This document shows, piece by piece, positions 1 through 64,000 of a stretch of DNA of 64,000 bases. The stretch is taken from the NCBI GenBank assembly GCA_964035545.1, contig OZ037770.1, positions 4,124,662-4,188,661 of the forward strand, written 5' to 3'. A program made the translations under genes and the position numbers. The stretch is from Bugula neritina. Its lineage: Eukaryota; Animalia; Bryozoa. A model generated the notes under the pieces. It did no database searches and had not been told where the DNA came from. It was given only the letters and a program-made list of their open reading frames with translations. Positions within the stretch are counted from its first letter, which is position 1. Each line of letters begins with the position of its first letter.

Positions 1-340
1 TGGAGCCGTATGGATATCATCTACTCAACATCATTCTACACTCATTAGTCACTGTCCAGTTTTATTGGTGAGCTCAGATTTTCATTGTGTGACTTCAATA
101 TTAAATCTATATAATACCTTTTTTGTTAAATGACGTTCAAATGGTTGTACTTTTTTAAAAAATCGTTTACTTTGTCATTGAATCACTCATCAAAGTATTT
201 AGTAAATTATCAGTAATTCATGTTTCATTTTATTAGTTACAGTTCAAAGTTGTTATTACATGTTTACTTCGATATATTGCTTCCTGCCGCACAATGGCAT
301 AGTATCTCTGTCTTACTCTATGCTGGGCTGTTGTCTGCCC

Positions 341-975
341 TCAGGCTATGTAAAGATATACTCAAGTATTGTATACTCTCAGGCTATGTAAAGATATACT
401 CAAGTATTGTATACTCTCAGGCTATGTAAAGATATACTCAAGTATTGTATACTCTCAGGCTATGTAGAGATATACTCAAGTATTATATACTCTCAGGCTA
501 TGTGAAGATATACTCAAGTATTGTATACTCTCAGGCTATGTAAAGATATACTCAAGTATTGTATACTCTCGGGCTATGTAAAGATATACTCAAGTATTGT
601 ATACTCTCAGGCTATGTAAAGATATACTCAAGTATTGTATACTCTCAGGCTATGTAGAGATATACTCAAGTATTGTATACTCTCAGGCTATGTAAAGATA
701 TACTCAAGTATTGTATACTCTCGGGCTATGTAAAGATATACTCAAGTATTGTATACTCTCAGGCTATGTAAAGATATACTCAAGTATTGTATACTCTCAG
801 GCTATATAAAGATATACTCAAGTATTGTGTACTCTCAGGCTATGTAAAGTTATACTCAAGTATTGTATACTCTCAGGCTATGTAAGGATATACTCAAGTA
901 TTGTATACTCTCAGGCTATGTAAAGATATACTCAAGTATTGTATACTCTCAGGCTATGTAAAGATATACTCAAGT
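341..975 (+). repeat. 38-bp tandem repeat, about 17 copies, spanning the intron/exon junction of a TMTC3 exon
   Basis: Unit TCAGGCTATGTAAAGATATACTCAAGTATTGTATACTC recurs at 341, 379 ... 911, 949. Confidence 0.97.
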
Positions 976-1186
976 GGTGTGCGATGGCTAGCCTCAGCTC
1001 CTCACTCTTATTCGCCGTTCACCCAGTTCATGTTGAAGCTGTGACTGGCGTTGTGGGTCGGGCGGAATTACTTTCTGCCTCACTGGCTTTATTAGTCATG
1101 CTGGTATACGATAAGTCAATCCACAGCAAAGGAATAGCCAGTAAGTGTTTTGTCATTTGAGTTATCTTTCTTATTTTATTCCCATA

Positions 1187-1394
1187 CAGTGTTCCCTCCA
1201 TATCTCGCTAAGCTGCAGGTTCTGAAACCTCAATCCGTGACATAGTAGAATGCTAGATTTAACTCATAGATCTGTTAGAGTCAGCCATCTTGTCCCTATA
1301 CACACACATAAGCCACCAAACAAGGGTCCAAGCTTTTCTAGTGAATTATGGGATTTCGTGAGATGTGGAGCCGTGAGATATGGAGGGAACACTG
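1187..1394. mobile_element. Tc1/mariner (pogo/Tigger-like) MITE
   Basis: TIRs CAGTGTTCCCTCCATATCTC / GAGATATGGAGGGAACACTG, flanked by TA on both sides. Confidence 0.85.
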
Positions 1395-1621
1395 TATCGT
1401 CATACTGACACATGTCAATGAGGTCATCACTAATGTTTTAGAGACTAGGATCAGTCTAATTGATTTAATCATTTATTTAATTACCTATTCAATGTAGTCC
1501 TTAGCTACATGAGTTTACTATTACAGCATGAGTCAGCTTTGTGTTCAGTTGAAATATAATTTTGTCATCACTAATGTTTTAGAGACTAGGATCAGTCTAA
1601 TTGATTTAATCATTTATTTAA

Positions 1622-4491
1622 TAGAGGGGTTTCAGACATCCCTCCAGAGGAATTTGTATTTTAAAGTTGTCTCCCCCTACAGGTATTAGGGGCAGTCTCA
1701 ATGATATATAGAAGGCCCATAAAATAAGTAGAGATGTATGGTTTGAGTGAAGACTACTACTAGTATGAGTTTCATTTTTTCTGAGATTAATATTTTAGCA
1801 TAGGTACACATATGAGCAGTTTCAGAAATTTTTTAAAAAATTTTGTTAATGATAAATGGCACAAAAAGAAAACTTCAAAGCATATTTGTGGTTTTGGTTA
1901 TTGAGCAAATCTGAAGCTGGCAGCTGTCATTATTATTTGCTTTGCTGACTGTAACCAGTCTGGTTAGAGCTGCTAACCTTTCAACTCTTAGAACAATAAT
2001 AACATGCTCGTACACTATATAGCTGCACTAGTGGGCTCTGTCTTACTAAACTCCAAATGCTCCAAATTATGGGTTGGAACACATGCCTGTACGTTTATGA
2101 AGGCACTGGCTCATTTGTATTAACATGTTCACGTACTTACACACCTATACTATGAAAATAACTAAGCCACCCTACTATCTAATATTTCTATATATCAAAA
2201 AAATTATCATAAATATAAAGATATGTATTAAAATAAATAGATTGAATTTGTAATTTCAAACAACATCTTATCTAAAAATGTCAAACACTGTATAACTATA
2301 TATATTTTTTAAAAGCATTTGTTTACATGGCATGCCTGCAAGTCAATGAAAATATTTAAAGAACAGTAAAAAGAAGCATATGAATTTCAGAATAGTTTCT
2401 TCTTTTCTGAGATGAATATTTTGGAAATGTCCCACAATTCAACATTTAAATTAAGTCTGTAAAAGAATTTTTCACAGTGTATTTTCAATGAATAATTATT
2501 CTTGCAAGCTGGTTTGTGTTTGTTCTGGCATGCCATTTTACAGTGGTCTAGTTAACTAGGTCAAAGTTCATTGAGGTGGAATTGTTTTATTAACCTCCTT
2601 GTGTTGATAAAATACTATCATTGGATTTAGAGCTTCTCTAAGCAACTTCGCAGTCTGATTAAATATCTGCGATACCTGCCTATTAGACAATCCAAACCTA
2701 AAAAATAATATACTAAATCTTTGTATTACATGAATGGTTGAAAAATAATGCAACAAATTGGGTAAAGCATGTTCAAGTAATGTGAAAAACTCAAAATATA
2801 AATGAGTCAAACTAGAGCTAGTCAAGTGTGTGGTGTTTTTGGCCAATTTATATGTGTTGTTTAATCAGCTTATTATGTAGTGATGTAATCCTATATAATG
2901 TAATTTAAGTTAGACAGCTAAAGTTGGACAGTTCTCATCGTGCACTTTCTTGAATAAGCAGTTATGTAATATAGAGAGACAGCTACTCAACAGAGAGCTT
3001 CAAGCAAACAAAATTCTTGCAACGAGGTTGATTGAATACAAAACAGCTGCTGTTATTCTTATAGCAGCATGCATTGTATAAGAGATAGCCTGATGGTTCA
3101 CATAGTTTACATACAGTGACATACCACTGAAAATTATTAGAAACCACAGAAAAGATATAAAGGAGAGAATGCTGGCACAAAGGAAGTATAGCAATGCGGT
3201 CAAATATATGGCTGAAAACTGACCTAGAGATAAATAAGTACAAAATGTACATAATATAGCTAAATCAGTAAAGCCAAATGATTTAATATAAAAAGCATTA
3301 TCTGGGAATTTAGTAAAACTTAGTGCATTATTTAGAACTCCACCTTTGAGCAAAATCCTTATGGAGTAAAGCCAATCTTAATTTCATTAGTGTCATAAGA
3401 ATGCAGTCATTATGACATAGTTCGTTCTTTCTATACTTTACAGCTGGTACTAAATGTACATTTCAACTTTTTTTTTGAAAACAAAATAAGTTGCTTTGGC
3501 TGAAAAGTGCTTTTTTTGATGATTTTTTTTCTGCAATGCAGCAGTATACAATTTACAATGCTCCAAAAACATTTTTTTATTAGGAATGTTGGTATACAAA
3601 CAGCTTGCAAGAATAGTTATTTATTGAAAATACACTGTGAAATTTTTTTTTACAGACTTAATTTAAATGTTGAATTGTGGGACATTTCCAAAATATTCAT
3701 CTCAGAAAAGAAGAAACTATTCTGAAATTTATATGCTTCTTTTTACTGTTCTATAAATATTTTCATTGACTTGCAGGCATGCCATGTAAACAAATGCTTT
3801 TAAAAAATATATATAGTTATACAGTGTTTGGCATTTTTAGATAAGATGTTGTTTGAAATTACAAACTTAATCTATCTATTTTAATACATATCTTTATATT
3901 TATGATAATTTTTTTGATATATAGAAATATTAGAGATAGTAGGGTGACTTAGCTATTTTCATAGTATAGGTGTGTAAGTACGTGAACATGTTAATACAAA
4001 TGACCCAGTGCCTTCATAAACGTACAGGCATGTGTTCCAACCCATAATTTGGAGCATTTGGAGTTCAGTAAGACAGAGCCCACTAGTGCAGCTATATAGT
4101 GTACGAGCATGTTATTATTGTTCTAAGAGTTGAAAGGTTAGCAGCTCTAACCAGACTGGTTACAGTCAGCAAAGCAAATAATAATGACAGCTGCCAGCTT
4201 CAGATTTGCTCAATAACCAAAACCACAAATATGCTTTGAAGTTTTCTTTTTGTGCCATTTACATTAACAAAATTTTTTAAAAAATTTCTGAAACTGCTCA
4301 TATGTGTACCTATGCCAAAATATTAATCTCAGAAAAAATGAAACTCATACTAGTAGTAGTATTCACTCAAACCATACATCTCTACTTATTTTATGGGCCT
4401 TCTATATATCATTGAGACTGCCCCTAATACCTGTAGGGGGAGACAACTTTAAAATACAAATTCCTCTGGAGGGATGTCTGAAACCCCTCTA
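1622..4491. mobile_element. Non-autonomous foldback-type DNA element with about 890-bp terminal inverted repeats
   Basis: 1622-2511 is the near-perfect reverse complement of 3601-4491 (TAGAGGGGTTTCAGAC...GTCTGAAACCCCTCTA). It interrupts the second copy of a ~140-bp tandem duplication whose first copy (1423-1563) shows the empty site. Confidence 0.9.
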
Positions 4492-4976
4492 TTATCTATT
4501 CAATGTAGTCCTTAGCTACATGAGTTTACTATTACAGCATGAGTCAGCTTTGTGTTCAGTTGAAATATAATTTTGTATTCTAAACCAAACAACAACAAAA
4601 ATATTTCGTAGGATAACAGTTTTTTAAGTACAAAATTTGTTATCCCATGAAATATTTTTGGAGTTTTCTTCCTTTCATACCAACTGATCAGTTGTCTATC
4701 TACCAATATAATATTTTGTGTTTATTTCTACTTTGTGATTGGCAGATAAACAGTCTACTAGTAATCACTCTCCTGTATCTTCACTACTCTGCTACCTGTT
4801 AACTCTAAACCTTTCAGGTATATTTGGTTACCTGTGTACTGTACTGTTGCTGTTGGCTGCCACTCTGTGTAAGGAACAAGGCATCACCATCTCTGCCGTC
4901 TGCCTGCTTTACGATCTATTTATAGTACAACAGGTAAGAAGTACCTGCACCTTGGTGTCACTCAATGCGTGAATTA

Positions 4977-5303
4977 CAGCAAAGCTGGCCAACAGGTGGC
5001 CCCAGGGTCGGATGTGGCCCCCAGCTTACATTTATGTGGCCCTTGAAGGCATAACAGATAAACTTATATATGAATTAGAGTAGGAAAACCTCCCTTTAAA
5101 TGTCTTATATTTATATAAATTAAAAACATGCAGCCTGCAGTAGTAAGAAAGACTTTATTGTGTAATGATTCATAGGAATTTGGAATAAATTTATTAGAAA
5201 ATTACTGATACTTTGGCTCCCCCAGCTCAAGCTACATTTACAATGTGGCCCTCACTACCAGAATATTCCCTTTCAGTGACCCTGAAAAGGTTGGACAACC
5301 CTT
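4977..5303. mobile_element. Degenerate hAT (Charlie-like) MITE
   Basis: Ends CAGCAAAGCTGGCCAAC... and ...AAAAGGTTGGACAACCCT, with internal GTGGCCC motifs typical of hAT MITEs. No clear TSD. Confidence 0.5.
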
Positions 5304-8300
5304 AATTATAGTTTAGTGATAAGTGATGACCTGTTTAGTAGTAACAAGTAGTTAATCAAAGTAGTCCAGGCTGCATCACTTAATAAACTTGTATCTATGG
5401 AAATGGTAGTGGATTCTAACCTACACTGTGGTTGCTATCGAAACTCATTATATACTATAATTAGACCAACCAAGTGTTCAAAAATATGCTGCAGTCAATT
5501 TTACATAATGCACATTTATATAGTTGATTTTGCCTTCCCGTAACATAAGATGTGCTTTTCTGGTTCACATAGTTTCTTTACTGAGCAAATCTTAGCTTTC
5601 TATCACAAAGTTCCAACTTACAAATGACCTTCAAATTAAATGACCTTTAAATGTAATATTTTAATAAAACATGTAACACACTTAGACCAGAGTATTAGTA
5701 ATGTTGATGTTAATGAACATGGATATGGCATTGTGATGTCATATTAACTTGTATTGCAGATGGTATTGAAAGATGTGTTAGATTTAGCAAAGAAAGTGTT
5801 GACTTTGAAGTTGGCTTCCCTTTCCTCATCACACAAGCAGCTGATATGCAGAACTGTGTTCATGGTTACTTCAGTCATTCTGATTTTGATACTTCGAGTT
5901 GGTGTCATCGGGGCACAACTACCTGTATTTACCACGTGAGTTATGAAATCGTCTATAAGCAGCTCCTAGCTGGGGGTGACTGAGTGCAGTAGTTTGGGAT
6001 TCTCAATTTTAGAGTTGAGGGTTCCAACCTGAAAGCTTGGCCTCACACTTGTGAGAATCACAAGTAATTTTGTGACAATTTTGTGAGTTTTCCTCTCGTT
6101 AATACCAGCCACACACTCGTTGGACGAAAAACATAATAAATAGTCCATGAATGAGTCTTGCATGAGGTACAAACAGCAGAAACGTGGCAGAAGTGAAATA
6201 ATTATTTTTGCTAAAATTCTATTGACCAATCAAATGGGGCTTATCAAACTACTACACTCAGTTACCCAGTAAGCAGAGCTGCCTATAAAACTCTCCAAGA
6301 GATATAATGTTGGATTGATAAATATTGTTTCATGTAGGTAAAATTTCATTCCAAATTCTTATAAATTTAGCAATAAGTTTGCACTGTTGACGAATTCTTG
6401 TTAACAAAGTGTAATATCTTATATATTTTGCGCCTTCTGCTACGTTGGAAAGTTTTGCAAAGTGACTTCATATTGTTTAGCCTGAGTATCTGTTACTCCA
6501 GTCCTCTTACTATTTGGGTGCCGGCTTAGCAAACCTCATTTCTTAGATGTTTTGAGGAAATTATTTTCTCAACCAATTTGCGCTAATCAGTGATTTCCAA
6601 ATCAATACTTGATGCAAAAATTGTAGTGTAGTTTGGAAATTCAGTCATTTTGTGTTGTAGCCTCAGTTCTAACCTTAGTTTAGAGTGTTTGGTAGATCTC
6701 AGACTTGCTTTATTATTAGTAATACAAAGCTGTAAATGCTTTACTTTCCTCATAATATTCTCCCTTCTGTTTATTTTGTAGATTTGATAACCCAGCTAGT
6801 AATGTGACAATTCCCTACAGACAACTGACTTACAACTATTTAGTAGCTGTTAACATGTGCTTGTTGGTATGCCCCGCCTACCTCTGCTGTGATTGGTCAA
6901 TGGGTACTGTGCCTGTCATACAGTCCTTTCTAGACTATAGGAATGTGTGTACAGTTGCAGCATACATAGCAGTCTTCAAATTAGTCAAATACTCCAATCA
7001 GTTCAGATCTACCTTCTCAGACAGGATGTTTATGGTGAATAGCTCCTTATAGCTCAACATATTTAACTTTTTAAAACTATTATTACATATTGGTGAAGTT
7101 ATCTTTCCTTAGCTTACACTGTTTCACCAGTATAGCTAATGATTAAACCATTGTTTATTGCCTTGTATGTTGTAGTCATTAGTGCTGATAGTATTTCCAT
7201 TTCTACCTGCCAGCAACCTGTTCTTCCCTGTCGGCTTTGTTATAGCTGAGAGAGTGCTTTATATACCTAGCTTAGGATACTGTCTTTTGATTGGCTCGTT
7301 ATTCACCTACCTGTATAACCAACACAGGTAAATATGTTTTGTGCGTGTGTGCGTATATAATTACAATTTTGAAATTCTAATCTCCATATTTAAAAACAAA
7401 CAATTTGCATATTTTTAACCTTCCTGTCAATTAGGAGAGAAATATATAAACTATTATTATAAACTGTTGTACTATATCATAGTTGTTATGGTATTATATT
7501 ATATAACTACTTCTCTTGTAGACAGTCTATATACAGATATATCCTAGCAGGGAGTTATCTTCTCCTCATTATCTCTGGTGCCATGAGAACTGTGTCCAGG
7601 AATAGAGACTGGGAGAATGATTACTCATTATTCAACTCTGCCATGAGGTTAGTTACATTTTATTATATAACATTCATTAGTACAAATTCTATTACAATTA
7701 TATATTATATAATTACGTTGTTATATTGGAAATAATTAATTAATTAATTAAAACAATTTATTATAATATTATATTATTATAATTTAGTTTGAAATTATAT
7801 TATGAGTTATTGTTGCGGCTGTAAACAGTAAACACCAGTAACAGATAATGTAAACAAACTACACAATAAATAGATAGCTATGATGTCATGATAAACTATA
7901 ATAGTAATATAGAGAGTATTGTATAGTAGTTGACAGGAAATGATGTAATAATGAGTCATCATGTTTAAGAGAGTTGAAAAGCTGAAATCTAGAATCAACT
8001 TGTTCAATTAGGAATAGTTAAATTCAGAAATATTTTAGCTATATTCTGAGTTCAGCACTTCTCCGCTATCCCTTAACCTAAATATTATATCATATATTAT
8101 ATAATATTACATATAATATTATATTATATGTTATATTATATAATATTTTTAATATTGTATTATATTACATTATATTATATACAATATTATATGTAATATT
8201 ATATATAATACTATAAAATATATATTAGTATGTTGTGGCAAACTTTTAGCATTATGGTCAGCACTTCTCATCTCTTGACCTCCAAGGTTCGACATCTCAT

Positions 8301-10278
8301 TGTTATATAAGCAACAGAATGAAGGTGCTGCTTATTGTTACTGACAGCTTGTGATATTCATTCTACTCAAAGCTAAATTTAGCTGCTACTCATTTAGTAC
8401 ACCTGCACCTGTAACATGGATGTCAACATGGTTTCACGACAAATCTTCTCATTCGATACGTTTAAATTTTAGATTTACTGAGCAGAATGCTAAAGCGTGG
8501 AACAATGTGGGGCACTCTCTTGAATCGGAGGGAAAGTTTGAAGAAGCCTTGCACTATTTCTACAGCGCTGTTAGGTAGTTATCTTCTCTTACTTGTATCT
8601 GAGATGTTATTATAAATAAGAAACATTGTATAGCTAGTCTTACATTCATTACAACAGAGTACAGCCGGATGATATTGGGTCACACATCAATGTAGGCAGA
8701 ACACTGAAGGAACTGGGAGACAACTCTGGTGCTGAAGTTGCCCTTCGTTCAGCCTTGGAGCTTCTCCCACCCGTGAAGAAAGGTGAGTCATTTAAGGATG
8801 CCAAATATGTTCCATTTTTATTGAAATTTTAATCAGCTATTCAATATAAATCAATTAATTTATATAACTATACAGTTGTATATGCATATTGCTATGTAAT
8901 CGATAGTAGTAGTGTGGAGTGCTGTATATAACAGTGTTGTACTGTGGGTAGTTAACCTATAGTATAATATAATAAGTACTTCACATAGTAATATGAACTC
9001 TATTTAGTCTAGTGTCTAGCTATGTTCACTTTTCTTCTAATCAATAGTTCACCCACCTTTCCCTCAATAACTATAATTTGTAACTATAGATTTATTCAAC
9101 AATGATGATTTCGAAATTTAAGAGTTGTCTTCTTCTAAAGACAGTTATAGTTAATCATTACCACACAGAAATTAATTAATAAAAAGGATATTGGTTTTGT
9201 CATTTCTTTCATTTTTAAACATTCAATTTTTACTAGTTATAAATTTTTAATTATGTTTCAACTTTTATTGACCATCAGTGTTTCTATGTAATATAATGTA
9301 ATATAATACTGTGTTATTATGACCATTATGTTATTATAATTATATATTAAAAAGTTAGTTATATATAGTAACATAATCATAGTACACAATCCTATATATC
9401 ACAGACCCAGGTTACATATTTGCATGTTCTCCACAACTTGGTAGTAAAATACTGCTAATTACAGGCAATTATTCAGACATTACTTTCACAACTCTTTCCC
9501 CTGGTAACTATAATAGGCTATTTATTGTTAGTCTCCATCTTAGTGTAAGTAGTGTTTAGCTACTGTAGGTTATGAGTCTCTGCAGAGTTGATAACTTCAT
9601 GTTATTGATTGCTCATATAACAGTTTATTAGTTACATCTCTATTCACACTTCACTAGTTACATCCTTCTCACATGCTGCCTGCTGCCTTAGCTACTTCTG
9701 TCTTCATTTTCTAGGCGTTGCTTAAATTTTTTCCTGCATTTTGCTTTTGCAAACTCTTTGAAATCTCTTGTGATACTACAATTTAAAAAAATAAAAATAT
9801 AATTCAAAAACTTGATGTCAATTTAAATTAAAAACTTGATTTTAATTTAAATTAAAATTTTAACATATAAGCAATGAGCAATAAATTGCACCAGATGTAG
9901 AAAATAGTATGCCTCAGTTTAAAGAGACTGTTATAGATAGAAACTGGGTCCCTTGTTATACTCAGGTTACCTCTAAACTTGTCAGCTTTGAGCACTGGAA
10001 CAACTATTCGATGTAGACAATTGCTAATATTCAAAGTGCGATGAAAGTTTTGTAAAATATTCTTTAATGTAGTATATTGGTGTTATGCATAGGCCTTTCT
10101 TAAGTAAACATTGATGTCACCAGTTTATGCTGTGATGTCACTAGTTTAGGCTGTGTTGTCTCCGATTTCTGTAGTATTTATATAATCAACTTATGCATTG
10201 CTTTCACTATAGAATAGAATAATCAAATAATGTAGTCATGTCAACAGTTTGCACAGTTGACATTAGTTTATATTATGG

Positions 10279-10413
10279 TGTCACTAGTTTATGTTGTGAT
10301 GTCACTAGTTTATGTTGCGATGTCACTAGTCTATGTGGTTATGTCACTAGTGTATGTTGTGATGTCACTAGTTTATGTTGTGATGTCACTAGTTTATGTG
10401 GTGATGTCACTAG
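10279..10413 (+). repeat. 21-bp minisatellite (TGTCACTAGTTTATGTTGTGA), with two more degenerate copies at about 10112-10150
   Basis: Direct repeats are visible; they produce the spurious CDVTSLC ORFs. Confidence 0.9.
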
Positions 10414-12439
10414 TGTATATATATAATGAATTCACTTGTGTTGCAGTGTTTCTCCAAAGTAAAGAGTCTAGAACCCAGTAACATCCAGGGCCAACACAAC
10501 CTCTGTGTAGTCTATGTGGAGAAGGGAGAGCTGGACCTAGCAGAATCCTGTCTTACTGCCATCATGGCTGCCGCAATACGTTCAGCAGCACCTTGCCATT
10601 GTCAGACAGCGTCTGGCAGATAAACAAAGACCTACCTAGTTATTTATTAGTCTATAGGGTAGTTATCTGGAATGTTATTATATTACTCTGTAAATCTACA
10701 CTCAGTTACTTATCAGGAGCATTAATCATGAATCTCATTAATTCTAGAATTTATTTTTGCAAAAACCTATTCTATATGTTTGCTAGTGCTGAGCTGGTAT
10801 CGTGGATCTCTCAGGATTTTCTGTACTGTTTCTTTAGTTCTGAGCTTTTGATATTTTCAAATGTATTCACTAAATACCAGAAGAAATCTTGTGTATTTTG
10901 AGGTTAAGTGACGTAGTGCTGACAACAGCAATTACCTAAAATGTCAAGGACTTGTAATAGGCCCAAAAGAAAAGTTGTTACCAAATACTGTTACTGGTGC
11001 AGCCCTACTATCTGCTTCACTGATTGCACAGCTCTAAAGACATTAAGTTACGGATTAGCTTAGCTTACTTCTATATTATGTATACTTCATAACTGTTGAG
11101 AATTGAACTAATAGTATTAGAAGAGCATATATTATAAAACTAGTTTTTGTACCTTTTAGTTTAATGTTGAATTTCTACTTTACTATTATTTTGCTAAGCA
11201 GGGTATCATTCTAACTATTTGAATTATGATCTGTACATTCCTAGTCTGTGATGAAATAAAATATATTTTGTAAATTGACATGTTATCAGTTTTCACATCC
11301 TGTGCATGAGCTGAATCCACCTTTGATTCATAATCACTGAAGAGGTCAATTTTTGTTAATAAGTACCTCTAATAACTCCAAACCAGGTGTTTATGGTTTG
11401 TGACTTGAAACTTACTTAAGTTCAACTTGTAACTACTTGATGGTCAACCATCCTAATAAATTTCACAGCATAATAAATTACAGTATAATTTAAAACACCT
11501 GCAATCTAGTATAGGCTATCTTTTTCAGTGTGTTGAACTATAACATAATATGTTCTATTTAGACCTAATTCTACATACATATACCATCTTAATTTTAGAC
11601 CTACATGTAGTCTTATATTGCATGCTAGTTGTTGGGACTTTACATATGCTGGGAAAGCTTTTCTCTAATGCATGATATATTTTCGCATATCTCAGCTATG
11701 CCAGCTACATTATGCTTTTTCCATATTCAGTACAGCTACTACGCGAAAGCTAACCTTTTTCACTAGTTTAAAACCCAGAAGTTCCGCTTATCCGCACACT
11801 TACACTTAAATATTTCTATACACAGCACTAGTGAAGACTTTTTGCTGTGATATACACAATTTAGACCAAGTATTATATACTAGTTAGACTTATTGCTATT
11901 CAGATAATGTATTTCTCATTGCTACATAAGTTGCAACTGTTAGTTAAGTTTGAGTACGATTTACATATTTTGACAATACTCTATTTGAAGTTAAATCATG
12001 CGTTATTCTACAGTTTCACAGGGTACAACATCAACTTTTTAACTTCAACCAAATAAAGAGTGTTCTTTATGCTGACCTTCTCATGTATGACTATTATGTT
12101 GTGGTGGCTCGTGGAGCTACCAACAGCACAATACGCAAGGTCGCGTATTGACCCGGAACTATGTACTCAGCCAATTAGCGAAGCTGCTAGTGAGTAGCAG
12201 TAGTTAGCTTCGGGGTACTAGTCAGTTGAGGATAGTGCAGTAAATTAAATAGACGTGTGACTTGTTAACTGTTATTATATCGTTTTTATTATGTATTCTT
12301 GTACTTAAAATATAACGATAACAACTCGACTCATCCTGGTGAAGTTCTCTAGCAGCAAATAGACTCTCTTGGTTACACATCAACCCTAATTCCGAAAAAG
12401 ATAACAGTGGTGGCAGCGGTGGGATAGTGTACATCAAAG

Positions 12440-13306
12440 ATGGAGACTGGAAATGCTAGAATGCAACCACCCCAAGTAGATGGTGAGCGTAGAAATGATG
12501 TTAATCCTGTGAATCATGTGGGGGAAGAAGCTTATCGATGTTGCTTGAAAGCCCCCACCTTTACTGGGTCAGAAGATGTCGAACAGTTTATACAGGAATT
12601 TAGAGAAGTAATGGATATTGCCCAATGGCCACATAGAGTGGCCCTTATCCAATTGCAGAGAGCGTTGACGGAGCAAGCCAAGCCGTACGGAGTAGGAATA
12701 AACGTAGACGGGATATTGGCTGCGTTGCGGGCCCGTTTTGGCATCTCCGCAAAAGACGCCAGGACCATGTTACAGAGATTGTGCCGCGCCTCGCGGACCT
12801 CGCTGCAAGAACATGCCGCGACGGTGAAGAAGCTGGCACAAATTGCATATGGTGATCTACCAACACAACACCAAGAGCGTTACACCTATGACGCTTTTGT
12901 CCAGTCACTAAACGACCTGGGCCTACACCATCAACTACGAGCTAAAGGGATAACCAGAATAGAGGATGCCCTGAAGGCTGCAGAAGCTTATCTGTTGGCT
13001 ACCCAAATGCATCGAGCGCAAAGGAACCTACCAGCAGTTGGAGTCAGTGCTGCCAGAGCTACGACGGACCACGAAGCTCTCCCTCTGGAAGCCGAAGTAG
13101 ACCGTATGGTAGAGATGTTGGGACAGCTGGTAACGATTCTGGCCGGCGCTGGCCCCGGTCGGGCCCTGCAGTTGTCCCCAACACCTGTGGGGCCGGGCTG
13201 GAGTAGTGCTGGTCAAGACCATGGACAGCAAGGACGACCCCAACACCAGGGGGCATTAAACTGTCACGGCCCGCGGACGCCCTTCCTCCCCGCGGGCCGA
13301 AACTGA
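12440..13306 (+). CDS. gag: Gypsy Gag (288 aa)
   Basis: PTFTGSEDVEQFIQEF..W..L...LRARFG capsid-like motifs; starts just after the PBS. Confidence 0.85.
   Translation: METGNARMQPPQVDGERRNDVNPVNHVGEEAYRCCLKAPTFTGSEDVEQFIQEFREVMDIAQWPHRVALIQLQRALTEQAKPYGVGINVDGILAALRARFGISAKDARTMLQRLCRASRTSLQEHAATVKKLAQIAYGDLPTQHQERYTYDAFVQSLNDLGLHHQLRAKGITRIEDALKAAEAYLLATQMHRAQRNLPAVGVSAARATTDHEALPLEAEVDRMVEMLGQLVTILAGAGPGRALQLSPTPVGPGWSSAGQDHGQQGRPQHQGALNCHGPRTPFLPAGRN
13255..13298 (+). promoter_or_regulatory. Probable -1 ribosomal frameshift signal between gag and pol
   Basis: A TTA AAC heptamer in the gag frame, 6-nt spacer, 9-bp stem GGCCCGCGG/CCGCGGGCC. The -1 frame stays open for more than 110 codons towards the protease. 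Confidence 0.6.
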
Positions 13307-13595
13307 AGGAGCATAGTGGGACACGCCGCCGCCTGTCCGTACGGACACGACGGTACACTCCCCCCGAGTGGCAGGTACCACGCAGGACTAGCAGGCCTGC
13401 ACAGCGGCCGAGTACCTTCTCCCTGCCACTCACCAACCGGTTCCACCGGTCACCTCGGGAAGAGGAGCCCGCCAATGAATTAGAGCCGGAAGGCCCAGTG
13501 GAGAGCCCCGAGTCCCGCCAGCACCAACCACGCCGCCGGAAACCCCGTAAACCACGGGTAAAACCCCCGCCGTCCTACCCATTCAGGACAACACA

Positions 13596-16500
13596 TGCTA
13601 TTTCCTACCCGGAAAAGTGGCGGGTAACGCCGTCACCTTCTTGCTAGACTCCGGTTGTACTACCAACCTTCTCAGTCGTAGAATCTTTGAGGCACTGCCT
13701 CGCCGGGACAGGGATAGAGTACGACCGTATATGGGAGAGCATGGCACCCTAGCGGACGGGTCGTGCCTTCCCTTCTACGGTATTATCGAGCTCCCTGGGC
13801 GTGTCCGAGACCAGGCTGTACAAGAGACCTTTGTCATAAGCCAACTGGAGGAAAATGCTATCCTCGGAATGCTTTTCTTGAAGCAGCACCAACGCCGCAT
13901 AGACTTTAGCAAGTCGGCAGTGCTGATGGGCGGGCGAGAACTCGCCTGTGTGGATAAGTTTGGGCGTCCTCTGGTGGGCGGTGTTCAGGTAGTCCGAAAC
14001 TGCACTGTACCCGGACGCTCCAGAGCCACTATCTACTGCCCAGTGAACAGCAGCCGGATAGCAAGACTCGGGGTCGTTGAAAGCGCGCACGAAAGGATCC
14101 AACTCGCCAGTAGTTTAAACCGACTAACTGAGCGAGGGGAGATCTTAGTGCAGTGTGTCAACCCCTTTACCAAGCCCATCGAGCTTTTAGCTGGGTCAAT
14201 GCTGGGCCGGTTCCACTCCGTCCAGGAAGAGGACGTGGGCCCATCGCTGGGTGATGCGACGGAGGCACCCCCTCGGCACCCTACTCAAAAGAGAGGGGTG
14301 GTCCCAACACATGTCCGGGAGTTATATGAGACAGCCTGTGGTGGCTGCGCGAGCAACCAGGAACGCCAAGTTATGGCGAGGTTGCTACGCGACTACGGTG
14401 ATGTGTTCAGCAGCGGAGATCATGACGTGGGGCTGACTGGAGTTGTCAGACACGAAACACCGCTGACTGCAGGGACGACCCCTGTCCGGCAACCCACACG
14501 AAGGCTGGGCCCGGAGAAAGAGAAGGAGGTTAGCCGACAAGTACGGGATCTTCTGGACCGGGGACTCATAGAGCCCGCCCGTAGTGCGTGGAGCTCGCCG
14601 GTCGTACTGGTCCGGAAGAAAGACAGCAGTTGGCGGTTCTGTGTGGATTACCGCAAACTCAATAGCGTAACCATACAGGACGCCTACCCTCTACCTCGTA
14701 TTGACGAGTCATTGGACGCCCTTGCCGGCAGCAAGTACTTCAGTACGTTAGACTTGCTGAGTGGCTACTGGCAAGTTCCTCTGAGTCCCGACGCCCAGGA
14801 GAAAGCGGCGTTTATCACACGGGACGGTTTGTGGAAGTGGAAGGTGTTGTCTTTCGGGTTTCTCTCCGCCCCAGCCACCTTCCAGAGGCTGATGGAGCAA
14901 GTCCTCAGTGGGCTCCATTGGAAGACACTGCTGATCTACCTCGATGATGTCATCGTGAACTCTCCAGACTTTGAGACGCATGTCAGTTGTCTGCAGAAGG
15001 TCTTCAAGAGACTCTGAGGTGCCGGTCTTAAGCTCACACAGTTAGTTTAATGTCATTACTTTCCAGAATCAGGCACTGCTTTATGTTATATATAAACGGT
15101 TTCCAGGGGATAGCTCGAACAGTTTTTGTCTCACATTAACAAATTTTACATGAAAAGATAGCTCTTGCATTCTTCTTTCATATACTTTTTTAATTTTTCA
15201 ATAAAAAATTTTCTGAGAAAGTTGTTGCATAATAAGTAAAATTTTACACCCTCCATGTTCCACTGCTGTAGCACAGGGGATTCATTTTATATAGTCTAAA
15301 AGTTAAACTTGACATTCCTTGATATGTTTTCTCTAATATAATTTCTTTGTTTTTTGAAATTCTGTTTATGCTCTTCACAATTTGGTAAAAACATACACCA
15401 TTTTGCAAGTTTCACTGCAATTTTCTAAATTCTTCATATGGTGGTTCTAGCTACGCTCCTGTGACTAATTATAACATTCCTAGTACGTTTGCCGCTCTGC
15501 GCGCTATCACAATAACATATAGTACCCTCTCGCACAAATTGGCAATCTATTGGATTTCTGCCAATATAATGTTCCCTGTTTTACATTAGCGCTTAGCTGA
15601 ATCATCTCACTATGTTACAATAATATATTGAAAATGCCTCAGCACAACATAATTCTTTGTTTGTTTGGCAGAGTTAATTTCAGCTAAATCACTTCACTTT
15701 GCAGTCTTGTCAGTAAAGGTCTGTCTATAGCGCAGCAGGTGTACTTTCAGTTTCTCTAATTCACATATAATTATTTTAAGTACATTGTATTCTATAAGAT
15801 CAATTTAAGGTTTAGTCCAGTGTTCAGTATCTAATTATTATGCATGTATGTTGTCTTACTGTTGAACAAAAGTTAAAAAAAACTTTACAATTATAGCCAT
15901 ATTTATTATACATGCGTAGGATTTGCATAAGTTGACAAAAAAATTGCAACAAAACAGGGTTGAACCATGACCAACCAACTCGTCACTGACGCCTCTTACC
16001 TCTGGACCACGCTGTCATCGTTTATGAACCGCGCACTATATGAGTAACTATCATTACATAAATATTTCGCGCGCAAATGGGTTATAATTATTAGGCTGTC
16101 AATTCATGTTGATAGCGGTCAACTGTTGCAATAGTCTCGGGTTACTAGCAAAGCTAATGGTTTTGAACAAATAACCCAAAAGTTTAAAAATAGTAGCTTG
16201 CAATATATTACTAGCTACAAAAACAGGTCTGAAATAGACTGGTAAAGCAAGCTCTTATTGTAGAGTTTGCAGATGTGCTCTAAAATAAAACTTAAACTGT
16301 AAGCTATTACATAAGTATTTGTATGCGAGAGATAAATGGACATTACTGAGTTTCTGGAAAACAACATACTTGAAGTTAACTTTGACAATGGTGTGTTATT
16401 TTCATCATAGCTAGCCTATAGCATAAATCTCTAATCATATGAATCTTTATGAAGCCCACAGCTCATGTAAGGGTGGCAATGTAATTTGAAACGAACAATT

Positions 16501-19500
16501 ATGTTGCTGCATTGTGTCTAAGGTATACTAGAGAGCAGAATTTGGTTTTACTAGCCTACCCCAACGGCATTCTACAATGCAGCTTATATGCTGGCAGTTG
16601 TAATAAGTACTGCCAATAGCAAGGTTACTATCACTGCTAGCTCTGTGCAGTATGTAACCTCTTGAATAATTGCGCCAATTTTAAACTCTTGGAAGTTGGC
16701 CAAGTTATCATATCGCAGCCAGCCACCGGAGACAAAGCATCAGAGCTATTCACATAATATTATACTGATGCACTTGGTAGCAGAGTGGCTAATCTAATAT
16801 AGTTCATAGTTCAACACCCTTTACTTTGGGAATACAGCCTCTTTTTTTAGGTTTACCTTACAAAGCATGAAAATATCTAAATTGATATTCTGATAATTTA
16901 GAGTTACATTTTGAAAACTAGGTTAATTGCACTTGTTTGCACAACAACAATAATAAAATAGATATTATGCAGTATAATAAAAACACACATAATACTATAT
17001 AATAAATTATAATGATAATAATATAATATTATAAGTACCATTACTGCATTTTATAAATCACATGGTTGCCAAAAAAATGTATCACAAATTTTGTAATTAT
17101 ACATCAAAAATAGAACTAGCTAGGCAGCAGGTTAGAATAGAGTAAATTTTTAAAACATGAAATCATGATTTGACTATTGTTTTATTTAGGCCAACCAACC
17201 TAGGAATACAAGATTGGGTTTTAGCTGACAGTTTATAACATTTAGCTTTTGAGCCAGCAGCACTGGCACTTGTGAAGTATGGGCAAAGTTAGTGAAGCGA
17301 GACTAACAAGCACTCAAATACAAGGCATATTGAGACACAATAACAAGTCAGGAGCGTATAAATTGAAAAGAATGTGGAAGGGGGACTATGTTTTTCAACA
17401 AGCTATAACTTAAACATGAATTGGCTTTTGAAAAAAATTAAAAAGTATATTGGAGAACATAAGTTTCTTTATCTTTTCATATTTTTTTTGTTCCTGTGAC
17501 ATTCAACCTGTTCGAGCTATCAGTGGAACATTGTTCATATAGAACATAAAGCACCTGGCAAAGAGCCAGAAAATGAAAAGTATGACCTTAAACTAACTGT
17601 GCAAACCTTCCAAGTGCGCTCTATTGCAGCCGGAGGTCAAGTACCTGGGGCACGTTGTCAGTCGAAACGGCGTGGCAACGGATCCCGAAAAGGTACGGGC
17701 GATAGAAGACTGGGTCACCCCCAAAGACTTGACCGGACTCCGGGCTTTCTTGGGGCTGGTAGGGTATTACAGGCAATACATACCAGACTTTGCGGGCATA
17801 GCACAGCCGTTAAACCGTCTCACCGCAAAGGGAGTGACGTGGCAGTGGACCCCAGTCGAACAAGGAGCGTTCGACCGCCTCAAGGGCTGCCTACTAACGG
17901 CGCCCATCTTGGCCTACCCAGACCCCACTCTGGAGTACATCCTCGACACTGACGCCAGTGACCAAAATGTTGGCGCTGTGCTGTCTCAAGTGCAGGAAGG
18001 CCGAGAGGTAGTAGTAGCCTACTACATCAAGTCTCTCTCACCCACTGAACGAAATTACTGCACTACCTGCAAGGAGCAGCTGGCAGTAATCAAGTCAGTG
18101 AAGCACTTTAGACCATACTTATACGGCAGGAAGTTCCGGCTGCGTACGGATCACGCCTCGCTGATCTGATTGTGCAAGAGAGCAGAGCCCTCCAGTCAGG
18201 TCACCCGGTGGCTTGAAATCCTAGCTGAATTCGCGTACCGGATCGAACATCGACCGGGCAAGAGGCACAGCAACGCGGATGGTTTGAGCTGCCGACCTGA
18301 TGGAGGTTGCAAACAGTGTCTCAACATCGAGAAGAGGGACGGAGGTCCCCCGCGATGTGAGTTGGAGACGTTGGCTCACCACGGAGCACCGTTTGACTGG
18401 GACCGGGGTCAACTCAGGCAGAAAGTTGACGAGTCCCCGGAGGTTGTACAAAACCTCCGCGCCAATCCTGTACTGGCCGATAATGTCTGAGAGCTGAAGA
18501 AGCTCCAAGAAGAGCTGCCTGGGGTAGTGGCAGACATATATCGGGCCAAGAAGGAAGGGCGACGACCCAGCGAGGAACGCATATGCCAGGGATGCGCCGA
18601 GTTCCGGCTATACTGTCAGCGTTGGGACTCGCTGCGAATCGGGCAGGATGGTTTACTGACCATCTTTCTAGCTGCCAGCGGCAGACACCCGGAGAGGAAG
18701 AGGGTGGTCTGTCCCACTGCCATCCGCCGTGAGCTGATTTGGGACACTCACAAACAGGCCCACGCAGGGGTCAAGAGAGTGATCTCCAAATTACGACTCC
18801 GGTGGTATTGGCCACAAATGGAGCGGGACGTCCGACTCAGAGTCAAACAGTGTGAGATCTGCCAGGCCAGTAAGCATGGCCGTCTCCCTGGTGAAGCGGG
18901 ACAGAGGAGGCTATATGCTGGAAGGCCTTGGCAAGTAGTTGCTGTAGACCTGGTCGGACCCATGCTCCAAACACCCAGAGGCAATAGTTGGATCCTAGTA
19001 TTGACCGACCACTTCACAAGTTGGGCGGACGCTCTGGCCATCCCAGACGCGTCAGCCCCAACAGTGGCCAGGGTACTAGACCAACATGTATTCTGTTATT
19101 TCGGTCTCCCCGAACAGATACACTCTGATCAAGGCGCTTAGTTCCAGTCTCAACTGATGAGCGACCTTTGCCGCCTCTGGGGAGTAAATCAGAGCAGGAC
19201 CACCCCCTACCACCCCCAAGGTAATGGGGTGGTGGAGCGCAACAACCGGATGCTAGGTGATGCGCTCCGGAGTCTCCTCCTTGGACGCAGCCAAGAGGAA
19301 TGGGACACGGTGTTGCTGCAGGTCATGCGTGTCTACCGTAGCACCCCACACACCAGTACTGGTGAGACCCTAAACCTCTTGATGCTCGGGAGAGAGACCT
19401 GGGTTCCTGACCATCTTACCTACCACGTTCCAGAGCAAGACAACTCGGTTCACGAGTATGCCAGTGAACTAGTGGAACAGATGAAGGCCGCACATGAAAT

Positions 19501-19867
19501 GCTGCGCAAACAGCAGTGGAAGGTGCGACACGAAGATTCCGAGGAACCACCCGTCTACCAAACGGGAGATAAGGTGTGGATGGTCAATTACCGTAGGCGT
19601 CGTGGACAGGCGGCTAAGTTACAGCCTAAGTTTCTGGGACCCTACATGATTGTCGAGGCTATGCCCAACCATACGTACGAGATTGAGCGCTCAGGACAGG
19701 TGTCTATCCAGAATGAGTCTTGCTTGAAGCTGTATTGGGCTAGCCCCGACGCAGTGGGAGAAGCCCCCCCCCGTTGTTGGAGCCCAGGAGGCAGACAACA
19801 ACACGCGGGCGACGGCGGCATGGATCTGAATATGAAGTGGTCATACCGCGAGAGGAAGACTTGGTGA
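13596..19867 (+). pseudogene. pol: Gypsy pol (protease, RT, RNase H, integrase), broken by stops and a 2.56-kb insertion
   Basis: LLDSG protease; RFCVDYRKLN, LDLLSGYWQ and YLDD RT; LDTDAS RNase H; H-H-C-C zinc finger; DLVGP/HSDQG/ERNNR integrase; GPY. In-frame stops near 15015, 18167, 18488 and 19139. Confidence 0.95.
15037..17601. mobile_element. Non-autonomous CAC-terminal DNA transposon (CMC/EnSpm-like) inserted in Gypsy RT
   Basis: Termini CACAGTTAGTTT...AAACTAACTGTG with 2-bp TSD CA. Removing it restores CTT AAG CTC AAA CCT TCC AAG TGC (LKLKPSKC). Confidence 0.85.
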
Positions 19868-20447
19868 GAGAAGAGTGACAGCTTTTGCCAACAAAAGCAC
19901 GTCCGCCGCCGCCAAGTCTGATTCCATCATTTCCAGAAACCGAGCCGGTTCCAGAAGTGCAAACCCCCACGGAGGGAGGGGCTCCATCCGGAGAACAAGA
20001 AGAAGTGACCGCTAACGGTGAAGTAGAGACGCCATTAGAGGCCCCTGCTAATAAACCGGCGAGCGTGTCACCCCCCCTAGAACGGGGACAGTGTACAAGA
20101 AAACCTCCACCATATTTAAAAGACTTCGTATGTGACTGCATTAGAAGCGGCACGCATGAAAGTCTAGGGGAAAACCGTACGGGGAAATGTTAGAGTTGTG
20201 AACCCCACGCAAATATCAACTTTTGCGAGGGCGGAGTAGTGGGAGGAATTAATGCGCATAAAGCAAATAGTTCCGACCTCGTGCCTCAGAAACGATGCCC
20301 AGCCTTTTTTTACGCTGACATCGCCAAGGGCAGACGTACTTCACAATTAGCTCCAACCTTACCAAGAACAATGAGTATAGACGCTAATACCGAGTTCACA
20401 GGTAACCCAGTATAAGTTTTGTATTCCTATCCATAAAAACAGGCTCG

Positions 20448-21509
20448 ATGCCAGTAAATTCTGAGCTAATTCATCAGATTGAATCAGAATTACTGGGGAC
20501 CACGTTTCACGTGAGTGACGACGAGGACACTGTAATGGCCGACGGTCTGTTAGACCTGGAGCTAGACACTGTTCTTAGTCAGTCCACACATGATTCACTG
20601 GTCTCTCGAGTGCATTCTAAAAGTTGTGACTCTCAGACTAGTAACAGTCGACAGTCACTAGAATTATGTTGTGAAGATCCACTGCGATCTGACAATAATT
20701 CTACTTTTGTAGACACACTCGCGCCCGTCTCTCCGGGCATGCCTTCCCTAGAGATGGCGTGGGACCCAGAGCCGGCCCCACCAACTTCCACAACCAGACA
20801 ACTGCCACCCCAGCTAAAAGCAACCTCTAACTGGACTACCCCTGCCACAGAGACAGAAATTAAGAAATATAGAGGGGATGACAATACCCGCGAATGCCAG
20901 CTATGTCAACAGCGGTTCACAACTCATCGTAGATTAAGAGTCCACTTGCCGCAGCATTTTATCACAACGTTCTGCCCCTGCGGGGAATATAGTGATCACC
21001 GAGACTATCTACTGCGTCATCAACGCACCATGCGTTGCTTTCAGGGACATGTATACGACGTGGATAAATCATCTTACTCAGCATTTCTCGAAGCTATCAG
21101 ACCTCTCATCACCGACCCAGCTCGGCTATCTTGCCTGGAGCAAGGCTTTCCCTCCCCGAGACCCATCATCTCGGAACCCGTAGATAAACCTACGAAGTCA
21201 TCTAATTCCCCACCTCTCAGCCCCATACGTCAACCACATACACTCCCCCGTGTCGTACTACAGAGGATAGACACGAGGACGTACACACTTCCTCCCCACT
21301 CCCATCCGCAGAACGAAAAAGACACCGGCAGCAGCAGACTTTCTCCCACTCATCCCCTCTGGCCCGCAACCTATGAGAAGTAGAGACTAGGGCAAACGAA
21401 CTGGAACAAGAGGTCTACAGACTGGCCCCCCACATTCATGCCGCATCCAGTGAGCTCCGGTCGCTACAGGAGTCTATCAAACGTATGAAACGAGCAGCCC
21501 AGGTTTAAC
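20448..21509 (+). CDS. Gypsy accessory ORF3 with two C2H2-like zinc fingers and a C-terminal coiled coil (frameshifted near 21300-21380)
   Basis: CQLCQQRFTTHRRLRVHLPQH and FCPCGEYSDHRDYLLRHQR; lies between integrase and the 3' LTR. Confidence 0.7.
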
Positions 21510-23402
21510 ATGAGTGCCCTCTCCAGCCTCCCACCTCACTCCTCTACTACCTCTCTGTGGCATTCCCTACCGTTACTGTGGCATGTAGTCTACCTGTAGA
21601 TAAGACTTACTAATTACCTAGTGTCATTCATTGTGTATATATTTTTTTTATACATATATATATATATATATATCTAACTAGATTGGTTCCTGTATGTACA
21701 TTTTACATCTTTTCTCTCATTAGTCCACTGATGTACCTAGTTACTCGTGAATTATATTTTATATATCAGAAAGAGGGCTTTCTGCTGGTGGGGGCGGTGT
21801 GGTGGCTCGAGGAGCTACCAACAGCACAATACGCAAGGTCGCGTATTGACCTGGAACTATGTACTCAGCCAATTAGCGAAGCTGCTAATGAGTAGCAGTA
21901 GTTAGCTTCGCGCTACTAGCCAGTTGAGAATAGTGCAGTAAATTAAATAGACGTGTGACTTGTTAACTGTGATTATATCATTTTTATTATGTATATTATT
22001 GTACTTAAAATATAACGATATCAACTCGACTTATCCTGGTGAAGTTCTCTAGCAGCAAATAGACTCTCTTGGTTACACATCAACCCTAATTCTGAAAAAA
22101 ATAACAATGTATACTTATATACTAGTATATACAGACTGGTATACCCAAAACCTTGTATACTGCCATGCAAAGATAATTTCAGAAGTTACTCTACGATGCA
22201 GCTTCAGCTCTCAGCAAGCAGCAGATATATAAATTAACAGAAATTATTACAAGTAAAGGAAACAACCTCCAAACTGAAACAAGGAACTCTACTTTGAAAT
22301 GCTAGATGTATGCCAATCAAACTGCAACATCTTAAACCGATTAGAAAATTTTGCTAGAAGTGGGACAACTTTGAACATCTTCAGGACTAATGTTTAGTTG
22401 ACTGAGTTTTAGATATACTTACTACTATACTAGATTATATGGCATAAGTTTCATTTTTAAACAATGAAAATTCAACAATGAGCTGAAAATAAAAGTTATG
22501 TCATAACTTAATGTAGTGAATTCCAAAGTACAAATTAGTTATAACTCGAAACTAAATATGGCTGTAATTAGATTACTCATGATAAATATATTATTCATCA
22601 TGTTTTTGAAACTTTGTGAGAAAAGTTCTGTAGTGTTCAGTGATGAGCACATCATACTAGTTGTGTTCAGTTTTATTATTCAGCGCAGGTAAGATTTCAC
22701 ACAGCTTCTATATGCTTCTTTATACGTAGGCCTATAATATACTTCATATTTTATTATGTTAAATTTGTCCTAATAATTATGTTGTTTATGCATGCACAAA
22801 TAGGTAACTTGACAGATTAATAGATATACATACACAACTGCACTCATTGAAGGGACAGTTACTATATATGAGCTTCTTTTTCTTTTTCATATTTTAATAT
22901 GCTGTCATTGCCTATAAGAAATGAAAAATATATTTTGTTTAAATATTGTATTACCTTTTGATAAAACCTGATCTGTTTCTTTTTTGTTAGGGTTATCTTC
23001 TCAAAACAAAGATGCAGACGTCCCAAAAGAGTCTTCAAAATAGATAACTCAAGCCAGACATCAGAAGATTTTATCATATCCGGAGCAGAAAATCTACAAA
23101 ATTCACCTGATAAGAAGAAATATGTGCAACAACAAGCACATGTATAGAAACTTGGTAGAGAAGTTGGATAGTATCAGCCCTGAGATGCTAGATGACGCAG
23201 AAGAAAAGCTAAAGGTAGCAGAGAACAAACTTAAAGAGTTGGCAAACGTTATAAGACTATTTGACAACACTTGGGATAACTTATTTAACAAAGATGAAAA
23301 GATGGTGGAAGGCTTCACAGATGACTTTGGCTCCTTAAGCTCAGAAACTACAAAGAGTAATCTAAACTCTGGAAACTCACAATAACCTACAAATAGAACT
23401 GG

Positions 23403-23905
23403 TGTTGTGAAATTGTGCTTTACTGCAATCACTGGGTCTATTTAATGAATGCCACTACGCCAGGTTTACTAATTGCTAAGAGTTTATTTACTTCAAATTA
23501 CATGCATAAAAGAATAACACAAACTAACACAAAACGATTACATAAATGAGAGCTAACTGTACACAACTTCACGCTAACAAGTCCAAGTCCTCTCTGCTGG
23601 TCATGCTGCCTATAACTGGCTTCCACTACAGTCAGCAGCTACGCCTTCTAATTAACAGGTCAGTCCTCATTGATTGGCCAAGACAATCAGGACACCCAAG
23701 TAACATGACACCAGCTGCATCACTCCACTGTCGGCGAGAAGTATCCTTTCAATACAAATACAAAATACTAAAATCTACTAAATACAATTATTAATACAAT
23801 TACCACACTATGAAAAACGCTTACACTCTCCCTTCCTATCGAAAGGTACTGCTCTGAGAAAAACAATATAAGAAATATAAAATAATACAAGGGTAACACA
23901 ATCAG
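23403..23905 (-). mobile_element. 3' end of another LTR retrotransposon (LTR about 23403-23720, PPT and 3' internal region)
   Basis: On the - strand, a PPT-like CGCCGACAGTGGAGTGA precedes TGCAGC.., with AATAAA inside the putative LTR. Boundaries are approximate. Confidence 0.45.
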
Positions 23906-24702
23906 AATATGGAAAATCCACAATTACAGGGGCGATGAAGGTAACACTGTTTGTCGGCTCTGCCAACAACACTTCACCACCCACCGCCGGCTGTGGGTAC
24001 ACCTCCCACAGCACTCCGTTACCACCTTCTGTCCCTGTGGGGAGTTTAGCTACTACAGGGACTATATACTAAGGCACCAACGTACCATGAATTGTTTCCA
24101 AAGAAATCTATTTGAGGTGGATGAAGCCTCCTACCTCACATTCCTCAATCTCATACGACCGTTCATCTCAGACTCCGCTCGGCTAGAGCGTCTTAACCAG
24201 GGATTTTCTGCGATCACCGGCCCATCACCCCTGTACCCACTACGAAGCCTCCCAGATATCTGCAGAACTCCCCTTGATCTATCCCTCGTGTCTTACTACA
24301 ATGCATCAAAATAAGTCTTACAAACTTCCTCCTTTTTCCCCTCCTACAGACCGAAAAAGACGGTGGCAGCAACCCTCCCCTCCACGTTCCTCAGCGCTGG
24401 CCCGCAACTTGCGGGAAGTAGAACTTAGAGCCAACAAACTCGAACAGGAGGCACATCGGCTTGCTCCTAGGGTTAAAGAGGCAGCAAGTGAGTTATGATC
24501 ACTAGAAGAGTCCATAGCCCAGCTCAAACAAGCCGTCAAAGATTAATATAGTATTCACCAACCCGCCACGAACCCCCTACTCAGGGTGACCTGCTCCCCT
24601 CCATGACAAACTGATGCTCAATAGGTGATATCGGAATATAACTGTACATATGGTAGACAATCACTATGGTTCTTTGTTTTATTATTTATATATATATATA
24701 TA

Positions 24703-28280
<3,578 letters not shown>

Positions 28281-29116
28281 GTGTGTCTCGATGGATGTCA
28301 TTTTCTTTTTATATATAAGTTTTTTTTGGATAAACACCTTTTGTAAAATTGCCTTAGTTAGCTTTGTTTTTATATATATAATAGTTTTTTTATAGTACGC
28401 TTCTCTTCCACTCTAGGTTTAGCAGGAAGTACGCTCCCTGCTGGAGGGGACGGTGTAGTGGCCAACGAAGCATACTAGTTATACACATGCATTAAAGCCA
28501 ATCATATGGAAGCACGTGATTACCCCCGGCGAAGCAGAATACTTTCGGACAGTTTTTATATAGTTACAGTTGAGAGTAGTATGTGAAAATAGATAGTAGA
28601 CCTGTGAATGTGTTATAGAATTTGAAAGTATTTCTATTATTACTTGTATTAATATAAAAGCAAACATTCTAACATAATATAATTGAATAAAATTTATTGA
28701 TAAAATATCAAGAGGAAACTTTGATATACTAGCAAGCTAGTTGATATAATAATATTGATAACATGGCAGTTAAAACATGTGCTTGAGACTTGACCTAGTC
28801 ATAACTTAGTGTCACATCAAAGTAGAAAGAATAATAAACTTGGCTAAATAAAAGGTGTGATATAAATAGGGGTTGTTGGTGTTTAAAAAATCATAAAATC
28901 AACTGTTACAATATATTGATAATAAATATTATAACGTGACATTCTATATACTGTAGGTACAATTAAAGTACAGTAGTTAAAAGTCTTTGCTAGATAATAT
29001 GGCTGTCAAGTAATAATAAACAAGTCTCACAAACTCACTCTATGTTTCAAGTCAATAATCTTCAATAATTGAATTAAGCTTTGTGCAGCTTCAAATTTGA
29101 GTTGTGTACCGGGTAC

Positions 29117-31223
29117 TTAGGGGTTTTCTTCTCTACTAAGCCCATCGAAGCCAGGAAACAGGTAAAGTCTTTTACGGAGAGGAAGAGTCTTCCAGATTAC
29201 TACCAAATTTCTGCTTCTCTCTGAATCTTCATCTGTATACAGTTTCTTAACTAGTTTAGTCTGTACCTGTAAAGTAAGTGATGACTAGTAAGATTGTTTA
29301 TCAATTCACTATTATAGCTGTGATAAAATGTAAATTTCAGCTTTTAGAATATTGTATCCCACTTGTAACAAATATGAACAGCAAACACTTTGGGAATTGT
29401 CTACCGCAGTCATATCATATAGCATATAGCAGTACAGTGGCACTAGTATATTAGCAAACTACAAGAACATATAGACAAGGAAGAGAAACTATAATCAATA
29501 TAGTGAGCCAATATATGCTAAAGGAATTGTAGGAGCAAAAACTACCAGGTAAACTAGAAAAAACTAGGAAGGATGTTCTGTTACTAAAACTATAGTGGAT
29601 ATTTTCTTTTAGAAGACAATAGGGTTTAAACATAGAAATGAATAAAATGATATGATGAGAAATAATATTTTAATTTCTTAAATAAAAGTTGAGCTAGCCA
29701 AAAAAGTATTGTGATTTTTAAACTTTAAAAGTATAAATAGTTTGTGAATTATAAACCCACCTGCTGAAAGATGGTGTAGAGATCCCGGTGACAGGCATGT
29801 TTGTAGATTGAAGATACTAGAGCTCTAATCATAGGAGATCCATACTCAGGATGTCTCTTTGATGCTAAAATACAATTAAGTGCAACCAAAATCTATAGGC
29901 TTATAGCCAGACCAAGTTTAACAGGTTTTAGTTATGGCATAGGCTTATCATATTTAAAATCTCAAAGTTCTGGAACACATTCTACTCTTTTCAGTTTAGT
30001 AGTTATTAGAATCAAAGCCCTTACAAAATGCGGGAATAATACAAAATCGGTAAACCACATTTTATGCAAGGTACAACAGCTCAGACAAGCTTATAGCCAA
30101 TCACTGTCTCTTATTATACTTACAGCAGACGTTACTCTTCAGAACAAGAAGATTATCAACATCCAGTCTGGTCATATGTTCTTCTATTCTATATTCTGGT
30201 GGTAAGACAGGTCTGATGGGTCTTATCACACTGGGTGTTTCAGGATATACAATATCATCCTCAGATTCAGAATGTGTAGAAGAGACAGCTTCAGTTTCTT
30301 CTTCTTGAGCTGCTGCAAGACCTGATCTCTCTGGATTCTCTTCAATGTTTGCTGCAACACATATAATTTAGTTATCAGGGAAGTAAGATAGATCAAAACA
30401 TCCATTTTCGTAGCAAAGTTGCCTAACCAATTTTATATGACACATTTCTGAAGATGTCCTTTTTTTTCTGTAAAAAATCATCTTAATGAAACAAAGAAGT
30501 TTTGACTACTGTGTAACCACTCAAATAAGTGTGTCCGTTTTTATTACAAAACAATATTCACCTTCGCTGCAAGCTTCCAGGATGACAACTGTAGGTTTAG
30601 GCTTTAAACTCAAAGGAGCGAGCAAATCATAAAAGTCTGTAAGGTTGACCTTCTCAAGGTCAGTTCCATAGATGCAGTTATCTTCACCACCATGAGTCAT
30701 AATAACCAGTATTTGACAACCCAAGCCATTGTTTTTTTCTCCTCTTATCTCAGACTTCACAGCCGACATCATTTCCTACAAATTTGGAAACAACTATAAT
30801 AATATTATATAATTGATACAAGTTTATGATAACTGAATAAAAGAATAATTTTTGAACTAGCAAAAAACAAAGTTTTGACCAGCAATAAACATGATTTGGG
30901 TTTTTTATTTAGGCCTTATTTTGAAGCATTGATAAACTAAGTAGTTAGGTGATGGTGTCAATTTTTAAGGTTTAATCAAGCAAGTGTCATGTTTCATATA
31001 CATGTAGATAAACTGAATGAATACTATTGCTTTCAGTCTAACAATATTATACCTCTGCTGTTAAGTCTGTGTGTGTCTCAACATCAAACTTAAGAGAGTT
31101 CAACATGACAGACATGTTCTCAACATCAGCATCTGAACCTTCCCTGCATAAGTCTGGTCTTTCGACAAAGTTCTTGTTGTTTATTATCAGAGCTCTTCCT
31201 CTCTCTCTGGTCATACTGAACAC
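29117..31223 (-). CDS. Caspase (peptidase C14A) domain exons: p20, acidic linker, p10
   Basis: VFSMTRERGRALIINNKNF..REGSDADV; LVIMTHG..IYGTD (catalytic His); KPTVVILEACSE (catalytic Cys); SKRHPEYGSPMIRALV; TLPLRKRLYLFPG. Confidence 0.92.
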
Positions 31224-34200
31224 CTAGATTCAATTTTCAGACAATCGCGTACAGTGGTGCCATACAAGTATGTATATCGACATTATATTTTGAAGCACTC
31301 CAAGAAAAATAATTACAATTATTCTAGAGCTCATGAAGCCATTTGGAGCCTCAAAGTTAGAAGTCTCATAGAAAACACTATAACCAGGGATGTAGTGGCA
31401 AAAATATTCTAGGCCATACTCTCAGGCCGGGGGTCCAGGGGGCCGCCCAGGCCCCCCGCGGGGTCCGGGGCAGCGCCCCGGCTGCTGAAGCCCTCAGGGC
31501 TCTTCTGATGCAAATTTATGCAATTTAAAGCCATTGTGAATTCTAATTCTTCTGAAAAAATATGTGTTGAAATGTGCACTTCACCATTATTTTCATACCA
31601 TCCCAGCTACATGACGACTGGGCATTGCTGCAAACTATATAAATATTCAGTATTGTCCCATACTTGTTGACTGTAATTTTAAATGTAATCTTACTCAACT
31701 GCAGTTAGGTTTGTTCTGACATGCACCAAGTCCAAACTGTACAGAAAAATTGCTGAAGATCTCACAAAGATGGAAGGATAGAGGCAGGTAACAAGTGCTC
31801 ACCAAATGCAACCTGATTATTTTAATAATAACTAATAGACTGAGGTGCCCAGAAAAAGAATAATAGATCAGAAAGGAGGCAGATTACAAATCAGAAAATG
31901 TGTGGTTGTTTTTTATAAAGAGCAATTTGAATTGATAGCTCATTGGCAAGCAGAAATTGGTTAAAAACCTAATTGGAGTTTATTAGAGTATTAGTCTAAA
32001 CCATAAAGAGATACCACCACACCTACTTAACACACAATAAAGCAAACCCAAGAAGAGTATGTTAACTTGGTTTTAAAATAAAACCCTTAAACTTTCACTA
32101 GACACATCAAGGAAACATACCCCAAATGAAAAAATTTGACAGGTTTAATATGTGTTAACCTAGAAGATGATTAAATATAAAGCCAGATGTTAGTTAGTAC
32201 AATCAAACATAAACGGTTACTTATGGTGGTGTACAGTTTGGAAAAAACTCATTGCATTGATAATTAACATGCAATAACGCTAGGTTTTTGAGCAAAATGT
32301 GGACATAGTACCTGTGGACCTCAGTGATAAATTTTCGTTAACCTCTCCTACACAACTGGTATTGTTTCTTGAAGAGATTTTGATTTTATTTCTGGATTTC
32401 ATGTTGGTTTTTTTAAATTTCATTGCTTATTGACAAAATACAAGTCCACACAAGATAGATAAGGGCAACCTTCTAGCTGTCACTGCCTAATTGTGCTAGA
32501 ATAAAAATTTAAAAACCATGTTGTAGATCTACCTGTTCCTCAGAGCACCTGCTTTTTCGAGTTTTCAATACTTTTTTGCAAAGTTTTAGACAAAAAACTA
32601 CCCATTTTTGCCAATTTTATCTGAAAAGTTTATTTTTCAAAATCTGCCAAATTTCTCAGCAGGAAAGCATGTTATTGGAATAGAACAAACACTGTCGGAA
32701 ACCTGAGAAATTTATGCATAGCAAATTTTTTGATCCTTTCAATAGCCTTCATAGATTTTCCACAAATTAGTGATTTACACACTGAAATGAAATATTTTTC
32801 TCTTAGCAATCACCAATGCACAGCACTTCGCGCTTCAGTGAACACGTAAAGATGAGAAGACGGAATGTTGATAGCTCTTATTATTCATAGTGTAATCTCA
32901 GGCTAAACCATCACAAGTAGGTAACACGCATGCCACCCACATAGCATCAACATAACAAGAACTTAAACTAGATTGTGAGCGAAAACTTATGATATTCTCA
33001 GTGAGGATGCCCTAACTATCCTGTGCACTAATCATCTTTCAAAAATATTATGCCCATACGGGCGTATGGCCTAGAACAGTCTGTTTTCTTCTAGGCCATA
33101 CGGCGTATGGGACCGTATGGGTACCACTACATCCCTGACTATAACACTCTCTTGCAAAATCAATTTTTATTTTTGTGCCAAGTTTTAAGTTCATTACTTT
33201 TTAGCTATAAAGTTGAATAAAAAATTTTTGTTTAAAAGATCAATTGTCAGCTTTACCAAAAAAAAACATTTAAATACTCAATTAAGTGCTAATCGGTATT
33301 TTGGCACGAGTCATTCAGGATATGATTTAATGAGGTTACAAAATACGAGTTATTACACTGCATGATTCTACTTTATCAAAAATAGCTTATATATTTAACA
33401 CTAAGTTTTTACAAACCAAGCATGTGTTTGCAAAGTTGTAGAAGTAAATAAGGACAATTTATGGTTATAATGGATTTTCTTTGCACATAACACTTTACTG
33501 GCCTTAAAATAGACCATGGTCTAATTTATGTGAACAAAATTTCTAAAACCAAACCATCTGCAAAACATTCACTTAGCTCACAGATACAATTGATCGCAAT
33601 AGCAATTATGGTAAAATCAACTTCAAGTTTGAAGGTAAAAAAAATCATATAAATATTTGTCCCACTAGGATTACTCTATGGCCATAGGAGATATTACTGG
33701 GAAATCCCAATCCTTCATTCCAAGCAACTCTTTTGGCTTCAATTTATAACTCGTTCAGTCTTCAGGCTCTCTTAGCCTCTCACCTCCTTAGGAGTACCGC
33801 TACTCCTACTACTACTCTTTACAAAAGGTCAAAAAAGCCCAAAAAAATTGCCCCCTCCCTACTGGAATTCAAATGGCAGAAGGCCAGCTTTCAAGCATGC
33901 AAGGTTGGATAAACATTACACCACAATGACTAAAGAGTAATCTCCACACAACAGATGCCTTCTAATCATGATAACCAATTGAACCCAAATGAATAAAAGC
34001 AGAGCAGAAACTATTATGGCTAAACCAAAACGTATAAGTATAGTGAAATGATGGTATTTGAAAATTTGCATGCATTCAGGTCAATTGATTATCAAATGTA
34101 ATTGAACAACTGCACATGACAATTTAGTAAAAGGAGTTTTAGAAACTGAAATACTGTGGTAAAATTGTGTATACTTCAATAATTGTTTCGTGTATTTCTT

Positions 34201-37200
34201 ACTAGTATTTCTTTTATTCCTATGGAATGCGTGTTTTTCCTAAATGTATTAGTTAGCGTAGCACCAGTCCATTAACAGCTAGGTGTCATGATAGTAATGA
34301 CTGAATTAGTTATTGTTCCTAGCTAGGCATTATTATAGTAAAGCTGGATTAGCAACTATTCATAGCTACGCATAGGACTGCTCATATAACTAAAGATGAC
34401 TGGAAATTTCACTCGAAATTCGCTTAATTCGAGCAAATTCCTGCTGACCTTTTGTTATTACCCTGCGAATCCCCTGCGATTCAAGCAAACTCCCTCAAAT
34501 TCGCATAGAACTTTCTAGACTAGTTACATCCAAATATATTAAAGGATTGCTCTATCTTGTCTAATAAATGGCCATTTAGGTCAAACACACATAATATTGT
34601 GTTTTTCTAAGCATGCATTGACAAAAAGCATTTGACCAAAGGTAGAAAAAGTTAGTTGAAGTTGAGGGTGTAGATTGGTAACAGTCAAAACGCTGATTTT
34701 GAAATGAGCTGGGAAATGTGACGTAACAGCGCCAGCATTCCTGCTGGTCTCGTGACTATACAAATGAATAACAATAGAAATATGACTGTGAGATGTGATC
34801 TTTCAGCTCGTAATTTGTATATTTATAGAAGTGCAAATGTGAATTATCTCAATCTATAGTTTTTTGACATGTTAAATAACATGTATGTGATAACATTAGG
34901 CTGTATTTTGCTTGTAAACATAGAAAAAAGCATTGCAAAAACATGCATTCTTTAGGATGAATGCCTGCGATCGATCTAAACTAGGTCAGATTGTGCAATA
35001 TTACGGGCGCACCAAAGCTGATCTATATAGCGCACTGTAACTGCTTGAACGTTATTGGTTGATGTTGCGCTCAGCAACCTTGAATAGTAGCGTTATAGTT
35101 AGCACGTGCAGCATAGTTACTGGCGTTCACACGTCACGTATTAGGCTATTCTTTCTCATGGCTGAAAATTTTACCTCCCTCAAAATTGGAATTTTGAAAA
35201 GCTGTCTTCTAGGCATATTGTAGTGAATTTTGCCAGTTCACTATTATTATTTGTGGGTCTACTTAATCAAAGCCACTGCGACAGGTTGTTTACGATAAGA
35301 TATTTTATTAGTTATACAAATAATAAGAAGGTTATTTACTGCTAGCATGAATAGAAAAACGGTTACATAATTAACGAGCTTTAATACACAACTGTTCTAA
35401 ATGAAATCCCAAGCTGCTCTGCCGGCTAGCTACTCAGCGCACTGCAACTACGAGTAGCTAGCTCCACCTGCTATCAATTAATGTCATTGTCCTGATTGGT
35501 GGCTACTAGTGGTGCCACTACTGCCCATAGCTACACTCCGACAGTGTCGAACTCACAAGATGCATAAAACAATATAGAGTTAACCTTTTCGATTAATACC
35601 ATAATACTTGCGCCACTAAAATCTACCACAATATATCCCTTTGCAAAGTCACAATTGTTTGCATACACATTAGATTATAGTTCATAATTACAATGTGATT
35701 GTAATAAACTAAGATAGAGCAATCCTTTAAAGGGAGCCTTCAAACCAGTGAATTGAGTTGACTGCCAGCATATCAGATGAAGACACAACTCGGAGCTACC
35801 AAGCAAGGACACTTGTATACCTAATGCATGGTTATTTACCTTATACTTAGAATAATAGTAGTACATATAGTTTTCCACGTGATGTAAGGAGTTATCCTCT
35901 CTAACTCTTTTTCTATTTTTGGATATATATTGGAGTACAATAAAGGATAGTGAGTATAAACTTTCTTATTTGTTTATTAATAAATATTCTCAGCAAAGAA
36001 TCACTGTGTTCCATCAGCTAATAACCCACACCAATAATTACATGCAGCGATTAATAACATTCCACGCATAAAATTATTACAATACTCTATACTGGGCGGA
36101 GAAAGGAGAGCTGCTATAACTTATGTTCATCAGCTGAAAAACTCACCTTGTCAGTGTTTGAGAAGAGTTGTTTTATCTTTGGGTTGGTTGTTGGCTTTAG
36201 TTCAATTTTTATTAACTTCATGCCTTCTTCAGGTTGCAGATTGTCATCATCTTCAAAGAGATTACTCAGATCTTCATCATTTAACTCATCTACGATCACA
36301 TGATTAGACAGATTATTGCCAAAATTTGAAACCATAAACTGCACATTTTGCTTAGACAGGAGTAGAAGCAATTAATTTCAAAAATCACAATTAGATATGA
36401 TTTGTAGGGAAGTGTAGAGCAAAATTTGCAAAGCCTTTAATTTTACCAATACTGTGGGTTTAAAAAGTAAGTTCTGTCTAAAAAGTTTACCGTTTGATTT
36501 GTTCTGCTCTCTTCGAAGTTTGAGCTCAGAAAGGAACTTCTTCAATTGATTTGTTTCTGCTTCAGACAAAGTCTCACCTGAGCAAAACAGATGTAATTAG
36601 TAACATTAAAACTGGATGAGAGGCATTAGAAGAATATGAGACATAATCAAAGGCTCATGTATCAAGTTTACACTTTATAAGTCAGTCTAAAAGTTCGTTA
36701 AAGTAGCTGTGTAGTTTGCTAATGTCCATCTAGCTGCTATTAAAATTCATCAATGCCTGAAAAAACAGTAGATACGTTTTGATAGTGCAACAAACTATTT
36801 AAAAACATTTGGGCAAAGCAATCAAAGGTGAATCATAGTTGTAAACATACATGGATGAATTAGAGCACTGGGTATCTCTTCATTGTTACACAATATCTTT
36901 GAAGATCCATGACACTTCTTGACATTTAGTGGCAGTTGGCTTTTCAAAGATCGGAGACACCATTTAGGATGCAAAAGCTTTTTAGGGCAAGAAACCCCCA
37001 GTAGCATGCAGTGAGCACAGATGCAGGCAGTAACTGGTCGACTAGCAGTCCAAGTTTCCATGACATGTTTGAGAATGTTGTTTGTAGCTGAGATGAGTTT
37101 CTCCCACATCTTGGAAATGTGAGGAGCATCGGATGACACATAGAGTAAGACTCTTCTAGATTCATAGTCATGTGTCAGCTGTGTGTATGTCTCATCTTGA

Positions 37201-40200
37201 TAGACATTAGCTCCATTTCTCTTCACTTTCATTGTAGCAAACTTTTTAGAAAACAGTTCTAGCAAACCAACTGTCATTTGATAGTAGACATGCTGCGGTA
37301 AAGCCAGGCCCTTAAACTTTATCTCAGTGTGAAGGACCATATCCTTTGGTGAGGTGTAAGACACACCGTGATGTTCCTTAGCAAACTGAGGGACGATGAA
37401 GTACGGTTCATGGACATCATTTTCGAGAGGGCCATATAACAAACGGAATGTTCTAAGCAAGCAAACAGCAGTTTCAACATCATGACAGCTTTTAAATAAT
37501 GTTTCCTTTGCGATCAAATATGTTAGAAGAGATTTCATCATCAAACCTGTTGTTTTGAAGCAATTCACAGACTCTTCAAACTCTTCTGTTTCAATTCTCA
37601 ACCCTTCTTCGGAAACGCATGATTGAAAGTGATCAACTCTTTTCTGCCAGATCTCTGGGTTATGATGATACAAGACACAGAGTAGTTTGGTAACTTCTGT
37701 GATCTTGTGAAATATGTATAGTTTAAGTGCTTCAATATTCTTATACCAGAGAACTTTACCGCAGTCATGCATGTATGTGAGAATAGTATCTAGCTGATGT
37801 GGCTCTACCTCAAAGCCTTCTTTTGTCAATTCCACCAGAATAAATGAAAAAGAGCTGAATGCTCCGGTTAAAGACAAAACTTTCTCATTCACTTCTTCCC
37901 AGATCAGTGGCAAAAGCTTAACAAAGGGCTGACTGCTTGAAAGAAGAGAGCTCTTTATTATTTCAAACTCAGCATACTTGTCATCCTTTCCAATCTGATA
38001 AATATCTGCACTGGCAAAAACCTTTCCATTTGATGAGTTGAAATGCTGTATTTTCGCAAAATTTCCATCTGAACCTTTCTCTTCATCAAGAACCTCTTTG
38101 CACAGCTGTTCAGATACTCTAAGAAAGTTTTCTTTAAGCTGTTGGAAGTGTTGACTCTGGAACTTATCCTTGTGTGTAAAGACAAGCTTAGGTGGGCCAA
38201 GAGATGGATGGGCAAGATAGAGGTGAGACATAAAGTCAAAGGCCAACTTTCTGACAGCCTCTGTGTTTGTAAACTCATTTGAAATCTGATCATACTGCTC
38301 CATGTTGACTACAATTACCGGTACACAATTCTGTCTCAGTGTTAAATGGTATGTGATATGGTAAACTTCTTGGCCTCCCATATCTATGAGACGAAGAGTT
38401 GTACCATCCACCTCCACCTCTTCTACATTGAACACTTTTGTGGTCTCATCATACTCTGCATTAGGACTTCTGTCAGTCAGAACTCTCTTCTTATCAGTGC
38501 TCTGTAATGTTCTGATTAGACTAGTTTTACCTGCCATGGTGTTTCCCAAAACCACTATTGTAGCAAATGGCAGATTTCTACCAGCACCCTTAGCCAAATC
38601 TGTGTAGTATTGTCGCACAGCATCTAATCCTCTTTGACAGACTTCTAGTGGAGGAGATGTAAGAGCATCACATCTACGTGTATAGAGAGACTGAAGACGC
38701 GTTAGCTGTAGTATCTCAGGGTTCAAAGATGTCATGGATTTGTTGTAGGATATATCCAGTGTGTACAGATTACTCAATGTACACACTGAAGATGGTAGAC
38801 TGGTGAAGTTATTCATTGATATGCGTAGTTTCTGTAACTTTTGTAGATTCTGTATTCTAATAATATATTATATTCATATTATCAGCACATACTAAAGGTA
38901 TAAGTGAGATCTAATTATAGCTGTCATAAATCTACAATGATAGTAAAGGATTATACACCGAATTTGGACGTATGAAGTGGCAATGGCTACAGTGACCTTA
39001 TTATATAAAAGCCTTTAAAGTAGTATGGGATATAATTGTAATTCTAGAATTTTCATTTATTGACATTCTCACAATTATCAAGTGGTATTTTGATATTCCA
39101 AATCATTTACAACACTACAACTACAATGAATTGGTAAAAGATATTAAAGAAGTATTTTACTGTCACAATTCATAATTCTTCCATCATAAACAATATTGTT
39201 CTATAATATAACATGTAGTTGAGTATAACTGCTTACACTGATATTTTATTAGATATGTATAATATATCTTATATATATGTACTCTATATAATACAGTTAA
39301 TCTGCTACCGGGAACCATGTAACCGGTACTACCTGTTCCATGGGTCGGACTGTCGGCGACTAAACCGATACCCCCTAATGTCTTGACATTAGGGAGGGTG
39401 TACTGGACATCCATGTAGAACTAAAAATAACATCTACTAAAAATCTGAAAGACCATTCCAGTGGGTATCTGTGGCAGCCCTCAAGGGCGTGTACAGACAA
39501 ACGTGTATAACGGCCAGCCACTGCAGCAGGTTGTAAATGCTAGCATATCTTGACCTGTTCTTGCCGCTAGATCCCATTTACACCCTGCCGAGAGAGAGAA
39601 CATGGTAACGCGAAAGCCAAGTTCACTTAACCACTTCGCATGCAGTTTTATGGACTATGACAATGGAAACAGTATTTGATACCGGCACGAACGTCGCCCG
39701 GGTTAACAAGGTTCGCGCTGGTCTGCTCCCGCTCCGGCAGCCAGTGAAAAGTCAGCTAGGACGCAATGGAAAGTTCAGAAAAGTTCTGAGACTAGCAGAA
39801 TGGAATGTTAGAACATTACTAGACCGGAATAATTCAAAAAGACCAGAGAGGCAGACAGCACTTGTTGCAAAAGAGCTGGGCCGATATGATATCGATATTG
39901 CAGCTTTGTGTGAAACTCGGCTTGCCCTGAATGATAGCCTTGTTGATAATGGGTACACATTCTTTTGGAGTGGAAAAGGCGAGGAAGAAAGAAGAGAATC
40001 AGGGGTGGGGTTTGCTATCAGGAATACAATTATGCCTTATCTAGAACAAGAACCAACAGCAATAAGTGATAGAATTATAAGCATGAGACTTCCACTGAAA
40101 AAGAATCATTATGTGACAATAGTGAGTGCTTACGCTCCAACAATAACAAATACGGAAGAAAAGAAAGAGGAGTTTTACAATAAATTGAGAGAAACAGTAA

Positions 40201-43200
40201 AGAATATATCCATCACAGACAAACTGATTATAGCCGGTGACTTTAATGCAAGAGTAGGGTGTGAAGCTCAAAATTGGCCAGGCGTTATTGGTAATCAAGG
40301 AATTGGAAAATGTAACACAAATGGAGAGCTGCTACTGGCATTCTGTTCTGAATACCAGCTTGTTATCACGAACACAGTATTTAAGCACAGGCAGCATCAT
40401 AAAGTCACCTGGATGCACCCACGTTCTCAGCATTGGCACCTCCTCGATTATGTGATTACAAGACGGAAAGACCAGAATGATGTGCTAGATACTAGGGCAA
40501 TGAGAGGTGCTGATTGCTCAACTGACCATACCATGATCAGGTCCAAGCTAGCATTTGCATTAAGGAAAGCAAAGAACAAGACAAGAGGGAACTCCGCATG
40601 CAAACTCAATGTGGGGAAACTACAAAATCAGGATATGCTACAGGAGTTTCAGAAACAGATGGATAAGGCAATGGACTATAGGGATGATGATGGTGTAACG
40701 TTAGAAGAGAGATGGGGAAGGTTAAAGATCTCAGCCTTCAACACAGCTACCAAAGTCTTAGGTAGAGCAGAAAGAAAGCATCAAGATTGGTTTGATGACA
40801 ATGATGCAAAGCTGAATGCATTACTTAATGAACGAAATATGGCTAAATCAAAAGCACTACAGAGAAGAACAAGAAGTAGCACTGACCGATTAGCGCAAGC
40901 ACGCAGCAAGTTGCAAAAATACACTCGAGAGAAAAAGTCTCAATGGTGGGAGGAAAAAGCAGAATCACTCCAACAGGCAGCTGATAAAAACAACATGAAG
41001 GCATTTTACAATGGCCTTAGAGAAGTCTATGGGCCACAGAACAGGGGAATCACCCAATTGCTGGACCAAAGTGGTAAAACAGTACTTACAGCAAAGAATG
41101 ATACCTTAAAAAGGTTCGCCCAACATTTTGACCTGTTGCTGAATGTACCAGGGGAAGTGGATCAGGAAGCTCTCAATAGTCTCACAAATATGCCACCCAA
41201 TTTAAGCCTAGATGATATGCCAAGTTTTGATGAGCTTCTGGATGCTATAGATGCAACCAAGGAGAATAAATCTCCTGGAGAATGTGGCATTCCAGCTGAG
41301 GTGTGGAAGTACGGTGGAATCAGGCTTAAAGAGAGACTATATGATCTGATTGCTTATATATGGAGTAATGAGAAGATGCCACAGAACTGGAAAAATGCGA
41401 ACATTGTGCCCATTTTTAAAAAGGGTAGTAGGAAGGACTGTGGTAATTATAGAGGAATCTCGCTTTTGTCTATAGCTGGAAAGATTATGGCCCGTATCAT
41501 CCTCAACAAAATCAATGTAAATATAACTCCAGGAATACTTCCAGAAACACAGTGTGGCTTTCGAAACAGCAGGAGCACCATTGATATGATATTTAGCTTT
41601 CGACAAATTCAAGAAAAATGTGCTGAACAAAACATGGAGCTGTATGCTGTATTTATAGACTTTACAAAAGCCTTTGATACAGTATCAAGAGATGGCCTCT
41701 GGAGGGTACTGAAGAAGTTTGGCTTAACTGAGAAGGTCACCAACCTGATAAAAGCTCTTCATGCAGGCATGCAAGCCAAGGTAGTGCAAGGTAGAGATGC
41801 TTCAAATGAGTTTGTAGTAACCAATGGTGTCAAGCAGGGGTGTGTTCTTGCGCCAACACTATTTTCATTATACTTGACCGCTATGCTTGAGGTGGCATTT
41901 CAAAATGTAAATGAAGGGATTTATATTCAAACTCGACATGGGGCTGACCTCTTTAATGTGGCTCAGTTCAAGTCTAAGACCCGTACTACCAAACACCTAG
42001 TCAGAGAGATGTTGTTTGCTGATGACAGTGCTTTGGTGGCACATTGCGCTGCAGATATGCAGGTGCTAATGAACAACTTTGCAAAAGCAGCGGCTCAGTT
42101 TAGCTTGAAAATCAACATAAAAAAGACAGAATGCATGTACCAACCAATCAAACTCATCCACCCTCCACCTGAACCTGAAGTTGTCATGATAGATCAAGAA
42201 CCAGTTGTACTTGCCTCAGACTTTACTTATCTAGGAAGCACTGTTTCCTGTATGGCAAAAATAGATAAAGAGCTACGGAACAGATTAGGCAAAGCAAGTG
42301 CGGCTTACGGTAAGCTGCAGCAGAGACTCTGGAACAACAGACACGTATCCATCAGGGTAAAGTGTAAAGTCTACAGAGCGGTGGTGCTCTCAAGCCTGCT
42401 GTATGGAGCAGAAACATGGACAATATACAGGACACAGGTGAAGAAGCTAAGCGCTTTCATGATGAGGCAACTGAGAGACATAATGGCTGTAAAATGGTAT
42501 GACAAAGTTACGAATGAAGAAATATTAAGACGTGCCAATTTGCCAAGCTTGGCCGACATCCTTATAGAAAAGAACTTGAGATGGCTAGGCCATGTGCACA
42601 GGATGGAACATAGCCGGCTACCAAGACAATTGCTCTACTCTCAGCTGAAAGAGGGTAAAAGAAATACAGGGCGACCTAGACTCAGACTTAAAGATGTTGC
42701 TAAGAGGAATATGAAATGGAGAGCAATAAACTTGAGTTCATGGCAGCAGACAGCTGACAACAGAGCTGCGTGGAGAGCTGCAACCAAATCTAAGCTTAAT
42801 CCATAAAACAGTCATAGTCGTATCGACTGACTGCAAGAGAGAGAGATATAATACAGTTATAATCAAACTAGATAGAGACAAAGTTAATATGTATGAGTCT
42901 GCATGAAGTTTTACAGAAAGTATGTCAGGGAAGAACATAATACTATTCTCTATATTCTACCTAACAATGGTAAGAAATACACTTTTTGAACAGAAAGTTC
43001 AAGTTTTGATCAACTTTGCTATATGATGAAATACAAGTTTAGGGTACCATTGCACTATCTTGCAGGGATATTACGTGTGCATTCTTTGAAAGACAGTTTT
43101 GTAATTTATAAAGGAAAGCGAATTATTGAACGTAATATAGATATGAAAAACTTGTTATGTATATACTATTTCGAGCTTTACAGAGGAGAGATATGAACAC

Positions 43201-46200
43201 CATAATGTAGTTTAACTGTATTGACTATTTAGTTGAAAAATGTTTAAAATGGTAAGTCTATTGTGACACACAAACCTCTCAGGTAGAGTAGATATTTCAC
43301 AGTTCCCCATATCCAACTCTTTAAGTGATGTGAGTGATGACACAACTTCTGGTACTGTGTTGAGAGGATTGTCTACTATGTCTAGTTTCTCTAACTGAGT
43401 CAGCTGACACAGACTGTAATATAACGTTTTTAATATATGTTATAGTCAGTAGTCCACTTGTAGTTTGGTATAGTTTGACATATATACAGAGTATAATTAC
43501 AGATCGTTGCTATAACTTATACCACATGGTTGTGAGGGACAAGATAACTACTATATCAATTCAATTATTTAATTTGACTACTTGACCACTTACAGGTGCA
43601 AATATAATATTTTTTTATAATAGAGTACAAGTATTCAATACTCAGTAAATACTAGTAAACTAGAAATGACTGCTTACTATATAAATTAGATTTTTGTAAA
43701 ATAAGAATATAATATTATAATATAATTGCATATTTTAAAATTATGGGATTTCCATGATATTACAAACCATTACATGCATATAACTTTAAAAAAATAATTT
43801 TATATTTTAATTTATATAATGACTTACCATAATGCTACTTCGTAATACTACTTTATGTAAGCATATAAAGTTGTGAAATATTGATTGTTTCATACAACAC
43901 AAAGTTGTGACACACAAACCTCTCAGGTAGAGTAGATAATTCACAGCTCCACATATTTAACTCTTTAAGTGATGTGAGTGATGACACAACTTTTGGTACT
44001 GTCTTGAGAGAATTCTCTGTTATGTTTAGTTTCTCTAACTGAGTCAGCTGACATAGACTATAAACATATACAGTGTTTGATATATTCAGTTTTACTTATA
44101 CAGAGTGCAATTACTAGAGTTACTTCAGCTACCACATGATTATGAGGGATAAAAAACTATACTATCAAGTTATTTCTTCATAGCAAATCTATATAATGTA
44201 ACATACTATCATAAAGCTGGACTACTAGGTAAAAATATAGCAATTTATCATAATAGTACACAAGTATTTATTTTTAAACTCACTGAATACTATATAATAG
44301 ACTAGAAATTATTGCTAAGCCTAGGGCCACACTGTGCGTATTTTCGCATGCGAACATTTAAACCAGGAGTAGCAAAGGTGTCCACTGTATGCGTTGAGAA
44401 AACATTTGCACTTGTCGCTCAGCATTCTGAACGCAAGTGCGAATCCTCTCTGTCGCCGTCACCTAATTGGCTGGTAGTTATTAGCAAGCTCAATTCTTTA
44501 ATTTTAGTGCTATGTTCCAGTAAATTGCGTTTTGTTAAAAGCAAGTGCAATTTAAAAATGAAAGCTTCATTTATCCCGCATTACTGACACTACAGTGGAC
44601 ACCTTTGCTACCTGTGGTTTCAAATTTCGCATGCGAAAAAACGCACAGTGTGGCCCTAGGCTTAGATGTTTCACGCATGGACGCTTCCCATCTAGACGAT
44701 ATTTATAGATTTTAGTGTAATATATGTATTTTATGCTATTATTTAGCACATAATAGAAAGCAAATAAGCCACCAGCAAGCCACTTAGCCTAGGGCCACAC
44801 TGTGCGTATTTTCGCATGGGCAAATTGAAACCACAGGTAGCAAAGGTGTTCACTGTAAGTAGATGTAATGGGGGAGGTTCCTGCTCACTTTTCCTCACCG
44901 TCGAGTCTACGACTCGTAGGTGTTAAAAAGTTGAGCTAGAACGCCCCCCAATACATCTACTCCAACTTATTTTTATTAAATGATAATTATAAAAAAAATA
45001 TAATTTGTGTTTATACTTATAAACACAAATTGTATTTATATTATATAAAAATTTGTTTTAACTTGGTCATTATTTTTCATAGAAAATAAAGTTTTGAACG
45101 TTATAACTCTAAAATACGGGTTGCGAAGGAGATTCGGTAGATTTTATTATATCACCATCGCTTGTTGATATCAATAATTTATTACCAACCGGTGCTTGTA
45201 ATTTAGGAATAGCGTAACCCGGTATATTATTTAGCGTAATAAGATCGACAATATCTATGCCAGTTTTTACAATATTACCATTGCTCGAAAGCATTAATAA
45301 TTTAGCTCCGATTGACGGTTGTATTTTAGGCATAGCGAAATTAGACACATTAGTTTTCGTAATAACGCCGCTAACGCTTAAATTACTATCTTCAATGCTA
45401 CCGATATTAGTTGATACGGTTAACTTATTATTAGGATTATTTATAAGGGGTATAGGTTGTTTATCTATATTAGTTTTTGTAACGACTTTGCTAATACTTA
45501 TACTACTATCGACAACGCTACCGATATTAGTTGACGTGGTTAATTTATTTGTTGGATTTTGTATGAAAGGCATAGCGTAATTAGATACATTAGTTTTTGT
45601 AATGAAATCGTCAACTTTTAAATCGCTATCTATAACGTAACCAGCGTTAGTTGATATAGTTAACTGATTAATGGGGTTTTGTATGAGAGGCATAGCGTAA
45701 TTAGACGATTTCATAAAAACGTCTTCAACGCTTAAGCTACTATCAGCGACATTACCTTCTTCATTCCATATACGACTAATGTTTTATTAGGGTTTTGTAT
45801 TTTTGGTATACTTGCGTCATCAACGTATTGTTTTGTAGCGACGTCTTGATAGTCAACAGGATCAACGACTCTAGATATTTTATTAACGCCTATATCTAAA
45901 GTACCCGTAAGCGTATCACTACCGTCTCTTAAAACGAAATCGATATTTATTCTATTAATTACGTCGTTTGACGTTCCTCCAAATATATACACAGGACTCC
46001 ATTTATAATATAATTTTAATGACACTAAATCGAATGGTATAAATATAAGCGCGTCATTATCAATTGTTACATCATCGGATTTACGACTTGTAAAATTATT
46101 CGAACACTCTAATATTAGCCCGATATTTTACCCGCGTTGATTATTTCTAATATAGGATTTTAATATACCGAAGATTATGTACGCCGCCTCAAATTAAATA

Positions 46201-49200
46201 TTCTTTAGTAATGTGCTCGAAAGGTTTTGTCGTATCTCCAATTATTAGCGTTAATTTTTTATCTTTCCAATACAAAGGATTATTACTAGGACGCTTGTGA
46301 AATTGTATTAACGTGTAAGTTAATTCTATTCGTTTATCTACTATAAAACCCAACAATAACGCCGTGCTAATTTCATTACTAAAAGTTTGTATAAAATTAT
46401 TTTGATTTTCATTTATACTTCTTTCGTATAATTTTCTTCTTTTATATTTTCGGAAGAACCTCGAAATATATACACAAAACTCATTTATATATACTTATAA
46501 TAAAGTTTAAATGCTACTTATTGAAAAGGTATTGCCTCACTAGTATTTTCAGTTAATGGAAAATCTGTAAGAATTATGTTATCGGGTTTATGACTGGGAT
46601 AAGTTTTTGAAAGCGCTATTGTTGTTGAAAAGTTTTTATTAGCTTCAATAGTTTTATTATTCGGAATTTTAATATACGGAACACTATGCTCATTAACACT
46701 AATATCGTAAAAAGTATCTTCATTAGATGGCCCGGATAATGCGGTGCTATCCTGAATATGTATAATACCGAATTGTTTAAGAGAATCCATTTATTATAAG
46801 AAAAAAGTTAGTAAGCTATAGCTTGACCGCTTCCTTCTAAAATATTACTAATATTATTTCGAGGTTGACTAAGCATTTTTAATACGGCTCAATTTTTAGC
46901 GTTTAAATTTTATTTTTGACCTAGCTTTTTTAATGCGGCTCGATTTCTTATTGCGTTATCAATTTTTTCACCGGCCGCGTTACCGGCTTTAGCTATAACT
47001 TTTTCCCAATTGCCGTGGCCGCTTTTCTTACGCTGGCATTTCCAGCTATTTAACTTACTACGTTTCTAATAGAATCGAATATTCCACCACCGGCGTAGTG
47101 TCTTTGTAATCGTTGTCTTTTATCGTAAACATACATTTATTATAGGCAAAAAAGAATGTTTTTGTACTCGTTACGAGTAATTTGTTTCATTCTAAGTAAT
47201 TCGTCTAATATAGCTACAATTTCGTTTTGCACTCCCGTATTCCCTGCTTTAACGCTAGAAAATAAAAGTTGAAGTCGTTCCACTAAAGCGTCGGGGTTAA
47301 ACGATAAATAAACTACTCCGTCACCGATTTGCCTTTTAGCATTTTTACTATCGGCGAGTCTCGCTCTTTGAGGATATAATTGTTCCCAAATAGGTCTACC
47401 GATATGTCTCCGTGTTTACTTTGATATATAGCACCGCCGTTATCGAGTATATTAGCGTAATTCGCTAAATCATTTTCGCTATAATCTATCGGCGTTTTAC
47501 GCGTTAAAAGACTTAAAAGTCCTCTAATCGCTTGATATTCTTCACCGTCAAAAATTATTTTACCGTCATTAAAATTTATAGGTTTAGTACCTATAACGTG
47601 TCTATTACCATCCTCTTTCACGTTATAAGCACCGGATTCTAAGCCCGCTAAAGCAGTTTGAGTAAATTCGTCTAAATTTATAACTCCATCCGTTATAGCC
47701 GGTTGAACATTATAATTGGGTAATGTAAGCAATTGTTTTAACGCTTCAGTCGTTTGAGCTTGCGGAGTCGTTACGGGTTGAAAATATTTTTCTTGAGCCA
47801 TAGCGGCGTTCAATTCCTGCGCGCGCTCTCATTTAAATTCTTCTTTTATTCTATTCTTTCAAGATATAAAATCTTGTACGATCTCATCTCTTTTCGGCGG
47901 ATCATTAATCTTTAATAAACTCATTTATATAGACACAGATTTGTGTCCACTGTTGTGTCTAGTGTCTACGTTTGTTTCCACTATACACGTTCTAAAACAT
48001 TCAAATTTACCCATGAGTTTTGCGACTCGGAATAACCCAGCCATTTTACTAAAGCTTTTTTACCTTTCTTTTTAATTACGCGCTCTATTCTATAAATTTT
48101 TTGACTCGTCTTTTGCAATTCCTGTTCGTAAAAAAATCCTTGAATTTCTTCTCCTCCCGAGTCAATTAATTCATAAGTCGTCGGATTCGTGTATAATATT
48201 TTATTTATCGTAAACACTTCCTCAGCCCATCGTTCCTATTATCGCCGAGGCAATACGACTGTGTCGTTGTTTAGCGAGCGTAGAATCCGATATAGCTTTT
48301 AGTTCGTTGAGCATAATTTTATCGCATATTTCGTTTCTAGTCTTAGTATCTTTATTATTAGCGTGACATATCGTGTCTCATAGCTATAGCGTCGTCTCGA
48401 TCTACCGGTTTACTCCATTCTTTAGGAGTCATGTCTTCATTAAGACGCTTATTTAATTTAGTACCGGGACCTAAAAAACTATGACCGGGATAATGTAATT
48501 CAACAGGTAAATTATTTATTAAATTATTCGCTAAACTCGACCCAACAAACAAAGTTTGTTTACCTCCGCATTGACCGCAAGTACCGTAACTGATTAGTCT
48601 ATTGTTTTTACTTACTTTTTCTCCGTAATTAAGAGTTTTAGTTTTAATTTTACATTTACAACAGTACATTTATTATAGTAAATTGAAATACAAAATCTTT
48701 CGTGGTAAAACAAAATTAATCGTAATAATAATCGTTACTCCCTATAAGTAGAAGGGGTGTTATCATTGGAATGTCGGGGTGCGGTAAAACTACTTTACTC
48801 TGCAATTTACTGTTACAACCTAATTGGCTTGATTATAATAAACTCATGATTTACGGTAAAAGTCTCGATCAACCGGTATATAATATTATGCGAAAAGCTA
48901 TCTAAAGAAAATTTTTTAGAAGTATTTAAAAATAGCGATGTAATAATTAATTCCGGTATAAACGTAAATCGTATTTTAAAAAATTACGCTACCGGTAACG
49001 GTAATATAAACGCTGAATTTGTTGAATCGAGTGATAAAGTTTATGACCCTAGTGATTTAGATGCTAATAATAAAAATCTAATAGCGTTTGACGATTTAAT
49101 GCTTGAAAAACAAAACGTGTGCAAAAAATATTACGTAAGAGGACGACATAATAACGTCGATTGTTTTTATTCATCGCAAAATTATTTTAAGCTACCCAGA

Positions 49201-52200
49201 GAGTCTATTCAAGAAAATGCAAATTTTATTTGTTTTTTTTCTCAAGACGGTAAAAACCTAAGCGATTTACATCGAGATCACGTAAGTGGTGATATGCCTT
49301 TACACGAATTTAAAAACTTTTGTTATAATGGATGGCAAAAACCTCACGGCTTTATTACTTTGGACCTATCTTCTTCGAAAAACAATGGAAAGTATAGGCA
49401 CGGGTTAGACGAGTTTTATATATGCGACTAGACACTAGTGTCCACTTTTGTGTCTAGTGTCCACTTTTGTGTCTACATTAGTGTCCACTTTTAGGTCTAG
49501 TGTTTACTTTGTATTCACTTTGTGTCTAGTGTCTGCATTTGTGTTCACATTATATATACACTAGTGTTTACTTTTATATTTAAACGTTTATTTTTTAATA
49601 AAAATAAGTTAGAGTAGATGAAATGGGGAGCGTTCCAGCTCACTTTTTTAACACCGGGGAGTCGTAGACTCGACTGTGGGGAAAGGTGAGCTGGAACAAC
49701 CCCCCCCCCCATTACATCTACTACTGTAGCGTCAGTGGTGTGGCATAAATAAAACTTTCATTTTCAAATCGCACTCGCTTTTAATAAAACCCAATTTACT
49801 GAAATATAGCACTAAAATGAAGGAATTGGGTTCGCTAATTAACTACCAGCCAATTAGGTGACGACAACAGAGACGATTCGCACTTGCGTTCAAAATGCTG
49901 AGCGACAAGTGCAAATGTTTTCTCAACGCGTACAGTGGGCACCTTTGCTACTTGTGGTTTTAATGTTCGCATGCGAAAATACGCGCAGTGTGGCCCTAGG
50001 CTTACTATTAATTACATTTTTATAGCACAACAATATATAATGGCTTAAAATTTTGTTATTCCCACAATATAATAAACAATTGCATATATATGTGTAACTT
50101 TAAAACACTGCATTTTCTATTTTTCATTTATACAATGGCATACCATAACAACACTTGGTAAGCATAAAAGTTGTCAAATATTGAATCTTTAAAAGAACAC
50201 AAAGTTGCGACACACAAACCTCTCAGGTAGATTAGATAATTTACAATCCACCATATTCAACTTTTCAAGTGATGTGAGTGATGACACAACTTCTGGTACT
50301 GTCTTGAGAGAATTCTCTGTTATGTTTAGTTTCTCTAACTGAGTCAGCTGGCATAGACTATAAACATACAGCGTTTAATATATTTAGCTTCACTTATACA
50401 GAGTACAATTACTACAGTTACTATAACTACCACATGATTATGAGGGATAAAAAACTATACTATCAATTTATTCCTTCATAACAGATCTATATAATTCAAC
50501 ATACTATCATAACGCTTGGCTATATTAGGTAAAAATATAACAGTTTATTGTAATAGTATGCAAAAAAATTAATTTTAAACTCACTGAATACTAATAAACT
50601 AGAAATTATTGCTTACTATTAATTACATTTTTATAGCACAACAATATATCATGGCATATAACTTTAAAACTGTGTTATTCCCACAATATTATAAGCCATT
50701 GCATATATGTGTGTAACTTCAAAACATTGCATTTCATATTTTTCAATTATACAATAAAATACCATAACAATACTTGGTAAGCATATAAAGATGTCAAATA
50801 TTGAATGTTTAAAACAATACAAACGTTCTGCCACACGAACCTCTCAGGTAGAGTAGATAACCTACAGCTCCCCATATCCAACTCTTTAAGTGATGTGAGT
50901 GATGACACAACTTCTGGTACTGTGTTGAGAGGATTATATCCTATGTCTAGTTTCTCTAACTGAGTCAGCTGACACAGACTGTAATATAAAGTGTGTAATA
51001 TATGTAGTCTGCATTACTATAATATTTTATACTATACTCACATTTTGTTTTCAACCAGGTAAAACTATATACAACTCAACTACCAAGCAATTTATTGTAG
51101 CATTGTACATGCAAAGCATGGGAAGTTAACAGTTTATTATAATAGTATACAGGTATTCAATTATTATATATACTCAGTGTGTGAATACTAACCAACTATA
51201 CAACTGCTTACTATTATTTACATTTTTATAACACAAGAATATATAATGGCATAAATACCTTAAATTATGTTGTTTTCACAATATTACAGACCATATTTCA
51301 TATGGAATTAAAAAAAATTGCATTTCACATATTTTTCAATTATATAATGACATGCCCTAATTATACTTGGTAATAAGAAACTATTTTATGATTTCAAGTA
51401 ATAAATGTTTCAAACAATACAAAACCTGTGACAAACAAACCTCCCAGGTAGAGTAGAAAATTTACAGCTCTTCATATCCAACTGTTTAAGTGATGTGAGT
51501 GATGACACAACTTCTGGTACTGTGTTGAAAGGATTATCTTCTATGTGTAGTTTCTCTAACTGAGTCAGCTGACATAAACTGTAATATAAAGTGTATGATA
51601 TATATGTAGTCTGCATTACCATAACATTTTATACTATATTCACATTTTGTTTTCAACCAGGTAAAACTATATACAACTCAACTACCAAGCAACTTATTGT
51701 AACATTGTACATGCAGAGCATGAGAAGTTAACAGTTTATTATAATAGTATACAAGTATTCAATTATTATATATACTCAGTTTGTGAATACTAATCAACTA
51801 TACAACTGCTTACTATTATTTACATTTTATAGCACAAGAATATATAATGGCATACCTTAAATTTTGTTATTTTCACAATATTACAGACCATATTTCATAA
51901 AGAATTAAAAAAATTGCATTTCACAGATTTTTCAATTATATAATGACATAACCTAATTATACTTGATAAGGAACTATTTTATGATTTCGAGTATTAAATG
52001 TTTCAAACAATACAAAACTGTGACAAACAAACCTTTCAGGTAGAGTAGATAATTCACAGCCTTCCATATTCAACTCTTCAAGTGATGTGAGTGATGACAC
52101 AACTTCTAGTGCTGTGTTGAGACGATTCCATCTTATGTCTAGTTTCTCTAACTGAGTCAGCTGACATAAACTGTAATATAAAGTGTGTAATATATGTAGT

Positions 52201-53116
52201 CTACTGTATCATATATATAATAATATAATCTGTACTCAGCTATAATGTAAATTATGGAGCAAACAATTTTGTTGAAACAGGGTACAGCAAAAAAAAGCTA
52301 TTATATGCCATGTTATACGTGTAATGGGTGCCCTGTGTAGAATTGAGTGATTAGATGTACATGTATAAAGACATCCTGTAAGTTTAATAGATAAGGGTTA
52401 CCCTACAATGTAATGCTAATATATAGTATGATTTATAATTATAAATGGTTTACTTTGTTATAGCTAATCTGACACAAATTAGCATGTATTTAACATTCCG
52501 AAAATTTTTTATTTTCAAATATATGGCTACATATATTATACTTATATATATATATATATATATTGCAGATAAAAACCTTCTGTATAATCCTACACGTATA
52601 CATGTACTACATATAGTATGTTACTTCTGTATTCAACTACATAAAACATGTTTTAATTTGTGATGGCATGTGTAACACTACAAACAGTTTCCCGCTGTCT
52701 AATTTCTACAACTTGTTCAGCTGGTAGAGATACAATGTTATACATATTACTATAGCTTTTTATAGTGCATGATTACATCATGAGTATAAGAATGTACTTC
52801 AGCATTGACTTAGATACATGCACCGTGGGTTCTATTTATCACAACTAAACTCATTTAACATTTACACAGCTATCTTAATAGACACTCACTGGTCTAGACT
52901 TGCTCTGTCAGTCAGGATAGAAACATTTAGACACAGGGCTTTACCGGCAACCTCTCCAATGTTGTTTGGAATTCTCCCTCCTAGTTTTAGATCTGTGATG
53001 TAAAAACTTCCAACTTCACGTTTCACATCAGCAGTAGTATATGACTTGGTTTTAGTTTTCCATACATCTGACCAGCTCACAGGAGGCTGTCCAGAATGTC
53101 TGAACCAGATTCTCAT
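29117..53116 (-). CDS. LRR-ROC-COR (Roco) protein with a C-terminal caspase domain, 15 coding exons, about 1385 aa
   Basis: Exons 53116-52890, 52170-52033, 51578-51441, 50978-50841, 50357-50220, 44057-43920, 43413-43276, 38856-36851, 36577-36491, 36289-36147, 31223-31053, 30775-30562, 30351-30124, 29864-29761, 29266-29117. All introns are GT-AG, phases match, total 4158 nt with no internal stop. The start codon is tentative. Confidence 0.85.
31385..33137. mobile_element. Non-autonomous hAT element in an intron
   Basis: TIR CAGGGATGTAGTGG / CCACTACATCCCTG; exact 8-bp TSD ACTATAAC (31377-31384 and 33138-33145); no long ORF. Confidence 0.92.
36851..38856 (-). CDS. Large exon: last LRRs, ROC GTPase and COR domain
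   Basis: LTSPPLEVCQRGLDAVRQY (LRR-ROC link), P-loop GNTMAGKTSL, switch I ETT, DMGGQ (G3), FTHKD (G4), and COR-like YMHDCGKVLWY and YFIVP. Confidence 0.92.
39300..42845 (+). mobile_element. Full-length RTE-clade LINE, antisense within an intron
   Basis: 14-bp TSD ATATAATACAGTTA (39286-39299 and 42846-42859), (AG)n 3' tail, single long ORF. Confidence 0.95.
39657..42806 (+). CDS. RTE ORF: APE endonuclease plus reverse transcriptase (1049 aa, intact)
   Basis: WNVRTL, ALCETR, GDFNA, LDYV, STDH (APE); QCGFR, DFTKAFD, GVKQGCVLAP, LFADD, YLGS; RWLGHVHRM..GRPRLR (RTE C-terminus). Confidence 0.97.
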   Translation: MTMETVFDTGTNVARVNKVRAGLLPLRQPVKSQLGRNGKFRKVLRLAEWNVRTLLDRNNSKRPERQTALVAKELGRYDIDIAALCETRLALNDSLVDNGYTFFWSGKGEEERRESGVGFAIRNTIMPYLEQEPTAISDRIISMRLPLKKNHYVTIVSAYAPTITNTEEKKEEFYNKLRETVKNISITDKLIIAGDFNARVGCEAQNWPGVIGNQGIGKCNTNGELLLAFCSEYQLVITNTVFKHRQHHKVTWMHPRSQHWHLLDYVITRRKDQNDVLDTRAMRGADCSTDHTMIRSKLAFALRKAKNKTRGNSACKLNVGKLQNQDMLQEFQKQMDKAMDYRDDDGVTLEERWGRLKISAFNTATKVLGRAERKHQDWFDDNDAKLNALLNERNMAKSKALQRRTRSSTDRLAQARSKLQKYTREKKSQWWEEKAESLQQAADKNNMKAFYNGLREVYGPQNRGITQLLDQSGKTVLTAKNDTLKRFAQHFDLLLNVPGEVDQEALNSLTNMPPNLSLDDMPSFDELLDAIDATKENKSPGECGIPAEVWKYGGIRLKERLYDLIAYIWSNEKMPQNWKNANIVPIFKKGSRKDCGNYRGISLLSIAGKIMARIILNKINVNITPGILPETQCGFRNSRSTIDMIFSFRQIQEKCAEQNMELYAVFIDFTKAFDTVSRDGLWRVLKKFGLTEKVTNLIKALHAGMQAKVVQGRDASNEFVVTNGVKQGCVLAPTLFSLYLTAMLEVAFQNVNEGIYIQTRHGADLFNVAQFKSKTRTTKHLVREMLFADDSALVAHCAADMQVLMNNFAKAAAQFSLKINIKKTECMYQPIKLIHPPPEPEVVMIDQEPVVLASDFTYLGSTVSCMAKIDKELRNRLGKASAAYGKLQQRLWNNRHVSIRVKCKVYRAVVLSSLLYGAETWTIYRTQVKKLSAFMMRQLRDIMAVKWYDKVTNEEILRRANLPSLADILIEKNLRWLGHVHRMEHSRLPRQLLYSQLKEGKRNTGRPRLRLKDVAKRNMKWRAINLSSWQQTADNRAAWRAATKSKLNP
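43276..43413 (-). CDS. LRR cassette exon 6 (138 nt, phase 2-2)
   Basis: LCQLTQLEKLDIVDNPLNTVPEVVSSLTSLKELDMGNCEISTLPE. Confidence 0.9.
43920..44057 (-). CDS. LRR cassette exon 5 (138 nt, phase 2-2)
   Basis: LCQLTQLEKLNITENSLKTVPKVVSSLTSLKELNMWSCELSTLPE. Confidence 0.9.
44319..44661. mobile_element. PIF/Harbinger-like MITE, copy A
   Basis: TIRs GCCTAGGGCCACACTG..CAGTGTGGCCCTAGGC, flanked by TAA/TTA. Confidence 0.8.
45109..46002 (-). pseudogene. Polinton fibre/spike-like repeat protein (frameshifted)
   Basis: GTLDIGVNKISRVVDPVDYQDVATKQYVD motif, followed by ~41-aa repeats (NYAMP.IQNP.NKLT.STN.G.V.DS). Confidence 0.6.
47145..47924 (-). pseudogene. Conserved Polinton hypothetical protein (disrupted)
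   Basis: GLLSLLTRKTP..YSENDLANYANIL, then in another frame PDALVERLQLLFSSVKAGNTGVQNEIVAILDEL; I recognise both as recurring Polinton motifs. Confidence 0.55.
47981..48235 (-). pseudogene. C-terminal fragment of Polinton retroviral-type integrase with chromodomain
   Basis: RWAEEVFTI..TYELID..GEEIQGFFYEQELQK..YRIERVIKK..LVKWLGYSESQNSWV; the catalytic core is deleted. Confidence 0.85.
48236..48669 (-). pseudogene. Parvovirus-VP1-like phospholipase A2 (PLA2X) with an N-terminal CxxC..CxxC module; frameshifted
   Basis: MYCCKCK..CGQCG; HYPGHSFLGPGTKL (Ca-binding loop); PVDRDDAIAMRHD (catalytic HD); continues after the frameshift as ..TRNEICDKIML. Confidence 0.8.
48690..49431 (+). pseudogene. Polinton A32/FtsK-like DNA-packaging ATPase (disrupted)
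   Basis: Walker A IIGMSGCGKTTLL at about 48760, Walker B IAFDDL, RGRHNNV..SQNYFKLP, KPHGFITLD; stop near 48904. Confidence 0.88.
50220..50357 (-). CDS. LRR cassette exon 4 (138 nt, phase 2-2)
   Basis: LCQLTQLEKLNITENSLKTVPEVVSSLTSLEKLNMVDCKLSNLPE. Confidence 0.9.
50841..50978 (-). CDS. LRR cassette exon 3 (138 nt, phase 2-2)
   Basis: LCQLTQLEKLDIGYNPLNTVPEVVSSLTSLKELDMGSCRLSTLPE. Confidence 0.9.
51441..51578 (-). CDS. LRR cassette exon 2 (138 nt, phase 2-2)
   Basis: LCQLTQLEKLHIEDNPFNTVPEVVSSLTSLKQLDMKSCKFSTLPG. Confidence 0.9.
52033..52170 (-). CDS. LRR cassette exon 1 (138 nt, phase 2-2)
   Basis: LCQLTQLEKLDIRWNRLNTALEVVSSLTSLEELNMEGCELSTLPE. Confidence 0.9.
52890..53116 (-). CDS. Probable first coding exon (N-terminal cap) of the LRR-Roco-caspase gene
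   Basis: Open frame MRIWFRHSG...DRASLD ends at a strong phase-2 donor (CA|GTGAGT) that matches the LRR exons. Confidence 0.6.
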
Positions 53117-54128
53117 ACTCTCTGTAACATCATACAATGACAGTTTAATTATTACACAGTGCTAGCAGGTGATGTCTGTCATTCTGAAACCTGTCACATA
53201 CATCTATTATTTGCCGTGTGTCAAACACTATTATAGCTACATATAGACATGTCTGGCTACTTTAGGTTTATAAAGGTAAAATCTGCAAATTTAAAATGAT
53301 CTCTAATTTTCTAAGAACAACTGCTTTGTGTAAATACTTTAAAATTATGCTGCTTCGGTTTCAATAAAGATCTTTTTAAATAATGTTGACATATATTAAA
53401 CATTATATAAATATATTAAAACATTTTAAAATGATTTGAATTTAAAGCAGCCAAAAAAACGCTGAATTATTATTTCATATCTATGCATGCACAAAAAGGT
53501 ACGAATAGCAACATTGATCCGATCAAGTTAAAACTTTCTATATCTGACACTGCGTACTTCCTACCCTATGAGTCACACAGCCAATGTTTACAGGATGATT
53601 ATAAAAATACATGCACTAGTATATAGCTAGAACACTTTTTGGATAGTTGAGTACTTGGATGTTGCTCATATATGAGCTATGGAAACACATTTACCACTAA
53701 AGAGGTTTTAGAAAACTCTTGTCCCAATAGCTAAAACCTTTACTAGTCTTGCTAAAATGAGATTCATACTAATGCAGAGCTGCTTTTGTTCAAACCTATA
53801 TTCAAATGAATGCTAAGTATTGTCTAAATACAAATAGTAACAACCAGTAGATAACTTTGGTTGAAAGCAAAACTTGTAACTTTGTTTTTCAGCACAAAGT
53901 TATCAAAATAACTCACCATCTGTTGCCATGGTTACTAAAGATTTTACTGCCGATTTATTTCAATTCTGTACATCTAAAGGTAGGCAGCCCTATCTCTACA
54001 AAATGTAAATGCAGATTCCTAAAAAAATTGCAGATTTGAAAATAATAGATTAGCTGCAATATTTTCAACTGCCACTATTAAGCACTTTATAGACAAAACT
54101 GTATAATAGTCAACAGTTAATTAACTAA

Positions 54129-57100
54129 TGTAATAAATTAGTAAGGTTGGAACAATAACGTAAAAAACATAACTCCTTGTAATTACTAGAGAAGAGGGTA
54201 TCTTGAAATGTGTAGAAATAACTTTATTGTAGATAGCAATATCTAAAAGTTGTCTGTATCTGGTGAGCTCCAGCCTTAGATTCACTCTACACTACAAACC
54301 CCCCTCCTTCTCCACTCAGGAAACAGTCCTTTCAAAAGTTTTTACCATTTTTCGGTTAAAAATATATCATGTCAGATGTGCTGGAGTTTCCGATAGAACG
54401 CCGACACTCCGACATGATCGCCATTGGTCATATCGGACAAGCCAGAGCTTCGACTGAAATTTCTGACATGCCTGATGTCAGACAAAGACCGGTTTACAGC
54501 ATACAAAAGTAGAAGAGATCAAAAAAGAATTAGAATATTGTTTCGCTAGGCTAAAAAATAGTAAAGTTAAAAAACTCCAAAGGTCCTCCGACTAACTCCC
54601 CATCGAAAAGTATCTCTTTTCAATAACTACCAAAAATAACACACAGAGAAACAAGATGCAAAGAATAAAATAATATAATTAAAAAAAGTTAATACACACC
54701 ATTATTTCAAAGAAACGAAGTAAAACTTACACATTACATAATAAGATAAAACCAAATTTACAAGCTACCACTGGATTAAATAATGAATTAGGTAAGAATA
54801 TTGTCCATACATAATTATACAAGTGTACATAATACAGTCCCTCTCTCCTTGGTGCTCAAGGCAAAAGACATGTCGCTTGAGGTAGAATAACATTTCCTGA
54901 TGGCGGCACATCGGCCGCCTTAGCTGACATGCTTTGCAATTGTAGGAGCAAAATCAGTTGCTAGAGTAGCCTGCTGTTTCTTGACTTCTTTTTCTGTGTT
55001 GTTGTTGTCTGCTTGGGTACCAGACTGCCGTTCACTCGAGGCTGGATGGCTGCTGACTGGGAACCTCAGAGCTAGCTAGACAAAGCTTTGGATTAAGGGG
55101 CAGTTCCAGTCTGCCGTCTGGTCTAGAGATAAAGATCTGCTATTTCCTGGGTTAAATTGTGTGCCTTCGTATGATGTGCCACTAAGCTGGCTTTTGTAGT
55201 GGAGGTGCCTGTCCTGCAGCGTCTGGGCGGCTCATAGTGGCTTAAGCGGTTGCTTACTATAAACCGAGATTTGTTCAGAGTGCTCCACCCAATAGTTGTA
55301 GTTGGGCATAAACCTCCACCACACGTTAGGGTCTAACAAACTTGGCAGAAGACTTAGCAAACTGTCCGTGATGCCTACGATAACTAATCATCCAAGCCCA
55401 GTCACCTACCTGTTGCAGAAGAGGGGGTTCTCTAAGTCTTTCATCGGCACTTCCCATTGTTTCTCTTGCAGAACTTCATGAGCTGTACTAAATCTCTCTA
55501 TCAGTTTCTCTACATACACATGTAGTAGAGATTTGGGCACTGGAACAAGGTAAGACCGGTGTTCTGGAACCCTGGTCCCTCGGCCAAGTATCAGAAAAAT
55601 TGTGGTTTCTTGGCCAAGCATCAGAAAGTGTGCTATAGTGTGGCATGATTTGTGGCAGCACCATATCCCTTTCTCCTGACTCCTGCTCAGGTGTCGGCTC
55701 CTGGGAGCATCACCCAACATTCTGTTGTTCGGCTTCATGACTCTATGCACTTGCGGGTAATATGGAGTTGTCCGACTCTGGTTCACCCCTAGATTCAGCA
55801 GAGGTCACAAATTAGTTGGAACTGGAATTGAGCATACTGGTCCGTAGGAATCTTTTCTGGTAACCCAAAACAGCAGAACACATGTTGGTCTTGAGCATAA
55901 GCCACTATGGGAGCTGTAATGTCTGGAATAGCCATTGCCTCTGCCAAACAGGTGAAGTGGCCTGTGAGAACTAGTATTCAAATGTTTCTTCTGGTGGAAG
56001 ACAGCATAGGGCTGAGTAAGTTCACCCACCACCATTTCCTATGGCCAACGACGCATAGCTGGCGTCGACCAGTGTAGCCAACTGACGACCTGTTCCATGA
56101 GTATTTGGAAACTTGGTAAGGCAGACATTAATACAAATGACAGTACTCTCCGTTTCCACAGTCTTTTGTGGGTAGTAAATGCTGCCTTGTCCTGAGCCTC
56201 AGGACCCAGGGGCACTTGCCAGTACCTACTCAGCAGATCCAAAGTACTGAAGTACTTGGTGCCCGCGAGAGCATCCAAAGACTCGTCCACCTGAGAGAGG
56301 GGGTTAGCATCCTGAATGGTAACACTGTTGAGCTTGCAATAGTTCACAAAGAACCTCCAACTGCCACTTTTTTTCTTGACCAAAACTACTGGTGAGCTCA
56401 CTGCAGCTTTCTTGCTTAATCAAATCATGGTCAAGAAGGTTTTGCACCTGTCGACCCGCTCCTTCTCCAAACCCTGCAGTCGAGTTGGCTGCCTTATTGG
56501 CACAGTGCGGGCTGCCATGGGAATCTCTGGTGGATAATTTTAGTCAGCCCCAAATTACCACCTTCACAGTTGAAAACGCCACTGTACTCCAAAAGTAGTT
56601 CAGCCAGTGTTTGGCACTCCGAGCAACTTGTACAGCTTCCACAGGCTCTTTCATACAGGTAAGCCACATGCTTCGAGACCGTTCTCATGCTCCGAGACTG
56701 TGATTCGTCTGGTCCAAGAAGTGGTTTCCTAGGTGCTGATTACTTCCTCCAGTAGCAGTCTCACATCTGCTTCTTGGATAAAATAGTAGTTCGCTACCAA
56801 TGCACCAGTAAGCAGTTTGATGGGTTGATGCAGTGCTCGAGAAGCTCCCCAACAGTCTAGCCAATTCAGGCTGTTTGTCAGTTGAGTCTTCATATACATC
56901 CCTTCCACCACTTCAAGCTACGTAATCATCCTGCAGTTGACTCTGCAGCGAAAGGTCACCTGAGATTGTCCTGGAACTATGCAGCCTTGTACTACCTGGG
57001 TTCTTCCAAGGACCTGCCAAATTTGGCGACACAGATATGTTTTTTTCCAGCCATCACCATAGCTAACTTTTAGAAATCCATGTGACACTGGTGTTTCTGT

Positions 57101-58695
57101 AGAAATACAATGCCCAAGATAGCATTCTCTTTCAACTGGTTGAAGATGAAGGTCTTGTAGATCACCTGATCATGAACTGGCCTATAGGTAGTGTAATGAT
57201 GCCGTAGAAAGGAAAGCTTGACCAGTCTGCTAGCATACCATGTGCACCTTCACACGGCTCAAAGCTTGCCGGCTTCTGAGCTCAAAAAGTTTTGAAGAGA
57301 TCCCGACTCACCATGTTCATGGTGGACCAGTAGGAAGGCTCCAGTTTTACCTGTTTTCTTATCGAGTAGAAAGTAGCTGCCACTGTACGGCCGAGTGCTC
57401 CTAAAGCAGTCAGTGTCTGGTGGAAACACTTCTTGGGGTCTTGACCAGACAGGGACATTCAATGACTGGGGCATATGCTGATTAGCTTGAGTCTGCTGCA
57501 TTTTCATCACCGCTGTCTGCAGGTCCTTCACCGTATCCAGCAACATTGGAAGTTTTGTAGGGGCCGGCTAGGTCGTGGTATCAGCAGCGACATGAGGTCC
57601 TGGCTTGGTGAGTTGGACCGCCTCTTCTGCTGTTTCTTCAGTTTGGTTAGCAAGGAAATCTGCTCCTTGGGGCTTTTCACATTGTAATAGGCTTTTCCCA
57701 TCTTTTCTGCTACTTCTATAGAGTCCACCTTAGCCACCAGGAAGTAGCGCAGTAGTCCTGCATTATTTAGTGTTCTTAAAACCAACTCATATGCCAGGTT
57801 CTGCGCTATTTTTTGTTGATTCGACTGTGGGCGGTCTGTGACAACCTCTCTATCTGGTTATTGTGATCTTGAAAGGATGTCCTACAGTCTCTTCTGAGAC
57901 TCTGCAGCTTTTCTGCTGCGTCTTGAGTGGTCATAGCAAATCATGTCTCTAGGGCCTGCAAAGATGTGCGGCTCACGTCAGAACCCAGGTCTTAACACTT
58001 GTTCTTATCTGTTAAGCAGGTCCGGAGCTGGAGGAGTCGCATTGGCGCCAGCAATTTGGCAATGGTGGCCACATTTTCGAACTTGAACCTGTCCGGAGGT
58101 GTCGCCTGCTCAGTTCAGCTGACTTCTCATGGGACTCTAACCAATGTCTTCGTTATGAGGGCTTCTTTTTCTGGCCGTCCTCTTTTTGCACTGCTCATCC
58201 TGCCCTTCTGTCTTTCTATTTAAGACCCTAAATGTTCCAAAACTCCATCGCTGCCACCAATGTAATAATTTGGTGTGGTTAGAACAATTGGGTGGAGAAC
58301 ATAACTCCTCGTACTTAATAGAGAGAAGAGTGTATTTTCAAAAGTGTAGAGTTAACTTTATTGTAGATAGCAATTTCCAAGAGTGGTTTTTATCTGGTGA
58401 GCTCTGGCAGTTGAATGGCTCTACACTGCGAGCTCGCCTCCTTATGCCCTCTGGAAACATTTCTTCTAGAAAATTCTACTGATTCTTGGTCAAAATTTGA
58501 TTATGTTGGAGTCTTCAATCGGATGCCCGACACTGCGATATGACTAACATTGATCCTGCCGTTTGTGTCGGAGCTCCGATTCGATTGTCTAACACTCTGA
58601 CATGCTAGATCTCAGACGAAGATCGTTTGTTTCAGCATGCAAAAATAAAATTGAGCGCAAAATATTTTTTGTTGCGCTAGGTTAATAATAGTACA
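54129..58695 (-). mobile_element. Old, internally deleted Gypsy element
   Basis: Diverged LTR pair at about 54129-54565 and 58261-58695; PBS TGGTGGCAGCGATGG at 58259-58245; decayed gag, protease, RT (SSPVVLVKKK..LDLLSRYWQ) and integrase (NQSRTTPYYPQ) related to the 12-22 kb element. RT is joined directly to integrase near 56060. Confidence 0.88.
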
Positions 58696-60700
58696 GTGAT
58701 ATACTGAAAAATACTGTAATAAATTGTAATATACCGATCCATACTGTACTACATTGTAATTATACACTGTAATATACTGTAACAGACTGTAATATAGTAA
58801 AAAAGACTGCAATTATACACTGTATTACACTGCAATATACCATAATTTAGTGTAACACACTGTAAAACATTGTCAGACAATGCAACATCCAGTAATATTC
58901 TGTAACACATGGCGATACAATGTAAGGTCATGTTTTTTAGTTTCTGCCTTTTTGCCAGGTGCTTTACATTATATATGAACAATATTTCATTGATAGCTCA
59001 AACAGGTTGAATGTCACAGCAACAAAAAAAGTATGAAAAAATAAAAGAACTTATGTTCTTCAATATACTTTTTCAATTTTTTCAAAAGCCAATTAATGTT
59101 TAAGTTATAGCTTAAGTTGAAAAACATAGTCCCCCTTCTACTTTCTTTCTAATTTATACGCTCCCGACTTGTTATTGTATCTCAATATACTATATTTGAT
59201 TGCTATAGTTAGTCTCCCTTCACTCACTTTGCTTATACTTTACAAGTAACAGTGCTGCTGGCTCAAAAGCTACATGCTATGACCTGTCATACAGCTAAAA
59301 CCCAATCTTGTATTCCTAGGTTGGTTAGCCTAATTAAAATCATGATTGCATGTTTTAGGATTCTACTCTATTTCAACCTGCTGCCTAGCTAGTTCTACTT
59401 TCTTATCATAATTTAATTTTTTATGTATTTACAAAATTGATGTAATAGATTTCTTTGGCAACCCTCCGAGTTATAAATGCAGTAATGGTACCTATAATGT
59501 TATATTATCATCATCATAATATATTATATAATATTATATGTTTTTTAATATATTGCATAATATATATTTTACTATTGTTGTTGTGTAAACAAGTGCAATT
59601 AACCTAGTTTTCAAAATGTACCTCTAAATTATTAGCATATTAGATATGTTCATGATTTGTTAGGTAAACCTAAAAAAGAGGCTGCATTCCCAAAGTAAAG
59701 GGTGTTGAACCATAATGAACTATAATAGATTACTGGATGAGCCAGTCTGCTACCAAGTGCATCAGTATAATATTATATAAATAGCTGTGATGCTTCGTCT
59801 CTATAGTTGCTGGCTGCAATATGATAACTTGGCAAACTTCTGAAAGTGCAAAATTTGCGAAATTATTCAAGGGGTTACATACTGTACAAAGCTAGCAGTG
59901 ATTGTAACCTTGATATAATGAGTATATATTACAACTGCTAGCATATATATAAGCTGCATCATAGAATGATGTTTGGGTAGGTTACCAAAACCAAATTTTG
60001 CTCCATAATATACCTTAAACACAATGCAGCAACATAATTTTCAGTGTCAAATTACATTGCCATCCTTACAAGAGCTGTGGGCTTCATAAAGATTTATATG
60101 ATTAGAGAGGTAATCTATAGGCCCTACTGGTGCTACTTTTGACCAAATTGCAAAGAGCATAAACAGAAGTTTGAGAAACAAAGAAAGTATAATAATATAT
60201 TATAGAGAAAACATAACAAGGAAAGTCAAGTTTGAATTTTAGACTTAATAAAATGAATCCCCTGTGCTACAGCAGTGGAACATAGAGGGTGTAAAGTTTT
60301 ACTTATTATATAACAACTTTATCAAAAAATATTTTTTGAAAAAATAAAAGAGTATATGGAAGAGGAATTTGAGAGCTACCTTTTCATGTATAATTTGTTA
60401 ATGTGAGACAAAAACTGTTCAAGCTATCCCCTGGAAACCGTTTATATATTACATAAAGCAGTGCCTTAACCTGGAAAGTTATGACCTGAAACTAACTGTA
60501 ATAAACTGTAAATTAAACTTTAATTTACTGAAATATACTGAAATATACAATAATACAAAGTGACACAATGTTATACTCTGTAATATACTGTAATGCACAG
60601 TATAATACTGTAACATGCTGTAATATACTAGAAAACACTGAAATGAACTGCAATAAAATGCAATACACTGTAATATGCTGTAATACATTCTACTAGACAA
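58696..60700. repeat. Degenerate ~10-bp (TACTGTAATA) repeat, 58696-58920 and 60500-60700, split by a transposon
   Basis: The same motif occurs on both sides of the insertion. Confidence 0.6.
58923..60499 (-). mobile_element. Second, inverted and internally deleted copy of the CAC-terminal element at 15037-17601
   Basis: Reverse-complement similarity to about 16420-17590 and 15037-15420; ends ..GAAACTAACTGT. Confidence 0.85.
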
Positions 60701-62288
60701 CTCCTAAGCTCATGCCACACTATGCAATTCTAATCATTGTAATGTTGTAGTAATTAGTGAATCAGAACCAGAAACCTGTTTTGTAATCTGTGTTGTTATT
60801 TCACCCCTGTTGCAAGAGTCGTGTCAGGTCAGCAACAGGAATATATGATTTGCTATGTTTATGTACACTTATGAAGTTTAATAATAAATCAGTCTAGATC
60901 TGTGTGACAAACTACATGCAAAGACGTTTCCTTGCTGCTCCTATCATATAATATACACTAACATTAAAATCATGTTCCCCAGAACCATTAAAATCAAGGG
61001 CTCTGCAGACTCAGTTACATATAATGTATGTGATATGTTGATCACATTTTGTACTACTTGCATTTATATACAATGCATAACTTTGTGTAGCTATTAGTGA
61101 CTGTGAGACAGGTTCACTAGAAGTAAGCTTCAGTTGAAACCTCATGTAGTGTTATTAATATGTTACAAAATCTTGAAACTTACTTGGCATGATTAGTGTG
61201 AGCTGTTGATTGCTAGTTTCCACCTGCTATAGCTACTTTCCAGCTGCCATCTGCTAATTGCCAGTTGCCCTTTGCTGATAGCCAGCTGCCATTTGCTAGT
61301 TTTCAGTTGTAGTTTCTACACCTAAATGATCCTTCAACCTCGACTTGCAATGTTGAAGTAAAACTCAACTGCCTGTTGATTTGTTACTGGTCCTGTTACT
61401 ATGCAGCTGTAACCAAAACATATAATTGAAATACTAATGCATTTACTGAGTGCATAGCAACATACACAACAGTCAATAGAAATTTTAGGCTGCTGCTTAG
61501 ATTTGCCGGCTCAAATACTGAAAATAATCTTTGTGCTCAGGTATTGTGTATATTTTTACAGCATTGTTTAGATTTTCCAGTTCAACTAAAAAGCTCTTTG
61601 GAAGCAGAAATAATTCTTAATATAATTGTAATCAAGAAGTAATGCTGCATTTTGTTCTCTTTGTGAGAAAATTGTATTGGTTAGAGCTAACAATAACGCT
61701 GTCAAATGTACACATACGGAGTTCACTATTTGCATACTTTATTCTTTTACGCAGTTTAAATAACTACAAATATTAGCAGTAATATAAGTTAGAGCAGGTG
61801 AGGGAGTTCCTATATAACACAAAGCACACGCAGTGCATAAAAGTTGTTAATAAAAGGAGTTACATAGACATATACTATGAAAGCCGTAAAGCCATTTACT
61901 CTTGTGTCAGCTTTCTATGTAACTTGATGAGAGCCATCTACATTGCTGTCACAATAAAAGTAGTCAGCTAGGTGACAGCTGACTCAATCACCTAAAGATC
62001 AAAACCGAGCTATGATTCCCTCTACAAACCTAGTCTCTCTCCTTTGCTTGTCCCAAACGTATAGGAGAGGTAATTAGTAAGATTGTTAGCTGTGCTGTGA
62101 GTACAGTAGTTAATGCTTTGTTACTGTTAAAAAAACAATGGTTAATACTACTATCAAATATTCACGAAACGTTATAGCTGGCCTTCCTGTGAGCAACTCC
62201 TAATGGGAAGAGTTTTTGTTAAATCCGGCTAAGGACTTATTCAGATGTGGCACAGATTGAGTAACCAAAATAACTGGCTGCTCCCTTA

Positions 62289-62447
62289 GATAATATTACA
62301 ATAGTTAAGGCTAAATTCCTTTTGAAGCAACACTGGCTAGGATGATATTACAATGGTTAAGGCTAAATTCCTTTTGAAGCAACACTGGCTAGGATGATAT
62401 TACAATAGTTAAGGCTGAATCCCTTTTGAAGCAACACTGGCTAGGAT
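62289..62447 (+). repeat. 52-bp tandem repeat, 3 copies
   Basis: GAT(A/G)ATATTACAAT(A/G)GTTAAGGCTAAATTCCTTTTGAAGCAACACTGGCTAG at 62289, 62341 and 62393. Confidence 0.92.
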
Positions 62448-62619
62448 TAAAGCAATTACCACTATAGTAGGCTATGCTATGTGGTTATTACTACAGTAGT
62501 TAATACTAAATTGGTTAATATTACAGTAGTTATTACTGCAGTAGTTATCACTACAGTGGCTGAGTATATAGTGGTAAATAATACAATGGTTGCTGTTACT
62601 GTTACAATGGTTACTGGTT

Positions 62620-63265
62620 ATATACAAATATATAACTCTTTTGTAAATTCTAAATTAACATATTGCCTAGAATGGTGGGGTAATGCAGCAAACATTTATC
62701 TTGAACCACTACATTTACTACAAAAGAAAATACTGAGAATTATATATAAAAAGCATCACCTTTCCCCATCTAAACCACTGTTTCTTAGTTCTTCAATCAT
62801 GCCTATTCACACTCTACACAAATTCAAACTAATACTGCTCTCACATAAACTTTACTATTCTCAACTAACACATCTCACACATAACTATCCCACAAGATTT
62901 TCAGAGTTCAGCCTACAAACTCCTCCATCATCAACTGCTGCAGGTCAACGAAGAGTGGAATTCCAATGTTCGTCGCTATGGAATAAATTGCCTAGTTCTA
63001 TTCGTGCTGTGGGGAGGGAGGCTGGTTTCAAACTTGCCCTGAGAGACCATCTAATGGCAAATTTCCAGATAAAAAAATAATACTTTTTGAGTTGCTAAAA
63101 CTTCCAAAAACCTAAACAAAAATCTTATATAACTGTCAACCATTCATGGCTCGGTGCCTCGATTAGCTACAGTGCTATTGCGCCATAGGCCCTGTCATTT
63201 TGTTTATTTTTCTCAATTAATTTTTCCCCGACTACGACAAAATAAAAACAAACAAACAAACAAAC
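62620..63265 (+). mobile_element. 5'-truncated CR1/L2-type LINE (post-RT C-terminus, 3' UTR, (AAAC)n tail)
   Basis: IYNSFVNSKLTYCLEWWG..LQKKILRII..HNYPTR..LWNKLPSSIR..FKLALR; AATAAA followed by (AAAC)n. Confidence 0.8.
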
Positions 63266-64000
63266 AGTAGCTAGCAGCATGTTTACATGCACACTGTGTG
63301 TATGGTGTTTCATAGTCCATCATCATAGTATATTAATAGCTCTTAAACAAAACAATAAATTCCTACAACTGCGCAGCAAAAACCACAACTATATAGTGAA
63401 TCAAGTGTATTGCAAAAGTTTAAGGCAACAAAGCTGCCAGAACATTTCTGTGCCATTTTTTGGAATTACTTGGGGCTGGTGGTGCAATTTGGGTGATTAA
63501 TGGGATCTGGAACACATCATTTTTGTTTATTTGCTTTTGTGTATTATGCTGCTGCTGTTGGAAAGCATTGGTTATCCTGATCAGTTGCAATTCAAAGAGC
63601 CAAAGAGCAAGTTATACTACTTATAATTTTACATTATACAAGATAAATATTACTAACTATTGAAATCTAAGAGCAGAAGCTATATTATCAAGTTATCAGA
63701 GAAGCGCTAAAGGTTTGTCTGCTATTAATCTTTTTACCATTATTGTCTTAATGCTGTAATATCGATACATTCAGTCTATATTATATAGAATAGCTTAGTA
63801 TAGCTGACATTATTATTAGTGAACTATTATGCAGTAATATTTTTTCCTACTTTAATAATTTTTATGTGTGTTATTTCCTTACAGTTCTTATACTTTCTTG
63901 TACTTTATTTAGCCTCATATTGTGTGTACTTTATTTAGATTTCACGGTATGTAGCTTTGTGAGCAAAAGTGTTATAAGTTGGAATAAAATACTGATAACT

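What the first reader, a model, noticed from the sequence alone, without database searches (positions are those of the whole stretch)
29117..53116. Single-chain LRR-ROC-COR-caspase: a candidate GTPase-gated innate immune or cell-death receptor
Seen: the ROC-COR exon splices in frame through two short linker exons (36577-36491, 36289-36147; ...FSNTDK|VFSMTRERGRALIINN) into a complete five-exon caspase. All 14 junction phases match and no exon has a stop, even though transposons add more than 10 kb to the introns, which argues for purifying selection. Known: Roco proteins (LRRK2, DAPK1, MFHAS1) change oligomeric state via ROC-COR and usually carry kinase or death domains; initiator caspases are activated by induced dimerisation, normally through CARD/DED adaptors on NLR/Apaf-1 platforms. 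I see no CARD, DED or death domain here. Inference: LRRs sense a ligand, ROC-COR acts as the switch and the fused caspase is the effector, like an inflammasome collapsed into one polypeptide and run by GTP rather than a STAND ATPase. I do not know of a characterised protein with this architecture.
Basis: partly seen in the sequence, partly recalled or inferred. Interest (0 to 1): 0.92.

Follow-up and report, generated by a model that had tools for sequence, protein, structure and literature searches.

The report
Bryozoan LRR-Roco GTPase-caspase fusion gene
This is a real, spliced gene of a moss animal (probably a bryozoan) that joins a fast-changing leucine-rich-repeat surface, a Roc-COR GTPase switch and a whole caspase in one protein; it is one of more than 80 such genes in the genome, some with an inactivated caspase, and looks like an untested one-piece immune or cell-death receptor.

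Summary
Confirmed. RNA-derived contigs carry the linker-to-caspase junction (this copy or a close paralogue). At least 83 Roc-COR loci exist in the genome, all with a same-strand caspase exon downstream. Watersipora and amphioxus have single-chain models of the same design. Variation in the six LRR cassette exons concentrates on the concave face (P about 1e-4 to 1e-3); Roc-COR (dN/dS 0.23) and caspase (0.42) are under purifying selection. Added here: 7 of 18 caspases carry Cys>Ser via two different codons, switch and caspase modules recombine, and few NLR/CARD genes were detected. This copy keeps His/Cys but reads EACSE, so activity is uncertain. Best reading: diversifying intracellular sensor-switch-protease receptors (0.6). 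The design was predicted in bacteria (PMC8195603), and 'LRRs-caspase' was noted in amphioxus (PMC2575513); I found no functional study. This scan has reported the family before on other DNA of this genome.

The parts
53917..53929 (-).
   Evidence: Kozak-like ATG, GTGAGT donor, phase 1 matches acceptor at 53121; inferred, no read support
52890..53121 (-). N-terminal cap exon (about 77 aa; no Pfam family, no death fold found)
   Evidence: 61 related exons in the genome
52033..52170 (-). LRR cassette exon 1 (138 nt, phase 2-2, two 23-aa LRRs)
51441..51578 (-). LRR cassette exon 2
50841..50978 (-). LRR cassette exon 3
   Evidence: Pfam LRR_4 E 2.6e-7
50220..50357 (-). LRR cassette exon 4
43920..44057 (-). 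LRR cassette exon 5
43276..43413 (-). LRR cassette exon 6
36851..38856 (-). Single 2,006-nt exon: last LRRs, Roc GTPase (G1 GNTMAGKT with Lys468, switch I Thr, G3 DMGG, G4 THKD), COR-A/COR-B, C-terminal CxCxHC cluster
   Evidence: Pfam Roc E 7e-8, weak COR-A/B; AF2 pLDDT 91, Foldseek to LRRK1 E 2e-23 and C. tepidum Roco E 1e-19; motifs kept in 19 copies
36491..36577 (-). Linker exon 1 (one helix)
   Evidence: spliced joints in RNA contigs
36147..36289 (-). Linker exon 2 (acidic, likely disordered; family motif D-L/V-S-D, here DLSN; then the caspase N-terminal helix)
   Evidence: joint 36147>31223 in contigs of X1 and X3
31053..31223 (-). Caspase exon 1 with S1 Arg1130
   Evidence: Pfam Peptidase_C14 E 2e-10; alignments
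30562..30775 (-). Caspase exon 2 with catalytic His1188 (THG) and Cys1229 (EACSE; codon 30571-30569)
   Evidence: Pfam Peptidase_C14 E 3e-5
30124..30351 (-). Caspase exon 3: long acidic inter-subunit linker and start of small subunit
29761..29864 (-). Caspase exon 4 with S1 Arg1311 (SKRH) and GS motif
   Evidence: Pfam Peptidase_C14 positions 173-205, E 0.054
29117..29266 (-). Caspase exon 5 with terminal KRLYLFPG strand and stop codon

Best explanation
The gene is one member of a large, rapidly diversifying family of intracellular receptor-proteases. Shown: one spliced chain of 14-15 LRRs, an intact Roc-COR and a complete caspase; a variable concave LRR face; variable LRR-exon number between paralogues; shuffling of switch and caspase modules; a mix of Cys and Cys>Ser caspases. 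Inferred mechanism: at rest the LRR arc folds back on Roc-COR and keeps the tethered caspases from forming a productive dimer. A foreign or non-self ligand binding the concave LRR face opens the arc and changes the nucleotide and oligomeric state of Roc-COR. The caspases then dimerise by proximity without any CARD/DED adaptor, cut their acidic inter-subunit linker (and, in most paralogues, the D-x-S-D site before the caspase), and trigger cell death, possibly via gasdermin. Cys>Ser copies would act as decoys, sensor-only partners or cFLIP-like modulators. Whether GTP or GDP is the active state is open. This copy (EACSE) has about even odds of being an active Asp-directed protease.
For: Frame and splicing. 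At least 83 Roc-COR loci, each with a downstream same-strand caspase exon. Single-chain models in Watersipora and amphioxus. Concave-face sites differ in 60% of pairwise comparisons against 13% elsewhere, P=5e-5; dN 0.38 there against 0.067 in the framework; 15 of 30 against 19 of 105 variable nucleotides, P=8e-4. LRR-exon number runs from 3 detected to at least 14. dN/dS is 0.23 for Roc-COR and 0.42 for caspase. Roc and caspase trees reject each other (AU p 1e-39 and 4e-6). A binder on the concave LRR face of C. tepidum Roco is incompatible with the closed state (PMC11052575). Bacterial LRR-AP-GTPase-COR-effector systems were predicted as counter-invader devices (PMC8195603). In this genome NACHT gave 1 match, NB-ARC 0, CARD 4, gasdermin 3.
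Against: No ligand, induction, activity or phenotype data. In CtRoco, GTP binding monomerises the protein (PMC5714945), the reverse of simple induced proximity. This copy departs from QACxG at the Gln and Gly positions and has a 2-residue deletion in the small-subunit substrate loop. The concave-site excess rests on six related exons, and dN/dS above 1 there (0.38/0.23) rests on few synonymous sites. NLR counts are exon-wise lower bounds. RNA junctions cannot be assigned to this copy rather than a 90-96% identical paralogue.
Confidence: 0.6

Rival explanations
1. Same molecular machine, but the input is self/non-self recognition between colonies or a developmental cue (zooid turnover, metamorphosis) rather than a pathogen.
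For: Hypervariable LRR surfaces and cell-death outputs also mark allorecognition systems (own knowledge; fungal NLRs, abstract of PMC13449251). Bryozoans are colonial and recycle zooids (own knowledge).
Against: More than 80 paralogues in tandem clusters with birth-and-death (stops or frame breaks in L008, L009) fit pathogen-driven arsenals better than one or two polymorphic loci. The same design is expanded in solitary amphioxus.
Confidence: 0.15
2. This subfamily is mainly a non-proteolytic sensor/scaffold or decoy: the caspase fold is kept for dimerisation or for trapping pathogen caspase inhibitors, and this copy is weakly active or dead.
For: 7 of 18 sampled caspases have Cys>Ser by two different codons (AGC x5, TCC x2) with open frames and dN/dS 0.41; motifs range over QACSG, EACSG, EACSE and EASSE; the linker D-x-S-D site is DLSN here.
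Against: 11 of 18 keep Cys; His and the large-subunit S1 Arg are kept in all 18 and the small-subunit Arg in all examined; all 10 Watersipora members examined keep QACxG.
Confidence: 0.17
3. Release model: the resting state is a COR-mediated dimer that holds the caspases apart; ligand plus GTP monomerises the protein or frees the caspase, which then pairs with other caspases. The function is still immune, but the switch runs the other way.
For: CtRoco is dimeric without nucleotide or with GDP and monomeric with GTP (PMC5714945); the LRR opens in the GTP state (PMC11052575); the COR-caspase linker is partly disordered.
Against: Initiator caspases need dimerisation (established knowledge), which monomerisation alone would not give. 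This overlaps with the best explanation and is counted as a sub-case of it.
Confidence: 0.06
4. Artefact: a Roco gene and a separate caspase gene lie side by side, or the region is misassembled.
For: The linker-caspase intron is long (4.9 kb) and repeat-rich; no single read spanning LRR to caspase was seen.
Against: Spliced contigs across all three linking junctions; 83 of 83 loci have the same order and strand; exon phases are conserved in 17 fetched paralogues; independent single-chain models exist in two other lineages.
Confidence: 0.02

Closest known systems
Prokaryotic LRR + AP-GTPase (Roc) + COR + effector conflict systems (Kaur et al. 2021, PMC8195603)
   Same: Same domain order; caspase is named among at least 24 C-terminal effectors; rapidly evolving LRRs; several paralogues per genome; predicted counter-invader role.
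   Different: Bacterial and computational only. Here an animal-type p20/p10 caspase, LRRs on symmetric cassette exons, more than 80 copies, one effector type, and Cys>Ser copies.
Amphioxus LRR-Roc-COR-caspase models (e.g. XP_002614028.1) and the 'LRRs-caspase' hybrids of Zhang et al. 2008 (PMC2575513)
   Same: One chain with LRR, Roc, COR and Peptidase_C14 (at least 12 models in Branchiostoma); proposed as a shortcut from recognition to apoptosis.
   Different: The 2008 paper does not mention Roc/COR and I could not confirm it means the same models. Amphioxus Rocos swap effectors (caspase, OTU, GT4, death domain), and those aligned keep QACRG and have a shorter linker. One shared origin with the bryozoan family is neither shown nor rejected (p-AU 0.63).
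Watersipora subatra RefSeq 'MFHAS1 homolog' proteins (XP_067947674.1, XP_067948342.1)
   Same: Same family: 31-34% identity over Roc-COR, same linker anatomy, complete caspase.
   Different: Keep QACSG/QACGG; annotated by name as MFHAS1 or uncharacterised; no study found.
Brown-algal ROCO genes (PMC11378527)
   Same: LRR-Roc-COR with phase-2 LRR cassette exons, exon shuffling and diversifying selection; proposed immune receptors; three members carry a C-terminal peptidase (IPR009003, clan PA).
   Different: One LRR per 72-nt exon against two per 138-nt exon here; mostly no effector; no caspase.
Human MFHAS1, LRRK1/2, DAPK1 and C. tepidum Roco
   Same: Roc-COR fold and G motifs; LRR-Roc-COR core.
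   Different: Kinase, death domain or no effector; single-copy conserved genes; a review lists three Roco groups, none with a protease (PMC6337361).
NLR inflammasomes, Apaf-1/caspase-9, caspase-8/cFLIP
   Same: Functional logic of repeat sensor, nucleotide switch and proximity-activated caspase; coexistence of active and pseudo-caspases.
   Different: STAND ATPase and separate CARD/DED-linked caspase there; here a Ras-like GTPase and a covalently fused caspase, no death fold.

Membership tests
Roco proteins | Roc domain with G1-G4 motifs | tested here: met
   Pfam Roc 33 bits over cut-off 27; GxxxxGKT, switch I Thr, DxGG, THKD in all 19 copies examined, one regex miss at switch I
Roco proteins | COR domain directly after Roc | tested here: met
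   Pfam COR-A/B below cut-off, but the model (pLDDT 91) matches LRRK1, LRRK2 and C. tepidum Roc-COR over 577-735 columns, E to 2e-23
Roco proteins | GTP binding/hydrolysis and nucleotide-dependent oligomeric state | not testable with these tools
   needs biochemistry
Caspases (MEROPS C14A) | Complete p20/p10 caspase fold | tested here: met
   Pfam C14 on exons 1, 2 and weakly 4; all five exons align to the family; the Watersipora homologue's model matches caspases-3/6/7/8/9, TM about 0.8 by target. The window's own joined caspase was not folded.
Caspases (MEROPS C14A) | His-Cys catalytic dyad | tested here: met
   His1188 (THG) and Cys1229
Caspases (MEROPS C14A) | QACxG pentapeptide | tested here: not met
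   EACSE in this copy; QACSG in two close paralogues and in Watersipora
Caspases (MEROPS C14A) | S1 pocket Arg/Gln/Arg for P1 Asp | tested here: inconclusive
   Both Arg present (1130, 1311), Gln replaced by Glu1227, 2-residue deletion before Arg1311
Caspases (MEROPS C14A) | Asp-specific proteolysis and self-processing | not testable with these tools
   needs assay
Classical initiator caspases | CARD or DED prodomain | tested here: not met
   No Pfam death-fold hit on the exons scanned; the 77-aa linker is one helix plus a disordered stretch in the homologue's model
NLR / Apaf-1 (STAND) receptors | NACHT or NB-ARC ATPase | tested here: not met
   The central NTPase is a Ras-like Roc GTPase
MFHAS1 orthologues | LRR-Roc-COR without C-terminal effector, single conserved copy | tested here: not met
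   C-terminal caspase, at least 83 copies; a vertebrate MFHAS1 is only 21% identical to the Watersipora homologue
LRR-Roc-COR-effector conflict systems (PMC8195603) | Variable N-terminal LRRs, AP-GTPase+COR, C-terminal effector, several paralogues | tested here: met
LRR-Roc-COR-effector conflict systems (PMC8195603) | Demonstrated anti-invader activity | not testable with these tools
   not shown in that paper either

The most novel reading that the evidence does not exclude
Bryozoans have largely replaced NLR inflammasomes with a GTPase-switched class of single-chain receptor-caspases: a repertoire of more than 80 genes diversified by LRR cassette shuffling and module recombination, tuned by independently evolved pseudo-caspase partners. 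This would be a third nucleotide-switch platform for animal immune cell death beside NACHT and NB-ARC, and the first Roco with a protease output.
Probability: 0.4. Interest if true: 0.92.

Novelty: new variant of a known kind. Interest (0 to 1): 0.78.

Why it matters
It points to an unstudied class of animal intracellular receptors that reach a caspase without STAND ATPases or death-fold adaptors, in a phylum whose immunity is barely described. It also offers a direct readout for a standing question in the LRRK2/Roco field, namely which nucleotide and oligomeric state of Roc-COR is 'on': a fused dimerisation-activated protease reports that state. Public databases hide the family under the name MFHAS1 homolog.

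Tried and rejected
Separate-gene or misassembly reading: rejected. Hidden CARD/death fold in the linker or N-terminal exon: no Pfam hit, no such fold in the homologue's linker model; the ESM Atlas hits for the N-terminal exon (TonB receptor fragments, 136-139 shared features) were judged chance. Single versus repeated origin of bryozoan and amphioxus fusions: the quick tree separated them but the constrained tree was not rejected, so unresolved; no stand-alone reference caspases were available to scripts for a caspase tree. One origin of the Ser copies: not rejected by the exon tree alone (p-AU 0.06); two origins rest on the two codons, AGC and TCC. Literature searches for the architecture found no description of the bryozoan family; Huang et al. 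2008 was not held, and subscription papers are outside the library.

Full report
OBSERVATION. Joined in a local script they give 4,176 nt and 1,391 aa with one terminal stop. Pfam, exon by exon, finds LRRs, Roc (E 7e-8), weak COR-A/B and Peptidase_C14 (E 2e-10 and 3e-5). An AlphaFold model of the Roc-COR exon (pLDDT 91, pTM 0.89) matches LRRK1, LRRK2 and C. tepidum Roco, which settles the weak COR score. Introns total 20.6 kb and hold a LINE, a nested DNA-element insert and a repeat-rich 4.9-kb intron.

THE FUSION IS REAL. Contigs of RNA-type runs contain the joint that skips exactly 4,923 nt between linker exon 2 and caspase exon 1 with GT-AG ends (two contigs in X1, one in X3, different studies), and the Roc-to-linker and linker-to-linker joints (X1, X8). 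These were laid at 85% likeness, so they may come from close paralogues; they prove the splice for the subfamily, not for this copy. These three runs are only guessed to be RNA, but spliced joints argue for it. Genome-wide, 67 Roc-COR exons were scored with this exon and 16 more with a Watersipora query. Comparing coordinates by hand, all 83 have a same-strand caspase exon downstream, 80 within 8 kb and three at 10-15 kb. About 30 copies cluster on contig C6 at 2.5-6.3 Mb. In 19 fetched paralogues, 17 carry the same five-exon caspase with the same phases, three using a GC donor; two are broken in Roc-COR. Independent single-chain models exist in Watersipora subatra (XP_067947674.1, XP_067948342.1 and at least six more) and in Branchiostoma species (at least 12).

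SENSOR. Six 138-nt, phase 2-2 cassette exons each encode two LRRs and share flanking intron sequence, the mark of tandem duplication. At ten positions chosen from the LxxLxLxxN/C pattern as concave-face residues, pairwise amino-acid difference is 0.60 against 0.13 elsewhere (permutation P 5e-5); dN is 0.38 against 0.067 in the framework, with dS 0.09 in the framework and 0.23 at the few synonymous concave sites. Half of the 30 concave nucleotides vary against 19 of 105 others (Fisher P 8e-4). I chose the sites after seeing the exon translations and the exons are related, so this is a strong hint, not a formal test of positive selection. LRR-exon hits per paralogue range from 3 to at least 14 (lower bounds). 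Brown-algal ROCOs show the same cassette strategy (PMC11378527).

SWITCH. G1, switch I, G3 and G4 are intact and nearly invariant in 19 copies, with dN/dS 0.23. In C. tepidum Roco the protein is a dimer without nucleotide or with GDP and a monomer with GTP (PMC5714945); the LRR arc folds back on Roc-COR in the closed state, and a nanobody on the concave LRR face clashes with that state (PMC11052575). That gives a structural route from an LRR ligand to the switch, but it warns against assuming that GTP dimerises the caspases.

EFFECTOR. The caspase is complete. His1188, Cys1229 and both S1 arginines (1130, 1311) are present, but the pentapeptide is EACSE rather than QACxG and the loop before Arg1311 is two residues shorter than in Watersipora. 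The Gln-to-Glu change lies in the P1-Asp pocket (established caspase structure, from memory), so specificity or activity may be altered. Among 18 caspases from this cluster, 11 keep Cys (8 EAC, 3 QAC) and 7 have Ser, through AGC in five and TCC in two. Each is one step from TGC and two from the other, and they sit on different exon haplotypes, so two origins are most parsimonious, though the exon tree alone does not reject one (p-AU 0.06). The Ser copies keep open caspase frames and dN/dS 0.41, like the Cys copies (0.39), which suggests maintained pseudo-caspases. Trees of Roc-COR and caspase for the same 16 genes reject each other (AU p 1e-39 and 4e-6), so modules recombine. The COR-caspase linker is a helix plus a disordered acidic stretch in the model of the Watersipora homologue, with no death fold. 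It carries a conserved x-x-S-D motif (16 of 17 paralogues; also in Watersipora) that could be a release site; this copy has DLSN. It could equally be a kinase site.

CONTEXT. Exon-wise family searches of this genome give one NACHT match, no NB-ARC, four CARD and three gasdermin matches. These are lower bounds, but they contrast with more than 80 Roco-caspases and suggest that this family fills the niche of NLR-type receptors.

MECHANISM. Best reading (0.6): ligand on the variable LRR face opens the autoinhibited protein, Roc-COR changes nucleotide and oligomeric state, the tethered caspases dimerise, self-process and kill or signal; Ser copies modulate or decoy. Shown: anatomy, splicing, selection patterns, family size. 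Inferred: ligand sensing, gating, proteolysis, immune role. Rivals: non-proteolytic scaffold/decoy subfamily (0.17), allorecognition or developmental death (0.15), monomerisation-release variant (0.06), artefact (0.02).

WHAT IS KNOWN. Kaur et al. 2021 predicted bacterial LRR-AP-GTPase-COR proteins with at least 24 effectors including caspase (PMC8195603). Zhang et al. 2008 listed amphioxus 'LRRs-caspase' hybrids as shortcuts from recognition to apoptosis, without mentioning Roc or COR (PMC2575513). A Roco review recognises three groups, none with a protease (PMC6337361). I found no paper on the bryozoan family and no experiment on any Roco-caspase. Amphioxus Rocos carry caspase, OTU, GT4 or death domains and Lingula Rocos carry CARDs, so effector swapping on a Roco core recurs in marine invertebrates. 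Whether bryozoan and amphioxus fusions share an origin is unresolved. The protein meets the sequence and fold tests for Roco and for a caspase fold with dyad, fails QACxG, and is neither an NLR nor an MFHAS1 orthologue.

VERDICT. Real, a new variant of a known kind, interest 0.78. The scan has reported this family from other loci of the same genome (36 notes hold the words); those notes agree and are not counted as evidence.

Noticed in passing
window 44858-49722 within 44307-50013 (intron between LRR exons 4 and 5): Fragmentary Polinton/Maverick-like insert with 135-nt inverted ends (83%), AGTAG termini, and chromo-domain and phospholipase-A2-like ORF pieces, nested in an element with about 290-nt inverted ends. 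Observed only.
   Followed up: partly
window 39609-42803 (+): LINE with a 1,064-aa endonuclease-reverse transcriptase ORF in the intron before the Roc-COR exon, antisense to the gene.
   Followed up: partly
window about 900-10000 (+): Exons resembling a TMTC-type protein O-mannosyltransferase (recognised from memory), with a 76-nt tandem repeat at 331-981 and a 900-nt inverted repeat pair (1619-2517, 3596-4494).
   Followed up: no
window 12100-22109 (+): Gypsy-type LTR retrotransposon with 312-nt LTRs 94.5% identical and stops in pol, containing further insertions; a second degraded copy lies at about 55400-57900 (-).
   Followed up: no
window 25083-26963 (-): DUF7869-containing ORF (447 aa), probably a DNA-transposon remnant.
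   Followed up: no
L011 and L019 (G000:C6:2539429 and 2607458): Two close Roc-COR paralogues keep linker exon 1 but are followed, 10-15 kb on, by a more divergent caspase type (42-48% identity): possible effector exchange between subfamilies.
   Followed up: partly
P0175 (ENA, 916 aa) and P0158 (Logan, 1,028 aa): Other unusual caspase fusions: LRRC8-like pannexin membrane region + LRR + caspase, and ankyrin repeats + RING + caspase; organisms not given.
   Followed up: no
P0152, P0156 (Watersipora): Two family members begin with MGxxxS, a possible myristoylation signal, hinting at membrane-anchored variants.
   Followed up: no
window 36277>36849 and 31225>36225 joints: Extra joints in RNA contigs may reflect skipping of the symmetric 87-nt linker exon or paralogues with different linker lengths.
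   Followed up: no
window 38856-36851, last 60 codons: Family-wide conserved CxxHC plus further Cys at the end of COR, possibly a zinc site.
   Followed up: no

Follow-up and report, generated by a model that had tools for sequence, protein, structure and literature searches.

The window analysed here, a stretch of 64,000 nt of the Bugula neritina genome, contains an array of six leucine-rich repeat (LRR) cassette exons, and a peptide search of the window placed all the peptide words listed in a preliminary description of this DNA on the minus strand. These exons are cassette 1 (52033-52170, motifs DIRWN and NMEGC), cassette 2 (51441-51578, HIEDN and DMKSC), cassette 3 (50841-50978, DIGYN and DMGSC), cassette 4 (50220-50357, NITEN and NMVDC), cassette 5 (43920-44057, NITEN and NMWSC) and cassette 6 (43276-43413, DIVDN and DMGNC). 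All six are 138 nt long, encode two LRRs of 23 amino acids each, are preceded by AG and followed by GT, and have both borders in phase 2, the single first base closing a codon and the last two bases starting one, which confirms the symmetric exon design described earlier. Pfam families LRR_4/LRR_8 match each cassette as two LRRs (E 1e-5 to 6e-8), and a profile constructed from the six cassettes matched exactly those six in the window with E-values of 1e-29 to 1e-31. In the alignment of the six cassettes 27 of the 45 columns are invariant, and the variable motifs are exactly those listed in the preliminary description. Its further observation that cassettes 4 and 5 are alike in repeat 1 and unlike in repeat 2 also stands, with 2 differences in the first 69 nt as compared to 10 in the last 69 nt (Fisher p = 0.03).

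Start-to-start distances between successive cassettes are 592, 600, 621, 6300 and 644 nt. The 6.3-kb gap is accounted for by a 5.7-kb element with terminal inverted repeats (44307-50013) in the intron separating cassettes 4 and 5, which would have an ordinary length of about 455 nt but for this insertion. The arms of this element are 174 nt long and 93% complementary, with additional nested repeats, and its two longest open reading frames matched no Pfam family. An antisense LINE-type retrotransposon open reading frame (39657-42806, plus strand) with matches to RVT_1 (E 1.6e-31) and Exo_endo_phos (E 4.4e-10), that is, endonuclease plus reverse transcriptase, lies in the intron that separates cassette 6 from the large exon described below.

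The first coding exon (52887-53116, minus strand) begins with an ATG at 53116-53114, comprises 76 codons plus 2 nt and ends with the donor CA/GTGAGT in phase 2. No Pfam family was found for it, and its hydropathy revealed no hydrophobic signal or transmembrane stretch. It has 53 matches in the genome, every one of which precedes a cassette array, and RNA-type contigs cover this exon and not the adjoining intron. On the other side of the array, a large exon (36851-38856, minus strand) with an open frame of 677 codons encodes about three further LRRs, a Roc GTPase and a COR-like region. Its acceptor (TTAG/A, phase 2) fits the cassettes, its predicted donor (T/GTATGT) lies at 36851, and the unspliced frame reaches a stop at 36824-36822. 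The Roc domain is recognized above the Pfam cut-off (PF08477, E 6.8e-8, 33.2 bits versus a cut-off of 27 bits) and carries the P-loop GNTMAGKT and a DMGG motif. COR-A (E 0.015) and COR-B (E 0.047) follow in the right order with weak scores under the Pfam cut-offs, and homologues of the large exon at 27-39% identity bear PF16095 or PF25497. The best named matches are Watersipora 'MFHAS1-like' proteins, with 33-38% identity over the Roc-COR exon. The N-terminal LRR region is joined to Roc in that the cassettes are linked by phase-matched splice sites and the Roc exon itself opens with LRRs, and the order of LRRs and Roc is the same in full-length Watersipora homologues. As judged from exon order and splice phase, the start exon, the six cassettes and the large LRR-Roc-COR exon constitute one predicted gene.

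Downstream of the large exon on the same strand, a predicted acidic linker exon (36147-36289, AG/AT ... AAG/GTGAGT) has a collinear counterpart in the linker of five Watersipora LRR-Roc-COR-caspase proteins, with weak single E-values (0.03-0.95) and a fitting order and splice phases. It is followed by caspase (Peptidase_C14) exon 1 (31053-31223, minus strand, phase 0 at both ends) and exon 2 (30548-30775, minus strand), both above the cut-off for PF00656 (E 2.1e-10 and 4e-5, respectively). Exon 2 contains the catalytic His (THG) and Cys (EACS) motifs, which align with SHG and QACS of Watersipora. Two more caspase-domain exons lie on this strand within 29126-29949, with approximate borders at ~29949-29758 and ~29266-29126. 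At least 35 sister genes likewise have caspase exon 2 on the strand of their Roc-COR exon, at a distance of 1-7 kb on its downstream side; at least nine Watersipora gene models combine LRRs and this caspase in a single protein, and the Watersipora LRR-caspase models aligned to the window reach the COR end too. Since an in-frame splice path from the Roc-COR exon via the linker to the caspase exons is present in the window, we predict that the Roc-COR exon is spliced to the caspase exons through the linker. The stop of the large exon lies 27 nt past the proposed donor and caspase exon 1 has an in-frame ATG; because each part thus has its own stop or start, the Roc-COR gene and the caspase could instead be a conserved gene pair and not one transcript.

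This gene belongs to a large family. A search of the genome (216.0 Mb) revealed about 875 candidate cassette exons at first look, with all 150 that were scored having E < 1e-23, and at least 66 scored Roc-COR exons from 160 first-look candidates. Intact AG..GT borders were found in 166 of 174 sampled cassettes, set between a start exon and a Roc exon. About 31 family genes are located within 4 Mb of one chromosome. The expectation that exon number varies was borne out among sister genes of the same genome, as those lying wholly inside the sequence examined have 3, 4, 6 or 14 cassettes, and stop codons or broken cassettes are seen in some of the sister genes. RNA-type runs X1 and X3 gave depth on exon bins and zero on intron bins, with DNA run X12 present in every bin. 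Among RNA contigs and reads none could be assigned to this particular gene, and expression and splicing are seen at the level of the family.

Among 150 distinct cassettes, seven codons (11, 13, 14, 34, 36, 37 and 39) were found to be hypervariable, with an entropy of 2.1-3.2 bits, and of the other 38 codons 34 are under 0.7 bits and codons 16, 18, 42 and 45 reach 1.0-1.4 bits. The piN/piS ratio is 1.79 at the seven codons versus 0.47 elsewhere. A site-wise comparison of rates, as suggested in the preliminary description, used 39 disjoint, independent recent duplicates and upheld the proposed diversification: nonsynonymous change at the seven codons amounts to 0.163 per site versus 0.029 in flanking introns (odds ratio 6.6, p = 3e-43), a 5.7-fold higher rate, and versus 0.044 for synonymous change in the framework (p = 3e-17). 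Nonsynonymous change in the framework (0.0195 per site) is below the intron rate, and the framework is under purifying selection. Synonymous change in the seven codons is also raised (0.075 versus 0.029 in introns), and because of this rise and of imported patches a formal omega for these codons is not cleanly separable from exchange. Part of the excess at the hypervariable codons consists of such imported patches and not of new mutations.

Invariant codons for buried Leu, Ile or Met alternate with the variable ones. An AlphaFold model of the homologous repeat region from Watersipora (core pLDDT 70-90) has five-residue strands that align with cassette positions 9-13 and 32-36. The model supports an assignment of the seven variable residues to exposed beta-strand or post-strand positions of the LRRs, in agreement with the ligand-facing location ascribed to them earlier.

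The framework, said in the preliminary description to be nearly invariant even at silent sites, is so genome-wide, and recent origin alone is insufficient as an explanation. Between genes, framework 4-fold sites differ by 0.03-0.07 and those of their Roc-COR exons by 0.13-0.34, so that likeness at silent sites is 4-5 times greater in the framework than in the Roc-COR exons of the same genes, and framework silent divergence reaches a plateau at about 0.08 independently of intron divergence. Exchange is favoured over constraint at the nucleotide level, because in recent duplicates framework silent sites (0.044) are not slower than introns (0.029). A tract of about 1.25 kb (51150-52400) spanning cassettes 1 and 2 and their introns matches a sister gene at a distance of 640 kb (C6:3.53 Mb) with 99-100% identity, in flanks that are 81-98%, mostly about 90%, identical; the sole amino-acid difference in the two cassettes is at the hypervariable codon 36 of cassette 2 (K/R). 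We read this tract as a probable product of gene conversion or ectopic exchange. On a smaller scale, changes in the variable patches are all-or-none (variance/mean 3.1) and come as blocks of 4-6 nt with introns unchanged, and some imported patches recur identically in other cassettes. The first half of cassette 5 is cassette-4-like and its second half has its nearest relative, with 2 nt of difference, in another gene's cassette (C6:4089817), and the intron downstream of cassette 6 is nearest to last-cassette introns of sister genes. These affinities show a mosaic cassette 5 and a mosaic intron ancestry, and with the tract they show that the genes exchange sequence. Of the recombination invoked earlier, mosaic units and exchange tracts, including that of 1.25 kb, thus provide direct examples. 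In pooled data, on the other hand, linkage disequilibrium is near zero at all distances and PHI is not significant, so that recombination is statistically inseparable there from recurrent mutation.

Taken together, it is probable that the six exons make up the modular sensor arm encoded by one gene in a large, clustered family of cytosolic LRR-Roc-COR(-caspase) proteins, diversified in the germline by duplication, exchange and positive selection. Each cassette would add two more turns to an LRR solenoid whose fold is formed by the framework residues, and the seven exposed residues per cassette, on or just past two beta-strands, would make up a putative ligand-binding face. Whole cassette units may be duplicated in tandem or lost by unequal crossing-over, with every product of duplication or loss in frame because of the symmetric phase-2 borders. 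Cassette-cassette and gene-gene exchange, on scales between about 25 nt (patches) and more than 1 kb (tracts), would homogenise the framework including its silent sites and reshuffle the variable patches, and positive selection would favour new residues at exposed positions. Binding of a ligand by the LRRs may then be transmitted through the Roc-COR GTP switch to the linked caspase, a one-piece sensor, switch and executioner resembling an NLR or an inflammasome in its working, with pathogens, symbionts or non-self colonies as possible targets.

The diversity documented in the family is germline diversity, to which varying cassette skipping at splicing might be added, yielding many receptor isoforms per gene that differ in LRR number and surface. 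This is unlikely, although with an appreciable chance of being correct. The six cassettes and their flanking exons are all in phase 2, hence any subset is in frame, and brown-algal ROCO LRR exons are reported to have multiple splice variants (PMC11378527). Short RNA contigs contain canonical splice joints that map as the first exon followed directly by cassette 2 or by cassette 3, and as cassette 1 followed by cassette 4; however, each side of these joints comprises just 21-30 nt at a likeness of at least 93%, and within the roughly 20% of the family that was sampled 9-38 further cassettes begin with the same 26 nt as a given cassette of the array and 0-14 end with the same 26 nt, so that such contigs may derive from sister genes with another cassette order. 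Loose ends with another cassette before cassette-1-like exons prove that paralogues do cross-map. A joining of cassettes by somatic DNA rearrangement, cell by cell as in lamprey VLRs, is the most remote of the readings weighed here. The large pool of near-identical cassettes sharing short framework stretches could serve it, and a few joints inside the array occur in one DNA run (51002 to 52023; 52194 back to 52025), but these are single short contigs with sides of 27-36 nt that paralogues or copy-number alleles explain equally well, and the cassettes are ordinary spliced exons of complete genes, not donors beside an incomplete one. That cells or zooids use the cassettes combinatorially, by regulated skipping or somatic exchange, and so give a colonial animal an anticipatory, partly individual-specific LRR-Roc-COR-caspase repertoire, we regard as distinctly improbable; if true, it would constitute a third LRR-based path to receptor diversity besides VLRs and the germline families of plants and algae.

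The variability could also be mutational in origin, the patches being hot spots of mutation or micro-conversion with an amino-acid excess of no adaptive meaning, as the raised synonymous change in the hypervariable codons, the short block changes beside unchanged introns and the identity of some imported patches with other cassettes would allow. This is improbable, since nonsynonymous change in the seven codons runs at double the synonymous rate of these codons and also exceeds the intron rate, and since a random draw of whole segments from the pool predicts a rise in framework silent change of about one third of the hypervariable rise, whereas the framework rise in the data falls short of the hypervariable one by a factor of 10-30. 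Moreover, variability coincides precisely with the exposed strand positions, which alternate with invariant buried residues, and brown-algal ROCO LRRs are selected at the same positions (PMC11378527). As for a decaying or non-functional repeat, with pseudo-exons or a satellite left as a transposon-filled relic of duplication, the two transposable elements in introns of the array and the damaged sister genes would be in keeping with it; its probability is very small, as both elements are confined to introns, the six cassettes, the start exon and the Roc-COR exon are all open with intact AG..GT, the framework is under purifying selection and RNA-type contigs fall on exons with none on introns.

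If the reading of a germline-diversified sensor arm is confirmed, the locus would offer a natural example of two forces opposing each other across 138 nt, with the framework homogenised by exchange and seven codons diversified by selection. Bryozoans would in that case join the phyla with lineage-specific innate recognition, with implications for colony fusion and allorecognition, for how the bryostatin-producing symbiont is controlled and for defence against pathogens. A search of the accessible literature returned no paper describing this bryozoan cassette LRR-Roco family. To our knowledge, large fast-evolving intracellular receptor families in animals are mainly NLRs, and cassette-exon LRR-Roco receptors are known from brown algae only. 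The design is now found in an animal, apparently with an independent origin, and here a Roc-COR GTPase takes the place of the NACHT switch and a caspase adjoins it.

Among known systems, vertebrate MFHAS1 (MASL1), after which NCBI names the Watersipora homologues, shares the LRR-Roc-COR order and the absence of a kinase. We know of no cassette exons, hypervariable LRRs or caspase in it. MFHAS1 is a single gene in human (PMC11378527). VLRs of lamprey and hagfish likewise draw on many LRR cassettes with a conserved framework and variable concave-face residues. However, the cassettes of VLRs lie outside exons and act as donors from which an incomplete gene is filled in by somatic copying, whereas the bryozoan cassettes are spliced exons of complete germline genes; VLR-type cassettes without splice sites were rejected on the borders and placement of the 166 of 174 sampled cassettes. 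NLRs, including inflammasome and plant NLRs, are alike in uniting a sensor made of LRRs with a nucleotide switch and a death effector, and in forming clustered, fast-duplicating families with exposed LRR residues under diversifying selection. Their switch is a STAND ATPase (NACHT or NB-ARC), in contrast to the bryozoan Roc-COR GTPase, and the bryozoan effector caspase would be in cis or next door in place of being recruited via CARD or PYD. The large exon has no Pfam match to a NACHT or NB-ARC ATPase domain, and membership of the NLR (STAND) class was rejected.

The comparison with brown-algal LRR-ROCO genes and their shuffled LRR exons (Zambounis et al. 2012, PMC3341825; Teng et al. 2024, PMC11378527), drawn in the preliminary description, is apt because the cassette array feeds a Roc-COR exon. 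Both have an LRR array before Roc(-COR), tandem short symmetric phase-2 LRR exons, variable exon number, and variation with positive selection at few concave-face positions, and both are proposed immune receptors. Apart from the host here being an animal, the brown-algal exon has 72 nt and one LRR, whereas the bryozoan cassette has two non-equivalent LRRs, with N-type and C-type asparagine-ladder positions; the algal design of one 72-bp exon per LRR was rejected for the 138-nt exons, phase 2 being shared (PMC11378527). The bryozoan family has at least 66 scored Roc-COR exons versus at most 47 genes per species in brown algae, its genes are tightly clustered whereas the algal genes are described as dispersed, and it has a caspase downstream where three algal genes carry a different peptidase domain. 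Common descent of the two cassette designs is unlikely. With the structural model placing the variable residues, the bryozoan Roco cassettes appear to be under diversifying selection at concave-face LRR positions, as are the brown-algal LRR-ROCO genes.

Six cassette exons of 138 nt, each with AG directly upstream and GT directly downstream, are present on the minus strand at 52170-52033 (cassette 1), 51578-51441 (cassette 2), 50978-50841 (cassette 3), 50357-50220 (cassette 4), 44057-43920 (cassette 5) and 43413-43276 (cassette 6). At the 5' end each cassette provides one base completing a codon and at the 3' end two bases opening one, hence both borders are in phase 2, and LRR_4/LRR_8 of Pfam are matched in all six, with two 23-residue LRRs per exon. 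Borders, translation and Pfam thus bear out the symmetric phase-2/phase-2 exons with two LRRs each that were proposed in the preliminary description, and all peptide words quoted there are found on the minus strand. Using a six-cassette profile against the window, exactly six matches were obtained (E 1e-29 to 1e-31), the next having an E value of 0.38. Cassettes start 592, 600, 621, 6300 and 644 nt apart, and the 6300-nt gap is an otherwise normal intron of ~455 nt, enlarged by the insertion of an element of 5.7 kb that has terminal inverted repeats of 174 nt. Owing to a period above 500 and to the divergence of the introns, the array was missed by Tandem Repeats Finder. The inserted element (44307-50013), whose terminal repeats are 93% complementary, also contains nested inverted repeats and, at 45328-45705, a tandem repeat with 3.2 copies of a 120-nt unit; a ~350-nt copy sharing the 75-nt ends is found at 44315-44665, and no transposase was recognisable in the two longest ORFs of the element.

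The start exon is located ~720 nt upstream of cassette 1 on the minus strand, with the ATG at 53116 and the donor CA/GTGAGT (slash, exon border) after 52887 in phase 2, and together with ~1.7 kb further upstream it exhibits 86-92% identity in ~15 sister loci. No Pfam family was assigned to this exon, and N-terminal similarity between the gene and proteins of the bryozoan Watersipora was looked for and not found. Upstream of the conserved 5' region an RVT_1 reverse-transcriptase fragment (E 6.6e-9) occupies 55400-56401 on the minus strand, and similar sequence is present in sister loci L033, L047 and L049. An antisense LINE is contained in the intron between cassette 6 and the large exon. The latter, with the acceptor TTAG/A at 38856 on the minus strand in a phase matching the cassettes, codes for ~3 additional LRRs, for a Roc GTPase that exceeds the PF08477 cut-off and keeps P-loop and DxxG, and for ~430 residues within which COR-A and COR-B matches are in the right order but weak. 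Neither a signal peptide nor a membrane span is evident.

Downstream on the same strand, four exons encode a caspase domain (PF00656, E 2e-10 and 4e-5) with retained catalytic His and Cys motifs. An in-frame path leads from the donor T/GTATGT at 36851 through a predicted acidic linker exon (36289-36147, ending AAG/GTGAGT) to the acceptor TAG/GTG at 31223, and this predicted succession of Roc-COR, linker and caspase matches LRR-Roc-COR-caspase proteins of Watersipora subatra in order and in local sequence. Joining of the Roc-COR exon to the caspase exons in one protein is hence a predicted splice path, and it is possible that the two instead constitute a conserved pair of adjacent genes. In the same interval, non-coding blocks at 33140-34155 and 36087-36824 are 82-88% conserved in sister loci L037 and L042, and two insertions of ~1.9 kb are specific to the gene of the window.

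The variation among cassettes was analyzed in 174 of ~875 candidates, derived from 50 fetched genome stretches in addition to the window (~20% of the family), of which 166 have AG and GT borders and which comprise 150 distinct nucleotide sequences. Entropy reaches 2.1-3.2 bits at codons 11, 13 and 14 of the first LRR and 34, 36, 37 and 39 of the second, with 1.0-1.4 bits at codons 16, 18, 42 and 45 and less than 0.7 at the remaining codons. The variable codons are the x positions of LxxLxLxxN/CxL. When the homologous 47-residue repeats in part of a natural Watersipora protein were modelled with AlphaFold (core pLDDT 70-90), five-residue strands were predicted at positions aligning with cassette residues 9-13 and 32-36, so that codons 11, 13, 34 and 36 would alternate with buried Leu, Ile or Met, and codons 14, 37 and 39 would follow directly after the strand. 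The strand sheet of LRR proteins is established to line the concave face, and the model agrees with the proposed concave-face location as to placement on or just after the strands.

These exposed positions also differ in their rate of change. Pooled piN/piS over the 150 distinct cassettes is 1.79 at the seven variable codons vs 0.47 elsewhere. In a tree-independent test on 39 disjoint cassette pairs whose flanking introns are still similar (mean 2.9% different), nonsynonymous change at the seven codons amounts to 0.163 per site as compared to 0.029 in the introns, which served as the reference class (odds ratio 6.6, p = 3e-43), and also exceeds framework synonymous change (p = 3e-17). Framework synonymous and nonsynonymous changes are 0.044 (odds ratio vs introns 1.55, p = 0.007) and 0.0195 per site (odds ratio 0.68, p = 0.004), respectively. 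Thus, the exposed codons evolve about six times faster than the neutral reference, in contrast to the conserved framework.

The near-invariance of the framework even at silent sites was likewise confirmed. Compared with four sister genes, 4-fold divergence of the window's gene is 0.13-0.34 in the Roc-COR exon vs 0.03-0.07 in the cassette frameworks. Youth of the cassettes was rejected as the reason, as the mean difference at framework 4-fold sites is at a plateau of 0.084 regardless of intron divergence, and intron pairs are mostly at the random level (0.26 vs 0.29 for shuffled sequence). Codon bias was ruled out, since codon choice for the same residue depends on position, with Ser encoded by TCA at three framework positions and by TCT at a fourth. 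In recent duplicates the framework silent sites are no slower than introns, and this together with the other silent-site data favours concerted evolution, i.e., ongoing exchange among cassettes, over nucleotide-level constraint as the probable cause.

Direct signs of exchange are provided by a near-identical tract of 1.25 kb, all-or-none changes of variable patches, the two halves of exon 5 and mixed intron kinship. Positions 51150-52400, which include cassette 1, cassette 2 and the introns belonging to them, match a gene at a distance of 640 kb with 99-100% identity in each bin of 100 nt, whereas the flanks exhibit 81-98% identity, mostly ~90%; at the protein level these two cassettes differ from those of the distant gene by a single K/R replacement, located at hypervariable codon 36 in cassette 2. 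The two variable patches of recent duplicates change either as a whole or not at all (32/54 unchanged, 4/54 with six substitutions, variance/mean 3.1), and among these pairs some have identical introns. As described earlier, exons 4 and 5 share repeat 1 and not repeat 2: the first half of exon 5 has 2 differences from exon 4 and the second half 10 (p = 0.03), the latter half being only 2 differences away from a cassette in a different gene. Most window cassettes have upstream and downstream introns with different nearest relatives in other genes. Donors of some replaced patches were found elsewhere and many patches had no match, as expected from a sample covering ~20% of the family. On pooled cassettes no significance was reached in the PHI test and LD is ~0 at all distances, rendering pooled recombination statistics uninformative; the suggested recombination hence finds its support in the matched pairs and tracts and not in pooled PHI.

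Variation in exon number, also anticipated, is observed among sister genes: those wholly inside fetched DNA contain 3, 4, 4, 6, 14 and 14 cassettes, and the gene 640 kb away has 14 vs 6 in the window, the arrays differing from the third cassette on. Within the 14-cassette array of locus L044 (C6:4088000-4097999) a four-cassette block is repeated with copies ~2.4 kb apart, identical cassette peptides and almost identical introns, which points to very recent unequal crossing-over.

In contig-level data of sequencing runs across 30 bins, X12 has depth everywhere, as DNA would, whereas X1 and X3 show the pattern of RNA: depth is confined to bins that contain the start exon or one of cassettes 1-4, and purely intronic bins have none. 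Hence the cassette family is transcribed and spliced at the predicted borders. One of the RNA-type runs carries the label 'symbiont metagenome'. Joints at exact borders that lead from the start exon directly to cassette 2 or cassette 3, or from cassette 1 directly to cassette 4, resemble the proposed skipping. As evidence of skipping they were rejected, since they have 21-30 nt per side and the first 26 nt of every cassette are identical in 9-38 other cassettes of the sample. Other RNA contigs are plainly from paralogues.

In the genome (216,009,554 bases), 875 first-look cassette candidates were obtained, and the 150 scored (all E < 1e-23) are nearly all on contig C6 at 2.5-6.3 Mb. Of 160 candidate Roc-COR exons at least 66 were scored, most of them open, with ~31 in the C6 cluster and a second cluster on contig C1; start exons number 53, and for at least 35 Roc-COR exons a caspase exon follows 1-7 kb downstream on the same strand. 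The nearest named protein matches are from Watersipora, the closest unnamed ones being from JGI metagenome assemblies. Gene orientation on C6 switches blockwise (minus at 2.5-4.2 and 5.4-5.55 Mb, plus at 4.48-5.24 and 6.03-6.26 Mb), which suggests large inversions or inverted segmental duplications within the receptor cluster. Elsewhere in the window, a GC-rich block at 12440-21383 on the plus strand (up to 56% GC vs ~34% around), with ORFs for reverse transcriptase, integrase zinc-finger, rve and SH3_Tf2-1, resembles an LTR retroelement of the Ty3/gypsy type. Between this block and the caspase exons, a 436-aa ORF with a DUF7869 match (25080-26390, minus, E 2e-9) is possibly part of another mobile element.

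No description of a cassette LRR-Roc-COR family in bryozoans was found in the literature searched. The cassettes are not VLR-like in mechanism, and the gene may be likened to an NLR in how it works, although it fails NLR membership because NACHT and NB-ARC domains are absent. The nearest described system is the LRR-ROCO family of brown algae, in which each LRR has its own 72-bp phase-2 exon, selection acts on four concave-face sites, alternative splicing is reported and a species has up to 47 genes (PMC3341825; PMC11378527). In contrast to this algal family, the bryozoan one belongs to an animal, has 138-nt cassettes with two non-equivalent LRRs, differs in size with at least 66 scored Roc-COR exons, is tightly clustered and has a linked caspase.
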